From: a virus
Lineage: Duplodnaviria > Caudoviricetes
IMG/VR virus record: IMGVR_UViG_3300022654_000689
Direction: 5' to 3' (one strand)
DNA length: 64,000 bases
Shown here: positions 1-64,000 of the stretch, piece by piece
Position numbering within the stretch: position 1 is the stretch's first letter
How the letters are laid out: the number at the start of each line of letters is the position of its first letter
The notes under the pieces: generated by a model
Seen by the model: only the letters and a program-made list of their open reading frames with translations
Told to the model about the DNA's origin: nothing
Databases searched by the model: none
Made by a program: the position numbers and the translations under genes

Positions 1-277
1 TGCAGTTGCTATATTAGCTTCAGCAATAACAATATTTATTATGGACAAATGTATAGATGATAGAGATTTAACAATAGAACAAATGGAATATAAGATAGAA
101 GAATTATATCAGGAAAATGAAGAACTTAAAAACATAGATACTAATGAAGATGAATTAAAAGAAGTTCAAGACGAAAATGAAGAGTTACGTAAAGAAAATG
201 AAGAACTTAAAAAATTAATGGATGAAAAACAAGAATATATCAATTACCTTTATAATCAATTAAACAAGCGTAGATAG
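1..277 (+). CDS. Hypothetical protein, N-terminal hydrophobic segment plus coiled coil (5' end probably outside window)
   Basis: Frame open from window start (AVAILASAITIFI) into ORF 41..277 with ENEEL heptad repeats. Confidence 0.6.
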   Translation, partial: AVAILASAITIFIMDKCIDDRDLTIEQMEYKIEELYQENEELKNIDTNEDELKEVQDENEELRKENEELKKLMDEKQEYINYLYNQLNKRR

Positions 278-303
278 GACATTCCTATCTACGTTTTATT
301 TTT
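269..303 (+). terminator. Intrinsic terminator
   Basis: cgtagatagg-acatt-cctatctacg hairpin followed by T-rich tract. Confidence 0.7.
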
Positions 304-314
304 GGAGGAAACTA

Positions 315-644
315 ATGTTTGAATGGCAAATGATAAGTATGTATATAGAAGGGTTATTAGATGTTCAAAGAATTAATGTAGACCTGTCAGTTGATAAAAC
401 TCATTATGTTGGGTTGGCTACTTTATGGGTGATGCCATTAGCTGAAGACGACGATACAAATGGAGCCGTCAGTTTTTATATGAAATTTAAGCTTGATAAT
501 TTTGAACCTTATTATTTAAATGCTTATAAAGTAGGAAATGGATTTAATCATGATGATATTGATTTAACTGAAAATGAACGACATATTATAATAGAGAAAC
601 TTACAAAAACTTTTAAAAGAGCCTATGCTGATTCACTTTTGTAA
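315..644 (+). CDS. Small hypothetical protein, C-terminal-motif family
   Basis: GGAGG RBS; ends RAYADSLL. Confidence 0.7.
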   Translation: MFEWQMISMYIEGLLDVQRINVDLSVDKTHYVGLATLWVMPLAEDDDTNGAVSFYMKFKLDNFEPYYLNAYKVGNGFNHDDIDLTENERHIIIEKLTKTFKRAYADSLL

Positions 645-659
645 TTGCAAAATTTTAGT

Positions 660-671
660 AACAGAAAATTA
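660..671 (+). promoter_or_regulatory. AR9-type late promoter AACA-N6-TA
   Basis: AACAgaaaatTA upstream of the 694..918/polB operon. Confidence 0.55.
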
Positions 672-693
672 GTGAAATTTGGGAGGTATCTAT

Positions 694-918
694 ATGAAAT
701 ATTGGAGAGTCCAGTTGAATAATCATACAATCGTAGATTATATTAGTTCATTAGATATTGAAGATTTAAAAAATCAAATTAAAGAAAAATTTGATATTAG
801 ATGTGATAATTTTATAGAATTCGAAAATTTTTGTCATTGTATTATAGATCAAACTAATTTATCACTATTTTTCACAGAAGTTTCAGAAAAAGAGTATGTA
901 GATCATGTATTAAATTAA
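694..918 (+). CDS. Hypothetical protein
   Basis: GGGAGG RBS before ATG 694; ends KEYVDHVLN. Confidence 0.6.
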   Translation: MKYWRVQLNNHTIVDYISSLDIEDLKNQIKEKFDIRCDNFIEFENFCHCIIDQTNLSLFFTEVSEKEYVDHVLN

Positions 919-932
919 ATGAAATTGGAGGT

Positions 933-2752
933 ATGTCTATGTATCAATTAGTAAACACAATGCTTATTAATAAGAATAAGAATAATCCATCTACAAAGAT
1001 AGTATTTGTTAGAAAAGATAAAGATGGTAATAAAACGTTTCAATATGTAGAAGACGTTAAATTAAAGTATTATTATAATAAACCAGAATATATGGACATA
1101 GGAATGGTAAACTTTATAGAACCTGAAAAGGTTAATGGTAGAATATGTAGATATGACGATTTATATAAAGATATGGCTAGTGTAATGAATGGTAAACTAA
1201 AAAATTTCTATATTGAAGCTGTTAATAGTGGTGAAGGTGTATTTAGTAAATTAAGACGAATGCATTTGGATTATGGTTTTCATGGAACTGATAAGAATAT
1301 AGTTGACAGTTATATAACTGCATTCTATAAAAAGCATAATCCTGATGAAAACTTATTTGGTATAACTAAGGCCTTCATGGATATAGAGGTTGATGGTAGT
1401 GTAATAGTAGGTTTCCCAGAACCAAGTTTAGCAGAGGCACCAGTCAATGTTATAACATTAGTTTGTGATAATGGACATGTATATACATTATGTCTTAAGT
1501 ATGATACAGAAACTTATGAAAATTGTATGTCCCGACAAGAAGAATTAATAAATGATTTAAAAGAAAGATATAAAGACACTAAATGGGATTTTAAATTTAA
1601 GATAGAAGAATTTGATGATGAATTAGATTTAATCAAAAGATTCTTTTATATTGTTAATGAAATTGAAAGACCTGATTTTATGGCAGCATGGAATGCAACA
1701 TTCGACTACCAATATCTATATAATCGTATAATAAGATTAGATGCCGATCCTGCAACTGTATGCTGTCCAGAAGATTTAGAATATAAAGGAGTTCATATTA
1801 AGATAGATACGAAGAATAGCGACCCTTGTGATAAATCTGACTTATTTGAATTTAACGGCTATAGCGTGTATGTTGATCAGCTTGCTATATATGCTAACCT
1901 ACGTAAATCAGCTAAAGAAGAATCATATGCATTGGATTATATAGGCGGTAAATTATTAGGAATTCATAAAGATAAAGTTGAAGGAGATATCAAAACATTC
2001 CATTTTGTAGATTATAGAAAGTTCCTATTCTACAATATACAAGATGCTATCATGTTATTACAGATAGAAGAAAAGAATAAAGACTTCGATCTATTCCAAA
2101 AAGTTGCATCATTAACAGAAACTAGAGTGACACATGCATTAAAGAAAACTGTGTGTTTAAGAAATCTAGCTGATAAATTCTATAGAGATAAAGGATTAAT
2201 AATTAGTAATAACCGTAGTAAACTTTATGTTAAAGACGAATCATCTAAGATACGTGGTGCGTTAAACTAACAGGCGCACGTTAAAGCTCTTTAATTGCTG
2301 GGAACTCCTATATGGACAATCAGCAGCCTTGAAAAAAGGTTCAACGACTATCGAAACCGTTAATAAGGGAGTAGAGTACCGAAAGGGAAACAAGAGCCGT
2401 CAGAAATGGCGATGATATAGTCTGATCTGTATAGCAATATACAGTTAACACATATGTTGTTGGGGATCCAAATCATACAGCATTTAATGGTATGGAGATA
2501 GCAGGTCGAGTTAGTAAGTTCTTATATGAATCAGTAATAGATTTCGACTTAAGTTCTCTATATCCTTCAATAATACTTGCATTTAATATATCACCTGAGA
2601 CATGTATTGGTAAAGTTAAGATAGATAGTGATATAGGTAATGCTGAACAATTATTAAATGATTTTGCTTCTGGCGATGTAATAAACTTTGGTAAGAAATG
2701 GATGAATTTACCAGGTATAGAAGATATTCTTAATGAGATTGATAATATATAA
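933..2752 (+). CDS. Family B DNA polymerase subunit (3'-5' exonuclease + motif A) of a split polymerase; exons 933..2262 and 2457..2752, about 541 aa
   Basis: Exo motifs MDIEV, AWNATFD, YNIQD; spliced IRGAFVGDP; DFDLSSLYPS motif A; no motif B/C. Confidence 0.9.
2263..2456 (+). mobile_element. Group I intron, ORF-less, 194 nt, in DNA polymerase
   Basis: P1 gtgcgt/gcgcac with U.G; P3 gctctt/aagagc; AATTGCTGG...AATCAGCAG; P7 GACTA/TAGTC; terminal G2456; removal restores frame. Confidence 0.92.
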
Positions 2753-2786
2753 TAAACGTATAATGTATAATAGGAGGCTATAACTT

Positions 2787-3443
2787 ATGAATAAATTTAA
2801 TGTCGGAGATCAAGTAGTATGCAAGAGTTCACACTTCGCTTTTGCCATAGATATGGCAACTGGAAGTGTGTCAGTTAATGATTTCTTAGATATAGAATTA
2901 AATTCTGAAGGGATTTATAAAGGTGTAATACAAAGACCAGAAGATATAAATCCTAGTGGTGAAATGGCTCAACAATTTAAAGCAATAGCAAAACCTGAAT
3001 ATGAGGTAGTTGAAGTTTCTGGTAGAACATATGTAACTGATATGATTAGATGGGATACTTTTACAGAGTCTAAAATCGCAGATGACGAATATGAAAAAAT
3101 GATGGAAGACATATTAAAATCAACTCCAAAAAGTATAACTAAAAAACAATCAATGAATACACAAGCAGTTACAAAAGAAAAAGAAATTGTTAAGGAAATT
3201 ACAAAGCCTACAGTATATGATGAATTTAAGAAAAAGTATGAATTGCTTAAGAGATATCTTGGTATGATGGGAGTAAATGAAAATGATGCTAAAGAAGCTG
3301 TTGTTAAAGAGGAAGTAACAAAGATAACGGCTAAGTATTTAGAGATAGATAATCATAATGATTGTGCTGAATGTGTCAAATTAGTATTTAATATTATTGA
3401 TAATATTGATGAATTTATAAAAGATATAGAAAACCTTAATTAA
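2787..3443 (+). CDS. Hypothetical protein
   Basis: AGGAGG RBS, 218 aa ORF. Confidence 0.7.
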   Translation: MNKFNVGDQVVCKSSHFAFAIDMATGSVSVNDFLDIELNSEGIYKGVIQRPEDINPSGEMAQQFKAIAKPEYEVVEVSGRTYVTDMIRWDTFTESKIADDEYEKMMEDILKSTPKSITKKQSMNTQAVTKEKEIVKEITKPTVYDEFKKKYELLKRYLGMMGVNENDAKEAVVKEEVTKITAKYLEIDNHNDCAECVKLVFNIIDNIDEFIKDIENLN

Positions 3444-3479
3444 GGTTTTCTATATTAAAATTATTTGGAGGTGTAATGT

Positions 3480-3863
3480 ATGTATTATATAGAAGTTGTT
3501 GAAGATTTTAATTTATTCGATTTTGTAGATGAAAACGAAATTAACAAAAAAACATACATCGAGGATAATCTTTCAGATGTTGTAAAGCGTATTAGTAATA
3601 TTGTAATAGAAACCAACATACCTAAAAACGAAACTAAACAACTTCTTTTAAGCTCAAATGGGTATATGAATTTATTACACTCCGATGAATTAAGTGAACA
3701 ATACTTAGATGAGAGTATAAATCGAGCATTTCGCAATAATGATGATATTAAAGTAACATTGATGTCGACTGAAGATGAAGATGATTGTACCACATCATTA
3801 TCAACATATATGTATTCGATTTATATCAAGAACGAAAAAAGCTATGTAGAATCAATATTATAG
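3480..3863 (+). CDS. Small hypothetical protein, C-terminal-motif family
   Basis: GGAGG RBS; ends KSYVESIL. Confidence 0.7.
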   Translation: MYYIEVVEDFNLFDFVDENEINKKTYIEDNLSDVVKRISNIVIETNIPKNETKQLLLSSNGYMNLLHSDELSEQYLDESINRAFRNNDDIKVTLMSTEDEDDCTTSLSTYMYSIYIKNEKSYVESIL

Positions 3864-3873
3864 GAGGAATGAT

Positions 3874-4626
3874 ATGATTAATATAAGCGCTAAGTATTAT
3901 AACAAATGTGTTAAATTCTTTATAGACGTTATTAAAAAGTATAGAACTAATGATGAAGATATAGTTAGTATAGATGATGATGGAAATCTATATGTATATA
4001 ATTCAGAAACAGTACCAGAATATTATACAATGCATCCAATATATAGAAAATGGAAAAAAGATAATAAAAAACTTACGATTGCTGATGAAGAAGAAGTTAA
4101 AGCGGTTAACAATTTTATAGACAAATTTAAAAATTATGGATTAAAACCTATAGAAATTATAGAGATTGGTAAGAACTTAACTGGTAAAAATGTCACAAAC
4201 ATAATATTACGTGAAGACAAAATGACTATAACATTAGAAGATAAAATTGATAAGAAAAACCCAGGTAAATTATTAGGAAGTTATGATTTTGATATAAATT
4301 TATATGAAAAAGAAGCACCTAAGTATGACATGACTAATATAGAATGCGATAATTATAAAGAATACGAAGATGTATTAGCTACAGATATATTAGGAAAACG
4401 TTTACAAATTAAAGATGATGTGTTTATAGATATCTGGAAGGCTCACTTCATGGCATTTGACGCATTTACATTAGACACAGTATACTTATTAGAAGAAACG
4501 GAAGATACAGTGTTATTAATATTAGAAAGTAATCTTAAAGAAGAATTGATAGATAAGTCAAAATCGGGTAATACTTATTTTGACAACGTATATTGTTTTT
4601 ATCGTATAGCCAAATGTAGAGCCTAA
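3874..4626 (+). CDS. Hypothetical protein
   Basis: AGGAGG RBS, 250 aa ORF. Confidence 0.7.
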   Translation: MINISAKYYNKCVKFFIDVIKKYRTNDEDIVSIDDDGNLYVYNSETVPEYYTMHPIYRKWKKDNKKLTIADEEEVKAVNNFIDKFKNYGLKPIEIIEIGKNLTGKNVTNIILREDKMTITLEDKIDKKNPGKLLGSYDFDINLYEKEAPKYDMTNIECDNYKEYEDVLATDILGKRLQIKDDVFIDIWKAHFMAFDAFTLDTVYLLEETEDTVLLILESNLKEELIDKSKSGNTYFDNVYCFYRIAKCRA

Positions 4627-4661
4627 CCAGGCTCTATTTTTTTTATAAGGAGGGTACGTAA

Positions 4662-7061
4662 ATGGCGAGAAATAATAGCAAAAAGACTCAAAATGATATA
4701 GATAAGCTAGAACGCGATATAATGGGTATTTCTAAAAAAGATGCTAAATTAATATCTGACATAGAAACAATTAGTAAAATTATTGATGACAATAATGTTG
4801 AATTTGAAAAATATTTAGGAAAAGCACCTATTGAAATGCTTACAACACTAACTGCTGCTAAGAATTCAATAGAAAATCTTAATAGAATGAGGTTAGGAAC
4901 AAACAAAAAGAATTTATCAGGTAAAGCAATTCTTAATGATGTTATAAAATCATCTAAACTATCTAATTTATTTGAATTAGAGAAAAAACGTATGGATAGA
5001 TATGAAGACTATAAATTAGTTGAGTGCTATATACCTGAAATATCTTATTGTCTTGACCTTATAAGAGATAGTGTAGTTTCACCGGATGATGTAACTAAAG
5101 AATCTATACATATAGAATATCTTGATAAACCAATAGATGAAATAAGTTCAGATGAAGCTAAGAACTTTAGATTATTGGAAAAGAAATTTAAAATAGAAAC
5201 TATGTTTAATAATGCTATAAGAGATACTTTAATGCTAGGAGATCAATTTATAGCAACTATGAAATTTGACGATGAAATGAATGATATGTTAGCTAGACGT
5301 GTTAATGGTCAATTTCATAATTCGGTAATGATACATGAAGATGATAAAACTTTATTAAATGAAAATTTTGTTGATTTAGAAGACGAAGCATTAGAGTCAT
5401 TAGCTGAAGAATTCATAAATATACAACAGTATTTAAAGAAAGAAAATCGTTCTAAAGATAAAGAGTTTCAAGTAGTAGATGTTAAAAAGGGACTTAGAAA
5501 AAAAGTAGCAGATATAGTAAACGATAGATTTCAATTTGATGAAATGCCAATAACTGGATTCGTTGCTGATACTATGGTTGAATTAAACGATTTTAATAAA
5601 GCAAATGCTAGAATGAATAGTTCATTCCAACCAATCAAAATGGATGGAGCAGTTGTTAAAAAACTAGATCCTGCCAAAACTGTTAAGCTTTATTCAGATG
5701 GAGTATGTTATGGATATCTTTATATAGAAACTCAAGATGTTAATAGTACTAAATCTGGTAAGAAAAATCGTGAGGTTGCAGATGGAGTTCCCTTCCAAGA
5801 TATAATGGGACAGGCTACAGGAGATTTTTTCGCTAATAATTATGGTTCAATAGTTAAAAATGATACAATGAATAAAGATAAACTTATAGCAGATGTATTT
5901 GGTAAAGCGCTAGAACGTAAATTAGATCGTAAATTCATAACTAAGAATAAAGAGTTTAAAGAATACATATATCATTTATGTAAAACTAAAGAAATATTCA
6001 ATAGTAAAATTAAAATATCTTACTTTACTCCTGAAGAAGTTACTCATCTTTGTATAGGTATGAAAGAAGATGGTTATGGCACTTCAATATTGTCTAAATC
6101 ATTATTCTTTGCATTAATATACATAGCTACATTAATAACTGAATTAATGATAAAACTTTCTAGAAGTAAAGATAAAAGAGCTATATATGTTGATGTCGGT
6201 ATAGATAACGATATAGAAGGGGCTATACAAGAAGTTGTATCTGACATAAAATCTAAAGAAATACATATGTCAGATTTAGAAAGTATAAGCTCAATCAAAG
6301 ATGTGTGTTCTTCATTTGATGATTACTTTATACCAGTTATAGATGGAGAAGAACCTATAAGATTTGATAGTATACCAGGACAAGAAAGTGAAGTAGATGG
6401 AGAATTCCTTAAAGACTTATTAAGATCTATAATAACAGGTATGGGATTGCCATCTAACTTAGTTGATGCTACACAAGACGTAGATTTTGCTAGAACTCTT
6501 ATTCAACAAAATGCAAACTTTATAAAACGTATAGTTGTATTACAAAGAGAGCTTAGCGAACAACTTGGAGAGCTTATCAATAATTTATATACATGTGAAT
6601 ATAAATCTACATTAACTAAACTTAACAAAAGTAAAGGTAAAAAGAATAATGCTAAAATGACTGGATTTTCAGTTAACTTCCCAAGTCCTAATTACTTAGT
6701 AATGTCTAACTTAAATGAACAATTATCAACAGTAACTACTACTATAGATTTCATATTAGATACATATATAGATCAAAATACAATGGGAATGGATGAAAAC
6801 GAAGGTAAAAAAAGAGCATTATTTAAACGTGAAATAACTAAAGATTTAGTTACCAATCTTGATTGGAATAAATATGACGATATGCTTAAAAAAGTTGAAG
6901 GTGAAATGCGTTTAGATAAAGCTAAGCAAAGATTAATACCTGATGAAACAGCTGGCGGAGTAACAGATGAAGAACTACAAGGTATGATGGGAAATGACCA
7001 AGGCGGAGGAGACGATGGTTTAGGAGATTTAGGATCTGACGGACTTGATGGTGGATTTTAA
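4662..7061 (+). CDS. Portal protein (T4 gp20-like, jumbo-phage type)
   Basis: PEISYCLDLIRDSVVSPD, YGTSIL, KRAIYVDVG, DDYFIP, acidic Gly-rich tail resemble gp20-like portals. Confidence 0.8.
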   Translation: MARNNSKKTQNDIDKLERDIMGISKKDAKLISDIETISKIIDDNNVEFEKYLGKAPIEMLTTLTAAKNSIENLNRMRLGTNKKNLSGKAILNDVIKSSKLSNLFELEKKRMDRYEDYKLVECYIPEISYCLDLIRDSVVSPDDVTKESIHIEYLDKPIDEISSDEAKNFRLLEKKFKIETMFNNAIRDTLMLGDQFIATMKFDDEMNDMLARRVNGQFHNSVMIHEDDKTLLNENFVDLEDEALESLAEEFINIQQYLKKENRSKDKEFQVVDVKKGLRKKVADIVNDRFQFDEMPITGFVADTMVELNDFNKANARMNSSFQPIKMDGAVVKKLDPAKTVKLYSDGVCYGYLYIETQDVNSTKSGKKNREVADGVPFQDIMGQATGDFFANNYGSIVKNDTMNKDKLIADVFGKALERKLDRKFITKNKEFKEYIYHLCKTKEIFNSKIKISYFTPEEVTHLCIGMKEDGYGTSILSKSLFFALIYIATLITELMIKLSRSKDKRAIYVDVGIDNDIEGAIQEVVSDIKSKEIHMSDLESISSIKDVCSSFDDYFIPVIDGEEPIRFDSIPGQESEVDGEFLKDLLRSIITGMGLPSNLVDATQDVDFARTLIQQNANFIKRIVVLQRELSEQLGELINNLYTCEYKSTLTKLNKSKGKKNNAKMTGFSVNFPSPNYLVMSNLNEQLSTVTTTIDFILDTYIDQNTMGMDENEGKKRALFKREITKDLVTNLDWNKYDDMLKKVEGEMRLDKAKQRLIPDETAGGVTDEELQGMMGNDQGGGDDGLGDLGSDGLDGGF

Positions 7062-7066
7062 TAATA

Positions 7067-7107
7067 AAAGAGAATGATCATAAAGATCATTCTCTTTATT
7101 TTTTTTT
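7067..7107. terminator. Bidirectional terminator between convergent genes
   Basis: aaagagaatgatc-ataaa-gatcattctcttt plus long T run. Confidence 0.8.
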
Positions 7108-10100
7108 TTATTTCCAAGTAGTTGGTATACTTGCATAGTTAGTTAAATTAGTACATCCTGTAAAACAATTTGATTTAACTGCACTTGGATAAATATTCCA
7201 TACAGAAGGCGCAACCCCTGTAAGCGCAGAACAACCATTGAATGTTGATTGCATGTTAGAAATTCTAGGGTTTTTAGCTATAGTTAATAAAGTAGCACTA
7301 ATAGCAGTAAGTTTCTTACAATTATTGAATGCAAATGCCATATTTTCAAGTAATTGCATTCTAGAGAATAATGTGTTAGGTATTTCACCTTTAAGCTGTC
7401 CATTGTTATAGAATAAATAATCTATATTATTAATAAATGTATTATTTCTAAATAACCCACCTGGTATTTGACCTTCTAAATTAGTCATATAAGCAAAAGC
7501 CCAACCTACATCTGTTAGTGATAAATTATTAACAAAAATATCTTCCTCTACAAAATAAGGATTAACGTCTGTAAGCTCTGCTGAGTTTTTACCTAAACCA
7601 GTACAATATGCGAATATTGCTCTTATTGAAGTAGCAGCTTTACATTTCTTGAATAAATCAGTAGGAATTGGTCCAGTTAATGATGTACATCTTTGGAACA
7701 CTCCTCCTAAATTTGTAGTATTTACAAGATTTCTGAATATACCTTCAGGTATCATGCCTCTCATTCTATTACAATTATCAAACATACTTGATATATTAAG
7801 TATTGGAGAGTCTATTTCAACATAATCTTCAACATACTTAGATTTTTCAGTATCTTCAAGTGATTCATATGCAGATTTTGTAATAGGTGCTTCAGTTATA
7901 ATACGTTTCATTGTTTCAGTATTAATTTTGTAATATACTTTTTCTGCTGTTTTATTTAATATAGTAAATATATTTTCATCCAATTGTCCGTCAAAGTAAG
8001 TACATCCTTGGAATAACGATGAAACGTCTCCAAGTCTTACACAATCTTGGAACATGAATGGATGAAGTGTAAAGTTTATATTTTCACATCCACTGAACAT
8101 ACCAGCAATAGTTTCTAACATAGGTTTATTAGAGAAGAAATCTTCAGGTATATCTGTAGCAGTACCATCTTGTTTTCCTATACCGGTTCCTTGGAATACT
8201 CCATCAGCTTTTCTTATTTTAGAACAGTTTTTCCAGAAATCTGTCTTAATAGCTCCCGTTAAACCTTTACAGTTTGCAAATAAACTAGATATATCTGTAA
8301 CATTAGGGATATACGATAATAAATCCATTGGTATATCACCAGTTAATCTATCACAGTTTCCAAATGCATTACGTAAAATTGTAAGTTTTGAATTGTTTGC
8401 GAACAGTGTACCAGGTATAGAACCTGATATATTATTTATATATGAGTGTTCAGAATCTCCTATATCTCTTGCAAACATAGATTGAATAGTTGTAAGTTCT
8501 TTATTATTTGCAAATAGATTTGGAGGTATAGATCCTTCTAATTTTAAACAGTTATAGAACATTTCTTGTGTTGTAGTTAGCATTGGAAGATTTGCAAAGA
8601 AGTCGTTATCCAATGTAAATACGGCTTCTAATAATCCATAGAAACATCCATATAAACTTGTAATTTTAGGATTATTTCTAAATAATTTAGATGTTGGACC
8701 TTGAGTTATTCCAGTATTTGATGCAACGTAACCAAACAACCACGTTACTGTTGTAAGTTCTCCGTTATTTGCAAATAAATCATCAGGTATATTTCCACTA
8801 GCACCTTCTAAAGCGGCTGTTACCGTTTTTAGTTGTGTATTATTTGCAAAGAAGTCTGGTGGAACTTGTCCTGTCATTTTAATTCCTCTGAATGGATACT
8901 GTAGCGTTTTAATATTAGTTAATTTACTTAATAAATCAGATTCAAATTTACCACCGGTTATTTGAGCCCCACTAAATATATTATCTATAGTTTCACATGT
9001 TTCACCGAGACTTGCAAATATTGCTTTTACATTATCCCATTTTAATGATTGGCATGTATCAAAACTATGGTACATATATTTAACTTTAGATAAATCCATC
9101 TCAGGCAGTGTTACTAATTTAGTACAATTTGTAAATGTTTGACGCATATCACCTTTTACTACTAATTTTCCAGTAATTGATTTTAATTCTCTACATCCTT
9201 GGAATGTATAGTTTGCATTGTCTAGTTCCAAATTCATATTTCTTATTTCTTTTAAAGAAGTACAATTTTGGAATGACACGTTTGACATTGCAGGGAATCT
9301 TCCTAAGTCAAGATAAGTAGGTTTAGCTTCACTACCAAATTGTAATGATTGAATTCCTGATTCTGTAACTATTATACTACTTAATGAAGTTAAATTTTCA
9401 TTAAGACGAATATTATGGATATTAAATGATCCTCTTATATTTAACATTTCAAGAGATACAGAGTCTCTTAAATCAAGTTCTGTCATCTTAGTATTAGTTA
9501 AGTTAGCAGCATTTAATGATTTAAGATTTTCACAACCTCTTAACGATAATTCAGTTATGTGTCCGTTGTTAGATATATCTAAATTAGTTATTTTCGCACA
9601 ATTTTGTATTGTAAGTGATTCAAGTTTAGTATTCGTTATACTTAGATTGTAAAGTGCGTTACAGTCTTTTATTCTAACCGTTGCTAAGTCCGCGCAGTTA
9701 TCCATATAAATTGCATCAAGGAATTCTTGTTTATTACAGTCTAATATTGTAACTTTTGAACCGCTAAGATCAAAATATTCTAATGATCCCCCATTTTCAT
9801 TAAGAGCGACTTCACCTATTTGAGTGTTACTTAAATCTATATATTTAAGAGCTACGCACTCTGTTAAATTTATAGATTTATAGTTAGGGTTTGATCCTAA
9901 TAATGCACAATTCTTACAGTTAAGTTTTTGAAGCATTGTATTTTTACCAACTTCTAATTGGATTATACGTTTATTATCGGGTATGCTAAGTTCACATAGT
10001 TGTCTTGCACTACCAAGTAGTAATGATGACACATTAAGGAATTCTATACCATCAATATACATAACACCGTCTATACCTTTAATAGGCATATTATTGTCGA

Positions 10101-13100
10101 CAGCATTTTGTATTCGCCCCGTTACACTATACCATTGGTCTTTATTACAGAAGAATTTCTTTTTACCTTCAGCTTGGTCAGAGAATGATACCTGTATCCA
10201 TTGAGGTGATGCTGTTTTAAAGTTTAATGTATATTCTCCGTCTGGTACGTTAGAACGTATAACTGCAGAATTTTGCCATGTTCCATATTCATAAACGCTA
10301 TCAAGATAAACAAAACGTTCACTTACCCAACGTTTCATATGTTCAAGTCTCGATCCGTTAGACATGTATATCCATGCACTATTTTCTTCATTAACATATT
10401 TTATACGTTGATCTTCGTTATAGAATGTTTCTCCTATCTTATTAATTATTTCACTTTCAAAGAATTCCATTATTTTTTCATAAGAGAATATTCCATTAGA
10501 ACGTAAGTACATATATCTTTCAGCTATTTCATTTCCGAACATTTCTTTCAATTTAACCCATAAGTTAGATTGAGATGTATTGAAATCATCGAATTGCATA
10601 TCTATACCTGGTCCATATCTTAACTGACCGTCATTTGTAAGACCCAACATTGAGTCACACAGTTATGTTAATCTAGATATCTCTATCTAGCTCAGACTAT
10701 CGCACATCCCATATAGGGATTTGTCTCGTTTAGTCGTTCAGCGTGATTTAAGTTCATTAATAAATTGAATGACTAATTTTTCAATATTATCTTTTTCCCA
10801 ATAAGGTATTCTAAGTAAAGTTATATCGTTGTCTTTGCAATATTTATTTTTAATTTCGTCTCGTTGTTGTGTTATCTTTAATTGTTCTTTAGCATATTCT
10901 TCACCTTTACCTGCAAAATCTACAGGTTTGAAGTGTTGTTCTCCATCATATTCTATTGCAGCGTTTAATGTTTCAAGAAATACATCAAATCTAAAGTAAT
11001 TATTATCATCTACTTTTACAAAATATTCTTGTTTATGCGGAATGTTTTGTTCTACCAACACATCTGATAAAATTTTATTATTTTTACTATGAACACAACC
11101 ACATGAATATGTATAACCACCGGAAACCATACTTCCCACGATATTTTTAATAGTTCCACAATCACATTTACATTCGTATACATTTTTTCCATGTTCATTT
11201 AAACCAATTTTCTTTAATATTGTTAGTTTTCCAAATTTCATTCCAGTTATATCTTTTTCATGTTTTTCTCTTAACATTAATTTACGTTTACAACCGCAAT
11301 TTGTGCTTTTACCTTCAAAAATGTTATATGCTCTTACATTACTTATAGTTCCACAATCACATTTACACATAAAGTGTGAATCGTCAACAACTTTCAAAAT
11401 AGTCCAGCTTTCTATATGTTTACCAACATAATCTGCTAGATTATATTTAATTTTTTCACAACCACAAGATTTAATTTTATTTTCTTTTAGCTTTTGAGCT
11501 GGAACACTAGTTGTATTTCCGCACTCGCATTTGCAAATCCAATAAACTGGACTGCTAGAACGTAATCCTTTTCGTCTTTCTTCTCGTAATATTTTATTTT
11601 TTTCTTCATCTTTACTTAGAACTAATAATTTTCCAAATTTCATTCCTTTTTCTATCTTCATTTCGTAACCCCCTAATCTATGATATAATATTGTTAGGGT
11701 TTATTTATTAATTTTTAAATCTTCGCCCCTGTTGTCCATAAAGGAGTTCCAAGTCAATTAGAGACAATTTTTCCATATAATATTTCTATTATAGGCGACC
11801 ATTGTGTTAATCGTAAAACGATGGATACCAAATTGTATTACCTTCGGCGTTCTTACCAAATGTAGTAAGAACCATATTCTTACCAAAGTTATCTACAAGC
11901 CCGAAGCAATATACTATAAGATAATAGTCGATTAAATGTGTTACTGAAAAGTGTTCTTTTAATTCACTTCTAAATTCTTCAAGTGTACTATTTTTAACCC
12001 AAGATACTAAGTCTTGTAACTCTGAATGGTAACCTGCTTTAAGAACAGTGACAGCGTTATCTCCAGCACCTATAGTTTCACATACAACACTTTCATCCCC
12101 TGCATAGTGGAAACGGCTTTCAAATTCATTACGTATACTTTCCCAAGAATCATCAGCAAATGCCCCTGCTCCAGTTACCGAGTTAACTGCAATTTCATAA
12201 GACACTGCATTTTTTTCTCCTGTAAGACCCATATTATTATATGCATAACGGTCTATATTGAACATGTATATACCCATAGATTTTCCGTTAATTATTAATC
12301 TTACCGGGAAACCATCTATAGCAGATCTAGTAAGTGGATTCTTAATTTGTTGTGGGTACGGTGTATTAACTTTATTAAAGAACCAGTTAACATATCTTGC
12401 TGCTCCAACGTTGTTTGCTTGTGAAGAGTCCATAAAATTGGCCTTAAGCGTATATCGACTTTCTGGTATCCAATCATCTTTTGGAGCGTATTCCCAATTG
12501 TTACCTCCGTCTCTTAGTTTTATAGTGTAGTTTTTAACTGGGTACTCTAGTGATGAAGTACCTTGCCATGATACTTGACAACCTTCTTTACGGAAACGTT
12601 TACTAGGATCTAATGGGTCATCATAGTCTAGAGTAAGATTTTTAGCAACTTCTCCTGACATACCTTCCATTACACCTTCAAATTTTAAAGTAGGTATTGT
12701 GGAATCTCCGTAGTTTAGTTCTCTTTTTGCTAGTTGTTCATCTCTATCTTTTATGTCGGCTATAACATTTTGTAGAATTTCTTCATCAGTTAATGCGCAA
12801 TCATATATACGGAAATTTTTAATAGCACATTGTGCATAATGAGGTATCGGTCTTCCTTGTTCGTCAAGATTATCCTCAATCTCATCAAATGAAGCACCTA
12901 ATATAATTTTACCATCAAATGAGAATGGTTCTGTAGATGACATATACGCTGCTTTAGTTATAACACCATTTACGTACTGAATCATTATATTCTGGTCTCT
13001 GTCTATGACCCACGTCATACGTGTCCAAGTATCATCTTGGAATTGGCATTCAGTTATTTTGGAGTTTCTACTACGTAAACTACCTACTTGAGTATCTATA

Positions 13101-14563
13101 TACACCCCTTGAAATGGAGTATTTGCGTTTGCACACCATAGTACTTTTCCATTAACATCTCCAACATTTTTAACTTTATATAATATATCTATAGTCAATC
13201 CGTATCTTGCATTTTCAGCAAATGGAGCCCAGTCTATTTCTGCATATGTTTTTCCGTTAAACACTAATGCATTATCTATCCATCCATTTGTACCAAAGTT
13301 GAAGTTATGTAAAGTACATTTAACTCCATTACCACTTGTATCTTCCCATGTATTTCTAGTAATTGAGTCTTGTTGTTTTCCGTTCGCATCAAAGTTACAT
13401 ATTAAATCATGTGTTACTATTTCAAAAGGTATATAATCAACTGTGATTACTTCAACAGTCCAAGATAATTCATTTGATTTTATAGACCCATCTAGATTTG
13501 TTGAATATAATTTAAATGTATGTACACCTATTGATAGTTGGTCTCCAACGTTCCAATAGTTATATCCAGCAGATGATTTAGTCGTATCTACATGCACATC
13601 ATCAATAAATAAATAAGTTAAAAAATTTATTTCATCTTTCATACTGTTACGATATTCTATTTGTAAGTTTCTACCAACTTCTATTGAAGTTTGGGTAAAC
13701 TTACTACTTACATATAAACTACCACTATCCGCTAAAACTAAATTAAATACTAATTTATTAGAAGTTAAACGACCAGAAGTTGCGTATATTATAGCTTCAT
13801 GAACTCCCATAGTTTCTAAAAAACCTATGTCCCAAGTAGCTGATCCTTTTGGGTGGTCTTGTATTTCAGTCACTTGTCCATCTAATATTAAATATACTGT
13901 AATTGGATCATATGAAATTGTATCAATTTCATATTTTATTTTAACGAAGTCTTCTAAAGTTATATCATTAGAGTCATCAAATTTACTCGATACATGTAAA
14001 CCTCCAGCAACTATCTTAACTGTTATTGTACTAGTAAATTGACCTGCGATATCTACAACATAAATATCAACTCTATGCTCACCTTTTTCTATACCATTTA
14101 TTGTAAATTTATTATTACCGGGTGATATATTCTGTTCCTGAGTAACATAGTCTATACTTATGTATGCTGTACCAAATCCTTCATTTGGTGTTTTAAAAAA
14201 ATAATAAATATCTATTATATCATCTGTAGATACCATAATCTCTGATTCTGATAATAGTTCTATTGTAGGTTGTTCGACAGTAGGACCTCCACCACCTCCA
14301 CCGCCGCCTAAGCCACCATTTTCTTCAATATAATCAATTATATCATTTTTTATGACAGTTTTCAAAGTGTCAATTCTATTCTGCGTTTCTGCTACTTTAC
14401 TGCCTATTTCACTTAAACAGCCTTCGACATTTTTTGACTCATAAAGTCCTCCAACGTCTAATACTTTTTGTTGGCTGGCTAGATTGCTTGCTTTAACGAC
14501 CCATGCACCACGTTCTTCTTTTCCTTCAACAATGGCATTCGGATCCCAGATTTTTATTGACAT
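7108..14563 (-). CDS. Large tail/adhesin-like protein (about 2101 aa): Ig-like, LamG-like, CotH-like kinase, LRR and BspA-like repeats; exons 14563..11810 and 10659..7108
   Basis: QGTSSLEYPVKNY, YTLKANFMDSSQANN, DNFGKNM, spliced FYD|CDSMLG; C-terminal LRR and FxNCxxLxG repeats. Confidence 0.8.
10660..11809 (-). mobile_element. Group I intron (1150 nt) carrying an endonuclease in the P6 region
   Basis: P1 cgat/gtcg; AACGACTA...GATAGTCT; ends taacataactG; twin of intron 51025..51210. Confidence 0.92.
10738..11661 (-). CDS. Intron-encoded endonuclease: CxCxCG zinc-ribbon repeats plus Vsr/DUF559-like nuclease domain
   Basis: Three CKCECG-type repeats; FRFDVF...IEYDGEQHF...RD..KN..LLRIPY. Confidence 0.8.
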   Translation of the reverse strand: MKIEKGMKFGKLLVLSKDEEKNKILREERRKGLRSSSPVYWICKCECGNTTSVPAQKLKENKIKSCGCEKIKYNLADYVGKHIESWTILKVVDDSHFMCKCDCGTISNVRAYNIFEGKSTNCGCKRKLMLREKHEKDITGMKFGKLTILKKIGLNEHGKNVYECKCDCGTIKNIVGSMVSGGYTYSCGCVHSKNNKILSDVLVEQNIPHKQEYFVKVDDNNYFRFDVFLETLNAAIEYDGEQHFKPVDFAGKGEEYAKEQLKITQQRDEIKNKYCKDNDITLLRIPYWEKDNIEKLVIQFINELKSR

Positions 14564-14645
14564 ATTTTATATTTCAACCCCTTTCGTGGAAAGTGATTAT
14601 TTCCATATATGTATGTTTCAATATAAAAAACAACGAAAGCTAATA

Positions 14646-15176
14646 TTAGCTTTCGTTGTTTATATGCTTAGAATAATCTATATATATTTTTAAAATATAA
14701 TCCATTAATGCTTCTAAAGGTATATATCCATCATAAAAATTATCAGGATTGAGAGGTATGCCTTTGTAGTTATACATTGAATAGCTTCGTTTCATTAAAT
14801 ATTCTCTAATAACATAGTAATCAGAAGTACTAATAAATCTTAAAATATGTCCAATATACGAAAGTTCTTCTCCATATAAAAGCCAGGATTCTTTAAATTC
14901 TCTATAAAGATCTTTAGCAATACCTCTAAATGATGATCTTTCAGGAAGCTCATTGTAACAGTATTTATCTCTTATTATATCAGCATCCCTATCTAACTCT
15001 CTATATAGTTTTACAGCCTCTACTCGATTATTATCATCAATAAATTTTTTAAGTTTTATTAATTTAGAACTGTCTATTTCATCTATTAAGAATAAATTAT
15101 ATCCTCTATTTTTAGTCAAATAATCAAATAACATTTCTGCAGATTCAAATTGTGCTTCTATACTTATACCTCTCAT
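14646..15176 (-). CDS. Hypothetical protein
   Basis: 176 aa ORF with AAGGA RBS. Confidence 0.6.
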   Translation of the reverse strand: MRGISIEAQFESAEMLFDYLTKNRGYNLFLIDEIDSSKLIKLKKFIDDNNRVEAVKLYRELDRDADIIRDKYCYNELPERSSFRGIAKDLYREFKESWLLYGEELSYIGHILRFISTSDYYVIREYLMKRSYSMYNYKGIPLNPDNFYDGYIPLEALMDYILKIYIDYSKHINNES

Positions 15177-15221
15177 TTCATCATCATCCTTTAAACAATA
15201 ATGATAATTTGTTTTTATAAA

Positions 15222-18200
15222 TTAATCCAATCTAGGTTTTGGATCTAATATTTCTTGCCCTTTAGATCTCCATGGTATTACTATTTCATCTACTAATTCT
15301 ACTTGCTGTGTTCCATAAGGCGCAACTACGTCGTTTTCATTAGCATCTTTTACAACTATTCCTTTTAATTGATAAGTTTTACAACTAAATTGATCATTGC
15401 TTATTTCTATCATCGCATAAGTTGGAGCTTGTGGATGATCACCAACGTATCCATACCACCAAGGTCTAGTTGCATTATTATTTACTTCTGGGTTATTAGT
15501 AACACCTTGTATTATTTCTTTACCAGATAATTTAAATCCAGCAGCTTGATTCATTATATAAGTTGTACCGTTATTCCAATCTGGTGCATGAGATATAGTA
15601 CCATGCCCTAAAGCAGTTTCTTCTTCAGCAGTAGCAACTCCTGTTGCATCGAAACCATCTTTTTTAGGATATCCATCATAACCAGAATATATAGGTATTG
15701 ATCTAGAATAAGTGTGGTTATGTCCACAAAGTACTACATGAACTCTATGTTTTTCAAATACCGGTATAAATCTTTGTAACCATAGCGGTCTTATTATAGT
15801 GAATGGAGATAAATGCATATATACAACTGTCCATTTAGTTTTATCATTATCTTCGTCTTTAGTTAGATCTGCATCTAACCATTCACATTCTTTTTGTATC
15901 CATCCATCTACATTAGTTGGATCACCTGTAGCTAATTCCATCATTCTCTTATCTTTATTGTTAGAGTTTAAGCTTACAAAATGAACTGGTCCAAGATCCC
16001 AAGAATAAGCAGAAATATATGGAGATTTATCTTCGCCTTCTGGTAAGAAATGGTCTTCAGCAGTCATATAGTAAGTAAATGGTTTTGAATCTGTTTTGTC
16101 AGCAAGATCGTTGTTGCCGCAAGTTATCATGTGACAACAGTTTCTTGTAGATTCAAGTGAATATTGGAAGTAACCTCTCCATTCAAATGATCTATTAGCA
16201 TTTTGAGAAATATCGTGTATTGTCGATTACACCGCTAAGTAATCACTGTATATTTCTATACAGACTAGACTATATCATGATCTTATTAAAGATCTTCTCC
16301 ACTGTCCTTCTGCGGATTTTGAAGGAACTTAGTCGTTGAACGTCTCTCTTTTAATGTTTTATCTAAAATATTTGAAATATTATCATAATCGTAATAAGGA
16401 ATTCTTAATAGGAATATATTAGAGTCTTCACAAAACTTAGTTTTTGCTTTGTCTCGTTCTTTAATTTCATTAAATTCTTCATCAGTCATTCCAAATTTTT
16501 TCTGAAAATGTTGTTCCCCATCAAACTCTATTAATAGATTTAATGATTCTACAAAAAAATCAAATGGCAAAGTATACTTATATTTACAATTTTCAAATCT
16601 TTTTTGTCTTTCGTATTGTAAATTCGATTTATCAAGAATTTCGCATATTTTCTTTTCACCTTTTGATTCTTTTTCGCAATTACAACCTCTTCCTTTTTGG
16701 AAATTTATATAAGTTGAGCTGTATGGATTTCCATGAGGACATATCATATCCAAATGATCACTGTTTCTCACATACGTTTGTGATAGAAGTTTATAACCTC
16801 TTTTTTCTATAACTGTTTTAACGTCATTATAGTCAAGCCTTTGGCTAATATTATGAATCTTATTATCACATAATTTACATTTACTTCCAGCTTTTATACT
16901 GTCAGGTGTCATTTTTATTTCATGACCCTTGTCGCAAATTATATCAAGTTTCTTTTTAGAACCTAACCATTTATTAGATACTAATTCATAATTATTGCTA
17001 TCTAAGATTTTTTTAACTTCATTTAATCTTTCTTCATCTTTACAATGAGGACATCTTCTATTGTTACGTATATTAGAAATAGTAGTATTCCATGTATGAC
17101 CTTTATCACAAATTATATCAAGTTTAGTGTTTTGATCAATATAATCATCTTCATTTCTAAAGCTATATCCTATCTTTTTCAAATATTCTTTATTACTATT
17201 AATCGCATTTATTCTTCTAGATTCTAAATTATTTATTTTTCTACCCATTCTCAACACCTCTAATTACTTGTTGAGCTATTTTTAACATTAAAAAAGATTT
17301 CGCTGCTGATTTGCCATTGCACTAGTACTTAGGTTTTAACCTTATACCATCTAACCTATTTTTTCTGCTTTCGCCGCATTCGCATTTAGGATTTAACCTT
17401 GTGCTGTAGCTAGGTTAGCTTTAGGCTCTTCCAGCAATTCAAAGAATTTGCTATAATTATTTCTAATTATAGGGAGAAATTTCTCCAGTATTTAGATGCC
17501 AATCCCATCCTTCTGGTTCTTGTTCTACTATATTTTGATAGTTAACTTTCCATGCTTGATATTGTTCTGTAGTCCATCCTTGTTGGTCTGAAGTCCATAA
17601 TATTCTCATAACGTCATCAGCGCCATAAGTTTTTACTTTAAATGTAGCTATATCTGACCACATACCTTCAGTACCACATTGATATTCGTATTCACCTGGT
17701 TCTAAGTCTCTTATTATAGCTCTATGTATAGTAGCCTCTGTATCAAAATGAGATACTATTTCTCTTTGAGTTTCTACAGTAACCCATTTATTAGTATTAA
17801 CTAATCTATATCTTACCCAACCTTCGTCCATAACTGGTGTTTGATAAGTAAATGTACGAGTTTTTTCTCCATCTTTACCATAACATATATTAACTAAGTT
17901 AGGAACATTTTCTTTTAATTTAAGTTTATCAAAGTATATATCCCATTTTCCATCTTTTAAACTTCTTGGTCTGTAAGTTTCAACATCACAAGTTCTAAAG
18001 TCTAATGCTCTAGCTGCAGTTTGATTGTTTTCAGGTTGATCTTTAAAAGCAAAATCAGCAGCACTTTGACAGAAATCAAGTCTACGTATACCTATATCTT
18101 TACTCATTAATTGACCATATCTATATTCATATGCTTGAACTTTTTTGTCAGTAGTAAGTCCTCCTGCAGCTAGCATATCTATATAACCAATAGCTTTATT

Positions 18201-18878
18201 ATTGTTACCATCGTGATTCCAAGGGTTACCTCCTTGAGAATCAGTTGGTGGTTTACCTATTGATAAATATGCTGAAAATCCATCTTCTGGAAGGTTTACA
18301 TCCCACTCCATATCATAATTATTTACTTTTAATCTAGTACCTAATAATACTGGATCTGATACTTGTCTACATCTAACAAGAAATGAATGTTGATATGGTA
18401 TTATTCCTTCAAGAGCAAGACTTGTCCATCCACCTGTTGCGCCTTTAACACTTAAATATAGTCCTTTAAGATTAAGATCTAAACCATTAGGCTGGTTGTT
18501 ATAAAGTTCTATATAATGATGTGATGCAGGTGTATTATTTGCATTTTTATCTCCAGCCCCATACATTGAATTTATAATTAAACCGTTATATGTACCACTA
18601 GCTGATGGATCTGGTTCTGGTGCTTCAAATGCTTCAATAGGATATATAACAAATTCTCCATCGCCATTCATTCTAACTCTAAATTTACTTCCATCAGCTG
18701 AAGATAACTCAACATAGTCAGCTCCACCTTTATTTATAGCACCTCTAAGAACATCTACTGTAATAGATCTATTTGATAATGTATCTCCTTCTTTAAGAAC
18801 TATAGGTAATATATAATCATCTTTAACATTATCACTATTTGTAATCGGTGTCATTTCCGAAATTTTTTTATTAGCCAT
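15222..18878 (-). CDS. Lamin-tail-like/FN3/purple-acid-phosphatase-type metallophosphoesterase, about 795 aa; exons 18878..17483 and 16213..15222
   Basis: WTSDQQ, spliced NTGDISQN, TCGNND, YMH, LCGHNHTYSRS; YIELYN; GEYEYQCG FN3; N-terminal MANKKISEM. Confidence 0.85.
16214..17482 (-). mobile_element. Group I intron (about 1269 nt) with endonuclease; atypical 5' splice site
   Basis: AATTGCTGGAA...AATCAGCAG, TTCAACGACTA...GATATAGTCT; terminal G16214. Confidence 0.85.
16286..17257 (-). CDS. Intron-encoded endonuclease: CxxGH...CxxC repeats plus Vsr/DUF559-like nuclease domain
   Basis: ICDKGH x2, ICPHG; LPFDFF...IEFDGEQHF; 3' end runs through the ribozyme core. Confidence 0.8.
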   Translation of the reverse strand: MLRMGRKINNLESRRINAINSNKEYLKKIGYSFRNEDDYIDQNTKLDIICDKGHTWNTTISNIRNNRRCPHCKDEERLNEVKKILDSNNYELVSNKWLGSKKKLDIICDKGHEIKMTPDSIKAGSKCKLCDNKIHNISQRLDYNDVKTVIEKRGYKLLSQTYVRNSDHLDMICPHGNPYSSTYINFQKGRGCNCEKESKGEKKICEILDKSNLQYERQKRFENCKYKYTLPFDFFVESLNLLIEFDGEQHFQKKFGMTDEEFNEIKERDKAKTKFCEDSNIFLLRIPYYDYDNISNILDKTLKERRSTTKFLQNPQKDSGEDL

Positions 18879-18893
18879 GTTAGTATTCCCTCC

Positions 18894-19973
18894 TTAAATT
18901 TCTTGAATTATGTATTCACCAAATTCTGTTATTAACACGTCTCCAGTTTCCCCTATAACTTTGTTAGTTGTATTTTGCGAAGATTCAGAATTTTCATTAT
19001 CATTTCCAGATGAAATTTCATTGATTATATAATCTCCGTTTTCTGTAACGAAGAAATCTCCGTTTTCAAGAAGTATTACATCTTTCTTAGGCACAGAAGG
19101 TTCAATATATTCTATTACTTCATCGACTATATAATCTCCATCTTCTGTAATGAAGAAATCTCCGTTTTCAAGAATTAATTTTATTACATTTTCAACAGTT
19201 GGTTTATCTTCATCATCAGGCCATGTTATATTTCCATTTTTAATAATAGCTTTTATATTATCCACGTCTTTTCTAAGACTTTCGATAGATTCTAATATAG
19301 CTTTAAGCATTCCATTGTTAGTTTCATCATTTATAATATCTTCATTTATTTCATCATCAGATATATCTATCCAAACCATCGTTTTATCTTCAGGAGGTAC
19401 AGAACCTACGTGAATATTAGTACCAAATGTATTAATATTTGCCCATTCATCCCCTAAAAATATATATGTATTTCTAGTATTTTTGACAAACGCCATACTT
19501 CCGGTTCCAACGGCGTTCCCATATTTACCTAATATTTGTTCTACTTCAATATCATTATCAACTCTGAATACACGGTGGTATGTGTCGTCTAATTCTTCTT
19601 TATCAACTTTTTCATCTATAAGTTTCTTAATATCATTTACTTCGTCATCTAATTCTTCTTTATCAACTTTATTATTCCAATTTTCTAAATCTTTTATAGT
19701 TATTTCTTTAAGTGCTTCGTGGTTTTCTAAATTTGTAGAAAAATCAGGTGATGCTGTAAAGGGTTTCCAATTATTATTACCAATATATACATAATAAACT
19801 TTTTTAGATGAAACATAACAAAGCATACCAATTTGCTTTTTTTCATCGACTATATTATTCATTTCATTCACTGTTTCTGTATAATGAATACCGCCCTGAA
19901 CGTCATTAGATAGAACTATAGGAAAATTACCATTATTTTTAGGTATAATAGTGCTTATTACTTCAATTGCCAT
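18894..19973 (-). CDS. Tail-appendage adaptor-like protein
   Basis: IHVGSVPPEDKTMVWID motif and three C-terminal xxENGDxxxTExGxYI repeats. Confidence 0.55.
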   Translation of the reverse strand: MAIEVISTIIPKNNGNFPIVLSNDVQGGIHYTETVNEMNNIVDEKKQIGMLCYVSSKKVYYVYIGNNNWKPFTASPDFSTNLENHEALKEITIKDLENWNNKVDKEELDDEVNDIKKLIDEKVDKEELDDTYHRVFRVDNDIEVEQILGKYGNAVGTGSMAFVKNTRNTYIFLGDEWANINTFGTNIHVGSVPPEDKTMVWIDISDDEINEDIINDETNNGMLKAILESIESLRKDVDNIKAIIKNGNITWPDDEDKPTVENVIKLILENGDFFITEDGDYIVDEVIEYIEPSVPKKDVILLENGDFFVTENGDYIINEISSGNDNENSESSQNTTNKVIGETGDVLITEFGEYIIQEI

Positions 19974-19986
19974 TCATTTCATCCTC

Positions 19987-20901
19987 CTATCTAACACTTA
20001 TTTTTGTTAAACCTAATCCAGGGTTGTCGCTCTGATATACATAGTACTCTTCTACGATATTAGAATCATAATTGTTAACGATAATAATACTTTCACCACC
20101 AACTTTTCTAAAACCACCAGTGAAACCATTATTTATAAATGATATATTTTTTTCTCCAGCATAAGTTTTCTCTACTATACTTTTTGGGAGTGCTATATAA
20201 ATATATTCATCGTTTTTCGCGTCTACTGTTATATCCATGCTTCTATCTATTATTAATTTATTATTTTGTAGTGATCTTACAAAACTTGCATTAATAATTT
20301 CTGGTTTTTTAGATACTCCCCAATAACCTTTATTTAAAAATCTAATTGTCAATATCTTATTAATAGTTTGATTCCCGTCTGTTACTTCTAGTTTAAATTC
20401 TATATTTTTTGAAACTGCAGAATGATATGCAAAACTTCTTTCATTTCGTTCCAATGGTTCTTTTTTAGTGACACCATCTAATTTATATATTATGCTTTGT
20501 TCTTCTATAGTTTTTTTATTGTAACTCCATTCAAATATTAATGAATTTAGAATTTGGCCTACTTCAAAATTAGTACCGCTTTTACATTTAAAATCAGTAA
20601 TTACTAAATTTTTATAAAGTAAACGATCTAAAGCTTGTTTAACAGATATAATTTCACCTTCGTCTGTATTGTATGATATATCTGCGGCAGTTAGGTTAGA
20701 TAGGTCTATACCGCCGTTATCGATTGTAACACTAGTATTAAGTAACACCCAATTATTATAATCAAGTCCATATGCCATATAACAATTTTGATTAAGTATA
20801 TCAATACATAATTGACCTATAAATGAAGGTTCTATTCTTGATTCTACTGGGCTTATGCCTATTAATTTAATAATATCGTCTCTAGTAACATGTATTGCCA
20901 T
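19987..20901 (-). CDS. Putative tail/virion structural protein
   Basis: Late promoter 20927..20938; AADISY...SVKQALDRL and YIYIALP...GFTGGF motifs. Confidence 0.55.
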   Translation of the reverse strand: MAIHVTRDDIIKLIGISPVESRIEPSFIGQLCIDILNQNCYMAYGLDYNNWVLLNTSVTIDNGGIDLSNLTAADISYNTDEGEIISVKQALDRLLYKNLVITDFKCKSGTNFEVGQILNSLIFEWSYNKKTIEEQSIIYKLDGVTKKEPLERNERSFAYHSAVSKNIEFKLEVTDGNQTINKILTIRFLNKGYWGVSKKPEIINASFVRSLQNNKLIIDRSMDITVDAKNDEYIYIALPKSIVEKTYAGEKNISFINNGFTGGFRKVGGESIIIVNNYDSNIVEEYYVYQSDNPGLGLTKISVR

Positions 20902-20989
20902 ATCGTATAACCCCCCTTTCTATTAATAAAATTTTGTTCCGAGCTATTAATTTAGATGATACGATTAGCTAATCGTATCATCTTTAGTT

Positions 20990-21538
20990 TTATTGGTTTT
21001 CAGGTGGTTGTGGAGTTGAATTAGCGTTTCTTCTTTTTCTAGCAGCTAATATTTCTTTAAGTATTACTTTAGCTTTGCCTTCATGTTTTCTATGTATTTC
21101 TTGTCTATATTGTTTTTTAAGTATTGCATGTTTTTTATATTTATCATATAATGGGTCTCCACTTCTTTTAGCTGAAAATAATGAGCATCTTTTTAAAAGT
21201 CTTCTTAATTGAGTTGCTTTATCAAATTTGACAACATTAGCTTCTAATAAAGCTTCTACTGTTTCTACTATTGAAAAATCTTCTGATAATAATAAGTCAT
21301 CATCATCTTCCATTAATCCTGATTCATCTAATAATACAGATTCTTGTAATATTAATTGATCTTCCATGTAGTATTCGTCAGCTTCATTTAACATCATTTC
21401 AGCTTGTTCTATTAATCTATCTAATTCAGCACTTTCTTCATCTATTGCTTGTTGTTCTACATCTGAGAAGAAAGAACCATCTTCTAATAGATATGAATCT
21501 TTTTCATATCCTTCATTATCAAAATTAAATATTTTCAT
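20990..21538 (-). CDS. Probable head-internal protein: acidic LxE-rich N-half, basic C-half
   Basis: Repeated LLE/LNE/LQE/LDE; late promoter 21579..21590. Confidence 0.55.
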   Translation of the reverse strand: MKIFNFDNEGYEKDSYLLEDGSFFSDVEQQAIDEESAELDRLIEQAEMMLNEADEYYMEDQLILQESVLLDESGLMEDDDDLLLSEDFSIVETVEALLEANVVKFDKATQLRRLLKRCSLFSAKRSGDPLYDKYKKHAILKKQYRQEIHRKHEGKAKVILKEILAARKRRNANSTPQPPENQ

Positions 21539-21539
21539 A

Positions 21540-21998
21540 ATATAGTCTCCTTTTCTATTTAAATTCTAATTTTTTCAATATTAGTATGTTATTTATTTAA
21601 TTTTTATTTTAACACCAAAATTTATTATATTGTTATAACTTTTAATTAAAAAAATATATATTGTTTTATTATAATATATTTTCTAAAAATTTTAATTTTT
21701 TAAAAAAGTTATTTTTCAAAATTTATAGAACAATTGAATATTTCAATTTTCAATTGAATTAAAAATTCAATTTCAAATGGAACATTATTTAAGTTCCTGA
21801 AAATTCAATTGTTTAACCCGGTACTACAGTCAAATTTAAAATTTGACTTAAAAAAATTAAATATATAAATATATTTATTTATAATTAAAAAAAATAAAAT
21901 TTATTTAACAATAAATTAAATTTATTACTCATAATATCATCTCCCTTTATAATTATATATTAAAAAAATAATAGATAGACTATATATAGTCTATCTAT
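21540..21998. other. Extremely AT-rich non-coding region with nested inverted repeats
   Basis: No ORF of 60 aa or more; aacaattgaat/attcaattgtt stem enclosing two hairpins; further hairpins at 21828..21848 and about 21970..21999. Confidence 0.6.
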
Positions 21999-23048
21999 TT
22001 ATTCTTGTACAATTAATGATTTAAATAAATTACTTATTGATACAGATTTAATAGATTTAAATGATGCATATATTATAAATACAGTAGTACATAAACTAAC
22101 AATTTTATTAAATATAATTCCTAATAAGTCTAATATATTAACTTTATTACATTTAATATTATTCTTTATTATAGAGTCAATAATATCATTATAATCGTCT
22201 TTATGATCTAATATATCTAAATTATCATTATATTCAATATTGAAATAATTTACATCAGATTGATTTTTAATATCACTTAATTCAAATAAACATATAAATT
22301 TCCATTCTTTTCTTTTATACTCTTCAACCAAACATACAGTTTGTTTATTATCTTCATAGAATGTTACTCTATAATGTTCATAAACTTTATGTTTAATTTC
22401 AGTATTATCTTCAAGATGATTACCTAATTGATCATTTAATTTATGAGAATACTTATTATTGTAAATATGGTTTACAATATTATTACAGAAATATATCTTT
22501 CCTAATCTTCTTAATTTATTAATAGGTACATTAATATTATCATTTAATATTAATGGTTGATTATCTTCATCAAAATACATATCAAATTCATAAGTATCTT
22601 TATTAGTTTGATAGTACACTCCTCCAGATAGACCAAAATCAATATTATCGTTCTTAATACGATTCCAATTAACTGAATATGAGTTATCATCCAACTTACA
22701 TTCAGGTTTACTATATGAGTTATTAGTAGCTTTATCAACTTCAACTATAATCTCTTCAAATACAATATTAGAATTGTATAAGAATTTATAAAATAAAGCA
22801 ACTAACTTTTTTACAGTTTTCAATAATAGAATAACAATACTATAACGTTTTCCTCCTAAACGTTTTTCAATATTGTTATCTATCTTATCTAAAACAGTAT
22901 TCAATTGTTCAACATAATTATTGAATAGCTTAAATACCACTTCAGATGATACTTTAAGCACTAGTTTAAGGATGTCACCAATCAGACTAAGTGCTTTACC
23001 ACAATTAGATAAAATCTTTGAGATAAAATCTCTAGCTTTATCATTCAT
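21999..23048 (-). CDS. Hypothetical protein, possible C-terminal membrane segment
   Basis: GGGAGG RBS; 349 aa. Confidence 0.65.
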   Translation of the reverse strand: MNDKARDFISKILSNCGKALSLIGDILKLVLKVSSEVVFKLFNNYVEQLNTVLDKIDNNIEKRLGGKRYSIVILLLKTVKKLVALFYKFLYNSNIVFEEIIVEVDKATNNSYSKPECKLDDNSYSVNWNRIKNDNIDFGLSGGVYYQTNKDTYEFDMYFDEDNQPLILNDNINVPINKLRRLGKIYFCNNIVNHIYNNKYSHKLNDQLGNHLEDNTEIKHKVYEHYRVTFYEDNKQTVCLVEEYKRKEWKFICLFELSDIKNQSDVNYFNIEYNDNLDILDHKDDYNDIIDSIIKNNIKCNKVNILDLLGIIFNKIVSLCTTVFIIYASFKSIKSVSISNLFKSLIVQE

Positions 23049-23157
23049 AATAACTACCTCCCTATTGTAGTATATTCAGTTGTAATATTCAGTTTTGTTG
23101 TGTTGTATTATATTGTCAAACCATCTTAATTATAATATACGTTTGTATAAAATGTTA

Positions 23158-23169
23158 AACAATGAATTA
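23158..23169 (+). promoter_or_regulatory. Late promoter AACA-N6-TA
   Basis: AACAatgaatTA upstream of RNAP gene start 23204. Confidence 0.6.
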
Positions 23170-23203
23170 TTATGTTACGATAAAAAAATTAAGGAGGGCT
23201 ATT

Positions 23204-24914
<1,711 letters not shown>

Positions 24915-24923
24915 GTGATTTAG

Positions 24924-25262
24924 ATGGCAAAAAAGAGATATGTATATGAAAATGTAGAAGTTATAAAAATAGTAGATGGAGATACTATTGATGTAATGAT
25001 AGATTTAGGTTTTAATGTATGGCAAAAAGTTAGAGTAAGATTATATGGAATAAACGCTCCCGAAGTTAAAGGAGAATCAAAAGCTGAAGGTAAAAAATCA
25101 ACTGAATTCCTTAAAGAACTTCTTCCGTTAAATAGTTTTATAAAAATGGAATGTGTTGGCAAAGACAAATATGGAAGATGGTTAGGAGATTTATATTTAG
25201 AAGATTTATTCATAAATGAATATCTTATAGAACAAGGATATGCTGAAAAATATATGGAGTAA
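24924..25262 (+). CDS. Thermonuclease (SNase family)
   Basis: IVDGDTI, VRLYGINAPE, DKYGRWLG, INEYLIEQGYA. Confidence 0.92.
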   Translation: MAKKRYVYENVEVIKIVDGDTIDVMIDLGFNVWQKVRVRLYGINAPEVKGESKAEGKKSTEFLKELLPLNSFIKMECVGKDKYGRWLGDLYLEDLFINEYLIEQGYAEKYME

Positions 25263-25276
25263 GTAAGGTATAAACC

Positions 25277-26471
25277 TTACTTACCTCTTTTTTGTATTTT
25301 ATGTTTTGGAGCGTATTCATGTCTGCCTTGAGCTTTATATTGCATATCCCAATATTTTTCAGTTTCAGCTTTTCTATATTTATCTATCATATATTGTAAT
25401 CTTTTAGCTTCTTTATCGGAAAGATGATGTTCTCTTACAAAACCATCTATTGCATTCTGCACTACATTAGTATAACCTGATTTAAGTGGAATTGTATATT
25501 CTTTACCATCAACTTCACATTTTATGCCACTTATATTTACGCCATTCATTGTAGCACCGCCCACAAATGATATATTTTTAATTTTCTTTTTATCGTCTAT
25601 TTTTCTATTAGCATCATTTTCATATACATGTTTATTTTCTCCATCAGATTTATGTTCAGCTTCATAAAGCTTAGCGGCTTTTTCAGCTTCTTTCATTATA
25701 GCGGCTCTTATTTTAGCTTTTTCACTATCTGGAACTACGTGAGTTATTCCATTAGCACTTATTCTTATTTTATTTACCCAATCTCTTATTTGAGTTTTAT
25801 ATATACCATTCCTTAAATCAAATGAAAAGCTTTGTTCAACAGCATATCCATCTTTATCAGCAAATATGACATTACCAAACATACTAGCACTATTGCTATT
25901 TCTTGGGAAGAATTCATCACCTGAAGATGGTTCTAATTTATAAAATCTAAGACCATATTTTAGTTCTTTATGATAAACATCTTTTGATAAAGCTCTTTTC
26001 TTTTGATCTTTATCCATATCTTTTATATCAGCTCTAGGAACTTTAGTATGAATATCTTTTTCGTCCCAATGAGGTCTATTAGGTATAGTCCATTTCTTAA
26101 CTTCATCTATTACTTCTTTTGCATTCTCTAGTTCAGCTTCTTCTAAGTTTTTAGCTTGATAACATCTAATTTTTATCTCTTCAACTTGTTCAACAGTTGT
26201 TGCTCTATTTACTTCATTATTGGCATTTTTTTGCAATACCAACTGCTTCTTTTACTTTATTACCTCTAATTCTATTTAATAAAGCTTGAACTTTTGTATT
26301 ACCTTTAAAACGTTCTTTTAATTCATTTATCTTTTTAATTATCAAAGACCAAACATCATTAGCAAATTTAACTATACGTCTTATTACATTTAAAACTACT
26401 TGTTTAGCTTTTGTTAAGATAGATTCTTCTTGATATAATTGGTATTTTCTTTCATTATATTGGCTATTCAT
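25277..26471 (-). pseudogene. One gene split by a frameshift in an A7 run (ORFs 26217..26471 and 25277..26242); paralog of 51786..52571
   Basis: Both parts align colinearly with the N-terminus of 51786..52571; deleting one A gives IAKNANNEVNRA vs IAKRNKLKVERS. Confidence 0.7.
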
Positions 26472-26497
26472 ATCATATCTCCTTTCTTGTTATATCA

Positions 26498-26533
26498 TAT
26501 TTACTTGTTATAGAATGCAATAACATTTTCATG
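26498..26533. promoter_or_regulatory. Back-to-back divergent late promoters
   Basis: AACAagtaaaTA (minus, 26498..26509) and AACAttttcaTG (plus, 26522..26533). Confidence 0.6.
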
Positions 26534-26564
26534 TTAATATTAAATTAAAAAAGGAGAAAATATA

Positions 26565-27953
26565 ATGAGAATAGCTATAATAGGAGGAGGAGTTGCAGGA
26601 TTATTTGCAGCTTATACATTATTAAAAAAATTTAATGGTGAAAATATAGTGATATTTGAAAAAGGGAAACTAATTGAAAAACGTAAATGTCCAGCTGGTA
26701 AAGATAAGCAATGTATGCATTGTAATATATGTTCTATAACTAGCGGTATAGGAGGTTCTGGAGCATATAGTGATTCTAAATTAAATCTAGATAAATACAG
26801 TAAAATAGGAGGGTCACTAGGAGAGTTTTACAATCCAGAAGAATTAGAAAATTTATTTAATGAGGTACTTAAAATTTACTATGAATTTGGAATGGATCCA
26901 AATCTTAAACAATTTGGTCATGATGATAACGAAGAAACTGTTAGGATCAAAGAAAAAATTAAAAATAATCCTAATATGGAATTAGCAGAATGTGATACTA
27001 TACACCTAGGCACAGATAGAAGCCGAGAGTTGTATAGGAAAATTCAGGAGTATATTTTATCTAAAGGCGTAAAGATTTGCCAGAGTGTGTCACATATTGA
27101 AAATATGGAGGAAAAATTTTTATGTAACGGAGAAATTTTTGATTATGTAATAATAGCTACTGGTAGAAGTGGAAATTCATATCTAAAAGAACTAACTAAA
27201 GATATAGATGTTGAATTTGTTCCTAGTCGTATAGATATTGGAGTTAGAGTTGAAACTACTAATGAAGTAATGAAAGATATAAACAGTAATTTTTATGAAG
27301 CTAAGATATTCTGTAAAGGAGAATATGATGATGAAGTTAGAACTTTCTGTTCAAACCCTTCAGGAGTGGTAGCATCAGAGCAATGGGATATTAAAGACGG
27401 AAAAATATTTACGGTAAATGGTCATGCTTATGCTAACCCTAAACTTAAAACTAATAATACTAATTTTGCTCTACTTGTAACTAAAAATTTTAAAGGTGAT
27501 TTAGATGATCCATTAGAAGATTATGTATATTCAATTATTAAAATGACTAATAAACTTGCAGATAATGGAGTAATGGTTCAAAGTCTTGAAGATCTTAAGA
27601 ATTTTAGAAGAAGTACGGAAGAAAGTCTTAAAAAAATGAATCTTACCCCTACATTAAAAGCATATCCTGGTGATTTATCAAATACAATACCTTATAGAGT
27701 ATTAAAATCTATTCTAGATACCATAGAAATATTAGATGAGGTATGTCCTGGCTTAAATGATGGAAAGAATACATTGCTTTACGGAATAGAAGCTAAGTTT
27801 CATTCAAATAAAGCTAAAATAAATAAATTCGGAGAAACTAATATACCTGGAATATATTGTATCGGGGACTGCTCAGGTTATACTAGAGGAATAATGCAAG
27901 CTGCGGCTCATGGAATATTAGCAGCCACAAGTGTTATAAACAAACATATATGA
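26565..27953 (+). CDS. FAD/NAD(P)-dependent oxidoreductase
   Basis: IAIIGGGVAG, GIGGSGAYSD, IIATGRSG, VRTFCSNP, IYCIGDCSGYTRGIMQAA. Confidence 0.88.
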   Translation: MRIAIIGGGVAGLFAAYTLLKKFNGENIVIFEKGKLIEKRKCPAGKDKQCMHCNICSITSGIGGSGAYSDSKLNLDKYSKIGGSLGEFYNPEELENLFNEVLKIYYEFGMDPNLKQFGHDDNEETVRIKEKIKNNPNMELAECDTIHLGTDRSRELYRKIQEYILSKGVKICQSVSHIENMEEKFLCNGEIFDYVIIATGRSGNSYLKELTKDIDVEFVPSRIDIGVRVETTNEVMKDINSNFYEAKIFCKGEYDDEVRTFCSNPSGVVASEQWDIKDGKIFTVNGHAYANPKLKTNNTNFALLVTKNFKGDLDDPLEDYVYSIIKMTNKLADNGVMVQSLEDLKNFRRSTEESLKKMNLTPTLKAYPGDLSNTIPYRVLKSILDTIEILDEVCPGLNDGKNTLLYGIEAKFHSNKAKINKFGETNIPGIYCIGDCSGYTRGIMQAAAHGILAATSVINKHI

Positions 27954-27979
27954 CAAAACTCGAAGGAGGTGTTGATAAT

Positions 27980-30547
27980 TTGAAACCTCTATTAAGTAAC
28001 GATTTGGCATTAGATGTGTCAATTGAAAATATGTTAATGCAAGTAGGAAATAAACCGGAAAGAGTTGTTCAATTTTATAAATATAATCAAATTCGTAGCT
28101 CTATAGAGATATCAAATATTTTAGACAATGCTAATAAAATTTATGTAGCTGCAGATTATCATTTAAATAAACCTAAAAGAATAATGGAAGGTATACCTAA
28201 AAAGATTCATGAAAGACACAATTCGGTTGTAACAGATAAAGACGCATTTTTGTTTCTAGGAGACTTAGGAGATCCTGAATACCCACTGTCTAAAAATTAT
28301 ATTAAAAAATATATAAATTCATTAAATGGAATAAAAATAATGATTTTAGGTAATAACGATATTAAAAATATTAATTATTATAAATCTTTAGGTTTCGATT
28401 ACGTTATTCAAAGTCTTAAATATAAAGATATGATATTTACACATTTTCCATATGAAACTGATTTAGTAAATATACATGGGCATATTCACGGTGCTGGTTG
28501 CTATTTAAATGTACCATTTAATAAACATCGTGACTGTTATATTGATAGTAACAATTTTTTTCCTTATGAAATAAATTACTTAAGAAATATAAAATATAAA
28601 GGTATAAATGCTAAAAGTAGGCCAATTAATGAATGTTACGAAAAGGAGATGATTTATTTGGATAATGAACTGGAAAAAAATATAGATGACTTAATTCTTA
28701 ATGAAGCTACTGTTGTTAATAAATTTAAACAAACAATGACGCTTTATAATGCAGATACAAGACCAGCGGATGTATTATATCCTAGACATCCATCGGCTGG
28801 TAATAGAATAGACAAACAATCTGGAGATGCAATATTCTTTTTCTCAACTCAAGAGGAAGCTATTAAATATGTTGTAGGTAAAGGTCTTATTAAAGAGTAT
28901 ATAGATTTCTGTGAAGATATGAACAAAGAAATAAAGAAAATAGAACAAAGTGATCCAGAAAAAGCTAAAAGAATTAGATTTTATATAGCTCAAATAAATA
29001 AATTTACTGAAGATGGAAAATATCCTCCTGTATTTAGAAAAATAGGCGTTCATATGAAATATTTTGGTTTAGATGATGCTAAAGTATTCCCTGAATTTCC
29101 ATTCTGTAGAATGTTTATAGAAAGAGCTAGTCGTTCAACTAGACCTTGTTATATACGTATTTGTAACGTGCCAACTGCTGATATTAAACATGGACATTGT
29201 GCTAACTATAAAGAATTTACAGTATTTAAACCATGTAAAGTTGATAAAATGCTTACATTTACATTAGGACAATTGTTTAGTAAAGTACCAGTTAAATATT
29301 TTAATCAATACGATGATTTTAAAAAATTCTTACCAACAATATGTAAAAACTTTGATAAAGATTTATTTAGAGGTTTAATATCTTATCCTGATTTTAGAAA
29401 ACGTCTTCAGTGGTCAGATGGTAAAACAAGTCATGAAAAACTTAATAGCATTGCTACGGAGGGGACTATAATGGAATCATATATACCTTATTGTGAATTA
29501 GAAGAACTTATGGAAGATGTATTTAATGAAGGTTTATTTAGAAGAAAAAAAGAACATGAACCTCCTAAAGAAATAGATGGAAAAGAGTTACTTACAAAAT
29601 CCGCTAAAGTTGCTTTAGGATCTGCAGCTATAGGCGGTGGTGTTACAGCTTTAGCAAATCTTAAATATCTTAGAAAAAATAAAGCCAAAAAAATAGCAGT
29701 TGAAGAAGGAGTATCATTAGAAGAAGCATTAATATTCGTGTTATCTTGTGAACAAGATCTTTTAAATGAGGGATATAGTATAGACGACATATATGAAATA
29801 GATATTATAACTGAATCAAGAAAATATCTGTTACAAGAATTATGTATAGAAGAAGAAATGTCTCTTAAAGAATCTGCATTATTGCTAACACTGATCGAAA
29901 ATGATTTTTTAAATGAAGGTTATGAATTAGAAGAAATATATAATGAAAAAGTTTTTAGTAATATCAAACAAAAATATAATGATTTTAAAGAAAAAAATAA
30001 AGACAAAATTCAAGCAGCTAAAGATTATGGTAAACTAGGATACAAAGGCGCAAAAGATAGTGTAAAAGCTGCAGCTATGGCAGCTGGAACTGGTTACATA
30101 GTAGGTCAATCTAAATTAGGAAGAAAGCTTCAAAATGGCAAAGTTACAGGAAAAGTAGCAGATTTCATGGGAGCTGGTAAAGTTGATCCTAAAGTTTATA
30201 CACCTAAATCAATAGCTAAAGGAGCAGCTATAGGAGCTGGATTATCAGTTGCCGGAGGTATGATAGGTACTCATTTTGCTAAAAAAGCTAAAGAAAGAGA
30301 AGAAAAAGAAAAGCAACAAAAACAAAATGAAGATATAAATTTAATTGAAGAAGGTTGTTCTTTAAAAAATCTTTCTAGTGATGAGTTAATAGAAAAAATG
30401 AGAGATTTAGAAAATGAAATACAAGATTTGGAACATTGGGTCAATAGTAAAGATTCTGATTCTGAAAAAGAAAAAAGACTTAAAGCTGCTAGAAAAGAAT
30501 TAGATGCTGTAGAAAAATTTTTTAAAAATAAAAAATATAACAAATAA
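27980..30547 (+). CDS. Multimodular protein: metallophosphoesterase + ART-like domain + Gly-zipper/acidic-spacer repeats; probable capsid cargo polyprotein
   Basis: ADYHL, LGDLG, GNND, FTHFP, HGHIH; modules separated by INE/LNE/FNE motifs; RBS AAGGAGG before TTG 27980. Confidence 0.7.
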   Translation: MKPLLSNDLALDVSIENMLMQVGNKPERVVQFYKYNQIRSSIEISNILDNANKIYVAADYHLNKPKRIMEGIPKKIHERHNSVVTDKDAFLFLGDLGDPEYPLSKNYIKKYINSLNGIKIMILGNNDIKNINYYKSLGFDYVIQSLKYKDMIFTHFPYETDLVNIHGHIHGAGCYLNVPFNKHRDCYIDSNNFFPYEINYLRNIKYKGINAKSRPINECYEKEMIYLDNELEKNIDDLILNEATVVNKFKQTMTLYNADTRPADVLYPRHPSAGNRIDKQSGDAIFFFSTQEEAIKYVVGKGLIKEYIDFCEDMNKEIKKIEQSDPEKAKRIRFYIAQINKFTEDGKYPPVFRKIGVHMKYFGLDDAKVFPEFPFCRMFIERASRSTRPCYIRICNVPTADIKHGHCANYKEFTVFKPCKVDKMLTFTLGQLFSKVPVKYFNQYDDFKKFLPTICKNFDKDLFRGLISYPDFRKRLQWSDGKTSHEKLNSIATEGTIMESYIPYCELEELMEDVFNEGLFRRKKEHEPPKEIDGKELLTKSAKVALGSAAIGGGVTALANLKYLRKNKAKKIAVEEGVSLEEALIFVLSCEQDLLNEGYSIDDIYEIDIITESRKYLLQELCIEEEMSLKESALLLTLIENDFLNEGYELEEIYNEKVFSNIKQKYNDFKEKNKDKIQAAKDYGKLGYKGAKDSVKAAAMAAGTGYIVGQSKLGRKLQNGKVTGKVADFMGAGKVDPKVYTPKSIAKGAAIGAGLSVAGGMIGTHFAKKAKEREEKEKQQKQNEDINLIEEGCSLKNLSSDELIEKMRDLENEIQDLEHWVNSKDSDSEKEKRLKAARKELDAVEKFFKNKKYNK

Positions 30548-30640
30548 TCATGTATATGATTGAAAATTTTTTAAAAAATTTTTTATAACAAATAATCATG
30601 AATTAAAATATAATAATTTAAAGATAACGGAGGAGAAAAA

Positions 30641-31483
30641 ATGTTAATAGATAGATATATGCAAATGCTAAGAGAAGAAGCAGATTGTGAAGTATATGAT
30701 GAAGTAGGAATGAAATATGAAGGTCCAACTCCTGAATCAAGAGCAAAAGCACAAGCACAAATGCAAAGATATAACAATGAACTAAGAGCTGGAAAAATGA
30801 GAACTGAAATAAAAGCTGGAAAAGAAAGAACTGCTAAATTAGCTAGAAAAGCTGGTCTTAAAAAAGCAGGATTAGCTGCTGCTGGTGTGGCTGCAGCAGG
30901 AGGAGCTGTTTATGGTGGTAAAAAATTAGCAGACCATATAAAAGCTAAAAGAGCAGCTAAAGCTAAAGAAGTAGCAGTAGAAGAAGGAGTATCATTAGAC
31001 GAAGCATTTGAATATGTATTAGAGTGTGAACAATATCTTTTAAATGAAGGATATGAATTTGAAGACATATATGATGAAGATTATGACATGGAAGAAGTAT
31101 ATGATGAAGTAGGAATGAAATATGAAGGTCCAACTCCTGAATCAAGAGCAAAAGCACAAGCACAAATGCAAAGATATAACAATGAACTAAGAGCTGGAAA
31201 AATGAGAACTGAAATAAAAGCTGGAAAAGAAAGAACTGCTAAATTAGCTAGAAAAGCTGGTCTTAAAAAAGCAGGATTAGCTGCTGCTGGAGCAGCTGCG
31301 TTAGGTGGAGCTGCATACGGAGTAAACAAAGCTATAAAAGCTAGAAGAGCTAAAAAAGCTGCTGAAGTTGCAGTAGAAGAAGGAGTATCATTAGACGAAG
31401 CAATGATGTGGGTATTAGAATGTGAACAAGAATACTTAAATGAAGGATACGACTTTATCGATATATATGGAGATTGGGAATAA
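30641..31483 (+). CDS. Two-unit repeat protein: basic Gly/Ala-rich peptide plus acidic spacer
   Basis: 135-aa period; spacer AVEEGVSLDEA...CEQxxLNEGY shared with 27980..30547. Confidence 0.75.
   Translation: MLIDRYMQMLREEADCEVYDEVGMKYEGPTPESRAKAQAQMQRYNNELRAGKMRTEIKAGKERTAKLARKAGLKKAGLAAAGVAAAGGAVYGGKKLADHIKAKRAAKAKEVAVEEGVSLDEAFEYVLECEQYLLNEGYEFEDIYDEDYDMEEVYDEVGMKYEGPTPESRAKAQAQMQRYNNELRAGKMRTEIKAGKERTAKLARKAGLKKAGLAAAGAAALGGAAYGVNKAIKARRAKKAAEVAVEEGVSLDEAMMWVLECEQEYLNEGYDFIDIYGDWE
30689..31290 (+). repeat. Direct repeat, 197 nt identical copies (30689..30885, 31094..31290), period 405 nt
   Basis: Read directly from sequence. Confidence 0.9.
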
Positions 31484-31489
31484 TAAAAT

Positions 31490-31521
31490 ATAGGATAGAT
31501 CATTTTGATCTATCCTATTAT
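31490..31521 (+). terminator. Hairpin terminator
   Basis: ataggatagatc-atttt-gatctatcctat. Confidence 0.65.
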
Positions 31522-31749
31522 TACTTTGTAATTTTATTTTATTTCCTTAATTTTAATATTTAATTTGTAATATTTAATTATTAATTTCAAATATATATTA
31601 TTACTTTGTAGCAGAGTGTATGAACAAATTGTTACCTATAATTTTACGCGTATTATTACATCAAATTTTAATTAAATTAGTGAGTGGAGGTATATAGTAT
31701 GATGGAGTACAATAATAAAACTAATAATACCATGGGAGGGAATACAATT

Positions 31750-34700
31750 ATGTTTAACTATGATGAACTTACTAAAAAGATAAACGAGATAATGAATTTA
31801 CAGAATATAGAGAATGCTAACGCTAATGTAGACGAAGCTAGTTTCTCAGGTAAGAATGAAAAAGCTGCTGGATTATTACTTAAAGATTATGCACTTGACA
31901 ATTTGATTGATCCTAAGATAGCTCAATATCATAGAGATGGAATATTATACACTCATGATCTAGACAGATATGCATCAGGTATGCATAATTGTCTTATAGT
32001 AGATTTTACAGATTTATTTGAAAACAATGGAGGATTTGCAACTAGAAATGGAGACGTAAGAAAGCCAAATGGTATACAAGCATTTTTTCAATTAGTAGCA
32101 GTGGTATTCCAATGCGCATCGCAATGCCAATTTGGGGGGATAGGCTCAGCTAAAATTGATTATGAAGCAGCTCCATATGTTGCTAAAACATTTACTAAAA
32201 AGTATAAAGAAGCATTAATGGATTTATATGATCTAACATCAGAAGAAGCAAAAATTACTATGAAAAGAATAGAAGAAATTGGCATAGAGATAAGATTAGG
32301 AAATGAAAAATTAATAGAACATAACGAAAGATTATATAAGATAACTAAGAGACATGTAGAAGAAAGCGTTAAACAAGGAGCTGAAAGTTTATATCATAAT
32401 CTTAATACACTTGAATCTAGACCAGGTCAAAAAACTTGTTTCTAAAGTTTTCACTTTCAATATAACAAATGTATATTATAGTATAGAATGTACAATATAT
32501 ATTGAAAGGATGATTATAATGAAAAAGAAAAATCTTGAATTTACTGATGAGATAATAAAATTGTATAAAGAGGGTCTTAGTTGTGAAGCAATATCTAAAC
32601 ATTTTGAAAAGAAATTTAGTGCAACACATGTACGAAATGTATTAAAAGATAATAACGTCCCAATGCGTACAAAAGGTGGTTGTACTGTAATAGACGAATC
32701 TATTTTAATAGATATGTATGTAAATCAAAAAATGAGTTTACAAGATATTGCTGATAAAACTGGTAGAAAGAGTTTAGAAAGTATAAGACAAATCATGATT
32801 AAAAACAATATACCTCTTAGAAACAGAGCAGCTCTTTCTAAAAAAGATACAACACTAAATGAAGATTTCTTTGAAATGATTGATACTGAATTTAAAGCTT
32901 ATATACTTGGATTTTTAATAACAGATGGAAATGTATCTGAAAGAACTAATAGTCAACCAAGAATAAGAATACAAATTCATGATAAAGATGAATATATATT
33001 AGAAGAATTTAAAAAACAATTAAATTCATCCAATAAAATTAATCATTTCAATGAAGATAGACGAAAAAATCATGTAGAATTATGTGTTCATTCACAAAAA
33101 ATGTTCGATGATTTGTCAAAGTATGGTGTTGTACCTAATAAGACTTGGAATACTTATTTGCCTGATAATATACCTAATGATCTTATATCACATCTTATAA
33201 GAGGTATAATGGATGGTGATGGATGGATAGCTAAAAAAGATGCATTTATAGGATTTATTGGAACTAATAAGTTAATGCATCAAATTAAAGATCAAATTCA
33301 ATCTGAACTATCAATAGAAGGTAAGATATGTATTAAAAATGATGATACTGAACTATCAGAATTATGGTATGCTGATAATAATAGTAAAGAACTTATGTAT
33401 CATTATTTGTACGATAATGCAAATTATTATCTCGTTAGAAAAAAAGATAATCTTGAAAACTTTTTGAAAGACAAGGGCCTACTAGACTAGGAATAGTCTA
33501 GTGTAATCGGGCAATATCGGTGAAGGCTAAGTCTCATAAGAGATATGCTAATACCGAGATAAGTATGAGAACTAAAGCGCTCATACCATCGTAACGCGTA
33601 GTAGGTGAACCTCGAAAGAGAATATAATCCTACCAAGAGTGTCCGACACATCATTCTGAAATGAGTGATCGCTTAGGAGATTGGTCCTTAAGTGCCAAAA
33701 TGGGTGAAAATGTACGCTGAGCTGGATCGGAATTGACCGGTCGTATACAGTTATATAAATGGGTGACTGTAGATGAGTGAAAACTCCAGAAGATTTGGAT
33801 AAAAAGCCAAATCGATAACACAACTGTCTCAAGTTCCATTTACAAGTATAAACTTTGGTACTGATACTAGTGCTGAAGGTAGATTGGTTACAAAAGCATT
33901 ATTAGAAGCATCAATAGATGGTATTGGTAGATATCACAGAACAAGTATATTCCCAATATCTATATTTAAACATAAAAAAGGTGTTAATGATAAACCAGGA
34001 ACACCTAACTATGATTTATTGCAACTAGCAATAAAATCGTTAACTAAGCGTATATATCCAAACATAGTTAATGTCGATGCTGATATATGGGCTAATCCAA
34101 GTTGTCCTGAAGAAGAAGGGGTAACAATGGGTTGTAGAACTATGTTAGGAAAAGATAGACATGGATTAATAGGTCCAGGCGGTAGAGGAAATCTAGCTCC
34201 AGTAACTATGAATTTAGTATATCTTGGTATTAAAAATGGTATATGTTTAGGTGAAAGAGAAGTTCCAGATGTAAACGGATTCTTTAGAGATTTAGAAGCT
34301 TTAATGTTAGATGCAGAAAAAGCTTTATTAGATAGATATGAATGGGTATGTAGTCAAAAAGCAAGATCTGGACATTTTAGTTACGCTAATGGTATAATTA
34401 AGAATACATTAGGTAGAAAGTTAAAACCAGATGAAGAAGTTAGAGAATGTATGAAACATGAAACTTTAGCAATAGGATATATAGGAATAGCTGAATGCTG
34501 TAAAGCATTATTTGGACATACTCATGCTAAGAATAAAGAAGCATATGATTTTGCATTAAAAGTAGTAACAAGAATAAATGCATTTACTAAAGAAGCTGCA
34601 GAACGTAATGATCTTAACTTCTCTTGTTATGCAACACCTAAACAGTTGGGTCTTTAGCTTGAAAGGGCTATCGAATAACCTCGTTAAACGGGCTGAACGT

Positions 34701-36140
34701 AATAAGTTGGTAAGAAAGGCTAAACCTTTTTTAAAGGCAAGCTAACCCCGTAGGAAAGAATTTGAGTTTGTAAACGCCATATAACATATTTTTATAAATT
34801 ACGCAACCCTAAGAAAGGATATGATAATATGGCAAGAAGAAAGTATGTTACTATAAGTATAGAAGAAGTTGGTGAAGATATAAAATTAATTAATATCGAA
34901 GGAAATTCAGATTATTATATAAGTAAAAATGGCAATGTATATAGAGAAATGGAACCGGGAAGATTTTACAAGATGTCCTTAGATATTAATAAAGTTGGGT
35001 ATAATTACATTGGATTAAAGCTAAATGGGAAAACTGTAAAAAGACGAGTTCATAGGCTTGTTGCATTAACGTGGATACCAAATCCTAATCCATCAATCAA
35101 TACGATAGTTGGTCATAAAGATAATAATAAACGTAATAATTGTGTTGAAAATTTATATTGGACTACTATATCAGAAAACACTCAAAAAGCATTTGATGAT
35201 GGATTAATAGAAAATGTAAAAAGTTTTGATGATTCACAATCTCATACAATTATGGTTTATGATCTTAATATGAATCTAATTGAAGTTTGTGGTTCGTCAA
35301 AAGAAGTCGATCGCAAGTACAAAGTTTCCCATACAACTGTAATGAGACAGTGCCAAGGCAAATTTAAAGGAAAACCAAGATGCGGTTATATTTTTAAATT
35401 TTTAGGATGGAACGATCCAACTTCACCAAATTTTGAAACAAACTCAAAGGAAAATCTCTAACGATCATCGAAACCAATAAATGTAACCGACTTTATTAAT
35501 AAAGTTGGAATAAGGTATACAATTTGTATACACGAAGGGAGTAGAGTAGGCTTTATTGCCGAAAAGCGAGGGTGCCAGTAGTGATATTGGTACGTGATAT
35601 GATCTAAACCCCTAATGAAGTATCGGGAAACCGAGGGTTCAATTGGCTGAAAATTTATGTCATACATTAGCTAAAACATTAAAATCTCAATTTGGTGTGT
35701 TAGAAGGAATAACAGATAGAGATTATATAACTAACTCTCACCATGTTCCAGTATATGAAAAAGTATCAATATTTAGAAAACTTGAATTAGAAGCTCCATT
35801 TGCTAAACTTGCTAATGGTGGTTATATAGCATATGTAGAATTAGAATCTACTGTAGTTAAAAATCAAGAAGCTATAGCTAAGATAATTAAGTATGCTATG
35901 GACTTAGGAGTAACTTATTTAGCATTTAATTTCCCAATAGACACATGTTTATCTTGCGGATATTCAGGAGAGATAGATCAAGACGAGTGTCCTATGTGTA
36001 AATCTGATAAGATAGAAAGACTAAGACGAGTTACAGGATACTTAACTACAGATTATCATAAATTTAATAAAGGTAAAATTTCAGAAGTACATGATAGAGT
36101 AAAACATAGCAAGTATACAGATGATGAAGAATTATTTTAA
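31750..36140 (+). CDS. nrdD: Anaerobic (class III) ribonucleotide reductase; exons 31750..32427, 33827..34639, 35646..36140, about 661 aa
   Basis: YTHDLD, HNC, SRPG|SQVPFTSINFG, MGCRT, YATP|AENLC, YITNS, CLSCG...CPMC, RRVTGY. Confidence 0.95.
32428..33826 (+). mobile_element. Group I intron nrdD-I1 (1399 nt) with LAGLIDADG ORF upstream of the core (P1 loop)
   Basis: AATATCGGTGAA...ATACCGAG; P7 variant GCGTA/TACGC; ends taacacaactG. Confidence 0.88.
32519..33490 (+). CDS. Double-motif LAGLIDADG homing endonuclease with N-terminal HTH repeats
   Basis: AYILGFLITDG and HLIRGIMDGDG; GAAAGGA RBS before ATG 32519. Confidence 0.88.
   Translation: MKKKNLEFTDEIIKLYKEGLSCEAISKHFEKKFSATHVRNVLKDNNVPMRTKGGCTVIDESILIDMYVNQKMSLQDIADKTGRKSLESIRQIMIKNNIPLRNRAALSKKDTTLNEDFFEMIDTEFKAYILGFLITDGNVSERTNSQPRIRIQIHDKDEYILEEFKKQLNSSNKINHFNEDRRKNHVELCVHSQKMFDDLSKYGVVPNKTWNTYLPDNIPNDLISHLIRGIMDGDGWIAKKDAFIGFIGTNKLMHQIKDQIQSELSIEGKICIKNDDTELSELWYADNNSKELMYHYLYDNANYYLVRKKDNLENFLKDKGLLD
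34640..35645 (+). mobile_element. Group I intron nrdD-I2 (1006 nt) with HNH endonuclease
   Basis: P1 acct/gggt; P7 variant GATCA/TGATC; terminal G35645; removal restores YATPAENLC. Confidence 0.9.
34829..35461 (+). CDS. HNH homing endonuclease (I-HmuI-like)
   Basis: YYISKNGNV, RVHRLVALTWIPNP, VGHKDNNKRNNCVENLYW..ENTQKA. Confidence 0.88.
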   Translation: MARRKYVTISIEEVGEDIKLINIEGNSDYYISKNGNVYREMEPGRFYKMSLDINKVGYNYIGLKLNGKTVKRRVHRLVALTWIPNPNPSINTIVGHKDNNKRNNCVENLYWTTISENTQKAFDDGLIENVKSFDDSQSHTIMVYDLNMNLIEVCGSSKEVDRKYKVSHTTVMRQCQGKFKGKPRCGYIFKFLGWNDPTSPNFETNSKENL

Positions 36141-36144
36141 TAAA

Positions 36145-36174
36145 AAGAGGATATACTGAAAAGTATATCCTCTT
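36145..36174 (+). terminator. Hairpin terminator
   Basis: aagaggatatact-gaaa-agtatatcctctt. Confidence 0.7.
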
Positions 36175-36203
36175 AATAATTTTTTATAATAGGAGGTATA
36201 TTT

Positions 36204-36500
36204 ATGAAAATTTTAAATGTAAGGCAGTGCATTACCGAATATGTATATGAATTCTATATTGATATAATTCCTAGCGCACTAGTGTTTAATATGAATACAA
36301 ATCAAGTAGGCAAAGCGCTAGTAAAAAGTGATGAAGATTATATGATTCCTTATTTAAAGTATTCAACATTTGAGTATTATGACAATAATAATAAATTATG
36401 TTTTTGTGTACCATTATCTGATTATTACAAATCTAAAAAAACTGATATTTTGATTGATTCTACACTTGTAAAAAAATTTATTGTAGATCTATTATTATAA
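36204..36500 (+). CDS. Small paralogous-family protein
   Basis: AGGAGG RBS; ends KFIVDLLL. Confidence 0.7.
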   Translation: MKILNVRQCITEYVYEFYIDIIPSALVFNMNTNQVGKALVKSDEDYMIPYLKYSTFEYYDNNNKLCFCVPLSDYYKSKKTDILIDSTLVKKFIVDLLL

Positions 36501-36543
36501 AGAAATGATGGATATAAACTTTATTATAAGAGGAGACAATCAT

Positions 36544-37068
36544 ATGATGAATTATACTATAAAGAATATCGCACTGTTGGGAATAGCAATCGATAATGAA
36601 GATGTGTTTCAAGTAGCTTTAGCAAATGATGGTAAGTATATAAATGACGGTATGAAAAATTATTTCGTTTTGTATGTTCCACGAGAAAATGATAAAAGCT
36701 TATTTAGAGATTATATATGTATACCATTAGATAATATTGAAGATAGTTTAGATCTTATTAATTGGAAAGTAAATCTAATGAACGATAAATGCAAATGGAT
36801 TGAATATTTTATTGTACCAGTAGATGAATATAGTCAAAAGTATAATTATGTAGAAACTGCTTATAAAGCATATGTTATGATAGATAGCAATACGTATACT
36901 GATGCTAAAGAATATAGTAATGGATCATTAGTTAATAAAAGATATGATCTTATAGAAAATGATTATTTAGAGAACAGAAAAGAATATGATAAGATTTTAG
37001 AAAAGTGTATAATTGAAATGAAAATTTCAGGAGAAGATTGGTGGTGTGAATGTGACGGCTCCAATTAA
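36544..37068 (+). CDS. Hypothetical protein; family motif KCIIEMKI near C-terminus
   Basis: AGGAG RBS before ATG 36544. Confidence 0.65.
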   Translation: MMNYTIKNIALLGIAIDNEDVFQVALANDGKYINDGMKNYFVLYVPRENDKSLFRDYICIPLDNIEDSLDLINWKVNLMNDKCKWIEYFIVPVDEYSQKYNYVETAYKAYVMIDSNTYTDAKEYSNGSLVNKRYDLIENDYLENRKEYDKILEKCIIEMKISGEDWWCECDGSN

Positions 37069-37100
37069 AGAGTAATCACATTATTTTTTGGAGGTAAGCT

Positions 37101-37478
37101 ATGCAAAGAATAGGCAGATGGATATTAGAGTATGATAGTGAAAGCTATTTAGTAAAAGACCTTTATTTGTACTGGGTAGTTTCTGACAATGATGCTCATG
37201 ATAATTTTATGAGTTTTTGTATAGGTTATAATACATTTAACAATAACTTGGGATTTTTAATATATGACAGTAATAATAAATGGAATAAAGATATTGAAAT
37301 TATAGAAAGAATAAAAAATGATGATTTTCCTTGGATTGATATATTATTATTAAGTCATATTAATAATGAAGACGACTATGAACCACAATATTATGAGTAT
37401 ATTAAATTTATAGAAGAAGTAGACATTAACGAAGTAAAAAGACTAATAGATAAAGAATTAGTAGATGACTTATTATAG
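37101..37478 (+). CDS. Small paralogous-family protein
   Basis: GGAGG RBS; ends KELVDDLL. Confidence 0.7.
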   Translation: MQRIGRWILEYDSESYLVKDLYLYWVVSDNDAHDNFMSFCIGYNTFNNNLGFLIYDSNNKWNKDIEIIERIKNDDFPWIDILLLSHINNEDDYEPQYYEYIKFIEEVDINEVKRLIDKELVDDLL

Positions 37479-37488
37479 GAGGAAATTT

Positions 37489-37821
37489 ATGGATTTTAAT
37501 ATTGAAGATCCTATTGAATGTAAAACATTCGGAGTTTATGAATTTTGGGCAATATCTGAAGAATCTCGTTCAGGCGAAATGCTTGTTTATGATATAAACA
37601 CAGAAACCATAGGAAAAGCCGTATTTTCTAATTCAGTTATAATAACTGAATATAAATTGAAGACATTATTTACTTATAAAGATGCTGATGATAAAAATTG
37701 TAGTGCATTATCCATACCAGAATATATTAGAGAAATTAATGGTGATGATAATCAACTATCATTTTTATACTTAGTAGATCCAATAAAAGTTAAAAAAATG
37801 TTAGTAGATATAATATTATAG
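37489..37821 (+). CDS. Small paralogous-family protein
   Basis: AGGAGG RBS; ends KMLVDIIL. Confidence 0.7.
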   Translation: MDFNIEDPIECKTFGVYEFWAISEESRSGEMLVYDINTETIGKAVFSNSVIITEYKLKTLFTYKDADDKNCSALSIPEYIREINGDDNQLSFLYLVDPIKVKKMLVDIIL

Positions 37822-37875
37822 GAGGAGTCTAATAAATTATTGATAGATGGTTTAATATAAGAGGAGGATGATATT

Positions 37876-38274
37876 ATGACATTTAATAATACAATATGTA
37901 AAAGTGCTAATAATCATGAATTAAATGAGAATATATATGAAATTAGATTAGAATGGTATAGTAAAGGTATTGATGGTAATAATGAATTAATGTGGTTAAC
38001 TTTGGCCTATGATGAAGATACTAAAGAATGGGGAGTTGCTGCTGATGAGACCGATTGTTCTTTAGAAATGCGAAGATACAAATTATTTGAGTATATAGAT
38101 CCTGACGGCTGTAGTTGTATCGCTGTTGATGTTGTTAAGTATTCTGAAGCTATATTACCTCCCAATTTAGAGTGTTATAGTCGAGATATTAAATTGCTAT
38201 ACAATGAATATACTAAAGACAAAGAAGGATTCTATAAATTTATTACAAAATGTATAGTAGATAATCAATTATAA
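37876..38274 (+). CDS. Small paralogous-family protein
   Basis: GAGGAGG RBS; ends KCIVDNQL. Confidence 0.7.
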   Translation: MTFNNTICKSANNHELNENIYEIRLEWYSKGIDGNNELMWLTLAYDEDTKEWGVAADETDCSLEMRRYKLFEYIDPDGCSCIAVDVVKYSEAILPPNLECYSRDIKLLYNEYTKDKEGFYKFITKCIVDNQL

Positions 38275-38279
38275 GGAGG

Positions 38280-38681
38280 ATGATAAGCATGCAAGAAGTT
38301 ATAAATGAATTAACTATAGAAGATATAAAAGTATTAGGATGTGCTTCTGATTTGCCTGATTTCTATGAATTAATCATAGACTTACATGCTCATGTTGCAA
38401 TAGAACCATATTCTAGAATTGCAATAGGATATGATACTGAAGCTAAAAAATTGCATATTATTGAATTTAGTGATAGTGACGAATATGAGGATATAGACGA
38501 GTTTGTGATTAAGGAATATACTGATTGCGAAGGTTATAAAAGTATCATAGTCGATCCAGCATTTGTTGATATATGCCATAGACACATTATGAAGGATATA
38601 AGAGAATTTATACAACTTACAGAAAATGATGAAAGAATTTTTAAATTATTAGACAGAGCAATTTTAGAATATATATTATAA
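38280..38681 (+). CDS. Small paralogous-family protein
   Basis: AAGGAGG RBS; ends RAILEYIL. Confidence 0.7.
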   Translation: MISMQEVINELTIEDIKVLGCASDLPDFYELIIDLHAHVAIEPYSRIAIGYDTEAKKLHIIEFSDSDEYEDIDEFVIKEYTDCEGYKSIIVDPAFVDICHRHIMKDIREFIQLTENDERIFKLLDRAILEYIL

Positions 38682-38719
38682 AATTGGAATACATTAGATA
38701 ATGGGAGGATAAGAACTGA

Positions 38720-39229
38720 ATGATAAAAATTGCTGGCGTGCAATTAGAAAGTGTAGTAGATGGATATGGTATACGTAATACAATATTTACACAAGGGTGT
38801 AAACATCATTGTAAAGGTTGCCATAATCCAGAGACATGGCCAGTGAACGCAGGGAAGTTGTTTGATTATGATCAACAAATGAAGTTTATAAACAACTCTA
38901 AAGAAAATCCATTAATAGACGGTTTAACTTTATCAGGTGGAGATCCAATAATACAAGCACATGAAGTGTTAAAATTTATTAAATTATACAAAAAAGAAAT
39001 TCCACATCATAATATATGGCTTTATACTGGATACACATATGAAGAGCTAATATCGATGAATGATGAAGATGTAAATGGAATACTTGATATGATAGATGTG
39101 TTAGTTGACGGAAAATTTGTGATTGAATTAAAGACTTTAGATTATGTTTTTAGAGGCAGTAGTAATCAAAGATTGATAGATATGAATAAAACTAAAAATG
39201 ATAATATTGTTTTGCTTAAAGAAAAGTAA
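38720..39229 (+). CDS. nrdG: Anaerobic RNR activase (radical SAM)
   Basis: ESVVDGYGIR, CKHHCKGCHNP, TLSGGDP, FRGSSNQR. Confidence 0.95.
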   Translation: MIKIAGVQLESVVDGYGIRNTIFTQGCKHHCKGCHNPETWPVNAGKLFDYDQQMKFINNSKENPLIDGLTLSGGDPIIQAHEVLKFIKLYKKEIPHHNIWLYTGYTYEELISMNDEDVNGILDMIDVLVDGKFVIELKTLDYVFRGSSNQRLIDMNKTKNDNIVLLKEK

Positions 39230-39263
39230 AAGAATAACCCCATATAGAGGTTATTCTTTTTTT
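39227..39263. terminator. Bidirectional terminator
   Basis: aaaagaataacc...ggttattctttt between convergent genes. Confidence 0.7.
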
Positions 39264-40111
39264 TATTGTATTCCTTTTGATTCACCAGTTTTACCTGCAT
39301 ATGGATGTTCAATAGAAGTTTTTTCACCATTAAGTTTATGATATGTTAAGAAGTCATTTGATGTATCATAACCAGTATCGATATCAATTTTATCAGGTGG
39401 ATCAAATAATCCTTCTGTTCTAAATCCATGTGTGTGTTTTAATAATGCTTGTGCATAAGCATCAACTTTAGCAGATATATGCATGTTACATTTTAATGGT
39501 ATTTCAATTTCAACTACAGATTTATCTCCTTGATCAAAGTTAAAATGAGCTAGAGGTATTCTAGTTGGGAATACATTTGTAAAGTATGCAGCAAATTCTA
39601 TATTATAATAATGAGTTGATGCATTACCGTCCGGTCTAGTTACGATATACATAAACTCACCAGTATGGTTTGCAGCTTTATACTCTTTTTGATATAAAGC
39701 AGGATATGTGGCTATACCAGTTTCAGGGTCTCTTATTCCAGAAGCCCAAGCTTGATAAGCATTTTTTATTGGAGAGCCACTGAATTCTTGATGTTTTATT
39801 GTAATTTCAGTATTGGCCTTAGTAACTCCAGCTGCAACATTATATTCGTTATTAGCAAATCCGTATTGATAAGCTTGGGTATCTATTTCTATATCAGAAA
39901 TACCTTGTAAAGATTTAAAGTTTCTTTGAGTTAGTTCTTTGAAACTAGTAAAACCTGCGTCATCTAGCCAATCTGGTAGTCTAGTCCAGACAATAAACGC
40001 ATAACCTGTAACTAACGGGTCAAAGTTTTGTAATTCATTATGAGTAAGTTCTAAACCACCATGGAAAAAATTCCTAGCATCTACCTCATAATTATGTCCA
40101 GGTAAAATCAT
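39263..40111 (-). CDS. Tail tube protein (probable)
   Basis: Directly downstream of sheath; WASGIRDPETG, YFTNVFPT motifs. Confidence 0.7.
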   Translation of the reverse strand: MILPGHNYEVDARNFFHGGLELTHNELQNFDPLVTGYAFIVWTRLPDWLDDAGFTSFKELTQRNFKSLQGISDIEIDTQAYQYGFANNEYNVAAGVTKANTEITIKHQEFSGSPIKNAYQAWASGIRDPETGIATYPALYQKEYKAANHTGEFMYIVTRPDGNASTHYYNIEFAAYFTNVFPTRIPLAHFNFDQGDKSVVEIEIPLKCNMHISAKVDAYAQALLKHTHGFRTEGLFDPPDKIDIDTGYDTSNDFLTYHKLNGEKTSIEHPYAGKTGESKGIQ

Positions 40112-40133
40112 CCATTATCATTCCTTTCTTCTA

Positions 40134-43100
40134 TTATTTAACAACATTTATGTTTATAATTACACGTTCTATAATTCCATAGAATGATACCGAAATTGCA
40201 ACTCTTAATATTTTTTGAAGTTTATCGTAATCTGAACTATAAGCTCTTGCTGAAATTTCTTCACAAGATTTATTATTTTTATATTTAGCTAAGAAACTAT
40301 TAAGTGATTGTTGGAATTTATTTATAGTTTCAGATTCGTTGAATTCGAATATTACGTCTTCTGCCATAACTTCAACATTACGTTTTATATCAAGAGCAAC
40401 CAGCATATTATTTATATTAACAAGCGCATCATTTTTAGTAGTAGTAGTTAATTGAGTTCCGAACTTATTAAATCTACCATTAGTTTCAACGTAGTTAACT
40501 TGTCTATTATACATTTCTTCTTTTTGTAATTCGTTAGGTATATAACTTATTTGAGGTAATGATACTCCCCCTCTAGCGTTACCTGCCATTGGATATTGTA
40601 ATCCTGTAGTTATAGCATGAGCTGGTATCATCTTAGCAAGTTGATAAGACATTGTTACTCTTACATCTTTTCCTTGGAACTCATCAAATATGATACCATC
40701 TTGTGCGTAGATAGCTGCCATATTAGTAGTTATAGGGAATTTATTAGCTCTCCATGCAAGTGCTTGAGATGGATTAGCACATATTTCAGTATCTAACCAT
40801 GCAAATAAGTCTTTTCTTATATTAGATGCTAAATCAACAATTGCATGTTTAACTGAAACATTATAATTTGCATCAAGAAGATATTTAAATGGCATTAATC
40901 TTCTATTAAGTATATTTTCGTCTATTAATCCTTTATATCCTTTTACTAATAAACTATCTATATTAGCTTGACGAACAGTAGCCGATAATAAAGAGTTATT
41001 ATAAGATATACAACCATCGCTACCTTTATTTAATCTGCTTATTGTTCCTTGACCTTCAAGTGTATTAGTTAATACATATGTTTTTAAATTTTCTAATGCT
41101 GCAGTAGCTTCAGCTATTGCATCATTTGCGTTTTCTAATACTAGTTTCATAGTTCCAGTAGTCGCAGATTCTGGCATATGATAGTTATCTAAATAAGCTT
41201 TTCTACATTTATAAACACCTTTTACGATAGTAGTTCTACATCCAGCTCCGAATGCTGATAATAACGCAAATTTACTTACTATTGAGTAGTGTTTACTAAA
41301 TGCGTAAAGTGCTGATAATGGTGCTATTAAATTCATAGATTTATTCATCAATTCAAATAATTGTGGTATTAAACCTACAAATGAATCTCCAGTATCTTCA
41401 TCTTCAAATCCATTTAATTGATCTATTATGTATTGATCTGTTAGGTAAGTCATACCTAAACTATTTATTTCTTTTCCTAATCTGTCAAGTTCTTTATATA
41501 TTTCGTCATGAGCTTCATCAAATGGATATACACTGTCGCATTCAACTTCGTGTGTCATTAATTTAACAAAATCTCCAACTTCAAAGCCTTTGTCAAATAT
41601 CATTGGATCATTTATACATATTAAGTTATCTGCTATTAAGCTGCCATCTTCGTATCTATCGTTTTCAACTACAATTAGTATATCTGGATCAACTTTATTA
41701 CTCATAACTTCAACATATTTTCCAGGAACTACATAGTCTCCAACTACAGCTCCTAAGCCTTCAATTCTAGGATCATCTACTAATATAAATCTATCTCCTA
41801 ATTGAACAAGAACTTTTCCATCTGCGTCTAATAATTTATTTCCGTTCTTATCTATAAAATAATAAACTAATTGTTCATCTGTAGAATTTTCTAAATCTAT
41901 CACTTTATCTACTACTAGAATTGCATTTGGCATATTTCTTCCAGCAGCACCCACGTTAGTAAATAATTCCTTACCTTTAACTGCATTTGTTACATAGTGA
42001 TTGAACTCTGGGTCTAAGCCCCTAACACCTATAGTTAAATTAGGTACTAAATCAACACTGAAAGTACTAAATATACTAGAAACTGCAGCAAGTTTTTCAT
42101 TTGCGTCAGTTATAGTTTCAGCATATATTAATTCTTCTTGTAATGCAAGCATTGCAGTTTGTATTGATACTAAAGTATATACAAATGATTCAGTAGAGTT
42201 CATTATAGATCTCCAGTTATTTACGAAAGTTTTTAAGCTAGCTCCAACTGTTGTATATCCAGCATTTCTTTCCATTATGCTTATATATGGAATTATATCT
42301 TCCATAACATCTATTAAATCATCTATACATAAACTAAGAGTTAAATCTCTTTCATATAATGCTTCTGTTCCATGTTCTAAGAAATAACCTTTTTCATCTC
42401 GTTCATATACAGATCTTGAATAATAAGAAACTTCCCCTTCAACTAATTGAGATGGTAATATTCCATTAAGGAATAATGTTCTTATCGTGTTATGCATAGC
42501 TGCATCTAGGTTATCTTCTCTAGCTTTATAAGTTCCGCCTATTATATCGTATAATACTGCATTATCTCCTTCACCCAATACAATACCAACTTGTATTAAT
42601 CTATCTAATTGTGATGCATATCTTTTTTGTAAGATTTCACCTAAAACAACTTTCATTTTTTCAAGCATTATTTCTGACGTATTATAAAGCGATTGTCTTA
42701 GCATATTGTCTATTGAAATTGTAGTTAGTACTCTTTCATCATCTGCCGCTGGTATATTAAGTGCGGCATACCCATTATTTACTATAACTTCACCGTTAAT
42801 ATCGTATTTCATAATAGACATATGTACATCTTCATATCTTAATGTATCATCATCATAATAAGTTTCAGGCTGACCTGCTACCATTCTAGATTGACCGCTA
42901 ACAATATCTATAACTTGTGGGTGAACATTAGGATTTATTAATGTAGCTAATTTATAGAATACATCTTCATTATATATACATCTAACAACTTGACTGTAAG
43001 TTTCAAGAACATCTTTTATGAACATTGAATCCCCAGTATAAGACATTGCATCTGGATATAAAGATACATAATATGGACCTTCTATAGTAGATGCATTTTC

Positions 43101-43742
43101 ATATTCGTCATATTGTATAACTTCGAATGTATATACCCTGAAGTCATACATATCATCAAAACTATTATTTAAATTTATACGGAAACCTAAATTGTTATAA
43201 GCTTCACCTCTACCAATAGGATATATACAGAATAATAAATTATCATTATATCCGTCTATTGTAGTGTCAGTACGTCTTATATTTATTTGGTTGTCTAAAG
43301 ATTCTTTAGATACTGCAGTTAGTTCAGTACAAGCAGTACATGTTCTTAAATGAACATCGTCTTTATATATAATTTCATCGTCTATTGTTTTAACCGGTTT
43401 CTCACCAATATTTACTTTAGTTTGTATATTGAAGAAACCATGAGCATAAGTAGCATCATCTGGAAGGACTCTAAGAACGTATACGTTAGCTCCTGCTCCT
43501 AAAAGATTTATTATATTGTGTCCAGCTTGGCCAAATTTTCGCATGTTAGGCTCACCATACTCTTTTATAAATTGAGCCCCGCTTGACATAATTTGAACTT
43601 TGTTATCTAGGCCTTTTTCTGATACAATAGCATAGAAAAAGCTTACGTCTGAAGCATCCCCATTAGTAAATAATATATTAGAAGTTATTGTGGAAGCGAC
43701 GTGGGGATGTAGCCATTCTAAACCAGTTTCACTTATTGACAT
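40134..43742 (-). CDS. Contractile tail sheath protein with large central insertion
   Basis: FIKEYGEP, YVLRVLP, GRGEAYN; C-terminal AGNARG...QVNYV...INNMLV..DIKR...FEFNE. Confidence 0.82.
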   Translation of the reverse strand: MSISETGLEWLHPHVASTITSNILFTNGDASDVSFFYAIVSEKGLDNKVQIMSSGAQFIKEYGEPNMRKFGQAGHNIINLLGAGANVYVLRVLPDDATYAHGFFNIQTKVNIGEKPVKTIDDEIIYKDDVHLRTCTACTELTAVSKESLDNQINIRRTDTTIDGYNDNLLFCIYPIGRGEAYNNLGFRINLNNSFDDMYDFRVYTFEVIQYDEYENASTIEGPYYVSLYPDAMSYTGDSMFIKDVLETYSQVVRCIYNEDVFYKLATLINPNVHPQVIDIVSGQSRMVAGQPETYYDDDTLRYEDVHMSIMKYDINGEVIVNNGYAALNIPAADDERVLTTISIDNMLRQSLYNTSEIMLEKMKVVLGEILQKRYASQLDRLIQVGIVLGEGDNAVLYDIIGGTYKAREDNLDAAMHNTIRTLFLNGILPSQLVEGEVSYYSRSVYERDEKGYFLEHGTEALYERDLTLSLCIDDLIDVMEDIIPYISIMERNAGYTTVGASLKTFVNNWRSIMNSTESFVYTLVSIQTAMLALQEELIYAETITDANEKLAAVSSIFSTFSVDLVPNLTIGVRGLDPEFNHYVTNAVKGKELFTNVGAAGRNMPNAILVVDKVIDLENSTDEQLVYYFIDKNGNKLLDADGKVLVQLGDRFILVDDPRIEGLGAVVGDYVVPGKYVEVMSNKVDPDILIVVENDRYEDGSLIADNLICINDPMIFDKGFEVGDFVKLMTHEVECDSVYPFDEAHDEIYKELDRLGKEINSLGMTYLTDQYIIDQLNGFEDEDTGDSFVGLIPQLFELMNKSMNLIAPLSALYAFSKHYSIVSKFALLSAFGAGCRTTIVKGVYKCRKAYLDNYHMPESATTGTMKLVLENANDAIAEATAALENLKTYVLTNTLEGQGTISRLNKGSDGCISYNNSLLSATVRQANIDSLLVKGYKGLIDENILNRRLMPFKYLLDANYNVSVKHAIVDLASNIRKDLFAWLDTEICANPSQALAWRANKFPITTNMAAIYAQDGIIFDEFQGKDVRVTMSYQLAKMIPAHAITTGLQYPMAGNARGGVSLPQISYIPNELQKEEMYNRQVNYVETNGRFNKFGTQLTTTTKNDALVNINNMLVALDIKRNVEVMAEDVIFEFNESETINKFQQSLNSFLAKYKNNKSCEEISARAYSSDYDKLQKILRVAISVSFYGIIERVIININVVK

Positions 43743-43787
43743 GTTTGTTAACACTCCTTTACTTCGAGATTTTGTTAAGTCATTTCG

Positions 43788-44534
43788 CTAATATTTTGTT
43801 ATCTTCTCAATAGGTGAGACTATTTCTTTTTCTCCATTTATATTTTTACGTATAGATGAAAGTATAGAATCATCCATATTTTCAAAAGATAATGCCGCGA
43901 ATGTACTATTTATTGGTGGTAAATTTTTAACATTTGTCATTTTGTAATCTATATCTTTAGTTCCTTTGAAATTTTCACCTATTATTTTTCTAAAAGGAAC
44001 GGATACATCATCTTTACTTCTGCATAATTCAGCAACTGTCATTTCAAGAATGCACCCAGGATTACCTATGTTTACCTTATTTAATATAAGATTGTCAAAA
44101 TATAATTTGATTATATCAGAATATGGTATTGTTGAAGGTAACTTATTACTGTGTAATGCAAATATGAAGTTTTTAGAATTAGCACCGCTTTGTTCTTTTT
44201 TGACGCTATCTAAAAACATCATACCATTTTGTAATATAAACACATAGTTGGGTTCAATTTCTTCATTAACTGTAACATTTTCGTTTCTATAATCGTCAAA
44301 CTCAAATATTACATTCATTGGCAGTTTAAATGTGTGTTTTTCAATTTTTCCTTTTTCATCTAACACTTTAAACTCAAATATTCCTAATGTGCTTATTTTA
44401 TTACCTATAAATTTAGCAACATTTTTATCAAAGTAATATTTAGGTATGTAGATTTCCATTAAATAACCGTCAAAATAAATAGCATCATCTACTTTTTTTA
44501 ACCATGAATATTTCAAATCACTAAACACCTCCAA
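43788..44534 (-). CDS. RNA polymerase beta'-like C-terminal subunit (probable)
   Basis: ILEMTVAELCR and STFAALSFENM resemble bacterial beta' HIEVIVRQM and SFISAASFQET. Confidence 0.65.
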   Translation of the reverse strand: MEVFSDLKYSWLKKVDDAIYFDGYLMEIYIPKYYFDKNVAKFIGNKISTLGIFEFKVLDEKGKIEKHTFKLPMNVIFEFDDYRNENVTVNEEIEPNYVFILQNGMMFLDSVKKEQSGANSKNFIFALHSNKLPSTIPYSDIIKLYFDNLILNKVNIGNPGCILEMTVAELCRSKDDVSVPFRKIIGENFKGTKDIDYKMTNVKNLPPINSTFAALSFENMDDSILSSIRKNINGEKEIVSPIEKITKY

Positions 44535-44608
44535 TATATAATCTTATGTTTCTTGATATGGTATTGTTTTATATAAACAAATTAAATTAATCAAGGATAG
44601 ATTTAAAT

Positions 44609-45406
44609 CTATCCTTGATTAAAATATTTAATTATTTTATAAAGATTTTCTATTATATAACATCTGAAATCGTTATGCTCTTTAACTAAACCTAAAATAT
44701 TAATTAAAGTAAAATAAACAGAAACTCCTATGGTCTCCATTTTATTGTCTACTATGTATTTATAAAAATTTGTTAAAAATAATTTATTCTCTTTTTCATT
44801 ATTTATATTTACATTATTTAAAATTATTAATAAATCGTTGATAGGGGGAAATGAATATTTAGTATTATCTTTTAATTTTTTATTAGCTTCAGTTTTATAT
44901 TTTTTATATAATTTACTATCATATTTACGAATTTTTCCGTTCATACTACGTAAATATGTAAATGTTATAGCCGACTCCATTGCTTCTATTTTTCGTTCCA
45001 TTTGTTTAACTTCTTTAAAGCTATAATTACCTGAGTCTATCATTTCTTTTAATTTTTTTATATACACTGGCATGTTATTAGTCTCTGCAGTATTATTCAT
45101 AGTTTGTATATCTTTTTTTAAATTTTGAAGCTTCTTAACAAAAATTTCATTAGCTACTTTATTTCCTTGGCTGTCTGCCAGAGGCACCAACTCTTTATAA
45201 GTATCCCTAATACTTTTTTCGTCATCTATTAATTCTAGTATACCGTATTGTCTTATTTCGCCAGTTTCAGTATTATATAATATATCACCAATTTTACAAT
45301 TTTTATATTCTTCAACTTCTAAAAATTCAGTAACTTCATAAATTGTAGGTACTAACTCATGTAATGTTTCCTCATGTATACTCTCGATCATAATAAATAC
45401 CTCCAT
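44609..45406 (-). CDS. Hypothetical protein
   Basis: About 260 aa, GGAGG RBS. Confidence 0.65.
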   Translation of the reverse strand: MEVFIMIESIHEETLHELVPTIYEVTEFLEVEEYKNCKIGDILYNTETGEIRQYGILELIDDEKSIRDTYKELVPLADSQGNKVANEIFVKKLQNLKKDIQTMNNTAETNNMPVYIKKLKEMIDSGNYSFKEVKQMERKIEAMESAITFTYLRSMNGKIRKYDSKLYKKYKTEANKKLKDNTKYSFPPINDLLIILNNVNINNEKENKLFLTNFYKYIVDNKMETIGVSVYFTLINILGLVKEHNDFRCYIIENLYKIIKYFNQG

Positions 45407-45440
45407 GATTTGTATATTGAATCAATTTTATATAGAATTT

Positions 45441-45587
45441 TTATTCATTATAAATTTCTATCTTTTCCCATTTACCACTTTCATTCATTATAAATGTTCC
45501 TTTATTTTTAACCTGTACCAACACTCCATCAACAGGTACAATCTCATTTAACTGATCCATATTTTCTACTAAAATTACTCTCATCAT
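45441..45587 (-). CDS. Small hypothetical protein (48 aa, below ORF-track cutoff)
   Basis: AGGAGG RBS, MMRVILVENM...WEKIEIYNE. Confidence 0.55.
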   Translation of the reverse strand: MMRVILVENMDQLNEIVPVDGVLVQVKNKGTFIMNESGKWEKIEIYNE

Positions 45588-45597
45588 ACTTAACCTC

Positions 45598-46374
45598 CTA
45601 TTTTTTATATAGTTCTATTAATTTATTAGTTATATCTTGTCTTAATGCATAGTTATTATCTAATATTTCTTTAAGGAACTTAGGTTCGCCCGGTGTTATC
45701 CCTAAATCTACATATGTATCTAATTCATCGAATATATTAAGTACCATCATGTTTGTAAATTCTTCTGGATCTCTCATCGTACTAGTCTTTACAAAATCAT
45801 ACATGTTATCTATATTTATCTTATTTATTATATCACTTATATGATATAATATTGTAGCTGTACTTTCATTATATTTACTTACTAATGATTTGTATATATT
45901 ATTCTTATTATTTATTTTATCTGAATATTCATACAAAATATTTTCAATTGAACCTAGTATCGTATTTACTGCATAATTTACTATATTATCGTATATGTCA
46001 ATTACCAAAAAATTATATAATTCAGTCACAACATGATGTTGTTCGTCTATCATTAAATTATCTCTAAAGTCTATTGTAAATTGATATTTTAATTGTAATT
46101 CGTCCAGTATTGTACTATAAAAATTATTTTTTATAGTATTTATCATTCTTTGCAATTTTTTATCATTATAATATAATTCATTTATACTATTTAACCTCAT
46201 TTGAAAACTTTCTACAAAATTATTATTATTTTTCTCAATATTTTTATTTAAATTTCTTATTTGTTCAACAACATTGTCTTGTAATATATCATCTGATATA
46301 CTTTCTGTTACGTCCACTCTTATTCTATCACTCATTACATCATTATTTCTTATCGTATTAAATATGTTGCCCAA
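45598..46374 (-). CDS. Hypothetical protein, late
   Basis: AAGGGGG RBS, TTG start, late promoter 46404..46415. Confidence 0.65.
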   Translation of the reverse strand: MGNIFNTIRNNDVMSDRIRVDVTESISDDILQDNVVEQIRNLNKNIEKNNNNFVESFQMRLNSINELYYNDKKLQRMINTIKNNFYSTILDELQLKYQFTIDFRDNLMIDEQHHVVTELYNFLVIDIYDNIVNYAVNTILGSIENILYEYSDKINNKNNIYKSLVSKYNESTATILYHISDIINKINIDNMYDFVKTSTMRDPEEFTNMMVLNIFDELDTYVDLGITPGEPKFLKEILDNNYALRQDITNKLIELYKK

Positions 46375-46439
46375 AACGCGATACCCCCTTAATCATTTTT
46401 AAATATTTTTATGTTAATTTAAGTTTTTAAATTTTAAAT

Positions 46440-48714
46440 CTATTTATTCATACCTAAGATCATTTTTAAAGTAGATTTACTAACTTTCTTCTTAGAATTT
46501 TCACCTTTGCGTGTCATCATTGAATTAGGTATAGGATTTAAATCTACGTATTCATTATCTTTGTTTTCTCTTTCAATTTGTTTATATTGAGATATCATGT
46601 GATGAGCTGCTCCGAAATTAGAGTTTTTAGATGTATATACATTTTTATTAATATTATTATATTTTCTTATACGGTTTGCATCTGTATTTTTATTAGTTTC
46701 ACTTCTAGAAGCAAATGCGTCATCTGAAGTTACTTTTACAAATCTATTAACATTTTCGCCATAGAATATAGCATGTAAACCTATTAGGTAGGACATGAGT
46801 TGGTCATCGTGGCATCCAGGTCTATGATCTATACGTTTATGGTCTCTAACTAGTGTTTTAATTTCATTGAATATATCTTCGCTAATTATCCAGTTTGGAG
46901 AGTTATTAACTACATCAAACAGAATGTCTTCAGTCATTATAGTTCTATTATCGTTATTAGTAGCTATACCGTAAACTCTAGATTCCTTTTTATAAGTCAT
47001 TTTACTTCCAAATCCCGATTTACGAGGATCGTCTATAGTTTTTTCAGCTTTCTTAGTTTTAACTTCATAATACACTTGTCTTGCAACTGAAGTTCTAAGA
47101 AGTAATGATATAAATGGAATACCTACAGAATTACGTTCTGGAACTATAACTGCATTAGGTAAATATTTACTTACGAACTCTTCAACTAATACAACTAAAT
47201 CAGGTATTTCTATGCTATTATGTCTAAATGTTATAACCGGCTTACATGTGAGTGGATCTATGACAGTGATTGCTGAGTAGTCAAGGGATACCCCTGTAGC
47301 TATATCTATTGCAACTACCCATGATTTATTATGAATGTTTTTAAGATCTGTTAATACATTGAATACATATTTACCGAATAATACTATTTGATCTTTAGGT
47401 TTTACTATATGCTTGGATATCTCTTCAAGTTGTTCTTCTGAGAAAGGAGAATCATTTGAAGCATACATCCATTGTATATCAAGCTCTCTTTTTATTTTAA
47501 ACAAATCTTGGTTAAGAGATTTACATTGATCTTCATACCATGCTTGATCTCTTCCTAATTCAGTATATGAGTATTGTACATGAACGAATTTATTGTTAGA
47601 TTCATATACTATACGCTTAACTTGTTCTATTGGCATATCATACCATTGTTCGTTAAATTTAACTGCATTATTTATCATTTTAAAGCAATATGCACCTGCT
47701 GGATCATCTAGTGTAGAAGGAGTAGTAGTTAATAATGTACCATATGGAACACCATTTACTTTTGCTCTTTCTGCAGCCTTTGCTTGGGCTGGCGCTGATG
47801 CTGTGAATATTATGTCATTATGCTTAAGGAAACTAAACTCGTCACTGTATTGTTATTCTTACAATTTCTTGTAAGCACAGACTATATCTTCACCATCTCT
47901 GGTGCTTCCCACTTCCACTTAGTTAAATAAGTGTACTCTAATCCCTTATTAACGGTTTCGATAGTCGTTGAACCTTCCTAATATTAAGCTTGGCTGCTGA
48001 TTGTCCCAGTGGGAGTTTCCAGCAATTCAAGAAGTTTTCATTTGCATATCACTATGCAACGGGACTCTATTGAATCCATATTAATGGAGTAGTTAATCCC
48101 CTTCCTGCTTTATCTGCAGATACAGGGTCATTAGCTGATTTCAGCAAGCTTATTGTATTTTGGTTTCTTTTACATCTTATATATTGTATATTGTCAGTAT
48201 CAGTCTTACTATCCATATGAGCTTTAAGATAACTTGGTAAGGCTTCTACTGTTTCTTTAAAACGTTTTAAGTTTAACTCACTATCTTGTACTGATTTATT
48301 ACCAAATATAATTTGTGAGTTTGATGTATTAAAATTATATACCCATGTATAAAAACAAATAGCTCCTATAGTCTTACCATGTTGTCTAGGGAGCAGTTCT
48401 ACTACGTTTATATTATTTAGCATACAAAAGTTTTGTGCTAAGTTTGCTATATGAAGTCCATATTTAGCAAATCCTCCTGGTTCTATAATATGAACTACTT
48501 CTCTTAGGTAGTACCAGAAATTTTTTTGCACTTCTGCTAATATTCTAAGTTTCATTTCATCTGAAAGATTAGGATCATACGGATCAACACCGGATAGTCC
48601 CGGATCATACAAAATTAAAAAAAACTTATTATTTTTTACTCCTTTATCTTTCAGCAATTTCCACATCTCAATGAAAGACTGATTAGATGTATTTACATCG
48701 TAGATGGGTTTCAT
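46440..48714 (-). CDS. terL: Terminase large subunit; exons 48714..48074 and 47844..46440, about 681 aa
   Basis: PRQHGKT Walker A, GRG, spliced LIWIDEF Walker B, LTTTP, AIDIATG..DYS, ERNSVG, HDDQLMS. Confidence 0.93.
47845..48073 (-). mobile_element. Group I intron, ORF-less, 229 nt, in Walker B of terminase
   Basis: P1 ggat/gtcc; AATTGCTGGAAACTCC...AATCAGCAG; AACGACTA...GATATAGTCT; terminal G47845. Confidence 0.92.
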
Positions 48715-48811
48715 GCTATAATACCTCCTTGTTAATCATAATAATTAAATGTTTAAATTAAAACAATAAAGATATTGGAAAATGATCATTATGATCATTT
48801 TCCAAATTTTA

Positions 48812-50140
48812 TTAATCAACATACATAAACATTTGTAAACTAGATAACATAAATTGTCCCCAAACTTTTACAGGAACACCATTAAGTTCAGCGTCTACAC
48901 CGTTACAACCGAAATTAAGATCTCCTGATAGTAAAGATTCATCAAATGGAACTTTTCCGCCTATTCCGTTGTCTCTAGTTACATTTAATCCACAATCAGC
49001 AGGAGCTATTACAAAATAAGTAGCTCCTTCAGGACAAGCATCTATTGATATTGATGTTTTACCCATAGGGCCTATTGCAGCTTTATTTATTACAGTAGTA
49101 GATTCTTCAAGTTCTCTTACTGATATATTTTTAGGGTCTAATGTAAGTCCACGTCCCATATAATATCCATAAATTATATTATCTTTAAATCCTATGTCAT
49201 CATAGTCAATGCCTTCAGCTGGTACAAATATTTTTGTTACTCCATCTATTGTTAATCTTAAATTTCCATTAACTATCTTCATGTCAAAAGGTAATACATC
49301 TTTTTTAACCATTGCATAATCATCTAACACATCTTCTTTTATAACTGAATTTTCTATCTTTTCAGCTATTTCTTTTTCTAAATCCGCAGCAGGTATACCT
49401 TTCGCTGGTTTTTCGTATTTAGCATTCCATGTGTCTCTTTCTTTAGGAAGAATGTGACAATCATTAGCAACATGTGGTTGCCACTCTTCTTTTATAAATA
49501 AATTATAAACATTTTTTTCTAAATAAGGTTTAAGGTCTATAACAGGTAAAAAAGCATCTTTTATAAGTCCATTTTTAATATCAAATAATTGATCTTGTTT
49601 TACCATATTATTTAATTTGTTTTTTAAATTTGCTGATAGATGAAGTTCATCTAAACCTTCAGATGGCATATCAAATTTGTTATTCCATTTAGCTCTTTCA
49701 TTATTATTTATATGAATAATTTGATTAGCTACATGTGCATCATCATCTTTTTTATTATTATTTAATGTGTCTGCTAATTTTTTTAAAGTATTTAAAGAGT
49801 TTGGAGCGCCATCTAATAATTCATTTATTCTGTTATCAACGTATTCAGCTGTTATGAAACCTGATACATCAATATTACCACCATTTCCTGCTTCTAATTT
49901 AGCTTCTGCTATTTTATTAACTACAAATTCTTCGCTAGCTAACCCTTCAATTGAAGGTATTTCAGGTTTACCAATTAAGTCATTATATTTTTTGCTAAAT
50001 AATTCATCTTTATTAGCTTTTAAATTTACTGTATATTTTAAAGATTCTACAGCTGTATCAAGCGTATCAATAGCTTCAAGCGCTTCATTAATTTCTTCAC
50101 CACTGAAATTCAATTTAAACCATTTTTCTGAATTACCCAT
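48812..50140 (-). CDS. Tail-fibre-like structural protein
   Basis: YNDLIGKPEIPSIEGLASEEFV, DGAPNSLNTLKKLA, repeated HI...ERxxWN; late promoter 50177..50188. Confidence 0.6.
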   Translation of the reverse strand: MGNSEKWFKLNFSGEEINEALEAIDTLDTAVESLKYTVNLKANKDELFSKKYNDLIGKPEIPSIEGLASEEFVVNKIAEAKLEAGNGGNIDVSGFITAEYVDNRINELLDGAPNSLNTLKKLADTLNNNKKDDDAHVANQIIHINNNERAKWNNKFDMPSEGLDELHLSANLKNKLNNMVKQDQLFDIKNGLIKDAFLPVIDLKPYLEKNVYNLFIKEEWQPHVANDCHILPKERDTWNAKYEKPAKGIPAADLEKEIAEKIENSVIKEDVLDDYAMVKKDVLPFDMKIVNGNLRLTIDGVTKIFVPAEGIDYDDIGFKDNIIYGYYMGRGLTLDPKNISVRELEESTTVINKAAIGPMGKTSISIDACPEGATYFVIAPADCGLNVTRDNGIGGKVPFDESLLSGDLNFGCNGVDAELNGVPVKVWGQFMLSSLQMFMYVD

Positions 50141-50213
50141 TTATCTTTTTTCCTCCTTTATTTAAGTAATTAACAATATTATTTTGTTTGTTGTCAAGTA
50201 TTTGATGTACCTA

Positions 50214-50648
50214 TTAAACTGCAAAATAACATATAAAAAATAATATAAACAAAGCTGCAAATATTAATGTTGCTGTAAACGAATTTGTTGAACTTTCATT
50301 ATTATTTTGTTCTTCAGATTCTTCTGTACTCGCGTCTTGTTCTTCAGATTCTTCTGTACTCGTGTCTTGTTCTTTAGATTCTTCTGTATTTGCTACTTTA
50401 CTTTCTCTTTCAGCACCTTCTTTAAGCATAATTTCTATTTCATTATCATTATAACCTTCGTCTTGTAGTACGCTAATTAGATCTTCTTCTTTAACTGGTC
50501 CATCGTTAAATATTTCTTCTATTTCATAGTAGTCCCAAAATCCTGATTTGTTAGTATAAGTATCTCCGTTTGCTGCAAAAGAAATTATAGGTAGTGATAT
50601 AATTCCTATAACTAATAATGCTATTGTAATAATTTTCCATTTTTTCAT
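50214..50648 (-). CDS. Secreted, membrane-anchored protein with 27-nt tandem repeats
   Basis: Signal peptide ending SFA, TEESxEQ x3, C-terminal TM helix. Confidence 0.7.
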   Translation of the reverse strand: MKKWKIITIALLVIGIISLPIISFAANGDTYTNKSGFWDYYEIEEIFNDGPVKEEDLISVLQDEGYNDNEIEIMLKEGAERESKVANTEESKEQDTSTEESEEQDASTEESEEQNNNESSTNSFTATLIFAALFILFFICYFAV

Positions 50649-50697
50649 AATTTTCCTCCCCATTATACAGAGAGAATGATCTAAATGATCATTCTCT

Positions 50698-51696
50698 TTA
50701 AAATTTGATATTTCTTAAGAAATTATCTAATTCTCTTTCCATAGTACTTTCTAATTTTACTTTTAATATATCTCCATTTTCTCTTAAATCAACAGTTTTA
50801 TTATATGGATCTATTACTGCATTTCTTGTAGACATTTTCATGTATTCAGACATTTCTTTTACATTATTTGATTGTTGAGTTATATATTTAGCAACTTCAT
50901 TAAATTTAACATCTAATATTGTAGATTCAGTTAATACTTGTTGTGCTGTCATATCTTTATATCCAGCTTGTTCTTTTAATATATTTGTCATATATGCATT
51001 ATTATGTGATGGAAATAATACCCACAGTTTTGTTAATCTAGACATCTCTGCCTAGCTCAGACTATCGCACATCCCATTTTAGGGATTCATCTCATTTAGT
51101 CGTTCAGCGTGGATTTTCATCCTTCGCCCTTGTCGTCCATAAAGGAGGTCCAAGTCAATTAGAGACAATTTTTCCATATAATATTTCTATTATAGGCGAC
51201 CATGGTGTTAATCGTAAGTTATAATGTATAATTTTCCATCTATTCTATCATATGCTCCTTCTTTTCTAGCAACTCCACCTAAACCTCTCATAGAGAATGC
51301 CATTTGCATACCTTGTCTACATAATCCCCTAAAATCATCTCCTGCGTGGGTTCTAGCCGATTCAACTACACCTTTAAGTAAATTCCCTTCAAAGTGCATT
51401 TCAGTTATTATATGAGATATTCTAGTTTGATCTATGTAAGTTTGTCTCTTAATATCTTCGCTTAGGGGATGTCCACATTCTCCAACAAGAGTTTTCATTT
51501 TAAGTTGTTCTTGTATTCTAGGTGCTTGTATTGCTCCTAATAAAGATGCTTTACTGTATATACGACCATTTCTATTTGGAGCTTCTGCTTCTTGTAATAT
51601 AGTTTCTATTATAGTAACTTCTGCAGTATCTCTTAATATTTTTGGTTTTGCAGTGAAAGCCGATTCAGATATTAATATACCATCAAATTTTTCCAT
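50698..51696 (-). CDS. Prohead protease (T4 gp21-like); exons 51696..51211 and 51024..50698, about 270 aa
   Basis: LQEAEAPNRNGRIY, GECGHP, SHII, FSMRGLG, spliced TYD|WVLFPSH. Confidence 0.92.
51025..51210 (-). mobile_element. Group I intron, ORF-less, 186 nt, in prohead protease
   Basis: P1 cgat/gtcg; AACGACTA...GATAGTCT; terminal G51025; near-identical to the core of 10660..11809. Confidence 0.92.
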
Positions 51697-51738
51697 AATC
51701 TTTCTCCCTACTTTCTTTTCTTTTTCTTTTAAATATAA

Positions 51739-51767
51739 TAAATATTTGTTGGAAAAACAATTACATA
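51739..51767. promoter_or_regulatory. Back-to-back divergent late promoters
   Basis: AACAaatattTA (minus, 51739..51750) and AACAattacaTA (plus, 51756..51767). Confidence 0.6.
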
Positions 51768-51785
51768 TTAAGACAATAATGCGAG

Positions 51786-52571
51786 GTGATATATTTGGAT
51801 AAACGTTATAATTATTATGTAAGACCATACTTAGAAGAGAGTATGTTAGAAAAAATAAAAAGAATAACACTTAATATAATCAAATCAGTAGTTAAATTCG
51901 TTACCGACATATGGAGTAAAATAATTAAAAAAATAAATGAATTAAAAGAAAGATTTAAAAATAACCCACAAGTTCAATCATTATTAAATAAAATTAATAA
52001 TAGTCGTATAATGCAAACTATTAATATTGCAAAACGTAATAAATTAAAAGTAGAAAGATCTAATTTAGCAGAAGAAGTAAATAAATGCAAAGAAGAAGTT
52101 GAAGGAGCTAGGAAAGTTCAAGAAGAAGAAGTTGAAAATGCTAAAAATATATTCAGTAAAATTAAGGAGTCAATGTCAAAAGATAAAAATGACCAATCTA
52201 ATGAAAAAGAAGTGGTGGATAGAAAAAAAATTAAAATTACTGATAAGTTTATTGATAGTGTTAAAGAAGGTAACACACGAAGAGTTAAAATTATGATAAA
52301 AGATTCATTAATATTAGACCCTACTTTTGAACAAGTTAACGGTATGTTAAAAATATGTCAACACTATAATATGCAACTTTTTAAAAATACTAGTCCCCAT
52401 ATGCAAAAAACAATTGAGAAAAATGCTAATTGGAAAAACTATGACGAAAAAGAACTAGGAGATTATATGAATAGGCTTCTAGTTCAATGTGTTGATGACT
52501 GTTCAGTAGAACAATTTAATTACGTAAAACAAGTAGTTCAAAAATATTATAAAGATAAAGGTGTGATATAA
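51786..52571 (+). CDS. Probable head-internal protein; paralog of 25277..26471
   Basis: YLEES then DIWSKIIKKINELKERFK. Confidence 0.65.
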   Translation: MIYLDKRYNYYVRPYLEESMLEKIKRITLNIIKSVVKFVTDIWSKIIKKINELKERFKNNPQVQSLLNKINNSRIMQTINIAKRNKLKVERSNLAEEVNKCKEEVEGARKVQEEEVENAKNIFSKIKESMSKDKNDQSNEKEVVDRKKIKITDKFIDSVKEGNTRRVKIMIKDSLILDPTFEQVNGMLKICQHYNMQLFKNTSPHMQKTIEKNANWKNYDEKELGDYMNRLLVQCVDDCSVEQFNYVKQVVQKYYKDKGVI

Positions 52572-52572
52572 A

Positions 52573-53303
52573 TGAGCATATGGGATGATCTTTATATTAT
52601 TAACGAAGCAAAATCTGCAAAACAACTCGTTGCAGAGATGTCTCAAGAAATAAACATGAAACCAAAAAAAGAAATTAAAGGAAACAAAACATCGGATAAA
52701 GATATTGAGAATTCCGATGATGAATTAATACCTAGTACAAATGAATTCGATGAAACTAATGATGAAACTGTTGATGATAATGGTGATGGCGAAGTTAGTG
52801 ACAGTGAAGCAATTGATAATATTGATGATGAATTGAATGACGCTGATGCTGATTTTGAAGAGCCTGTTGAAGATGAAGAAGATGATTTTTCTGATATCGA
52901 AACTGAATTAGGAGACGAAGAAATAAGCGATGAAGATTTAGACGGAGTTGATATGGATGATGAGTTAGCAAATTCTGATTCTATGATGGGAGACGAAGGA
53001 TTAGACGACGGAGCTATAGAAGAAACTGATGAAGATAAAGCTAGACACATTCATTTATTATCGTGTGTAAATCAATTATATGATACTACACTAGCTTTCT
53101 CTAAAAAAGTATCATATTTAGACGATTTTCCGTCAGAAAATGTTAACAAATTAATAAGATTGCTTGATTTCTATCGTGAATATAAGTTTGATACAGCAAA
53201 ACCGGAAGATGTCGAAAAAGTTGTTAAGTCATCAACTAAAATACTTAAATCATTAGCTGAACGATATCGTAGTTTAATGAAAGCTAATCAAAGTAAAAAG
53301 TAA
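52573..53303 (+). CDS. Acidic scaffold/prohead-core-like protein
   Basis: Long D/E-rich tract, immediately upstream of capsid gene. Confidence 0.55.
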
Positions 53304-53344
53304 AACAAAATCATTATTATTTTATTTATAATGTGAAAAAATAT

Positions 53345-53356
53345 AACAAATTTATA
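53345..53356 (+). promoter_or_regulatory. Late promoter AACA-N6-TA of capsid gene
   Basis: AACAaatttaTA. Confidence 0.65.
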
Positions 53357-53436
53357 TTCGCATGTAGTAGGTCATAATGGAGAAAAATAATTCCCATTAA
53401 CATACATAAAAAAGAGAAAAGGAGAGTATTGATCGC

Positions 53437-55185
53437 ATGTCTACACAATATAGAGAAATGTTTAACGGAAATATGAATGATGGCTTCAGCAATATTTTAC
53501 ATGAAGCTAGTGACTTCTTTAAGTCTGAGCATAGAATGAATATATTAGGAGAAGGATTCAAAGATGTAATGACTGATCCTATAGCATTCCAAGATTATGT
53601 TGAAAAATTAACTGAAGGATTAAATCCTACTGAAGCTAGACAAATGACTCAATTATTTGAAAATGCTAAAATGCAAACTTTACATGAGTCTGTTGCAGGT
53701 ATACAACCTCATGCTTCATTAACAATGCCAGTAATAAGAAAAATGTGGGCTAGAATAGCTTTAAAATATGCTATACCAACTGAACCAGTTAAAGTTCCTG
53801 CTTTCTCAGTTGCTTTCACATCACCATATGTTTTACAACCAGATGGAACTAAAAAACCATTACCAGAATCTATAAACGCTGTTGGTGGAGGAAGAGCTTC
53901 TAGAAAACATGTTGAAAATACAATGATAGGATTTGCTGCTGACGCTGCTGGAGCTGCTGTTGGGCAAGTTATGGCTAATGGTGCAGGTATGGAAGGATTA
54001 GTAGCAGATGGTTCTGTTATAACTTTAATGCCAGATGTTGAAACTTATAGAAGAAATCAATGTGCATTCAAAGATCCTCAAAAAATAGACCCAATACACC
54101 ATAAATTAGATAAAATGACTATGATAGCTAATTTAGTTGTAGATGGAGAAATAGTTCCATTAAACTTAAAAGCTGACTTATATGGAAGATTATTTGCTGA
54201 GAAACCATTATATGGGGCAGACCCAGATGGAGAAGTAAAAGGAAAAGTTATAATAATAGGTAATATAGATTTCGAAAAATGCTGCGTAATGTTATTCTCT
54301 AAAGTAGAAGACGCAGAAGGAAATGTACAAGATAAAGAAGTACAATTCGCTGTTCAAGGTTTCTTCACTCATGAAACTCACAATGAATCAGTAAACGTTG
54401 CTATAGACATCTTCAAAAGAGATATCGAAATAGGAACTGGAACTCATATAGAAAACAGCTTACAATTAGAATTCTTACAAGATGCTATGGCTATGTACAA
54501 TATAGATGGAGCTGCTGAAACTATAGATGTAATGTCTAACGTTATAGCTCAAAAACTAGACATAGAAATATATGAATTCTTAGCAGATAGCTTCACTAGA
54601 ACTCAATATGCTGGAGGAGCTGCTTTCCAAGGACAATTTAACTTACAACCATCTATAGGATACAATGGAAGTCCTAAAGACTGGAGAGAAGAATTAAAAG
54701 TTGTTATAGATTACTTTGCATTAAAAATGAAATCTACTAAATTCTTCTACAATGGATATTTTGCTATAATAGGTAACCCTCTTGATACTATGTTATTACC
54801 AAATGTATCTTGGACTTTCTCAGGAATACAAGAAGAACAAAACGGAGTTGAAGTTGAATACTCTGTAGGAGCTATGTCAGGATCTCAAAGATATACTGTA
54901 GTTGCTTCTGACTTAATACCACAAGGTGCTTTATTAATGTTCTTCGTACCAACTACTAATAAATACATAACTTACAAATATTATCCATATACATTCAACG
55001 TAGTACAAGACTACAGAAATGCTTTAATAAATAACGTACCATCTGTTATGATGACTAAACGTCACACTATAGAAGAATTCACTCCATTAATCTGTAAAAT
55101 AGATATAATAGGTAACGATGGACATGTACCACAATGGGGTACTATGCCTGGATTTGGATTCGATGGAAACGCTATACAACAATAA
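53437..55185 (+). CDS. Major capsid protein (probable)
   Basis: Strong codon bias, N-terminal propeptide ending about TLHES, ELQLEFLQD..AMYNID...IAQKLDIEI resembling gp23-like folds; between scaffold-like gene and strong terminator. Confidence 0.8.
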   Translation: MSTQYREMFNGNMNDGFSNILHEASDFFKSEHRMNILGEGFKDVMTDPIAFQDYVEKLTEGLNPTEARQMTQLFENAKMQTLHESVAGIQPHASLTMPVIRKMWARIALKYAIPTEPVKVPAFSVAFTSPYVLQPDGTKKPLPESINAVGGGRASRKHVENTMIGFAADAAGAAVGQVMANGAGMEGLVADGSVITLMPDVETYRRNQCAFKDPQKIDPIHHKLDKMTMIANLVVDGEIVPLNLKADLYGRLFAEKPLYGADPDGEVKGKVIIIGNIDFEKCCVMLFSKVEDAEGNVQDKEVQFAVQGFFTHETHNESVNVAIDIFKRDIEIGTGTHIENSLQLEFLQDAMAMYNIDGAAETIDVMSNVIAQKLDIEIYEFLADSFTRTQYAGGAAFQGQFNLQPSIGYNGSPKDWREELKVVIDYFALKMKSTKFFYNGYFAIIGNPLDTMLLPNVSWTFSGIQEEQNGVEVEYSVGAMSGSQRYTVVASDLIPQGALLMFFVPTTNKYITYKYYPYTFNVVQDYRNALINNVPSVMMTKRHTIEEFTPLICKIDIIGNDGHVPQWGTMPGFGFDGNAIQQ

Positions 55186-55216
55186 TCAAAAAAATAATTA
55201 AAAATTTATATAGATT

Positions 55217-55253
55217 AAAGTAGAATACTCCTACGGGAGTATTCTACTTTTTA
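55217..55253. terminator. Bidirectional terminator
   Basis: aaagtagaatactcc-tacg-ggagtattctacttt. Confidence 0.8.
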
Positions 55254-55643
55254 TTATATTAAATTAAGAATTATAGTTTTATTAAATTCTTCAATAAGTT
55301 CTTCTTTTAGACTTTCAGGAAGTTCTTTAAAATATACAGGGTCGTCACTTTTGTAACTTTGTACGTATCCAAACTTATCTTCATATAAAAACCAAGATAC
55401 TACAATATCGTTAATATCTTCTTTAGTTATATATCCATGTAATGCTTTATACAATAAATCTTTATTAAAATTTCGGCATGTTCTTTCTTCAATACATATA
55501 CCTTCTGAATATCTAATGTTGCCATTTTCGTCTAAGAAATAAAGTTTCTTATCAAAATATACGCGAACACAATCATTTCCTTGACCTACATCTGTATAAA
55601 CATCAGAAATACTTATATTATACATCAAATTAACAAAAGCCAT
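55254..55643 (-). CDS. Small protein, C-terminal-motif family
   Basis: GGAGG RBS; ends KTIILNLI. Confidence 0.65.
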   Translation of the reverse strand: MAFVNLMYNISISDVYTDVGQGNDCVRVYFDKKLYFLDENGNIRYSEGICIEERTCRNFNKDLLYKALHGYITKEDINDIVVSWFLYEDKFGYVQSYKSDDPVYFKELPESLKEELIEEFNKTIILNLI

Positions 55644-55685
55644 AATTACCTCCATAAATTTAATTATATTAAGGAGTACAAATTT

Positions 55686-56075
55686 TTATATTAAATAGTC
55701 TATTAATGCTAATTGTATCATTTTAATTAAATCTGATTTAATATTATTATCTATGATATCAGCTAATTTGTAATTGTAGAGATTTTCATTATCTTCATAA
55801 ATAACTAATTTATTAAAGTCATCGTCTATAGCTGAACCAGTTAATAGTCTATCAATTAAATTATGAACTTCTTCTTTTGTACCATAGTGTCCACAATATC
55901 TACTTACATCAATACGATCTGTCGTTATTAAATCTGGGAACTTTGTATTATCGTTGACAAAAACATATAGTGGTGCATTAAATTTAATACTTAATGTTGT
56001 ATATACTCCTTTAAAGTCTTTTACTTCAATTTTACAAACTTCAATTTTACCATTATAATTTAATTTATATTCCAT
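55686..56075 (-). CDS. Small protein, C-terminal-motif family
   Basis: GGAGG RBS; ends LALIDYLI. Confidence 0.65.
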   Translation of the reverse strand: MEYKLNYNGKIEVCKIEVKDFKGVYTTLSIKFNAPLYVFVNDNTKFPDLITTDRIDVSRYCGHYGTKEEVHNLIDRLLTGSAIDDDFNKLVIYEDNENLYNYKLADIIDNNIKSDLIKMIQLALIDYLI

Positions 56076-56105
56076 AATATATACCTCCAAATTTAATTTA
56101 ATTTT

Positions 56106-56600
56106 TTAGTCTAACACATATACATCTATATCTTGAAATCCCCATTCCATACATTTATCATAATCATTCATGTATATATCTATACGATTTCCTTTTATTG
56201 CACTACCACAATCTTCTGCTATAAATGTTCTATTAAGCTTTGGTATATATACTTTTGATCCATATGGTATAACTGTAGGATCTACTGCTATTGTAATGCC
56301 TTCTACTGGAATAGTATCTGTAAAAGTTATTGTATCTTCGCAATATGCTGTTGCTCCAACTCTTATACGAGTTCCATTAATTTTTGGAATTTGTGAGGAG
56401 TATCTACAATTATGATCATGAATGTCTATTATATCTTCATTCCTTTCTTCTGTTAGTTGTTGCATTATTATTGATCGGTTTGTTGTACTATCAGCATATA
56501 CCTTTCCAACACTATCGTGAAATACCATACATAAAGATATAACTATTCCTATTATCATACTTAATACTTTTTTTGATTTAACATATTTAACTAAAGTCAT
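56106..56600 (-). CDS. 3D-domain (lytic transglycosylase-like) protein with N-terminal TM/signal
   Basis: ATAYC, IAVDPTVIPYGS, AEDCGSAIKGNRIDIY. Confidence 0.9.
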   Translation of the reverse strand: MTLVKYVKSKKVLSMIIGIVISLCMVFHDSVGKVYADSTTNRSIIMQQLTEERNEDIIDIHDHNCRYSSQIPKINGTRIRVGATAYCEDTITFTDTIPVEGITIAVDPTVIPYGSKVYIPKLNRTFIAEDCGSAIKGNRIDIYMNDYDKCMEWGFQDIDVYVLD

Positions 56601-56673
56601 GTCAATTCCCCCTAATTTAATTTGATGATTTTTTTTATAGTGGATCATAGAAAAACATTAGGATTTTATAATC

Positions 56674-57069
56674 CTAATGTTTTCTTCTATAATTAGATAA
56701 ACTAACTACATTATTATATTCTGAATAATCTTCTTCTTTACTTCCAAACATTTTTTCATATTCTTCTGGAAATTCAGATTTATATAATTCTAAATCTTCT
56801 TTTAGTTCATTTAATTCTTTTATAGATTTGTCTATATACTCATTTATGTTTGAGTATTTTTCTTTTTCTTGTTGTTTCTTTTCTTCTATAGCTTTATCTA
56901 TTCTTTCGTTTAATTTGTCTAAATATTCATTTATAAGTTTAGTATCGTCATTATAATTTTCTATAGTTTTTTCTAAAAATTGAGTTTGTCTTTGAGCTAG
57001 TTCTACATATTCTTGACCTACAGTTCTTCTTTCTTTTTTCACAAATAAATTTTTTATTGATTTTAACAT
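56674..57069 (-). CDS. Hypothetical coiled-coil protein
   Basis: GGAGG RBS. Confidence 0.65.
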   Translation of the reverse strand: MLKSIKNLFVKKERRTVGQEYVELAQRQTQFLEKTIENYNDDTKLINEYLDKLNERIDKAIEEKKQQEKEKYSNINEYIDKSIKELNELKEDLELYKSEFPEEYEKMFGSKEEDYSEYNNVVSLSNYRRKH

Positions 57070-57283
57070 AATATATACCTCCAATATTTTATTTTAAACC
57101 ACAAATATAGTATACATTTAAAATATTGATAGATACGGGTGAGTTAAAATACGGAACATAGAAAAAATGAAACGGCTTTAATCAGACGTTTCATTTATAT
57201 TATTACTAGTTACCAAAAGCAGCCATAGCCATTTCTATAACTTCAACATTTTTTTTATATTATTCATACAAGTCCCTCCAAAT

Positions 57284-57736
57284 TTAATTAAATTTTTTTC
57301 TTAACATTTCATATTCATTTTGCATCTTTCTAAATTGATCTATATTACCACCTTTATCGGGATGTAATTCCATACATAGTTGTCTATGTCTTTTCTTTAA
57401 TTGATCTTTATTAGTACATCCACTAAAATAACTAGAACTTGTGTTAGTTTTAGTATACGTTCTATTATAATTAGTATTCTGTTTATATGAGTTCTCATTT
57501 CTTTGTTTGTATTCTTTATACTGTTCATAACTCTTTTGTTGTTTCTTTCCTGTTTTCTTGTTTGTAATTTCCTGACACCATCCTACAATCCAACATATGA
57601 ATAAGAATATCCCTATGCAGAAAAATGGATGACTTATTACAAATGCAAAACCTGCTAATGTCAATATTAAAGATAAAAATGTTTTAGGATGTTTGAACAG
57701 AAAGTATATAATAAATAAACTTATTAATAATCTCAT
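57284..57736 (-). CDS. Membrane-anchored J-domain protein
   Basis: Hydrophobic N-terminus; LKKRHRQLCMELHPDKGG. Confidence 0.8.
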   Translation of the reverse strand: MRLLISLFIIYFLFKHPKTFLSLILTLAGFAFVISHPFFCIGIFLFICWIVGWCQEITNKKTGKKQQKSYEQYKEYKQRNENSYKQNTNYNRTYTKTNTSSSYFSGCTNKDQLKKRHRQLCMELHPDKGGNIDQFRKMQNEYEMLRKKFN

Positions 57737-57816
57737 ATTAATTCTCCATTTTAACTAAAAAATAAAAGAGATAGTGTTTTAAACACTATCTCTTTTTTAT
57801 TACTTTAATTTTAAAT

Positions 57817-58131
57817 TTATAAATTTGTACCTAGCTTGATGTATTCAATTTCTTCTCTTAATTCTACAATTCTTTCTTGTAAATATCTAATTTCGTCTTC
57901 TTTATCTTCTATCTCATTTTGAACTCTTTCAATTTTCTCTTGTTTCTCTTTATCTTCAAAGACTTTAGTTAATTCTTCTTCATTATCTTTAAATTCACAA
58001 TATGAAGCGTTAGGATTACATAATGCATAATCCCATCCATCATCTCTTAATGTACATGCGTTATAAGTTTGCCAACTGTCTTTAGCATATATATCTTCTA
58101 ATCTATATGGGCATTTTCTATAATTACACAT
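57817..58131 (-). CDS. Hypothetical protein, Cys-rich N-terminus plus coiled coil
   Basis: GAGGGGG RBS. Confidence 0.65.
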   Translation of the reverse strand: MCNYRKCPYRLEDIYAKDSWQTYNACTLRDDGWDYALCNPNASYCEFKDNEEELTKVFEDKEKQEKIERVQNEIEDKEDEIRYLQERIVELREEIEYIKLGTNL

Positions 58132-58150
58132 AAATTTTACCCCCTCAAAT

Positions 58151-58405
58151 TTAATTTTTATTCTTTAATTCAAGATAATTAAAATCTTCATTATTGATAT
58201 AATTAACTATATTATCATGCCCTCTTATTCCAAGATAATTTTCTATCTCATCTTCAAACACTCCTACATCAAACATGTATCCTTTTTTATATGCCTTCAT
58301 ATAACTATAAAGAGCGTCAGCTATCTCATAATATTCTCTTTCTTCACATATAAATTCAATTTTACCAAAAGCTAATCTTTCTTTATAATTTAATGCATTT
58401 TCCAT
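58151..58405 (-). CDS. Hypothetical protein
   Basis: GAGGGGG RBS. Confidence 0.65.
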   Translation of the reverse strand: MENALNYKERLAFGKIEFICEEREYYEIADALYSYMKAYKKGYMFDVGVFEDEIENYLGIRGHDNIVNYINNEDFNYLELKNKN

Positions 58406-58429
58406 ATAAATTACCCCCTCAAATTTAAA

Positions 58430-58573
58430 TTAATTTTCTTCTTTTTCTTTTTTATATTGTTCATATAATTCTTCTAATTTGTCATCAGCATCTGAAGCAG
58501 CTTTGCATAATGTAAGAATTATAAAAGTGTAGACTACACAAAAAGTACTACCGAATAAAAATAATTTCATCAT
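58430..58573 (-). CDS. Small membrane protein (47 aa, below ORF-track cutoff)
   Basis: GAGGGGG RBS; TM helix then CKAASDADD. Confidence 0.55.
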   Translation of the reverse strand: MMKLFLFGSTFCVVYTFIILTLCKAASDADDKLEELYEQYKKEKEEN

Positions 58574-58617
58574 ATATAAATACCCCCTCATTTAAATTTA
58601 ATTAGAATAGATAGAGA

Positions 58618-59004
58618 TTAGTCTCTATCTATTCTAAGTCGAACATCTGTTACTTCTATTCTAGTTGTATAGTCATCATAATCTCCTACAAAAATTCGTA
58701 TTCTTCCAAAAGAATCAGGTTCTACCTCTTCAATATATTCACTATACTGACGTATAACATTTCCTTGTTCATCTAGCATATTAAGGTTAATTACAATGTC
58801 TTCAAGTTCTCTAGCCGTATCATTATAAAACATACTTTCAACATATTGACCATCTAAACTTAATTGCCAATCAATCTCTGTTTTAATTTGTGTTATCATA
58901 TATTCTTTATCTCTCATATCTTGTTTGGCTTGAAGGAAACTCATTAAAAATATAAAACCGAAAAGTGTACCATATAACATTACAGAACATATAATTTTTT
59001 TCAT
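58618..59004 (-). CDS. Membrane-anchored protein with Ig-like (FxLYD-like) domain
   Basis: TM helix; INLNMLDEQGNVI. Confidence 0.6.
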   Translation of the reverse strand: MKKIICSVMLYGTLFGFIFLMSFLQAKQDMRDKEYMITQIKTEIDWQLSLDGQYVESMFYNDTARELEDIVINLNMLDEQGNVIRQYSEYIEEVEPDSFGRIRIFVGDYDDYTTRIEVTDVRLRIDRD

Positions 59005-59032
59005 AAATATACCTCCTGAAATTTTATATAAA

Positions 59033-59257
59033 TTAATTACTTTTCTTTTTATATCTCGTATTGTACTTTTCAAATAATCTTTTCTTATTCCAACACCATG
59101 CTAAAGCAAAAGGTCCAAATAATAAACCACCAACTATATAGTATTCTGGAACTATATCAATTTTGTCTCTATTAGATTTCACTGTTTTAGCATATACATA
59201 ACTTAGAACTGAGCATATTATTGGATAAATTAATTTAGATAGTGTAAATGTCATCAT
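59033..59257 (-). CDS. Small membrane protein, paralog family
   Basis: IDIVPEYYIVGGLLFG...WCWNKKR. Confidence 0.7.
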   Translation of the reverse strand: MMTFTLSKLIYPIICSVLSYVYAKTVKSNRDKIDIVPEYYIVGGLLFGPFALAWCWNKKRLFEKYNTRYKKKSN

Positions 59258-59262
59258 ATAAA

Positions 59263-59541
59263 TTACTCTCCTTTTTTAATATAATTTTCTTTTTTAATCA
59301 TACAAAATATAATAGGTGTTAAACCTAATAACTCAGTTAATGCAAAACTAGGGCTAAAACCAAAAAGTATAATTCCATATATAGGCATAAATACAAATAT
59401 AGCTGATATTAAAGCATAAAATACTGGTACTATTCTAATTCCAGGATAATCTTTCTTAATAGATTTTGAAACAACGAAAGATGCTATTACTGTAATTATA
59501 GGTATTATAAAATTTAACATCATACCAAATAATAAATCCAT
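59263..59541 (-). CDS. Small membrane protein, paralog family
   Basis: YPGIRIVPVFY. Confidence 0.65.
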   Translation of the reverse strand: MDLLFGMMLNFIIPIITVIASFVVSKSIKKDYPGIRIVPVFYALISAIFVFMPIYGIILFGFSPSFALTELLGLTPIIFCMIKKENYIKKGE

Positions 59542-59619
59542 AAATATATACCTCCTAATATTATAATTTATAAAATATAAGGGATATTGTTTATTAACAA
59601 TATCCCTTAAATAATTAAA

Positions 59620-59841
59620 TTACTTTCTTTTCTTTTTGTCAACTTTAACTTTCTTAGTTACAGTTACAAATTCATAATCCCCTTGTTTTCTTTCATGAAC
59701 TATTCCTTTTTCCATTTCTTCTTTTATCATATCTCTAACTTGTAATATCTCTGAAATTTTCATAGTTTCTAATTTTCTTTTAGTTTGAGGGTCTCTAAAT
59801 ACTCCTACTTCATGTAATTCTTTAATTAATTTAGCTTTCAT
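59620..59841 (-). CDS. Small basic hypothetical protein
   Basis: AGGAGG RBS. Confidence 0.65.
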   Translation of the reverse strand: MKAKLIKELHEVGVFRDPQTKRKLETMKISEILQVRDMIKEEMEKGIVHERKQGDYEFVTVTKKVKVDKKKRK

Positions 59842-59862
59842 AATTAATTACCTCCTAATAAA

Positions 59863-60048
59863 TTAATTGTACTTGTTAAATACACGTTTTTTATTCCAAC
59901 ACCAAATAAATGAAAATACACCGAATAGAAATCCTCCGGCTATATATAAAACAGGATTTATGTCAATTTCAGGATACTTGTTTTTAGTATCATTAGCATA
60001 ATAATAACAAAAAGCCATCCAAAATACTGTATATAAAATTTCTATCAT
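59863..60048 (-). CDS. Small membrane protein, paralog family
   Basis: YPEIDINPVLYIAGGFLFG...WCWNKKR. Confidence 0.7.
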   Translation of the reverse strand: MIEILYTVFWMAFCYYYANDTKNKYPEIDINPVLYIAGGFLFGVFSFIWCWNKKRVFNKYN

Positions 60049-60174
60049 AAAATACCTCCTAAAATTATAAATTTATGTTACATAAGTTTTAAAAATTTTA
60101 ATCTAAATAAATAACTACTGCAGCACAAATTAAAATTATGAATATTGATAATATTGAATTCATAAACAACCCTC

Positions 60175-60393
60175 CTATACTGAAGCATTTATTGAATCAA
60201 TTATGAATTCAGAACGTAGATCGTTACACTCTTTAATGTAACGATCTACTTCTTTTATATATTGTCTAATATATTCTTTTTCATTGTCGCCATATACTAT
60301 AAATATGTCATTCAGCTTCTGTTGATGTTCCTCATAAAGTCTATTCATTTTGTTTTTATATATAAGAGTTACAGTTTCTAAAATATTATTCAT
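60175..60393 (-). CDS. Hypothetical protein
   Basis: AAGGGGG RBS; TAATATATTATA upstream. Confidence 0.6.
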   Translation of the reverse strand: MNNILETVTLIYKNKMNRLYEEHQQKLNDIFIVYGDNEKEYIRQYIKEVDRYIKECNDLRSEFIIDSINASV

Positions 60394-60450
60394 AAATATA
60401 ATACCCCCTTATATTTTTCTCATATTTATAATATATTACTAAAAATTTAA

Positions 60451-60870
60451 TTAAAAATTATTTATTATAATTTCACCGTCTACAATTTTAAGATATACAT
60501 GCATTTCATCAGGAGTGCCAATTCTGAATTCAAGTTTTTTCATAATTCCTTCTTTATCTAAAACTTTTCTCCATGCGTCAGATGCATTCAATAATGAGTC
60601 TACTACATTATCCCATTCTTCTTCAGCTATATTATCAAATTTATCTTCAGTAAAATGTACGTGTATTACGAATCTATCTTCCTCTTCAACAGTACTCATT
60701 TCTACATCTCTTAAAGCAGTTCCTGTAAATGCATGCATTAGAGAACCTTCCGCTTCTTGATATAATTCTTCTAGAGTGGGTTCATGTAATAAATTGTATC
60801 CTATAACACCGCCAACAGCCATAAATATAATGCATAATAATGCTACTAATGATTTTAATCTATTTTTCAT
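60451..60870 (-). CDS. Membrane-anchored hypothetical protein
   Basis: N-terminal TM helix. Confidence 0.65.
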   Translation of the reverse strand: MKNRLKSLVALLCIIFMAVGGVIGYNLLHEPTLEELYQEAEGSLMHAFTGTALRDVEMSTVEEEDRFVIHVHFTEDKFDNIAEEEWDNVVDSLLNASDAWRKVLDKEGIMKKLEFRIGTPDEMHVYLKIVDGEIIINNF

Positions 60871-60871
60871 A

Positions 60872-62362
60872 TTATTCTTCCCCTTCTATATTATTAATTT
60901 CTTGTTCATCATCCATTTCCATTCTATTTTTAAATTTATTAAATTTGGTTGTAGAATTCATATACCATGCAGCCTGAGTCCAAACATCTTTCCAGAATAT
61001 ATCTAAATTTGGTTTTTCTAAACCTTGTTTTTTAGCGCTACGATAAGCACGTTGTCTAAGAGAAGTAAGCATTGATGTCTGTTTAAATACAAAAGGTTTA
61101 TCTTGCAGTTCTTCATATTTAAAAGCTTCAATTATTTGAATACCTTCAACTATGTATAATGATCTTGTATGCCACAATTCATTAACTATATATCTTATAA
61201 TTCTTTTAGTAGATTTATAAAATTTTTGTCGGTCCCTAGCACCAGCACCCTCATGGCCCTGATCGTGGACTTTGGAATAACCATAATCCATATCGAATTC
61301 CATTGCTCTTTTTATTAATTTTCCTAGTTTATCATCACTATCTGCAGCATTGGCATGTCTTTCTATAGCATCTAATTCTATAATTTTAGCACCATACGTT
61401 GCAGCTAACTCCCTAGCTAATGTAGACTTACCCGATCCACTAAGTCCTGTAATGAAAAGAATATTCTTCCCAGGTGTAGGTTTCCATTGATCTAGATTAC
61501 GATAATTATCATCTATATCTTTTACAAGATTTACTTCATGAAGTAATATGCACTCTTCAAGTAAATTATTTAGTTCGCTATTGTTATTATCCGTTTCAAC
61601 CCCCTCCTTATTCAATCCAAGGACATCATTTTTAACACCATAATTAATCATATCTTTATAATGGCTAATATCATCTCCTACTTTTATTCTACCGGAAGCG
61701 ACATCTTGTTTTATCCATCGTCTATAAGGATCTCTGTGATTATCCAATATTCTATTAAGAATTGGACCTCTTTTATATTTTATGTATTTCATTTTGTTGC
61801 ACTCTTTAGCTTTTAGCCACTCATCAACTGAAACTGTTCTAAAATATTTATCTAATAATTTTCTTGTTACTAATATTTTATGTTTTTTATATATTGGCAT
61901 TGGTTTACTTACTGTATACTCTTTTATCGAAGGGACAGATCCCATTTCAATATCATTTGCTTTTATTTTTATTTCATATACATAAGTTATTATTTTTTTA
62001 TCTACTATCATCTGTCTTAATTCATTGTCACTTATTCCATTTTTATTTTTAAGCATTAGTTTATCACCATGGGCTGGAACCATTGGCCACATGACCCCAA
62101 CTTCAGCAAAGCGTTGAACAGCCCAGGCAATAGACCATTTCATAGCACTTTCAAAATCATCCCAATAATAACAAGACCATCTAGGTTTACTAAATTTAGT
62201 AGCTCCTACGTTTGGACCCATTGGCATAATTTTATTATGTATATCATCAAATGTTCCATGATAAAGAGAAACTGTTTGGTTAGTCAGTTTCTCTATAGGT
62301 TTTTCAAAAAATACAAGAGATTTATCTATAAAATTATCAAAACTTTCATTATAATTTTCCAT
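60872..62362 (-). CDS. Two-domain protein: ART-like (LYHGT) domain plus P-loop kinase
   Basis: LYHGT...YYW...KEYTV; ILFITGLSGSGKST; linker LLEECILLHE. Confidence 0.65.
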   Translation of the reverse strand: MENYNESFDNFIDKSLVFFEKPIEKLTNQTVSLYHGTFDDIHNKIMPMGPNVGATKFSKPRWSCYYWDDFESAMKWSIAWAVQRFAEVGVMWPMVPAHGDKLMLKNKNGISDNELRQMIVDKKIITYVYEIKIKANDIEMGSVPSIKEYTVSKPMPIYKKHKILVTRKLLDKYFRTVSVDEWLKAKECNKMKYIKYKRGPILNRILDNHRDPYRRWIKQDVASGRIKVGDDISHYKDMINYGVKNDVLGLNKEGVETDNNNSELNNLLEECILLHEVNLVKDIDDNYRNLDQWKPTPGKNILFITGLSGSGKSTLARELAATYGAKIIELDAIERHANAADSDDKLGKLIKRAMEFDMDYGYSKVHDQGHEGAGARDRQKFYKSTKRIIRYIVNELWHTRSLYIVEGIQIIEAFKYEELQDKPFVFKQTSMLTSLRQRAYRSAKKQGLEKPNLDIFWKDVWTQAAWYMNSTTKFNKFKNRMEMDDEQEINNIEGEE

Positions 62363-62372
62363 TATATCACTC

Positions 62373-62963
62373 CTAGTTATCAGTAGGATGTTGTTTTTCA
62401 GCCATTACTTTATTATATGATTCCACTATACCTTCTATTGAGTTTTGTTCATAACCAACTTCCTCCCAACAATCTCTTCTAACAGATGGTATTGAAGCCG
62501 CTTCAATTAAATCCATGCTTTCTTCACATCTTCCGGGAAAATCTTCAGGTTGAGAAGCTCTTTGTTTTACCATTTGAACAATACGTTTTCTTGTAGGTTC
62601 GTACATAGCTAATGCTTTTTTAGCGCCTGCAACTTCTTCCGGTTCCAATATTCTAGCTACATTAACTGCTGCTTGAGCTTTAAATAATATTTCTACCATA
62701 AGCTCATATACGCCTTCAAAAGAATATTCTTCTCTTAAACAATGGGCTGCATGTTCTAATGCTCTTTTATATTCATTTGGTAAATTTTTTAATTCATTAC
62801 GAAGTTCACTTCTAGCTTTTATAGCTCCTTCTCTTTTTCTAGCTGCTTTTTTGTCTTTAAATTTTTTAAATAAACCTTCTTGGTATATGTAATCTTCTAA
62901 TAAAGACATTAATTCTCTATCTATATTCAATTTATTCATCTCCTTTAAACTTATAGCTTTCAT
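62373..62963 (-). CDS. Probable head-internal protein
   Basis: LLEDYIYQEGLFKKFK, similar to FNEGLFRRKK in 27980..30547. Confidence 0.55.
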   Translation of the reverse strand: MKAISLKEMNKLNIDRELMSLLEDYIYQEGLFKKFKDKKAARKREGAIKARSELRNELKNLPNEYKRALEHAAHCLREEYSFEGVYELMVEILFKAQAAVNVARILEPEEVAGAKKALAMYEPTRKRIVQMVKQRASQPEDFPGRCEESMDLIEAASIPSVRRDCWEEVGYEQNSIEGIVESYNKVMAEKQHPTDN

Positions 62964-63201
62964 CTAATAAATCATTATCAATACCAGCACCTAATAAATA
63001 TGTACTTATTGTGTTAACAGTTTGATTTTGGGTAATATCTTTATAAGGTTCTAAATCTTTAAGTGAGCAATAACCATATGTAGCTATTTGTGAATAAAGT
63101 CTTTGCTTAGTAGTCCCATCAGCTCTAGGTCCAAGAAATTCTTCAAGAGCATGATCCAATCCAACAGCTGTCATAACATATGTTTCTGAGTCAGATATTC
63201 T
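62932..63201 (-). CDS. Final exon of RNA polymerase beta-like C-terminal subunit
   Basis: RISDSE...LEEFLGPRAD corresponds to bacterial beta RFGEME...LQEMLTVKSD. Confidence 0.7.
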   Translation of the reverse strand, partial: RISDSETYVMTAVGLDHALEEFLGPRADGTTKQRLYSQIATYGYCSLKDLEPYKDITQNQTVNTISTYLLGAGIDNDLLDESYKFKGDE

Positions 63202-64000
63202 CATAAATGTTTTAATATGATTCGCTACATCATATCACACTATATATTTCTATATAGATCAGACTATATCTTAACTATTTCTAGTTTGCCATATTTCCAT
63301 TCGCTTGAATGTACTCTACTCCCTTATTAACGGTTTCGATAGTCGTTGAACTACTTACTATTTTTTCTATATATGATTCAAGATTTTTAAAACAATCATG
63401 GTGAATTCTAAAAAGTTTTATATTATTAACTTCACAATATTCATTTTTCATTTTGTCATGTAATTTCAATCTCTCAAATGATTCGTCTGTATAATAAGAA
63501 TCTTTTTCAAAATGCTGCTTTCCATCATACTCTATTAAATATTTTAATGAGTCGTTTTCGTTTAATATTGCAAAGTCATATCTAAGCTTATAATTGCTAT
63601 TAACGGAACTTACTAAATTATCAAAAGTATATTCTCTTTGATACTTTATACACATATCCTCTAATTTTTTGGCTATTCGTGTCTCTGCGATACTATTATC
63701 TTTGCAATAAGGACACCTTCTTCCTCTCCTAAACATATTAGGTGTCACTAAATATGTGTTATTACATATTTTATGAGTTACTTCCATTTTTTCATCGATT
63801 CCAATATAATCTCCTAATATATAATCATTTAAATCTGAAAAATGTGATATTGTTTCCATATATTCTTCTTTAGTATTACGTTTTTTATCCCCTCGTATAT
63901 CATTAGCACATTTAGGGCATCTTTTACCATTTTTGAAATTATTATAAGTTACAGGATATTCAGTTCCACACTTATTGTGTTTTATATTAATATGTGTATC
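63202..64000 (-). mobile_element. Group I intron (5' part outside window) with endonuclease
   Basis: TTCAACGACTATCGAAACCGTTAATAAGGGAGTAGAGTAC...GATATAGTCT; terminal G63202. Confidence 0.85.
63281..64000 (-). CDS. Intron-encoded endonuclease (zinc ribbons plus Vsr/DUF559-like domain), 5'-truncated
   Basis: HxxC...RCPxC repeats; LRYDF...IEYDGKQHF...HD..KN. Confidence 0.8.
   Translation of the reverse strand, partial: DTHINIKHNKCGTEYPVTYNNFKNGKRCPKCANDIRGDKKRNTKEEYMETISHFSDLNDYILGDYIGIDEKMEVTHKICNNTYLVTPNMFRRGRRCPYCKDNSIAETRIAKKLEDMCIKYQREYTFDNLVSSVNSNYKLRYDFAILNENDSLKYLIEYDGKQHFEKDSYYTDESFERLKLHDKMKNEYCEVNNIKLFRIHHDCFKNLESYIEKIVSSSTTIETVNKGVEYIQANGNMAN

Follow-up and report, generated by a model that had tools for sequence, protein, structure and literature searches.

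Phage AR9 (GenBank KU878088) carries 19 annotated introns in 8 genes (Lavysh et al. 2016). There are two each in gyrA, g078, the virion RNA polymerase (RNAP) beta' gene and the virion protein gene g205, one each in the prohead protease and the non-virion RNAP beta' genes, four in terL and five in the virion RNAP beta gene. A single 64-kb span, from 89 to 153 kb, holds twelve of the 19. In the Jug phages, group I introns number 18.5 per genome on average, with a mean length of ~206 nt; they interrupt terL, nrdD and DNA polymerase genes, and their splicing was confirmed by metatranscriptome reads (PMC12363816). An earlier note on the DNA studied here had stated that AR9 has several introns. Its description of the present set as unusually broad and dense is not supported, given the densities in AR9 and the Jug phages. 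Its view that phage introns occur mainly in nucleotide-metabolism genes is dated. Homing elements are expected, by textbook knowledge, to insert at conserved or catalytic positions (PMC12908238), and phage introns as such elements have precedents (PMC12350094, PMC12908238, PMC12363816). Intron loads of this size in such genes are already known, and the locus described below is no new kind of system.

The window analysed here is a stretch of 64,000 nucleotides from a recurrent, uncultured AR9/PBS1-like jumbo phage of ~330 kb. It belongs to the same lineage as AR9 and PBS1 (Takahashivirus; TerL 46% identical) and contains nine group I introns in eight genes, with two in nrdD. The nine positions given in the earlier note are exact intron ends, namely the 5' ends for plus-strand genes and the 3' ends for minus-strand genes. 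At least three intron lineages are present: type A (polB, metallophosphoesterase, virion RNAP beta', terL and a g078-like gene), compact type B (CotH and protease), type C (first nrdD intron) and an SPO1/Herelleviridae-like type (second nrdD intron). AR9 has the same type A family, 16 of its copies matching a shared profile, and type C is also found in AR9 gyrA. Both phages have introns in terL, the prohead protease and virion RNAP subunits, intron endonucleases of the Vsr and HNH types, and a polB that is naturally divided between two genes. The terL intron of the window is within 1 nt of the site of the second terL intron in AR9, and at the protein level the g078 sites agree. Unlike AR9, the window has introns also in polB, the CotH-LRR gene, the metallophosphoesterase gene and nrdD, which widens the host range of AR9-type introns. 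AR9 has no homologues of the last three genes, and its polB (g132) runs contiguous across the intron site. Other differences are that terL has one intron in the window versus four in AR9, that the protease and RNAP beta' introns interrupt different codons, and that AR9 g145 has a group II intron while none was seen in the 64-kb window. The Jug and crAss-like gut phages, likened here by description, also have many small introns along with HNH and LAGLIDADG endonucleases, but the Jug phages are a different lineage with Bacteroides hosts (PMC12363816).

The 64 kb were searched on both strands with an nhmmer profile built from the introns of the window and AR9. The E-values at the claimed sites ranged from 1e-51 to 1e-5 and nothing significant was found elsewhere, which excludes chance. 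The introns of CotH (I2), metallophosphoesterase (I3), terL (I7) and the g078-like gene (I9) were matched by this profile. A search with group I covariance models, which the earlier note had proposed, gave RF00028 scores above the gathering score for the RNAP beta' intron (I4; 89 bits, E 2e-21) and the polB intron (I1; 67.9 bits, full length). The protease intron (I8) was aligned in full length below the gathering score (24.4 bits, E 2e-4), and the Rfam search gave no match for the two nrdD introns (I5 and I6). Compensatory changes were observed in 22 of 39 pairs in type A and 30 of 48 pairs in type C, supporting P3, P4, P6, P8 and P9 in both. The P7 helix, read by eye, changes in a compensated manner from GACUAU/AUAGUC to GAUCAU/AUGAUC in I6 and GCGUA/UACGC in I5. 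Judged by covariation and homology, the two nrdD introns are separate group I lineages. The group I catalytic core (P3-P8, P4-P6 and the guanosine site in P7) was found across the introns by scores, covariation or homology. Group II introns were rejected because no group II family appeared at E<=10 in an Rfam scan of the whole window and GUGYG is absent from all intron 5' ends. An intein was also considered for nrdD on account of the LAGLIDADG ORF and rejected because the frame changes, with a stop six codons past each 5' junction, and each ORF has a start codon of its own.

Seven of the nine junctions match uninterrupted homologues from AR9, phage G, phiR1-37, T4 and metagenomic proteins, and the support for the RNAP beta' (SLG|GDYDGD; the bar marks the junction) and g078-like (|RISD) junctions comes exclusively from AR9 exon alignments. 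The last base of all nine introns is G (omega G), and no other boundary would restore the frame supported by the homologues. Together with the profile matches and junction homologues, this bears out the earlier count of nine. A U.G pair in P1 was found in six of the eight testable introns (polB, CotH, RNAP beta', second nrdD, terL and protease); the 5' end of the g078-like intron lies beyond the window. In all eight complete introns the upstream frame closes 0-10 codons past the 5' splice site, as previously claimed, and full-length protein needs splicing in genes that span replication, transcription, packaging and head maturation. The exons downstream of the CotH and metallophosphoesterase introns are under purifying selection (dN/dS 0.06-0.10), which suggests that splicing occurs, and we infer from the sequences that all nine introns are spliced. 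Without the nine junctions, polB, the 2101-aa CotH-LRR protein, the metallophosphoesterase, the RNAP subunit, NrdD, TerL and the prohead protease would be annotated as fragments. Insertion at conserved sites holds in general, although the case is weak for polB, where motif A (DFDLSSLYPS) is located ~29 residues downstream of the junction and conservation around the junction is not raised.

The intron in the N-terminal gene of polB (2263-2456, plus strand) is an ORF-less type A intron of 194 nt between exons 933-2262 and 2457-2752. Its nhmmer score is 138 bits, P1 is GUGCGU/GCGCAC with the U.G pair, and the junction product is GA|FVGDP. The terL intron (48073 to 47845, minus strand) is also of type A and ORF-less, with a length of 229 nt and an nhmmer score of 156 bits. 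It separates exons 48714-48074 and 47844-46440 and splits the Ile codon preceding the Walker B residues DE (LIW|IDEF). Ten TerL relatives without interruption and phiR1-37 read ...P(I/L)IW|(I/F)DEFSF... across this junction.

The two type B introns are closely related, the 5' and 3' parts of the CotH-LRR intron being 89-91% identical to the protease intron. The former (11809 to 10660, minus strand, 1150 nt) is flanked by exons 14563-11810 and 10659-7108, and its junction (FYD|CDS) is contiguous in P0029, P0032 and P0042. Exon 1 has a Pfam CotH match, but the assignment of the product to a tail appendage in the earlier note is unsupported. The intron encodes a predicted Vsr/DUF2726-type endonuclease of 307 aa (10738-11661, minus strand; phrog_374, phrog_559, phrog_9084 and phrog_7140) with tblastn matches to AR9 g147 and g079 ("group I intron VSR homing endonuclease"). 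The intron in the prohead protease gene (51210 to 51025, minus strand) is an ORF-less form of 186 nt between exons 51870-51211 and 51024-50698. P1 is CGAU/GUCG with the U.G pair, and AR9 g114 reads through the junction (TYD|WVLF) without interruption.

The metallophosphoesterase intron (17482 to 16214, minus strand, 1269 nt) is of type A with a long P5 insert, and nhmmer matched both the 5' and the 3' part of the intron. The exons are 18878-17483 and 16213-15222. The junction (NTG|DISQ; NTG|DISQNANRSFEW) agrees with INTGDIAQNANRPFEW of phage G gp352. P1 is GGAG/CUCC, in which the last exon base G is paired with C and there is no U.G pair. The metal-binding GD motif is restored only if the intron is cleaved after this G-C pair, which makes the 5' site unusual. 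The putative endonuclease of this intron (323 aa; 16286-17257, minus strand) combines a zinc finger with a Vsr-type nuclease (Pfam DUF4379; phrog_559, 3e-62) and is homologous to AR9 g147.

Two introns reside in RNAP genes. The one in the virion RNAP beta' N-terminal gene (24527-24731, plus strand) is an ORF-less type A intron of 205 nt directly upstream of GDYDGD, between exons 23162-24526 and 24732-24914. Its nhmmer score is 168 bits and its P1 is ACUCGGU/GCUGAGU with the U.G pair. A separate group I intron interrupts AR9 g145 at DYD|GD, 12 nt from this site. The type A intron in the AR9-g078-like gene extends from beyond position 64000 to 63202 on the minus strand, and its 3' part was matched over 63351-63239 with 65.8 bits. 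The last exon (63201-62932) begins with RISD and aligns to AR9 g078 from 64073, just past the first g078 intron of AR9. The gene had been called RNAP beta, in line with phrog_3233 ("RNA polymerase beta subunit"), a loosely named PHROG that is the sole basis for this name. The intron contains a predicted Vsr/CapR-type endonuclease ORF of at least 239 aa (63281-64000, minus strand, open at the window end; phrog_559, 6e-48). It has weak Pfam matches to CapR, DUF4379 and DUF2726, and is 34% identical to AR9 g079 ("homing endonuclease, group I intron VSR").

The nrdD gene consists of exons 31684-32427, 33827-34639 and 35646-36140 on the plus strand. The first intron (32428-33826, 1399 nt) is followed by a junction, SRPG|SQVPF, that restores a conserved NrdD block. 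Introns homologous to its core (33500-33826) interrupt PJN02 recD, phiR1-37 gyrA and AR9 gyrA, and the consensus fold has the P3-P9 topology. A U.G register of P1 was sought in the first 130 nt and none was found. The intron carries a putative LAGLIDADG endonuclease of 323 aa (32519-33490, plus strand; Pfam LAGLIDADG_3, 2.4e-8; phrog_4645, 7e-54) with an HTH domain. The second intron (34640-35645, 1006 nt) lies directly before AENLC, and its junction (ATP|AENLC) corresponds to residues 443-449 of T4 NrdD. P1 is ACCU/GGGU with the U.G pair, P3, P7, P8 and P9 were read by eye, and the nhmmer match to type A has an E-value of 0.003. The predicted HNH protein (210 aa; 34829-35461, plus strand; Pfam HNH_3; phrog_59, 5e-35) resembles the HNH homing endonuclease AR9 g271.

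Introns of nrdD have been described in other phages. T4 nrdD (sunY) contains a group I intron with I-TevII, but the T4 junction (AYE|YEVNTL) is ~12 codons upstream of that of the first nrdD intron, and the T4 endonuclease is of the GIY-YIG type as opposed to LAGLIDADG and HNH in the window. In the rV5-like phage TH18, nrdD is in three pieces, and the intron at the equivalent position is homologous to the 5' half of the second nrdD intron; for rV5-like coliphages with nrdD in three pieces, the identity to this half is 73%. At its 3' end, the second nrdD intron of the window is ~86% identical to the introns of SPO1/Bastille-type Herelleviridae (PMC11878797; Landthaler and Shub), e.g., BSP10, and HNH endonucleases are found in both, but the host gene in the Herelleviridae is a family A DNA polymerase.

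Comparison with a ~88% identical relative (contig L017) revealed precise presence/absence polymorphism of introns. L017 lacks exactly 2263-2456 (194 nt) and is identical to the predicted spliced polB junction. Its CotH gene has an ORF-less intron copy of ~185 nt from which the endonuclease ORF is absent, and its metallophosphoesterase intron is 448 nt long with an internally deleted endonuclease ORF. Conversely, two introns of L017 are absent from the window, one in the phosphoesterase gene at DQQG|W and one in the CotH gene at NFG|KN. The two phages thus differ in intron or endonuclease content at five loci in a stretch of 20 kb, a pattern that marks gain and loss by homing. The pair provides a clean natural case of rapid intron and endonuclease turnover. 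The exon downstream of the CotH intron has a dN/dS of 0.06 between the two phages and no stops.

The nine introns are very probably bona fide group I introns and selfish mobile elements in an AR9-like jumbo phage. By analogy with the family, each pre-mRNA would fold into a P3-P9 ribozyme core, an external guanosine would attack the 5' splice site in P1, and the freed exon would attack after the terminal intron G to restore the reading frame. Intact endonuclease ORFs are predicted in five of the nine introns (three Vsr/DUF2726-type with zinc finger, one LAGLIDADG and one HNH) and resemble ORFs in AR9 introns as well as families of phage homing endonucleases. The encoded enzymes would cut intron-less alleles during co-infection, and repair would copy the intron in. 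The four ORF-less introns (polB, RNAP beta', terL and protease) may be copies devoid of an endonuclease, which either remained from the homing cycle or were moved by enzymes acting in trans. The location at conserved or catalytic codons is explained by these codons being the best conserved endonuclease targets, where only precise loss is tolerated. The selfish nature of the introns is compatible with a benefit to the phage.

One such benefit, unlikely yet compatible with the selfish-element explanation, would be that the introns of CotH, metallophosphoesterase, nrdD (both) and the g078-like gene act as weapons between phages by cutting intron-less essential genes of co-infecting relatives. The target genes are essential, metagenomes contain co-existing close relatives whose alleles lack the intron or the endonuclease, and there is a precedent in the PhiPA3 RNAP intron, which acts against PhiKZ (PMC12908238). 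However, the endonuclease is absent from four of the nine introns, and marker exclusion without fitness gain is the commoner finding.

Regulatory readings fare worse. It is very improbable that the guanosine-dependent ribozyme step in eight genes, which serve DNA synthesis, virion and early transcription, packaging and capsid maturation, acts as a common gate coupling late development to the GTP or translation state of the host. In a narrower version, the metallophosphoesterase intron, spliced after a G-C rather than a U.G pair, would represent a natural variation in how the 5' splice site is recognised. Hardly credible is the shared checkpoint suggested in the earlier note. In this reading the introns would be retained because they tie replication, transcription, packaging and head maturation together to guanosine, Mg or translation state, thereby synchronising or gating the infection cycle. 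The splicing of T4 introns in vivo depends on translation and host growth state, and each of the eight complete introns blocks translation unless spliced. A tuned checkpoint should be conserved, but intron and endonuclease content varies at five loci between the window and L017, including the intron-less polB, and these differences fit selfish turnover instead. The introns are also of at least three unrelated lineages common to unrelated phages, five of them carry homing endonucleases, and the same pattern in AR9 and the Jug phages is explained by homing; we found no evidence for a checkpoint.

Least credible is that some of the nine are dead relics in pseudogenes, for which the absence of Rfam matches for both nrdD introns and the G-C cleavage site of the metallophosphoesterase intron, the chief candidate, could be cited, because all exons are open with conserved motifs restored, the nrdD intron cores are conserved, covarying and found in introns of other phages, and the exon downstream of the metallophosphoesterase intron is intact in both phages (dN/dS 0.098, dS 0.50, no stops).

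Three criteria set the intron boundaries: the reading frame and motif had to be restored, homologues lacking the interruption had to agree, and the intron had to end in G. By these, all nine introns proposed in the earlier note (numbered I1–I9 here) were placed exactly, and its observation that the upstream frame closes soon after the 5' splice site was confirmed, with a stop within 0–10 codons at every 5' site. In polB (I1; 2263–2456, plus strand), AR9 g132 runs contiguously across the junction GA|FV (the bar marks the splice junction), and the polB DNA of L017 (ENA ERZ27303906), a relative contig of ~88% identity, is identical to the predicted ligated exons, with exactly 2263–2456 missing. 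The CotH-LRR junction (I2; 11809–10660, minus strand) reads IWYPSFYD|CD(S/T) without gaps in three uninterrupted homologues, and Pfam did not find a continuation of CotH at the start of exon 2. The metallophosphoesterase junction (I3; 17482–16214, minus strand) coincides with motif II of this enzyme, NTG|DISQNANRSFEW in the window versus INTGDIAQNANRPFEW in phage G gp352. In the virion RNA polymerase (RNAP) beta' gene (I4; 24527–24731, plus strand), exon 1 ends with ...NSLG and exon 2 starts with GDYDGD, while the AR9 beta' gene has its own group I intron 12 nt from this site, within the motif at DYD|GD.

The two nrdD junctions, SRPG|SQVPF (I5; 32428–33826, plus strand) and ATP|AENLC (I6; 34640–35645, plus strand), both agree with T4 NrdD; in T4 itself, the sunY intron is inserted ~12 codons upstream of the I5 site. 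The terL intron (I7; 48073–47845, minus strand) interrupts Walker B, which reads ...IW|(I/F)DEFSF in 10 full-length relatives. A junction after GGGGAU was rejected, as it breaks Walker B, and the AR9 micro-exon and phiR1-37 extend exon 1 to ...PLIW. AR9 g114 is contiguous across the prohead protease junction TYD|WV (I8; 51210–51025, minus strand). The last intron (I9; from beyond 64000 to 63202, minus strand) is cut by the window end and sits in a homologue of the AR9 RNAP subunit g078, its 3' end falling at the same protein position as the first AR9 g078 intron; no PDB match was found for the last exon of this gene. Conservation of the ±10 flanking residues exceeded the average for the protein at six of seven tested junctions, the exception being polB. 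Homing elements are expected to insert at conserved residues (PMC12908238).

That all nine are group I introns, as the earlier note held, was borne out by RF00028 scores, an nhmmer profile, covariation, and homology. The Rfam model RF00028 scored 89 bits for I4, 67.9 bits for I1, and 24.4 bits for I8 (full-length match). A scan of the whole 64-kb window in Rfam gathering mode returned no matches, while E-value mode, or a search of short stretches, put I4 and I1 above the gathering score. The empty scan is thus a filter artefact and not absence, because the speed filters dropped two introns of 68–89 bits against a cut-off of 50. Negative gathering-mode Rfam scans of AT-rich phage DNA do not equate to the absence of group I introns. 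For type A (I1, I3, I4, I7, and I9), three compact copies in the window were aligned with seven AR9 introns; the alignment contains a core that is long and invariant, and its consensus fold has P3, P4, P5, P6, P8, and P9, in which 22 of 39 pairs show compensatory changes. The nhmmer profile of this alignment matched I4, I7, I1, I9, both halves of I3 and I2, the 5' half of I8, and part of I6, and nothing further in the window below E = 5.

For the nrdD introns, Rfam returned nothing relevant, and identification came from homology and covariation. I5 is placed by its sequence in a lineage other than type A. Its 330-nt core is 72–75% identical to RNAs of the same ORF-then-core layout in two split genes, recD of Bacillus phage PJN02 and gyrA of phiR1-37, and both AR9 gyrA introns in the annotation match it as well. 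Six sequences of this type share a P3/P4/P5/P6/P7.1/P8/P9 topology in which 30 of 48 pairs show compensatory changes, and the R and S elements of I5 parallel those of type A. I6 is homologous to SPO1/Bastille-type polymerase introns and to the nrdD intron of rV5-like coliphages; its P1 (U·G), P3, P7, P8, and P9 were read by eye. A canonical U·G P1 is present in six of the eight complete introns.

Other accounts of the interrupted genes were rejected: inteins, in view of frame shifts, a stop six codons past each nrdD 5' junction, and ORFs with their own starts; group II introns, with no family at E ≤ 10 in the whole-window Rfam search and no GUGYG 5' ends; and simple gene fragmentation. I8 (51025–51210, 186 nt) and I1 (2263–2456, 194 nt) are ORF-less with a complete core. 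I8 and I1, which are predicted to self-splice, are shorter than the 205-nt Azoarcus intron, generally given as the smallest group I intron able to self-splice.

Within a 20-kb stretch, five loci differ between the window and L017 in their introns or endonucleases. Three features occur only in the window: I1, L017 polB being intron-less; the I2 endonuclease ORF, for which L017 has a ~185-nt mini copy (10425–10609) 94% identical to I8; and the I3 endonuclease ORF, for which L017 has an internally deleted 448-nt copy. L017 (ENA ERZ27303906 k141_1536950) in turn carries two group I introns absent from the window, one in the phosphoesterase gene at DQQG|W (4218–5161, with a 185-aa ORF) and one of 311 nt in the CotH gene at NFG|KN (10042–10352). 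All five intron ORFs of the window match phage homing-endonuclease families, and three belong to the zinc-finger/CapR/Vsr-type family reported from AR9-like introns (PMC12350094).

The best reading is that these are selfish homing introns whose self-splicing is needed for the host genes to work. Those bearing endonucleases may also benefit the phage through interference competition, as has been shown for PhiPA3 against PhiKZ. The shared splicing checkpoint suggested in the earlier note is unsupported, and introns that turn over as fast as they do between the window and L017 fit it poorly.

I3 appears to depart from the canonical 5' splice site. The GD motif and the terminal G require a cut after GGAG (GGAG|A...ACACG|AU; 17482–17483 and 16213–16214, minus strand), where the last exon base would form a G–C pair in a GGAGA/UCUCC hairpin instead of the canonical U·G. 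The extra phosphoesterase intron of L017 (4217–5162) is ambiguous in a similar way, since two boundary pairs alone preserve the frame, G|...G| or U|...C|. Against L017, dN/dS is 0.06 for the exon downstream of I2 and 0.10 for the one downstream of I3, with no stops and dS of ~0.5; both exons are thus translated, and for that the introns have to be removed accurately. That I3 is a dead intron or the phosphoesterase a pseudogene is contradicted by this purifying selection on the gene, which argues that I3 is functional.

I2 and I8 are 89–91% identical over their common parts. Their host genes are unrelated, and they share an identical insertion context, TTACGAT|TG, which matches the guide sequence GUCG. 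Reverse splicing, or an endonuclease with a short target, could account for such spread.

Contrary to the earlier note, the invasion is not unusually broad or dense. AR9, which the note names as having several introns, has 19 annotated in eight genes in its GenBank record, namely terL (four introns), the prohead protease, three virion RNAP genes, one non-virion RNAP gene, gyrA, and a virion protein gene. Sixteen are type A, two type C, and one group II (our comparison and PMC12350094), and 12 lie within 89–153 kb, one 64-kb span. Jug phages carry a mean of 18.5 group I introns per genome. These lie in terL, nrdD, and polymerase genes, and RNA reads have confirmed that they are spliced (PMC12363816).

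AR9/PBS1, a Bacillus jumbo phage, is the best match for the TerL, portal, tail sheath, capsid, PolB, and RNAP pieces of the window (37–62% amino acid identity). Megablast against 50,697 deposited phages found no close DNA relative, the sole match being 60 nt inside an intron, and an IMG/VR scan with the capsid protein found no relative. Dozens of metagenome contigs, the longest of 330,661 bp, contain the TerL fragment of the window, and the phage is therefore a recurrent, uncultured one of ~330 kb. Its host is likely among anaerobic Firmicutes, because the CotH relatives are from Romboutsia and Clostridium and an anaerobic ribonucleotide reductase is among the phage's genes. Like that of AR9 (g132 and g152), the family B DNA polymerase is divided over separate genes, a natural split: the polB gene (933–2752) covers just the exonuclease domain and the palm as far as motif A, and the catalytic remainder is not in the 64-kb window.

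Unannotated DNA similar to parts of two introns was also seen in other phages. Within the long P5 insert of I3, 60 nt (17314–17373) are 90% identical to unannotated DNA of Staphylococcus epidermidis myophages (BE06 and relatives), presumably related introns. In Escherichia phage vB_EcoM_TH18, nrdD (626–3273) is annotated as three separate CDSs with the introns unannotated. The second of the gaps between them contains an ORF-less intron that corresponds in position to I6 and is homologous to its 5' half.

Follow-up and report, generated by a model that had tools for sequence, protein, structure and literature searches.

Two group I introns in the genome of a jumbo phage, 1150 nt and 186 nt long, are, with a probability of roughly 75%, recent paralogs whose best reading is an ectopic copying from a CotH/LRR gene to a prohead protease gene. 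One copy, or the common ancestor of both, would have inserted into a non-homologous gene at a pre-existing look-alike TTAYGAT/TG site (the slash in a motif marks the splice site), presumably moving from the FYD/ site of CotH to the YD/W site of the protease, and after the split both copies would have been held under selection for ribozyme folding. Both lie in the window, the whole 64-kb stretch of viral DNA that was analysed; an initial sequence-only reading had placed the same intron in two unrelated genes of this stretch, and its positions hold exactly. The features concerned are the following:

10660..11809, minus strand: large group I intron of the CotH/LRR gene, 1150 nt (blastn; frame restored; the R1 model matches both ribozyme halves)
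51025..51210, minus strand: small group I intron of the prohead protease gene, 186 nt and ORF-less (R1 score 95.6 bits)
11810..14563, minus strand: CotH/LRR exon 1, 918 codons, C-terminal ...WYPSFYD (Pfam CotH; 61% identity to phage G gp353)
7108..10659, minus strand: CotH/LRR exon 2, 1183 codons, starting CDSMLGLTNDG (Pfam; comparison with phage G gp353)
51211..51696, minus strand: prohead protease (Peptidase_S77) exon 1, ending ...IITYD (Pfam; protease homologs)
50698..51024, minus strand: prohead protease exon 2, starting WVLFPSHNNAY (P0025 and many homologs unbroken across YD/WV)
51197..51202, minus strand: internal guide sequence UGGUCG, nt 9-14 of the small intron (sequence reading)
11796..11801, minus strand: the same guide sequence UGGUCG in the large intron (sequence reading)
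10738..11661, minus strand: intron-encoded nuclease, 307 aa (PHROG 374/559/9084/7140; fold matches)

The host genes are unrelated and 40 kb apart, and both introns are inserted at codon phase 0. The 5' splice site of the large intron falls directly after T11810 and its terminal G is position 10660, while the terminal G of the small intron is position 51025; each intron starts with TAAC after exon ...TTACGAT and ends with ...AACTG before exon TG, so that the TTACGAT/TG context claimed for both sites is indeed identical. Excision rejoins the frames as FYD/CDS in the CotH/LRR gene, whose spliced product has 2,101 aa, and as TYD/WVL in the protease gene. Both junctions are confirmed because intronless homologs are colinear with the spliced frames, namely Bacillus phage G gp353 for CotH/LRR and the IMG/VR loci L021 and L022 for the protease. 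The Pfam CotH match in exon 1 covers positions 3-197 of 322 and is broken off by the large intron.

Both elements would best be explained as functional self-splicing group I introns that belong to a single widespread phage family. In the small intron, P1, P2, P3-P9 and the terminal G could be mapped. Both 5' exons end in ...CGAT, and UGGUCG at intron nt 9-14 can pair with CGAU/UA, suggesting that P1 forms between the guide sequence and exon CGAU plus intron UA; the terminal U of the 5' exon together with the guide permits the U-G wobble of P1. Across 41 family members, the core with its P3/P7 pseudoknot has 95.9% of cells paired, compared with 39-52% in controls with slid partners; double-change cells number 229, compared with 66.7 in shuffles, none of the 500 shuffles reaching the observed value. 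Among the same members, 19 core pairs vary on both sides, P4 and P7 being invariant in the family and hence uninformative for covariation. Rfam RF00028 matched neither intron, whether the gathering score or E<=10 served as the cutoff, and this miss is read as a limit of the model because the other introns of the window go unmatched as well. With Rfam blind to all introns of the window, jumbo-phage genes of this kind will be miscalled as fragments. Guanosine-dependent self-splicing has indirect support from the essential host gene, the structure-preserving substitutions and fixation in many samples.

The two copies are far more alike than members of the family usually are. In blastn, their 5' halves agree at 85 of 89 positions (95.5%) and their 3' halves at 82 of 92 (89%), giving about 92% overall with P1, P2, P8 and P9 included, although P2, P8 and P9 are peripheral and freely variable in the family. 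Pairwise identity among 2016 pairs of family cores has a median of 70% and a 99th percentile of 89%, and the copies lie well above this background, which bears out the expectation that the copies are closer than typical phage introns. The best outside match to the small intron is about 76-78% identical, and no relative above about 81% identity to either copy was found in IMG/VR, JGI metagenomes and GTDB genomes (more than 60 family members). The two introns are sisters, with support of 100/96, in a family tree of 42 rows. The blastn alignment takes in 7 nt of the 5' exon and 2 nt of the 3' exon and then ends, the shared exon sequence being TTACGAT/ and /TG only, which agrees with the earlier view that the flanks fall short of what ordinary homing needs. 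The flank match is in part to be expected: the window holds TTACGAT 13 times and CGAT 199 times.

Outside the nuclease cassette the copies differ at 14 positions, of which seven lie in helices, all seven with pairing retained, among them a double change in P9 from C-G to U-A; both copies therefore look functional. Each intron is 100% identical across independent metagenome samples, on contigs of up to 330 kb (the small intron, for example, in samples L159 and L160), and both copies are fixed in the phage population. The recency proposed initially for the move is weakened to a relative one, given 14 differences between copies that are each invariant across independent samples.

The large intron exceeds the small one by 964 nt, and the extra insert in its P6a region houses the nuclease ORF, whose stop codon falls in the P6'/J6-7 core. 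In the nuclease, three Zn-ribbon repeats precede a Vsr-like C-terminal domain that contains the motif IEYDGEQH. A structural model (mean pLDDT 93) retrieved Vsr (1cw0_A, 1vsr) and I-Bth0305I (3r3p_A) in Foldseek with a probability of 1.00 each and TM-scores by target length of 0.74 for 3r3p_A and 0.57-0.63 for Vsr, the E-values (0.005-0.05) being weak because the query is multi-domain. The predicted fold is accordingly of the Vsr/I-Bth0305I (EDxHD) type, and an HNH class was rejected on these fold matches; a sequence-level search of the PDB gave no match to the nuclease. This candidate family motif reads E-x-D-G-x-x-H, with E237, G240 and H243 invariant or nearly so among 29 homologs, and the comparison with I-Bth0305I is one of folds. 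In public assemblies the nuclease was found in 47 blocks, and in every contig read its context was the same.

The P6a of the small intron (GGAT-G-AAAATCC) matches that of the ORF-less relative L116, whereas the P6a of the large intron matches that of an intron at the CotH site of L148, with the nuclease cassette added after it. These differing affinities imply that recombination between introns has occurred. The P6 comparison rules out the small intron as a deletion derivative of the large copy; of the initial description, the endonuclease cassette in P6 as the main size difference is upheld, and the small intron as a reduced copy is not. On the same matches, a gain of the nuclease module by the CotH copy is more probable than its loss from the protease copy. 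The element that moved would probably have been ORF-less, because the CotH copy shares its nuclease module with another lineage of CotH-site introns.

Occupied and empty sites among relatives point to the protease copy as the ectopic one. In L144, whose DNA is about 90% identical (~87-93%), the protease site is precisely empty (TTATGAT/TGG); none of 33 protease homologs has an intron at the exact YD/W site, the remaining ones being unbroken across it or interrupted 6 nt further on. In L148, with a CotH protein of 73% amino acid identity, an intron of the same family (P1 of 7 bp, CUACGAU paired with GUCGUAG) occupies the identical FYD/ site. Since the protease site is empty in L144 and unoccupied in all 33 homologs and the CotH site is filled in L148, the direction from CotH to protease appears likelier. 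In the short core tree L148 sits on a long branch, not adjacent to the pair, and the contig of the closest relative, L147, ends before the CotH FYD site. All outgroups are too distant to settle which way the intron moved, and the empty site of L144 could also reflect loss instead of gain.

The route of the move is inferred: reverse splicing is one possibility and illegitimate repair at the DNA level another. Given an ectopic event, an RNA-level route (reverse splicing guided by P1/P10, cDNA and recombination) is the tentative first choice, a DNA-level route (a break at the look-alike site repaired via microhomologies of 7 nt and 2-4 nt) comes close behind, and some other way is a lesser possibility. 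Taken as a full account, the RNA-level route is possible without being probable: the free ORF-less intron RNA would have reverse-spliced into the protease mRNA, followed by reverse transcription and recombination into the genome. The shared flank holds the P1 partner CGAU, the 3' UG can wobble-pair with U9 and G10 in a possible P10, and the small copy, with its P6a like that of L116, bears no trace of the nuclease ORF. Within the family, a parallel intron pair in L083 shares exactly the 7-bp P1 target AGACGCT/ and nothing 3' of the site, and a relative of 76% identity that has the GUCG guide too follows CGAU in a tmRNA-like gene. However, this route requires a reverse transcriptase, no system has yielded direct experimental evidence for the pathway (PMC3984707), and a P1 match does not distinguish between routes because splicing needs P1 after every type of insertion. 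The idea that a few nucleotides of IGS pairing chose the site accounts for CGAU but not for the whole 9-nt match: the extra shared TTA is unexplained by P1 as drawn, and TTA stands ahead of about 6.5% of the window's CGAT sites. Slightly more doubtful is a cut at the protease look-alike by the intron's own EDxHD-type nuclease or by another of several nucleases of that type in this phage, with repair from the CotH intron locus via microhomologies that copied the intron precisely. The central 11 nt of the two sites (TTACGAT/TGnG) match at ten positions, and the predicted fold of the nuclease is that of I-Bth0305I, which cuts beside its insertion site with tolerant specificity (PMC3239194). Illegitimate break repair is moreover an accepted proposal for T4 intron transposition, as cited in PMC3984707. 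Within 24 nt upstream, the sole difference between the filled allele and the empty one of L144 is T to C at -4. The C is that of the donor flank, an outcome expected of co-conversion; yet the change belongs to a scattered background of some ten differences in every 100 nt between the phages. Over the central 14 nt only 11 positions match, and repair with such scant two-sided homology is expected to be very rare. A nuclease-bearing template would also imply a later loss of the ORF that restored a G-C pair absent from the large copy, which is unparsimonious.

Two further readings dispense with an ectopic event between these loci. Both introns might have arrived by ordinary homing from other phages whose donors belonged to one sub-lineage; close relatives are thinly sampled and intron content among them is highly mosaic, with three different intron sites in the protease gene and at least five in the CotH motif region. 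This is unlikely, given that the YD/W intron is absent from all other protease homologs and that outside introns are at most about 81% identical to either copy, and it merely shifts the ectopic step to another genome. Very unlikely is a pair of old, independent paralogs made alike by gene conversion between the loci. The P6 of the large copy groups with L148 and the remainder with the small copy, indicating past intron recombination, and conversion could start from conserved blocks of 12-18 nt in the core; but the protease site is empty in the 90% relative, two separate tracts flanking a 960-nt heterology would be needed, and the 14 differences are stable in all samples read, with no ongoing homogenisation visible. 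Intron recombination of the kind seen in P6 could likewise homogenise older paralogs. Returning to the ectopic copy, an improbable extension of it is that the small ribozyme picked its new target by RNA pairing alone and was fixed in an essential gene of the phage, and that its sister later gained a tolerant Vsr-type nuclease able to cut both sites; if true, one nuclease would drive the homing of two introns in unrelated genes, a natural autonomous/non-autonomous pair.

It is an old question how group I introns come to occupy new sites, and the pair would represent a clean natural case of such an intron copied to a foreign site, which is rarely caught in phage protein genes. It offers the donor and recipient sites in one genome, an empty recipient allele in a near relative, an easily synthesised 186-nt ribozyme and a candidate nuclease. 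For models of the union between introns and homing nucleases it matters that the small copy does not simply descend from the nuclease-bearing one. The setting is intron-rich, with at least seven introns within the 64-kb window and several intron sites per gene among relatives.

Several known systems resemble this pair in part. IStrons such as CdISt1, which join a group I intron to an IS605-family transposon, likewise have near-identical copies at unrelated sites with a short conserved target; they use the target of the transposon and carry TnpA/TnpB 3' of the ribozyme, and the class was rejected here as the sole ORF is a Vsr-like nuclease in P6 and the small intron is without any ORF. Trans-homing provides a precedent for a separately encoded nuclease that mobilises an intron lacking a working one, as the idea of an autonomous/non-autonomous pair would require. 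Zeng, Bonocora and Shub (2009) reportedly described such a case at the psbA intron site of cyanophages, with a free-standing endonuclease. In T4, mobE and I-TevIII exemplify trans homing of a nuclease-less intron (PMC2790892). In these cases nuclease and intron serve one locus, whereas the present pair would need action on a second, unrelated gene. I-Bth0305I, an EDxHD homing endonuclease (PDB 3R3P; Taylor et al. 2011, PMC3239194), cleaves next to the point where its intron inserts, and most single substitutions are tolerated within its 14-bp core specificity. Like the 307-aa nuclease it is intron-encoded in a phage and has a C-terminal Vsr-like catalytic fold (modelled here), but identity is 19%, the N-terminal part here consists of three Zn-ribbon repeats and activity is predicted. 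Nuclear rDNA group I introns, whose spread is ascribed to reverse splicing (Bhattacharya et al. 2005, PMC1299323; Roman and Woodson; Birgisdottir and Johansen), also include close kin at heterologous sites that are similar in a few guide-pairing bases; a review regards them as the best circumstantial evidence of ectopic movement, with no direct evidence of reverse splicing (PMC3984707). They reside in eukaryotic rRNA genes, in contrast to phage protein genes interrupted at phase 0 with a nuclease-bearing sister in the same genome. Similar group I introns at two sites have already been reported in Bacillus cereus-group prophages, where TMP-IVS1 and TMP-IVS2 were interpreted as adapting to new homing sites (Tourasse and Kolsto 2008, PMC2504315), and the present pair is a variant of this arrangement. 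Both cases comprise homologous phage introns (IA-type there) at two sites with the core more conserved than the periphery. TMP-IVS1 and TMP-IVS2, however, share one gene and 80% identity overall and have distinct P1/IGS tuned to distinct targets, whereas the introns described here are about 92% identical and use the same guide in unrelated genes, at a 9-nt target for which an empty allele is known.

Two unrelated protein-coding genes of this phage are interrupted by closely similar introns, one of which carries a nuclease gene, as follows.

11809 to 10660, minus strand: large intron, 1150 nt, starting TAAC after ...TTACGAT, with its ...AACTG end abutting exon TG
10738..11661, within the P6a insert of the large intron: nuclease ORF, 307 aa, with its stop codon inside the P6'/J6-7 core
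51210 to 51025, minus strand: small intron, 186 nt, starting TAAC after ...TTACGAT, with its ...AACTG end abutting exon TG

By blastn, the first 89 nt of the two introns are 95.5% identical and the last 92 nt 89% identical, the 964-nt size difference being an insert in P6a of the large intron. Excision of the large intron fuses a 918-codon ORF (Pfam CotH and Laminin_G_3) with a 1183-codon ORF (LRR/DUF285) in the joined frame ...WYPSFYD^CDSMLGL (^ marks the exon junction); the intron interrupts the Pfam CotH match at profile position 197 of 322, and Bacillus phage G gp353 runs uninterrupted across FYD^CDS, with identity of 61% upstream and 42% downstream. Excision of the small intron fuses Peptidase_S77 exon 1 (...IITYD) of the prohead protease gene with WVLFPSHNNAY, and YD^WV is uninterrupted in the IMG/VR loci L021 and L022 and in many database proteins. 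Host genes and both junctions are evidently real. The sequence-only reading had placed one intron type in two unrelated genes after TTACGAT and before TG; blastn, reading frames and intronless homologs agree on this, and the intron alignments extend only 7 nt into the 5' exons and 2 nt into the 3' exons, where exon likeness stops.

Judged by their conserved structure, both elements are group I introns. Each has a U before the 5' splice site, a terminal G and P3 to P9, as well as, read from the sequence, a guide sequence UGGUCG for CGAU^UA and a 9-bp P2 capped by a GAAA loop. A P7-P3'-P8-P7' pattern occurs at at least 120 loci in IMG/VR, and identical core blocks are found in more than 60 copies of the intron family; the initial pattern scan with GGAMCTCCTWTATGGAC gave mostly chance coding matches, with introns only at locus L012 and a second L004 site. 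When the structure (P3, P4, P5, P6, P8 and the P3/P7 pseudoknot) was placed on an alignment of 41 non-redundant family members, 95.9% of cells were paired, compared with 39-52% with slid partners, and 229 cells were changed on both sides, compared with 66.7 in shuffles, while P4 and P7 were constant. A covariance model built from the family core (R1) scored 95.6 bits for the small intron and 35 and 27 bits for the halves of the large one, and its search of the window found no third copy of this lineage. The P9.1/P9.2 hairpins present in most family relatives (roughly 220-275 nt) are missing from both window introns, so that the small intron is only 186 nt long. The 8 nt GATTAACA, repeated at the 5' junction and close to the 3' end, were rejected as a DNA-level footprint, since the family consensus (start UAAC..., end ...UAACAAAAUG) makes them uninformative.

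The two copies resemble each other far more than family members generally do. Pairwise identity of family cores has a median of 70% and a 99th percentile of 89% (2016 pairs), and the pair lies well above this median. The best outside match of the small intron is 76-78% identical, and scanning IMG/VR, JGI metagenomes and GTDB genomes with exact 19-mers revealed nothing close, identity reaching at most 76% overall. In a maximum-likelihood tree the large and small introns are sisters (100/96), with the intron of locus L116 next (98/90), and P2, L8 and P9 are free to vary in the family, yet nearly identical between the two copies. Outside the cassette the copies differ at 14 positions, seven of which lie in helices with all pairing preserved: G-U to G-C and U-G to U-A in P3, U-A to U-G in P4, one side of a G-C pair absent from the large copy in P6a, and in P9 G-U to A-U and a double change of C-G to U-A (two of the seven). 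The C63/G77 versus A63/A77 pair adjoins P5. Such structure-preserving divergence is the pattern that two functional ribozymes would show. A C/A difference at intron nt 7, considered as a P10 adaptation to each 3' exon, was not counted as evidence because several pairing registers are possible and favour different copies.

Among public assemblies, whose contigs reach 330 kb, 47 blocks contain an exact match to the nuclease protein, which in the contigs read is always flanked by the two CotH ORFs, and 41 blocks contain the exon-2 ORF that starts within the small intron. The contigs L157-L160 carry both introns with sequences 100% identical to those in the window. Given this recurrence in independent assemblies, neither intron is an assembly artefact, and both appear to be fixed in a jumbo phage that has been sampled widely; the contigs read show no homogenisation under way between the two.

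The protease site is empty in a near relative, L144 (ENA sample ERZ27303898; 87-93% DNA identity), where window 51211 is joined straight to 51024 as ACTTATGAT^TGGGTA, one synonymous base (-4) differing from the filled allele. About 250 nt upstream in its protease gene, before MHFEGN, this contig has a different, roughly 360-nt second-branch intron (L144:596-957) at a position corresponding to window 51456-51473. Distant relatives (proteins P0007, P0009, P0010, P0012, P0015, P0022 and P0023; loci L145 and L146) carry, 6 nt further downstream and after YDWV, an intron from another branch that includes an ORF, and together with the upstream L144 site this gives the protease gene three intron sites; no other intron was seen at YD^W among the protease homologs found. 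The CotH FYD^ site is filled in L148 (73% amino acid identity) by an ORF-less intron of the same family with a 7-bp P1 (CUACGAU/GUCGUAG), and a second L148 intron follows GLVD. L147, the closest relative, has a GLVD intron with a GIY-YIG ORF, its contig stopping short of FYD, and other nearby CotH positions hold same-family introns in L155 and L156; across these four loci, the motif region GLVDNFGKNM...WYPSFYDxDSxLGLTNDG holds introns at at least five positions. An IMG/VR search for related loci with the CotH exon found nothing. Since L144 is empty, L148 is occupied at FYD^ and YD^W has no other intron, the protease copy appears to be the odd one out and the CotH site to have the longer record, a distribution in keeping with the proposed movement. 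Outgroup rooting meets a weak core-tree backbone and a long L148 branch, and pairwise core identities did not decide direction either.

The P6 region suggests a composite history. P6 of the small intron (GCGAAG-GAT-G-AAAATC-CACGC) matches the ORF-less L116 intron (GGATTTTTAAAAATCC), including the G-C pair missing from the large copy. In the large intron the sequence is GCGAAG-ATTTAAAAATTAATAAAT, then the cassette, then AAAT-CACGC, a match to the entire P6a of L148 (ATTTATTAATAAAAT). At the comparable differing positions near the cassette (63, 77, 81, 99 and 117), the large intron equals L148 at 5/5 and the small intron equals L116 at 4/5. The view of the small copy as a mini version of the endonuclease-bearing one is thus not upheld, and the P6 region argues against a deleted large intron. 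The lineage that entered the protease gene would have been ORF-less, and the CotH copy may have acquired or retained an L148-type P6a and the nuclease module, with recombination with another CotH-site intron as their probable source.

The exons share TTACGAT^TG and nothing further, or 10/11 positions if TGnG is counted. P1 requires only CGAU, and UG is capable of wobble pairs for P10. The window has 199 occurrences of CGAT and 13 of TTACGAT; the match at TTA, which splicing does not need, is thus no more than a mild surprise (about 6.5%). TTACGATTG is present at just one other place in the window (4067-4075, plus strand, inside ORF 3874..4626), where it is unoccupied. Because splicing of any inserted intron demands pairing with its exon, the P1 match is as much a survival filter as a targeting signal.

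PHROG labels the 307-aa protein 'HNH endonuclease' or 'intron encoded nuclease', and Pfam gives a weak DUF2726 match and nothing else. PDB sequence searches gave no match; fold search alone did, a structure model from 29 homologs (pLDDT 93) matching Vsr (1cw0, 1vsr) and the I-Bth0305I catalytic domain (3r3p; TM 0.74 by target length), which points to a predicted fold of the Vsr/EDxHD type rather than HNH. At E<=0.001 the family counts 49,517 representative clusters, which makes it very large. Preceding the nuclease ATG (11700-11670, minus strand), the sequence CCCTAA...TTAGGG can fold, which would mask the AGGGGG ribosome-binding site; an AACA-N6-TA motif lies within it.

Two routes into the protease gene, reverse splicing and break repair, are compatible with these data. 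Reverse splicing fits a moving element that was apparently ORF-less, an intron pair in locus L083 that shares exactly a 7-bp P1 target and nothing else, and a 76% relative that shares the guide sequence and follows CGAU in a tmRNA-like gene; according to a review, direct support is lacking for a pathway of reverse splicing and subsequent reverse transcription, the alternative being illegitimate repair of breaks left by relaxed nuclease cleavage (PMC3984707). Break repair fits the 10-of-11 central match between the exon sites and the -4 base of the filled protease allele, which equals the donor flank. I-Bth0305I cleaves beside its intron site and its 14-bp core tolerates most single changes (PMC3239194); by analogy, a nuclease family so tolerant of target changes could have driven the transfer. 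An IStron/IS605 reading, prompted by the TTAC-like target, was rejected, as a transposase is absent.

The L083 introns (3066-3800) lie 530 nt apart in a possible capsid gene, with cores 88.5% identical, an identical P1 target AGACGCT^ and different 3' exons, and form a second candidate guide-sequence-matched duplication. The 76% relative (L154:3919-4065, minus strand, and L151) shares the P1/P2 layout and the GUCG guide, and lies between GGGTTCGAT and TCCCACCGCCTCCACC, which resemble a tmRNA T-loop and acceptor end; its contig is labelled a Deltaproteobacteria MAG.

The window holds further introns.

2263-2456, plus strand: second-branch intron, 194 nt, ORF-less, splitting a family B DNA polymerase a little upstream of SLYPSII (P1 GUGCGU/GGCGCAC; R1 30.9 bits)
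about 16240-17470, minus strand: intron with a 323-aa nuclease ORF (16286..17257), splitting a purple-acid-phosphatase/metallophosphoesterase gene (17463..18878 + 15222..16130)
about 24527-24731, plus strand: second-branch intron, roughly 205 nt, splitting a gene at ...NSLG^GDYDGDTVSL
about 47846-48075 (boundaries approximate), minus strand: second-branch intron between ORFs 48067..48714 and 46440..47678
63215-64000, minus strand: 3' part of an intron that runs beyond the window end

ORF 16286..17257 has a DUF4379 zinc finger and a C-terminus resembling the CotH-intron nuclease, and a nuclease-like ORF of the last intron (63281..63859; DUF5889) extends into the ribozyme core. GDYDGDTVSL resembles the metal-binding motif of a multisubunit RNA polymerase beta' subunit, and the host gene at about 47846-48075 has no Pfam match. 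Searched with Rfam (E<=10), the full window and both loci gave no group I match, and none of the at least seven group I introns in the window matched Rfam 15 at any threshold tried; gene callers will therefore give intron-split genes as fragments.

Similar introns at different sites are known from older rDNA examples. In one prophage gene, similar introns at two sites, TMP-IVS1 and TMP-IVS2, were described in 2008; these are 80% identical, with P1 retuned (PMC2504315). What is new here is the level of identity, guide sequence included, the two unrelated protein genes as hosts, the empty allele in a near relative, and the probable chimeric history of the nuclease-bearing copy.

Follow-up and report, generated by a model that had tools for sequence, protein, structure and literature searches.

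An ORF-less group I intron of 186 nt, very probably spliced from the prohead protease transcript of an AR9/PBS1-like phage

The prohead protease gene of an AT-rich phage runs into a stop codon and resumes 186 nt further on. Is the spacer an intron, could it splice, and is its size exceptional? The gene lies on the minus strand of the window, which here means the whole 64,000-nt stretch of phage DNA that was analysed (genome approximately 25% GC). It encodes an S77 prohead (head-maturation) serine protease that is interrupted at ..ITYD|WVLFPSH... Exon 1 (51211..51696, minus strand) comprises 162 codons that contain the GECGHP and FSMRG motifs and end in ..KLYIITYD; it matches Pfam Peptidase_S77 at 1.7e-13, and its PHROG assignment is head maturation protease. 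Read from 51696 to 51211, the exon terminates in ..ACTTACGAT, and TAA (51210..51208) stops the frame immediately afterwards. Further downstream, a second ORF includes WVLFPSHNNAYMTNILKEQ... Exon 2 (50698..51024, minus strand; 108 codons plus stop) begins with TGGGTATTATTTCCA at 51024, and its product starts with WVLFPSHNNAY and aligns to the C-terminal half of the proteases of phages Goe21 and LPJP1. The closest protease homologues belong to the Bacillus jumbo phages Goe21, AR9 and PBS1 (52% identity), followed by Listeria LPJP1 and then by a clade of Staphylococcus jumbo phages. The public runs that contain this DNA are animal faecal and bovine gut metagenomes, and the phage is an AR9/PBS1-like jumbo phage from the animal gut. 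No second protease copy was found within the 64,000-nt window. By their likeness to the T4 gp21-type proteases, the two pieces probably encode an essential function.

The ends of the interruption are defined by homologues that lack it. The proteases of Goe21 (..VTWD-WVIFPSHSNAY..) and LPJP1 (..CCYD-WVVIPSHPNSY..) read through the D|W position without a gap, and the two pieces in the window abut at exactly this position; the intron is therefore 51210..51025 on the minus strand, exactly 186 nt. Its removal restores a continuous and conserved protease frame (..ITYD|WVLFPSHNNAY..) of 270 residues, which corresponds to the join 51696..51211 + 51024..50698 on the minus strand. A T on either side leaves the junction free to shift by one position (T|T), and the register gat|taa...ctg|tgg was chosen because it alone ends the intron in G with a U before the 5´ splice site. 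In this register, the intron runs from UAACACC to AAAACUG and finishes on G51025 (omega G), and the base ahead of its 5´ splice site is U. A previous interpretation of the same DNA, referred to here as the sequence-only reading, had proposed a 186-nt group I intron at 51025-51210. This placement proves exact on the minus strand, both by the D|W junction and by the match to a covariance model (R1, described below), and the wider spacing of splice sites that the earlier reading had allowed for is not observed. The intron is ORF-less. An ATG at 51045 (minus strand), within the 3´ strand of helix P9, opens a 115-codon ORF (MSRLTKL followed by WVLFPSH..) that gene callers would annotate separately; this ORF is a spurious artefact.

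The helices named by the sequence-only reading, which are P1 with its U.G pair, P2, P3, P4-P6, P7 GACTA/TAGTC, P8, P9 and the terminal G, are all present within the 186 nt on the minus strand. P1 (51197..51214) pairs the last exon bases CGAU (51214..51211) with the guide GUCG (51200..51197) and places the U51211.G51200 wobble at the splice site. The P1 loop UAACACCAUG contains CCA (51205..51203), which is able to pair with the 3´ exon UGG as P10. P2 (51174..51196, intron 15-37) is a hairpin with a GAAA tetraloop in the minimum-free-energy fold, and its position shows covariation among relatives. The 5´ strand of P3, UUGUCUC (51162..51168, intron 43-49), has its partner at 51093..51087, where the 3´ strand GAGAUGA (intron 118-124) forms the pseudoknot with P7. 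The P4/P5 region (51129..51154, intron 57-82) is composed of P4 (CUUG/CAAG) around J4/5, P5 (UCC/GGA plus a C-G pair) and J5/4. P6 (51107..51127, intron 84-104) consists of GCG/CGC, an AA/A internal loop and GGAU/AUCC, with a GAAA loop at its end. The 5´ strand of P7, A[C]GACUA (51097..51103, intron 108-114), carries a bulged C that is followed by G51101, and its 3´ strand UAGUCU (51059..51064, intron 147-152) was located by a pattern search. This P7...P7´ pattern occurs twice in the window, compared with 0.00 expected occurrences in shuffles. The G51101-C51060 pair of P7 is presumed to be the guanosine-binding pair, by analogy with G264-C311 of the Tetrahymena intron. P8 (51071..51086, intron 125-140) is the hairpin AUCCC/GGGAU, and P9 (51038..51055, intron 156-173) is the hairpin CUAGGCA/UGUCUAG, which is capped by a GAGA (GNRA) tetraloop. 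The 3´ tail AUUAACAAAACUG (51025..51037) combines UUAACA, a motif conserved across the family, with the terminal G (51025, intron 186).

The order of P4-P6, P8 and P9 is canonical for group I, and the window sequence aligns to all these helices. Nothing is inserted between the 3´ strand of P3 and P8, so that P7.1/P7.2 is absent, in agreement with the earlier description. The minimum-free-energy fold has a z-score of -3.0, and the GC content of the intron region is 40-47%, compared with the genome background of approximately 25%. The outer pairings are weak in places: P1 is limited to 4-5 bp and P10 to 3 bp, and P2 is nearly all A-U.

The fold is supported by relatives from other phages, with covariation behind every helix. 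The covariance model R1 was built from an alignment (A3) of 17 unique IMG/VR relatives from which the window sequence was excluded, and it matches 51216..51019 end to end (101.8 bits, E 1.5e-30, model positions 1-212 of 212); the ends of this match coincide with the protein-derived intron plus the 6-nt flanks of the model. Other family members score 50-258 bits with R1. RNAalifold recovers P1-P6, P8 and P9 from the relatives alone (A3). With P7 added, 98.3% of cells are paired among the 17 relatives and 20 pairs are doubly changed, whereas only 35-51% of cells are paired when the partners are slid. In a realignment of 80 family members (A4), pairing reaches 95.3% of cells and double changes are seen in 44 of 51 pairs, including 7/7 pairs of P3 (96% of its cells paired) and all five covarying pairs of P8; A4 was fitted to the R1 structure, which inflates the pairing counts of every helix but P7. 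The P7 figures alone are free of this fitting bias because P7 was not part of R1: 98.7% of its cells are paired in the 80 members, three of its pairs are doubly changed, and the G-C pair is invariant in 79/79.

General-purpose models respond weakly to the locus. Rfam yielded no match over the whole window at the gathering threshold (50 bits), and on a 1.1-kb stretch with E up to 10 it returned chance matches only. On a 226-nt slice, Rfam RF00028 (Intron_gpI) aligns over the full model at 24.4 bits (E 1.7e-4), below the 50-bit threshold. The same threshold misses six loci that contain at least eight relatives; its sensitivity for the family is limited, and the sub-threshold score therefore weighs little against membership. 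The gathering threshold thus overlooks an abundant phage intron family.

A second intron in the same window offers a close comparison. This sibling (10660..11809, minus strand; 1150 nt) interrupts an unrelated gene at the same target, TTACGAT|TG, and shares with the 186-nt intron both the guide GUCG and the exon heptamer TTACGAT. Within its P6 loop lies a 307-codon ORF (11661..10738, minus strand) that is taken as an endonuclease and has a weak DUF2726 match. The two cores are identical at 173 of 185 aligned positions (93.5%). Helices hold eight of the 12 differences, and in each of these eight a pair is either retained or gained. From the sibling to the 186-nt copy, G.U becomes G-C and U.G becomes U-A in P3, U-A becomes U.G in P4, A/A becomes C-G in P5, and a compensatory change in P9 replaces G.U and C-G with A-U and U-A. 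A ninth difference, at intron position 7, is C in the 186-nt copy and A in the sibling, and P10 follows the respective 3´ exon, being UGG/CCA in the former and UGUG/CACA in the latter. The preservation of pairing across these differences points to selection on the ribozyme RNA. The 186-nt copy resembles a sibling whose ORF cassette has been swapped for a GAAA-capped stem, and the two-copy pattern would fit a spread through the short internal guide (reverse splicing) or through relaxed homing.

These observations lead to the proposal that an ORF-less 186-nt group I intron is, very probably, spliced from the prohead protease pre-mRNA of this AR9/PBS1-like phage. The earlier reading had argued that the intron must splice, which is a reasonable position since the window's single protease copy becomes continuous solely after the intron is removed. 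In the proposed pathway, the guide GUCG would pair with the last exon bases CGAU to form P1 with its U.G wobble, and an external guanosine, bound at the P7 G-C pair, would attack after U51211. The terminal G51025 would then take the same P7 site, and the freed exon 1 would attack after G51025, a step that the short P10 (UGG/CCA) may aid. Ligation of the exons would yield ..TAC GAT|TGG GTA.. and a single 270-residue protease (..ITYD-WVLFPSH..). The intron appears to be small because only its periphery is trimmed, with the core left complete. Two savings could account for the size: P2 and P9 end in GNRA tetraloops (GAAA and GAGA), where relatives carry loops of 12-16 nt, and a GAAA-capped stem closes P6 where the sibling holds an endonuclease cassette of approximately 960 nt.

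RNA data bear on the site of insertion. Contigs of four RNA or possible-RNA libraries contained no splice joint on the window sequence, but most of the intron (approximately 51094..51167) is uncovered in all four, which makes this negative result uninformative. Two RNA-library contigs from different bovine-gut or metagenome studies (runs X22 and X24) read through the junction without a break, ..ACT TAT GAC|TGG GTA TTA TTC CCA TCT.., and derive from a very close relative. Their junction differs from the window (TAT GAC|TGG..TTC CCA TCT compared with TAC GAT|TGG..TTT CCA TCA) by changes that are all synonymous and clustered within approximately 30 nt of the insertion site (51211-51214 and 50992-51024). 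This junction was not accepted as spliced RNA; C replaces U at position -1, and the junction is therefore more likely an intron-less allele. It confirms the D|W site and fits the P1 model, in that the intron-bearing allele has the guide-complementary ACGAU. A contig from a further run (X20, record 1) joins 47 nt of the exon 2 start and 27 nt of the intron 3´ end (50978-51051) to ..PNLSDEMKL.., which matches a terminase-like ORF at 48067..48714; it represents an assembly chimera or else a relative with a rearrangement.

Given an intron, unaided self-splicing is somewhat more likely than not. A real intron that is too reduced to splice alone is the less probable case, though a serious one; it would need a trans-acting helper, for which the candidates are a phage or host RNA chaperone or maturase (e.g., the endonuclease of the sibling) or the ribosomes that translate exon 1. 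With P1 and P10 so short and P2 dominated by A-U pairs, efficient folding might require help, and the minimal periphery, the intron ORFs and the many introns in the same genome point in the same direction. Some T4 introns require translation or helper proteins in vivo, which also speaks for a helper. However, every core helix and junction of the 186-nt intron is intact, and its GNRA tetraloops at L2 and L9 occupy the clamp positions of the self-splicing 205-nt Azoarcus intron. The sibling ORF, for its part, matches DUF2726 only weakly and shows no known maturase fold.

Two further readings dispense with RNA removal. The gene could encode two associating polypeptides, one ending at the TAA at 51210 and the other starting from the ATG at 51045, with a decayed intron as the spacer. 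The stop codon directly after exon 1 and the 115-codon ORF that starts within the spacer would suit this arrangement, and the automatic annotation of related phages (PBS1) lists such pieces as separate genes. The ATG, however, is part of the 3´ strand of P9, lacks a convincing Shine-Dalgarno sequence and is AUA in the sibling, and the break would cut the conserved motif YD-WVxxPSH in two. No decay is visible in the core, and the differences from the sibling keep the RNA pairing, which argues for selection on a ribozyme; two separate polypeptides are accordingly very improbable. Even more remote is the reading in which the ribosome bypasses the spacer by hopping, as in T4 gene 60. The sequence GAU UAA does occur twice, at the boundary of exon 1 with the spacer (51213..51208) and again close to the spacer's 3´ end (51037..51032), but a ribosome that landed at the second GAU would meet UAA immediately, and the hop of approximately 180 nt is far beyond the 50 nt that are bypassed in gene 60. 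Moreover, this repeat is the UAACA motif conserved across the family, which is present in introns of unrelated genes. Splicing of a group I intron remains the preferred reading.

The sequence-only reading had called this intron ultra-compact, with the Azoarcus intron as the yardstick. It is indeed the shorter of the two, by 19 nt (186 nt compared with 205 nt; PMC13168695). The likeness between them is architectural only: both are compact, lack P7.1/P7.2 and an ORF, and have GNRA loops on P2 and P9 (L2/L9) without extra domains. The Azoarcus intron, a GC-rich and thermostable RNA inserted in the anticodon loop of a bacterial tRNA, has an established structure and self-splicing activity (PMC13168695). 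In contrast, the window intron lies in a phage protein-coding gene, has approximately 40% GC and is known from sequence alone; its protein-coding host gene separates it from the Azoarcus-type IC3 tRNA class with its anticodon-loop insertion.

An exceptional size was an overstatement. GenBank lists the homologous protease CDS of the Staphylococcus phage Madawaska (MW349129.1) as a three-part join. The homologue in phage SA1 is uninterrupted, and alignment to it gives two Madawaska introns, one of 155 nt and one of 184 nt. The evidence that the earlier reading had named as counting against its claim, a record of natural introns no longer than 186 nt, is thus largely in place. The 155-nt intron (800..954 of the MW349129.1 extract) lies at ..GGTGAGT|...TTTG|CAGGT, and its removal restores E-S-G-H-P; it has a 6-bp P1, lacks P2 and almost lacks P8, whereas the window intron keeps every canonical helix. 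The 184-nt intron (1221..1404 of the extract) occupies the identical site, TTACGAT|TGGGTA, with the guide GUCG. Both Madawaska introns resemble the window intron in being ORF-less and in lying in a homologous gene of the AR9-like clade, and the 184-nt intron also shares the YD|WV site; their cores, however, belong to another sequence family. RF00028 gives 37 bits for the 155-nt intron and 35.1 bits for the 184-nt intron, both below threshold, and R1 gives 17 and 19 bits, respectively, compared with 101.8 for the window intron. An unrelated core with the same guide at YD|WV indicates that this site is a recurrent target. The prohead scaffold/protease is listed among the intron-disrupted genes of these Staphylococcus phages and AR9 in a study that leaves out the class, size and structure of the introns (Korn et al., bioRxiv 10.1101/2020.12.14.422802).

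Small group I introns are also frequent in another lineage of gut jumbo phages. The 'Jug' phages contain 2513 group I introns with an average of approximately 206 nt, where the lengths are those of covariance-model matches, and the splicing of 37/76 is supported by metatranscriptome reads (Sci Adv 2026, PMC12880540). Like the window phage, they are jumbo phages from gut metagenomes, and their small introns lie in essential genes (terL, nrdD, DNA polymerase); they differ in lineage, in their Bacteroides/Phocaeicola hosts and in their genomes of 360-402 kb (PMC12880540). The literature search retrieved no paper that states the shortest catalogued group I intron, and a 2025 intron database paper gives no minimum. 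A length of 186 nt is not exceptional because small phage group I introns are common and published, with shorter ones in the same gene.

The intron is accordingly a further, neatly delimited example of the known small phage group I introns. It leaves the lower size limit of the class where it was and forms one point in a size series with smaller members in related Staphylococcus phages. The introns of these AR9-like Staphylococcus phages, which reach down to 155 nt and in some cases apparently lack P2 or P8, are more informative on the minimal size of the ribozyme. The value of the window intron for ribozyme research lies in its clear ends and complete core, since a full-length sibling and dozens of relatives reveal which periphery is dispensable; for annotation, the protease should be treated as one spliced gene. 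That it could be the smallest natural group I intron to combine all helices (P1-P10), Azoarcus-like L2/L9 clamps and protein-free self-splicing is doubtful. If this held, the intron would provide a new AT-rich, mesophilic minimal model ribozyme with the 1150-nt sibling as a natural control in the same genome, and the shared TTACGAT|TG together with the retuned P10 would document a guide-only spread to a new gene, as in reverse splicing.

The family to which the intron belongs is widespread in metagenomic phages. The core motif GAACGACTAANTGAGA is found in more than 119 IMG/VR contigs, and a pattern composed of the 3´ strand of P7, P9 and the UUAACA tail is found in 34. The architecture of the window intron, down to the UAACAC at its 5´ start and its tail AGAUUAACA..G, is matched by 21 members. 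Most of these interrupt a gene at ..MLDNL|KLGYGGT.. and have lengths of 197-212 nt, and exon joining at the equivalent sites gives open frames in the 21 close relatives. Many metagenomic phage contigs in IMG/VR (L131, L132, L136, L140 and others) carry relatives that split a gene at ..YQGFAKQNYTMLDNL|KLGYGGTKSEMERLL... Members of the R1 family share with the window intron the core blocks UCUCUGAUUGACUUGG, UGAACGACUAAGUGAGA and GCGAUAGUCUGA, the UUAACA tail, the same helices and the UAACAC start, and they differ from it by larger L2/L9 loops or by extra P9.1/P9.2 hairpins. Those with fixable ends measure 195-272 nt, and the window intron, at 186 nt, is the shortest among approximately 50 unique R1-family members sampled. 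Apparent lengths below this value were discarded. End-to-end R1 spans of 177-190 nt were rejected as intron lengths, since the true 3´ ends lie 40-90 nt further, past P9.1/P9.2, and short calls of 153-179 nt from a heuristic based on ORF continuity and P1 pairing were judged false by inspection.

Among 50,697 phage records, a blastn search with the gene and the intron found one related intron core only, in MW202674.1. There, a relative (1197-2712) splits a P22-like coat gene, which GenBank presents as two CDS and an intron-internal 'hypothetical protein'. The window itself is intron-rich. Weaker R1 matches (18-32 bits) lie at 2241-2461 and 24508-24738 on the plus strand and at 47840-48092 and 63225-63286 on the minus strand, and they are apparently additional group I introns from a second sequence family. 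The match at 47840-48092 overlaps the start of the terminase-like ORF.
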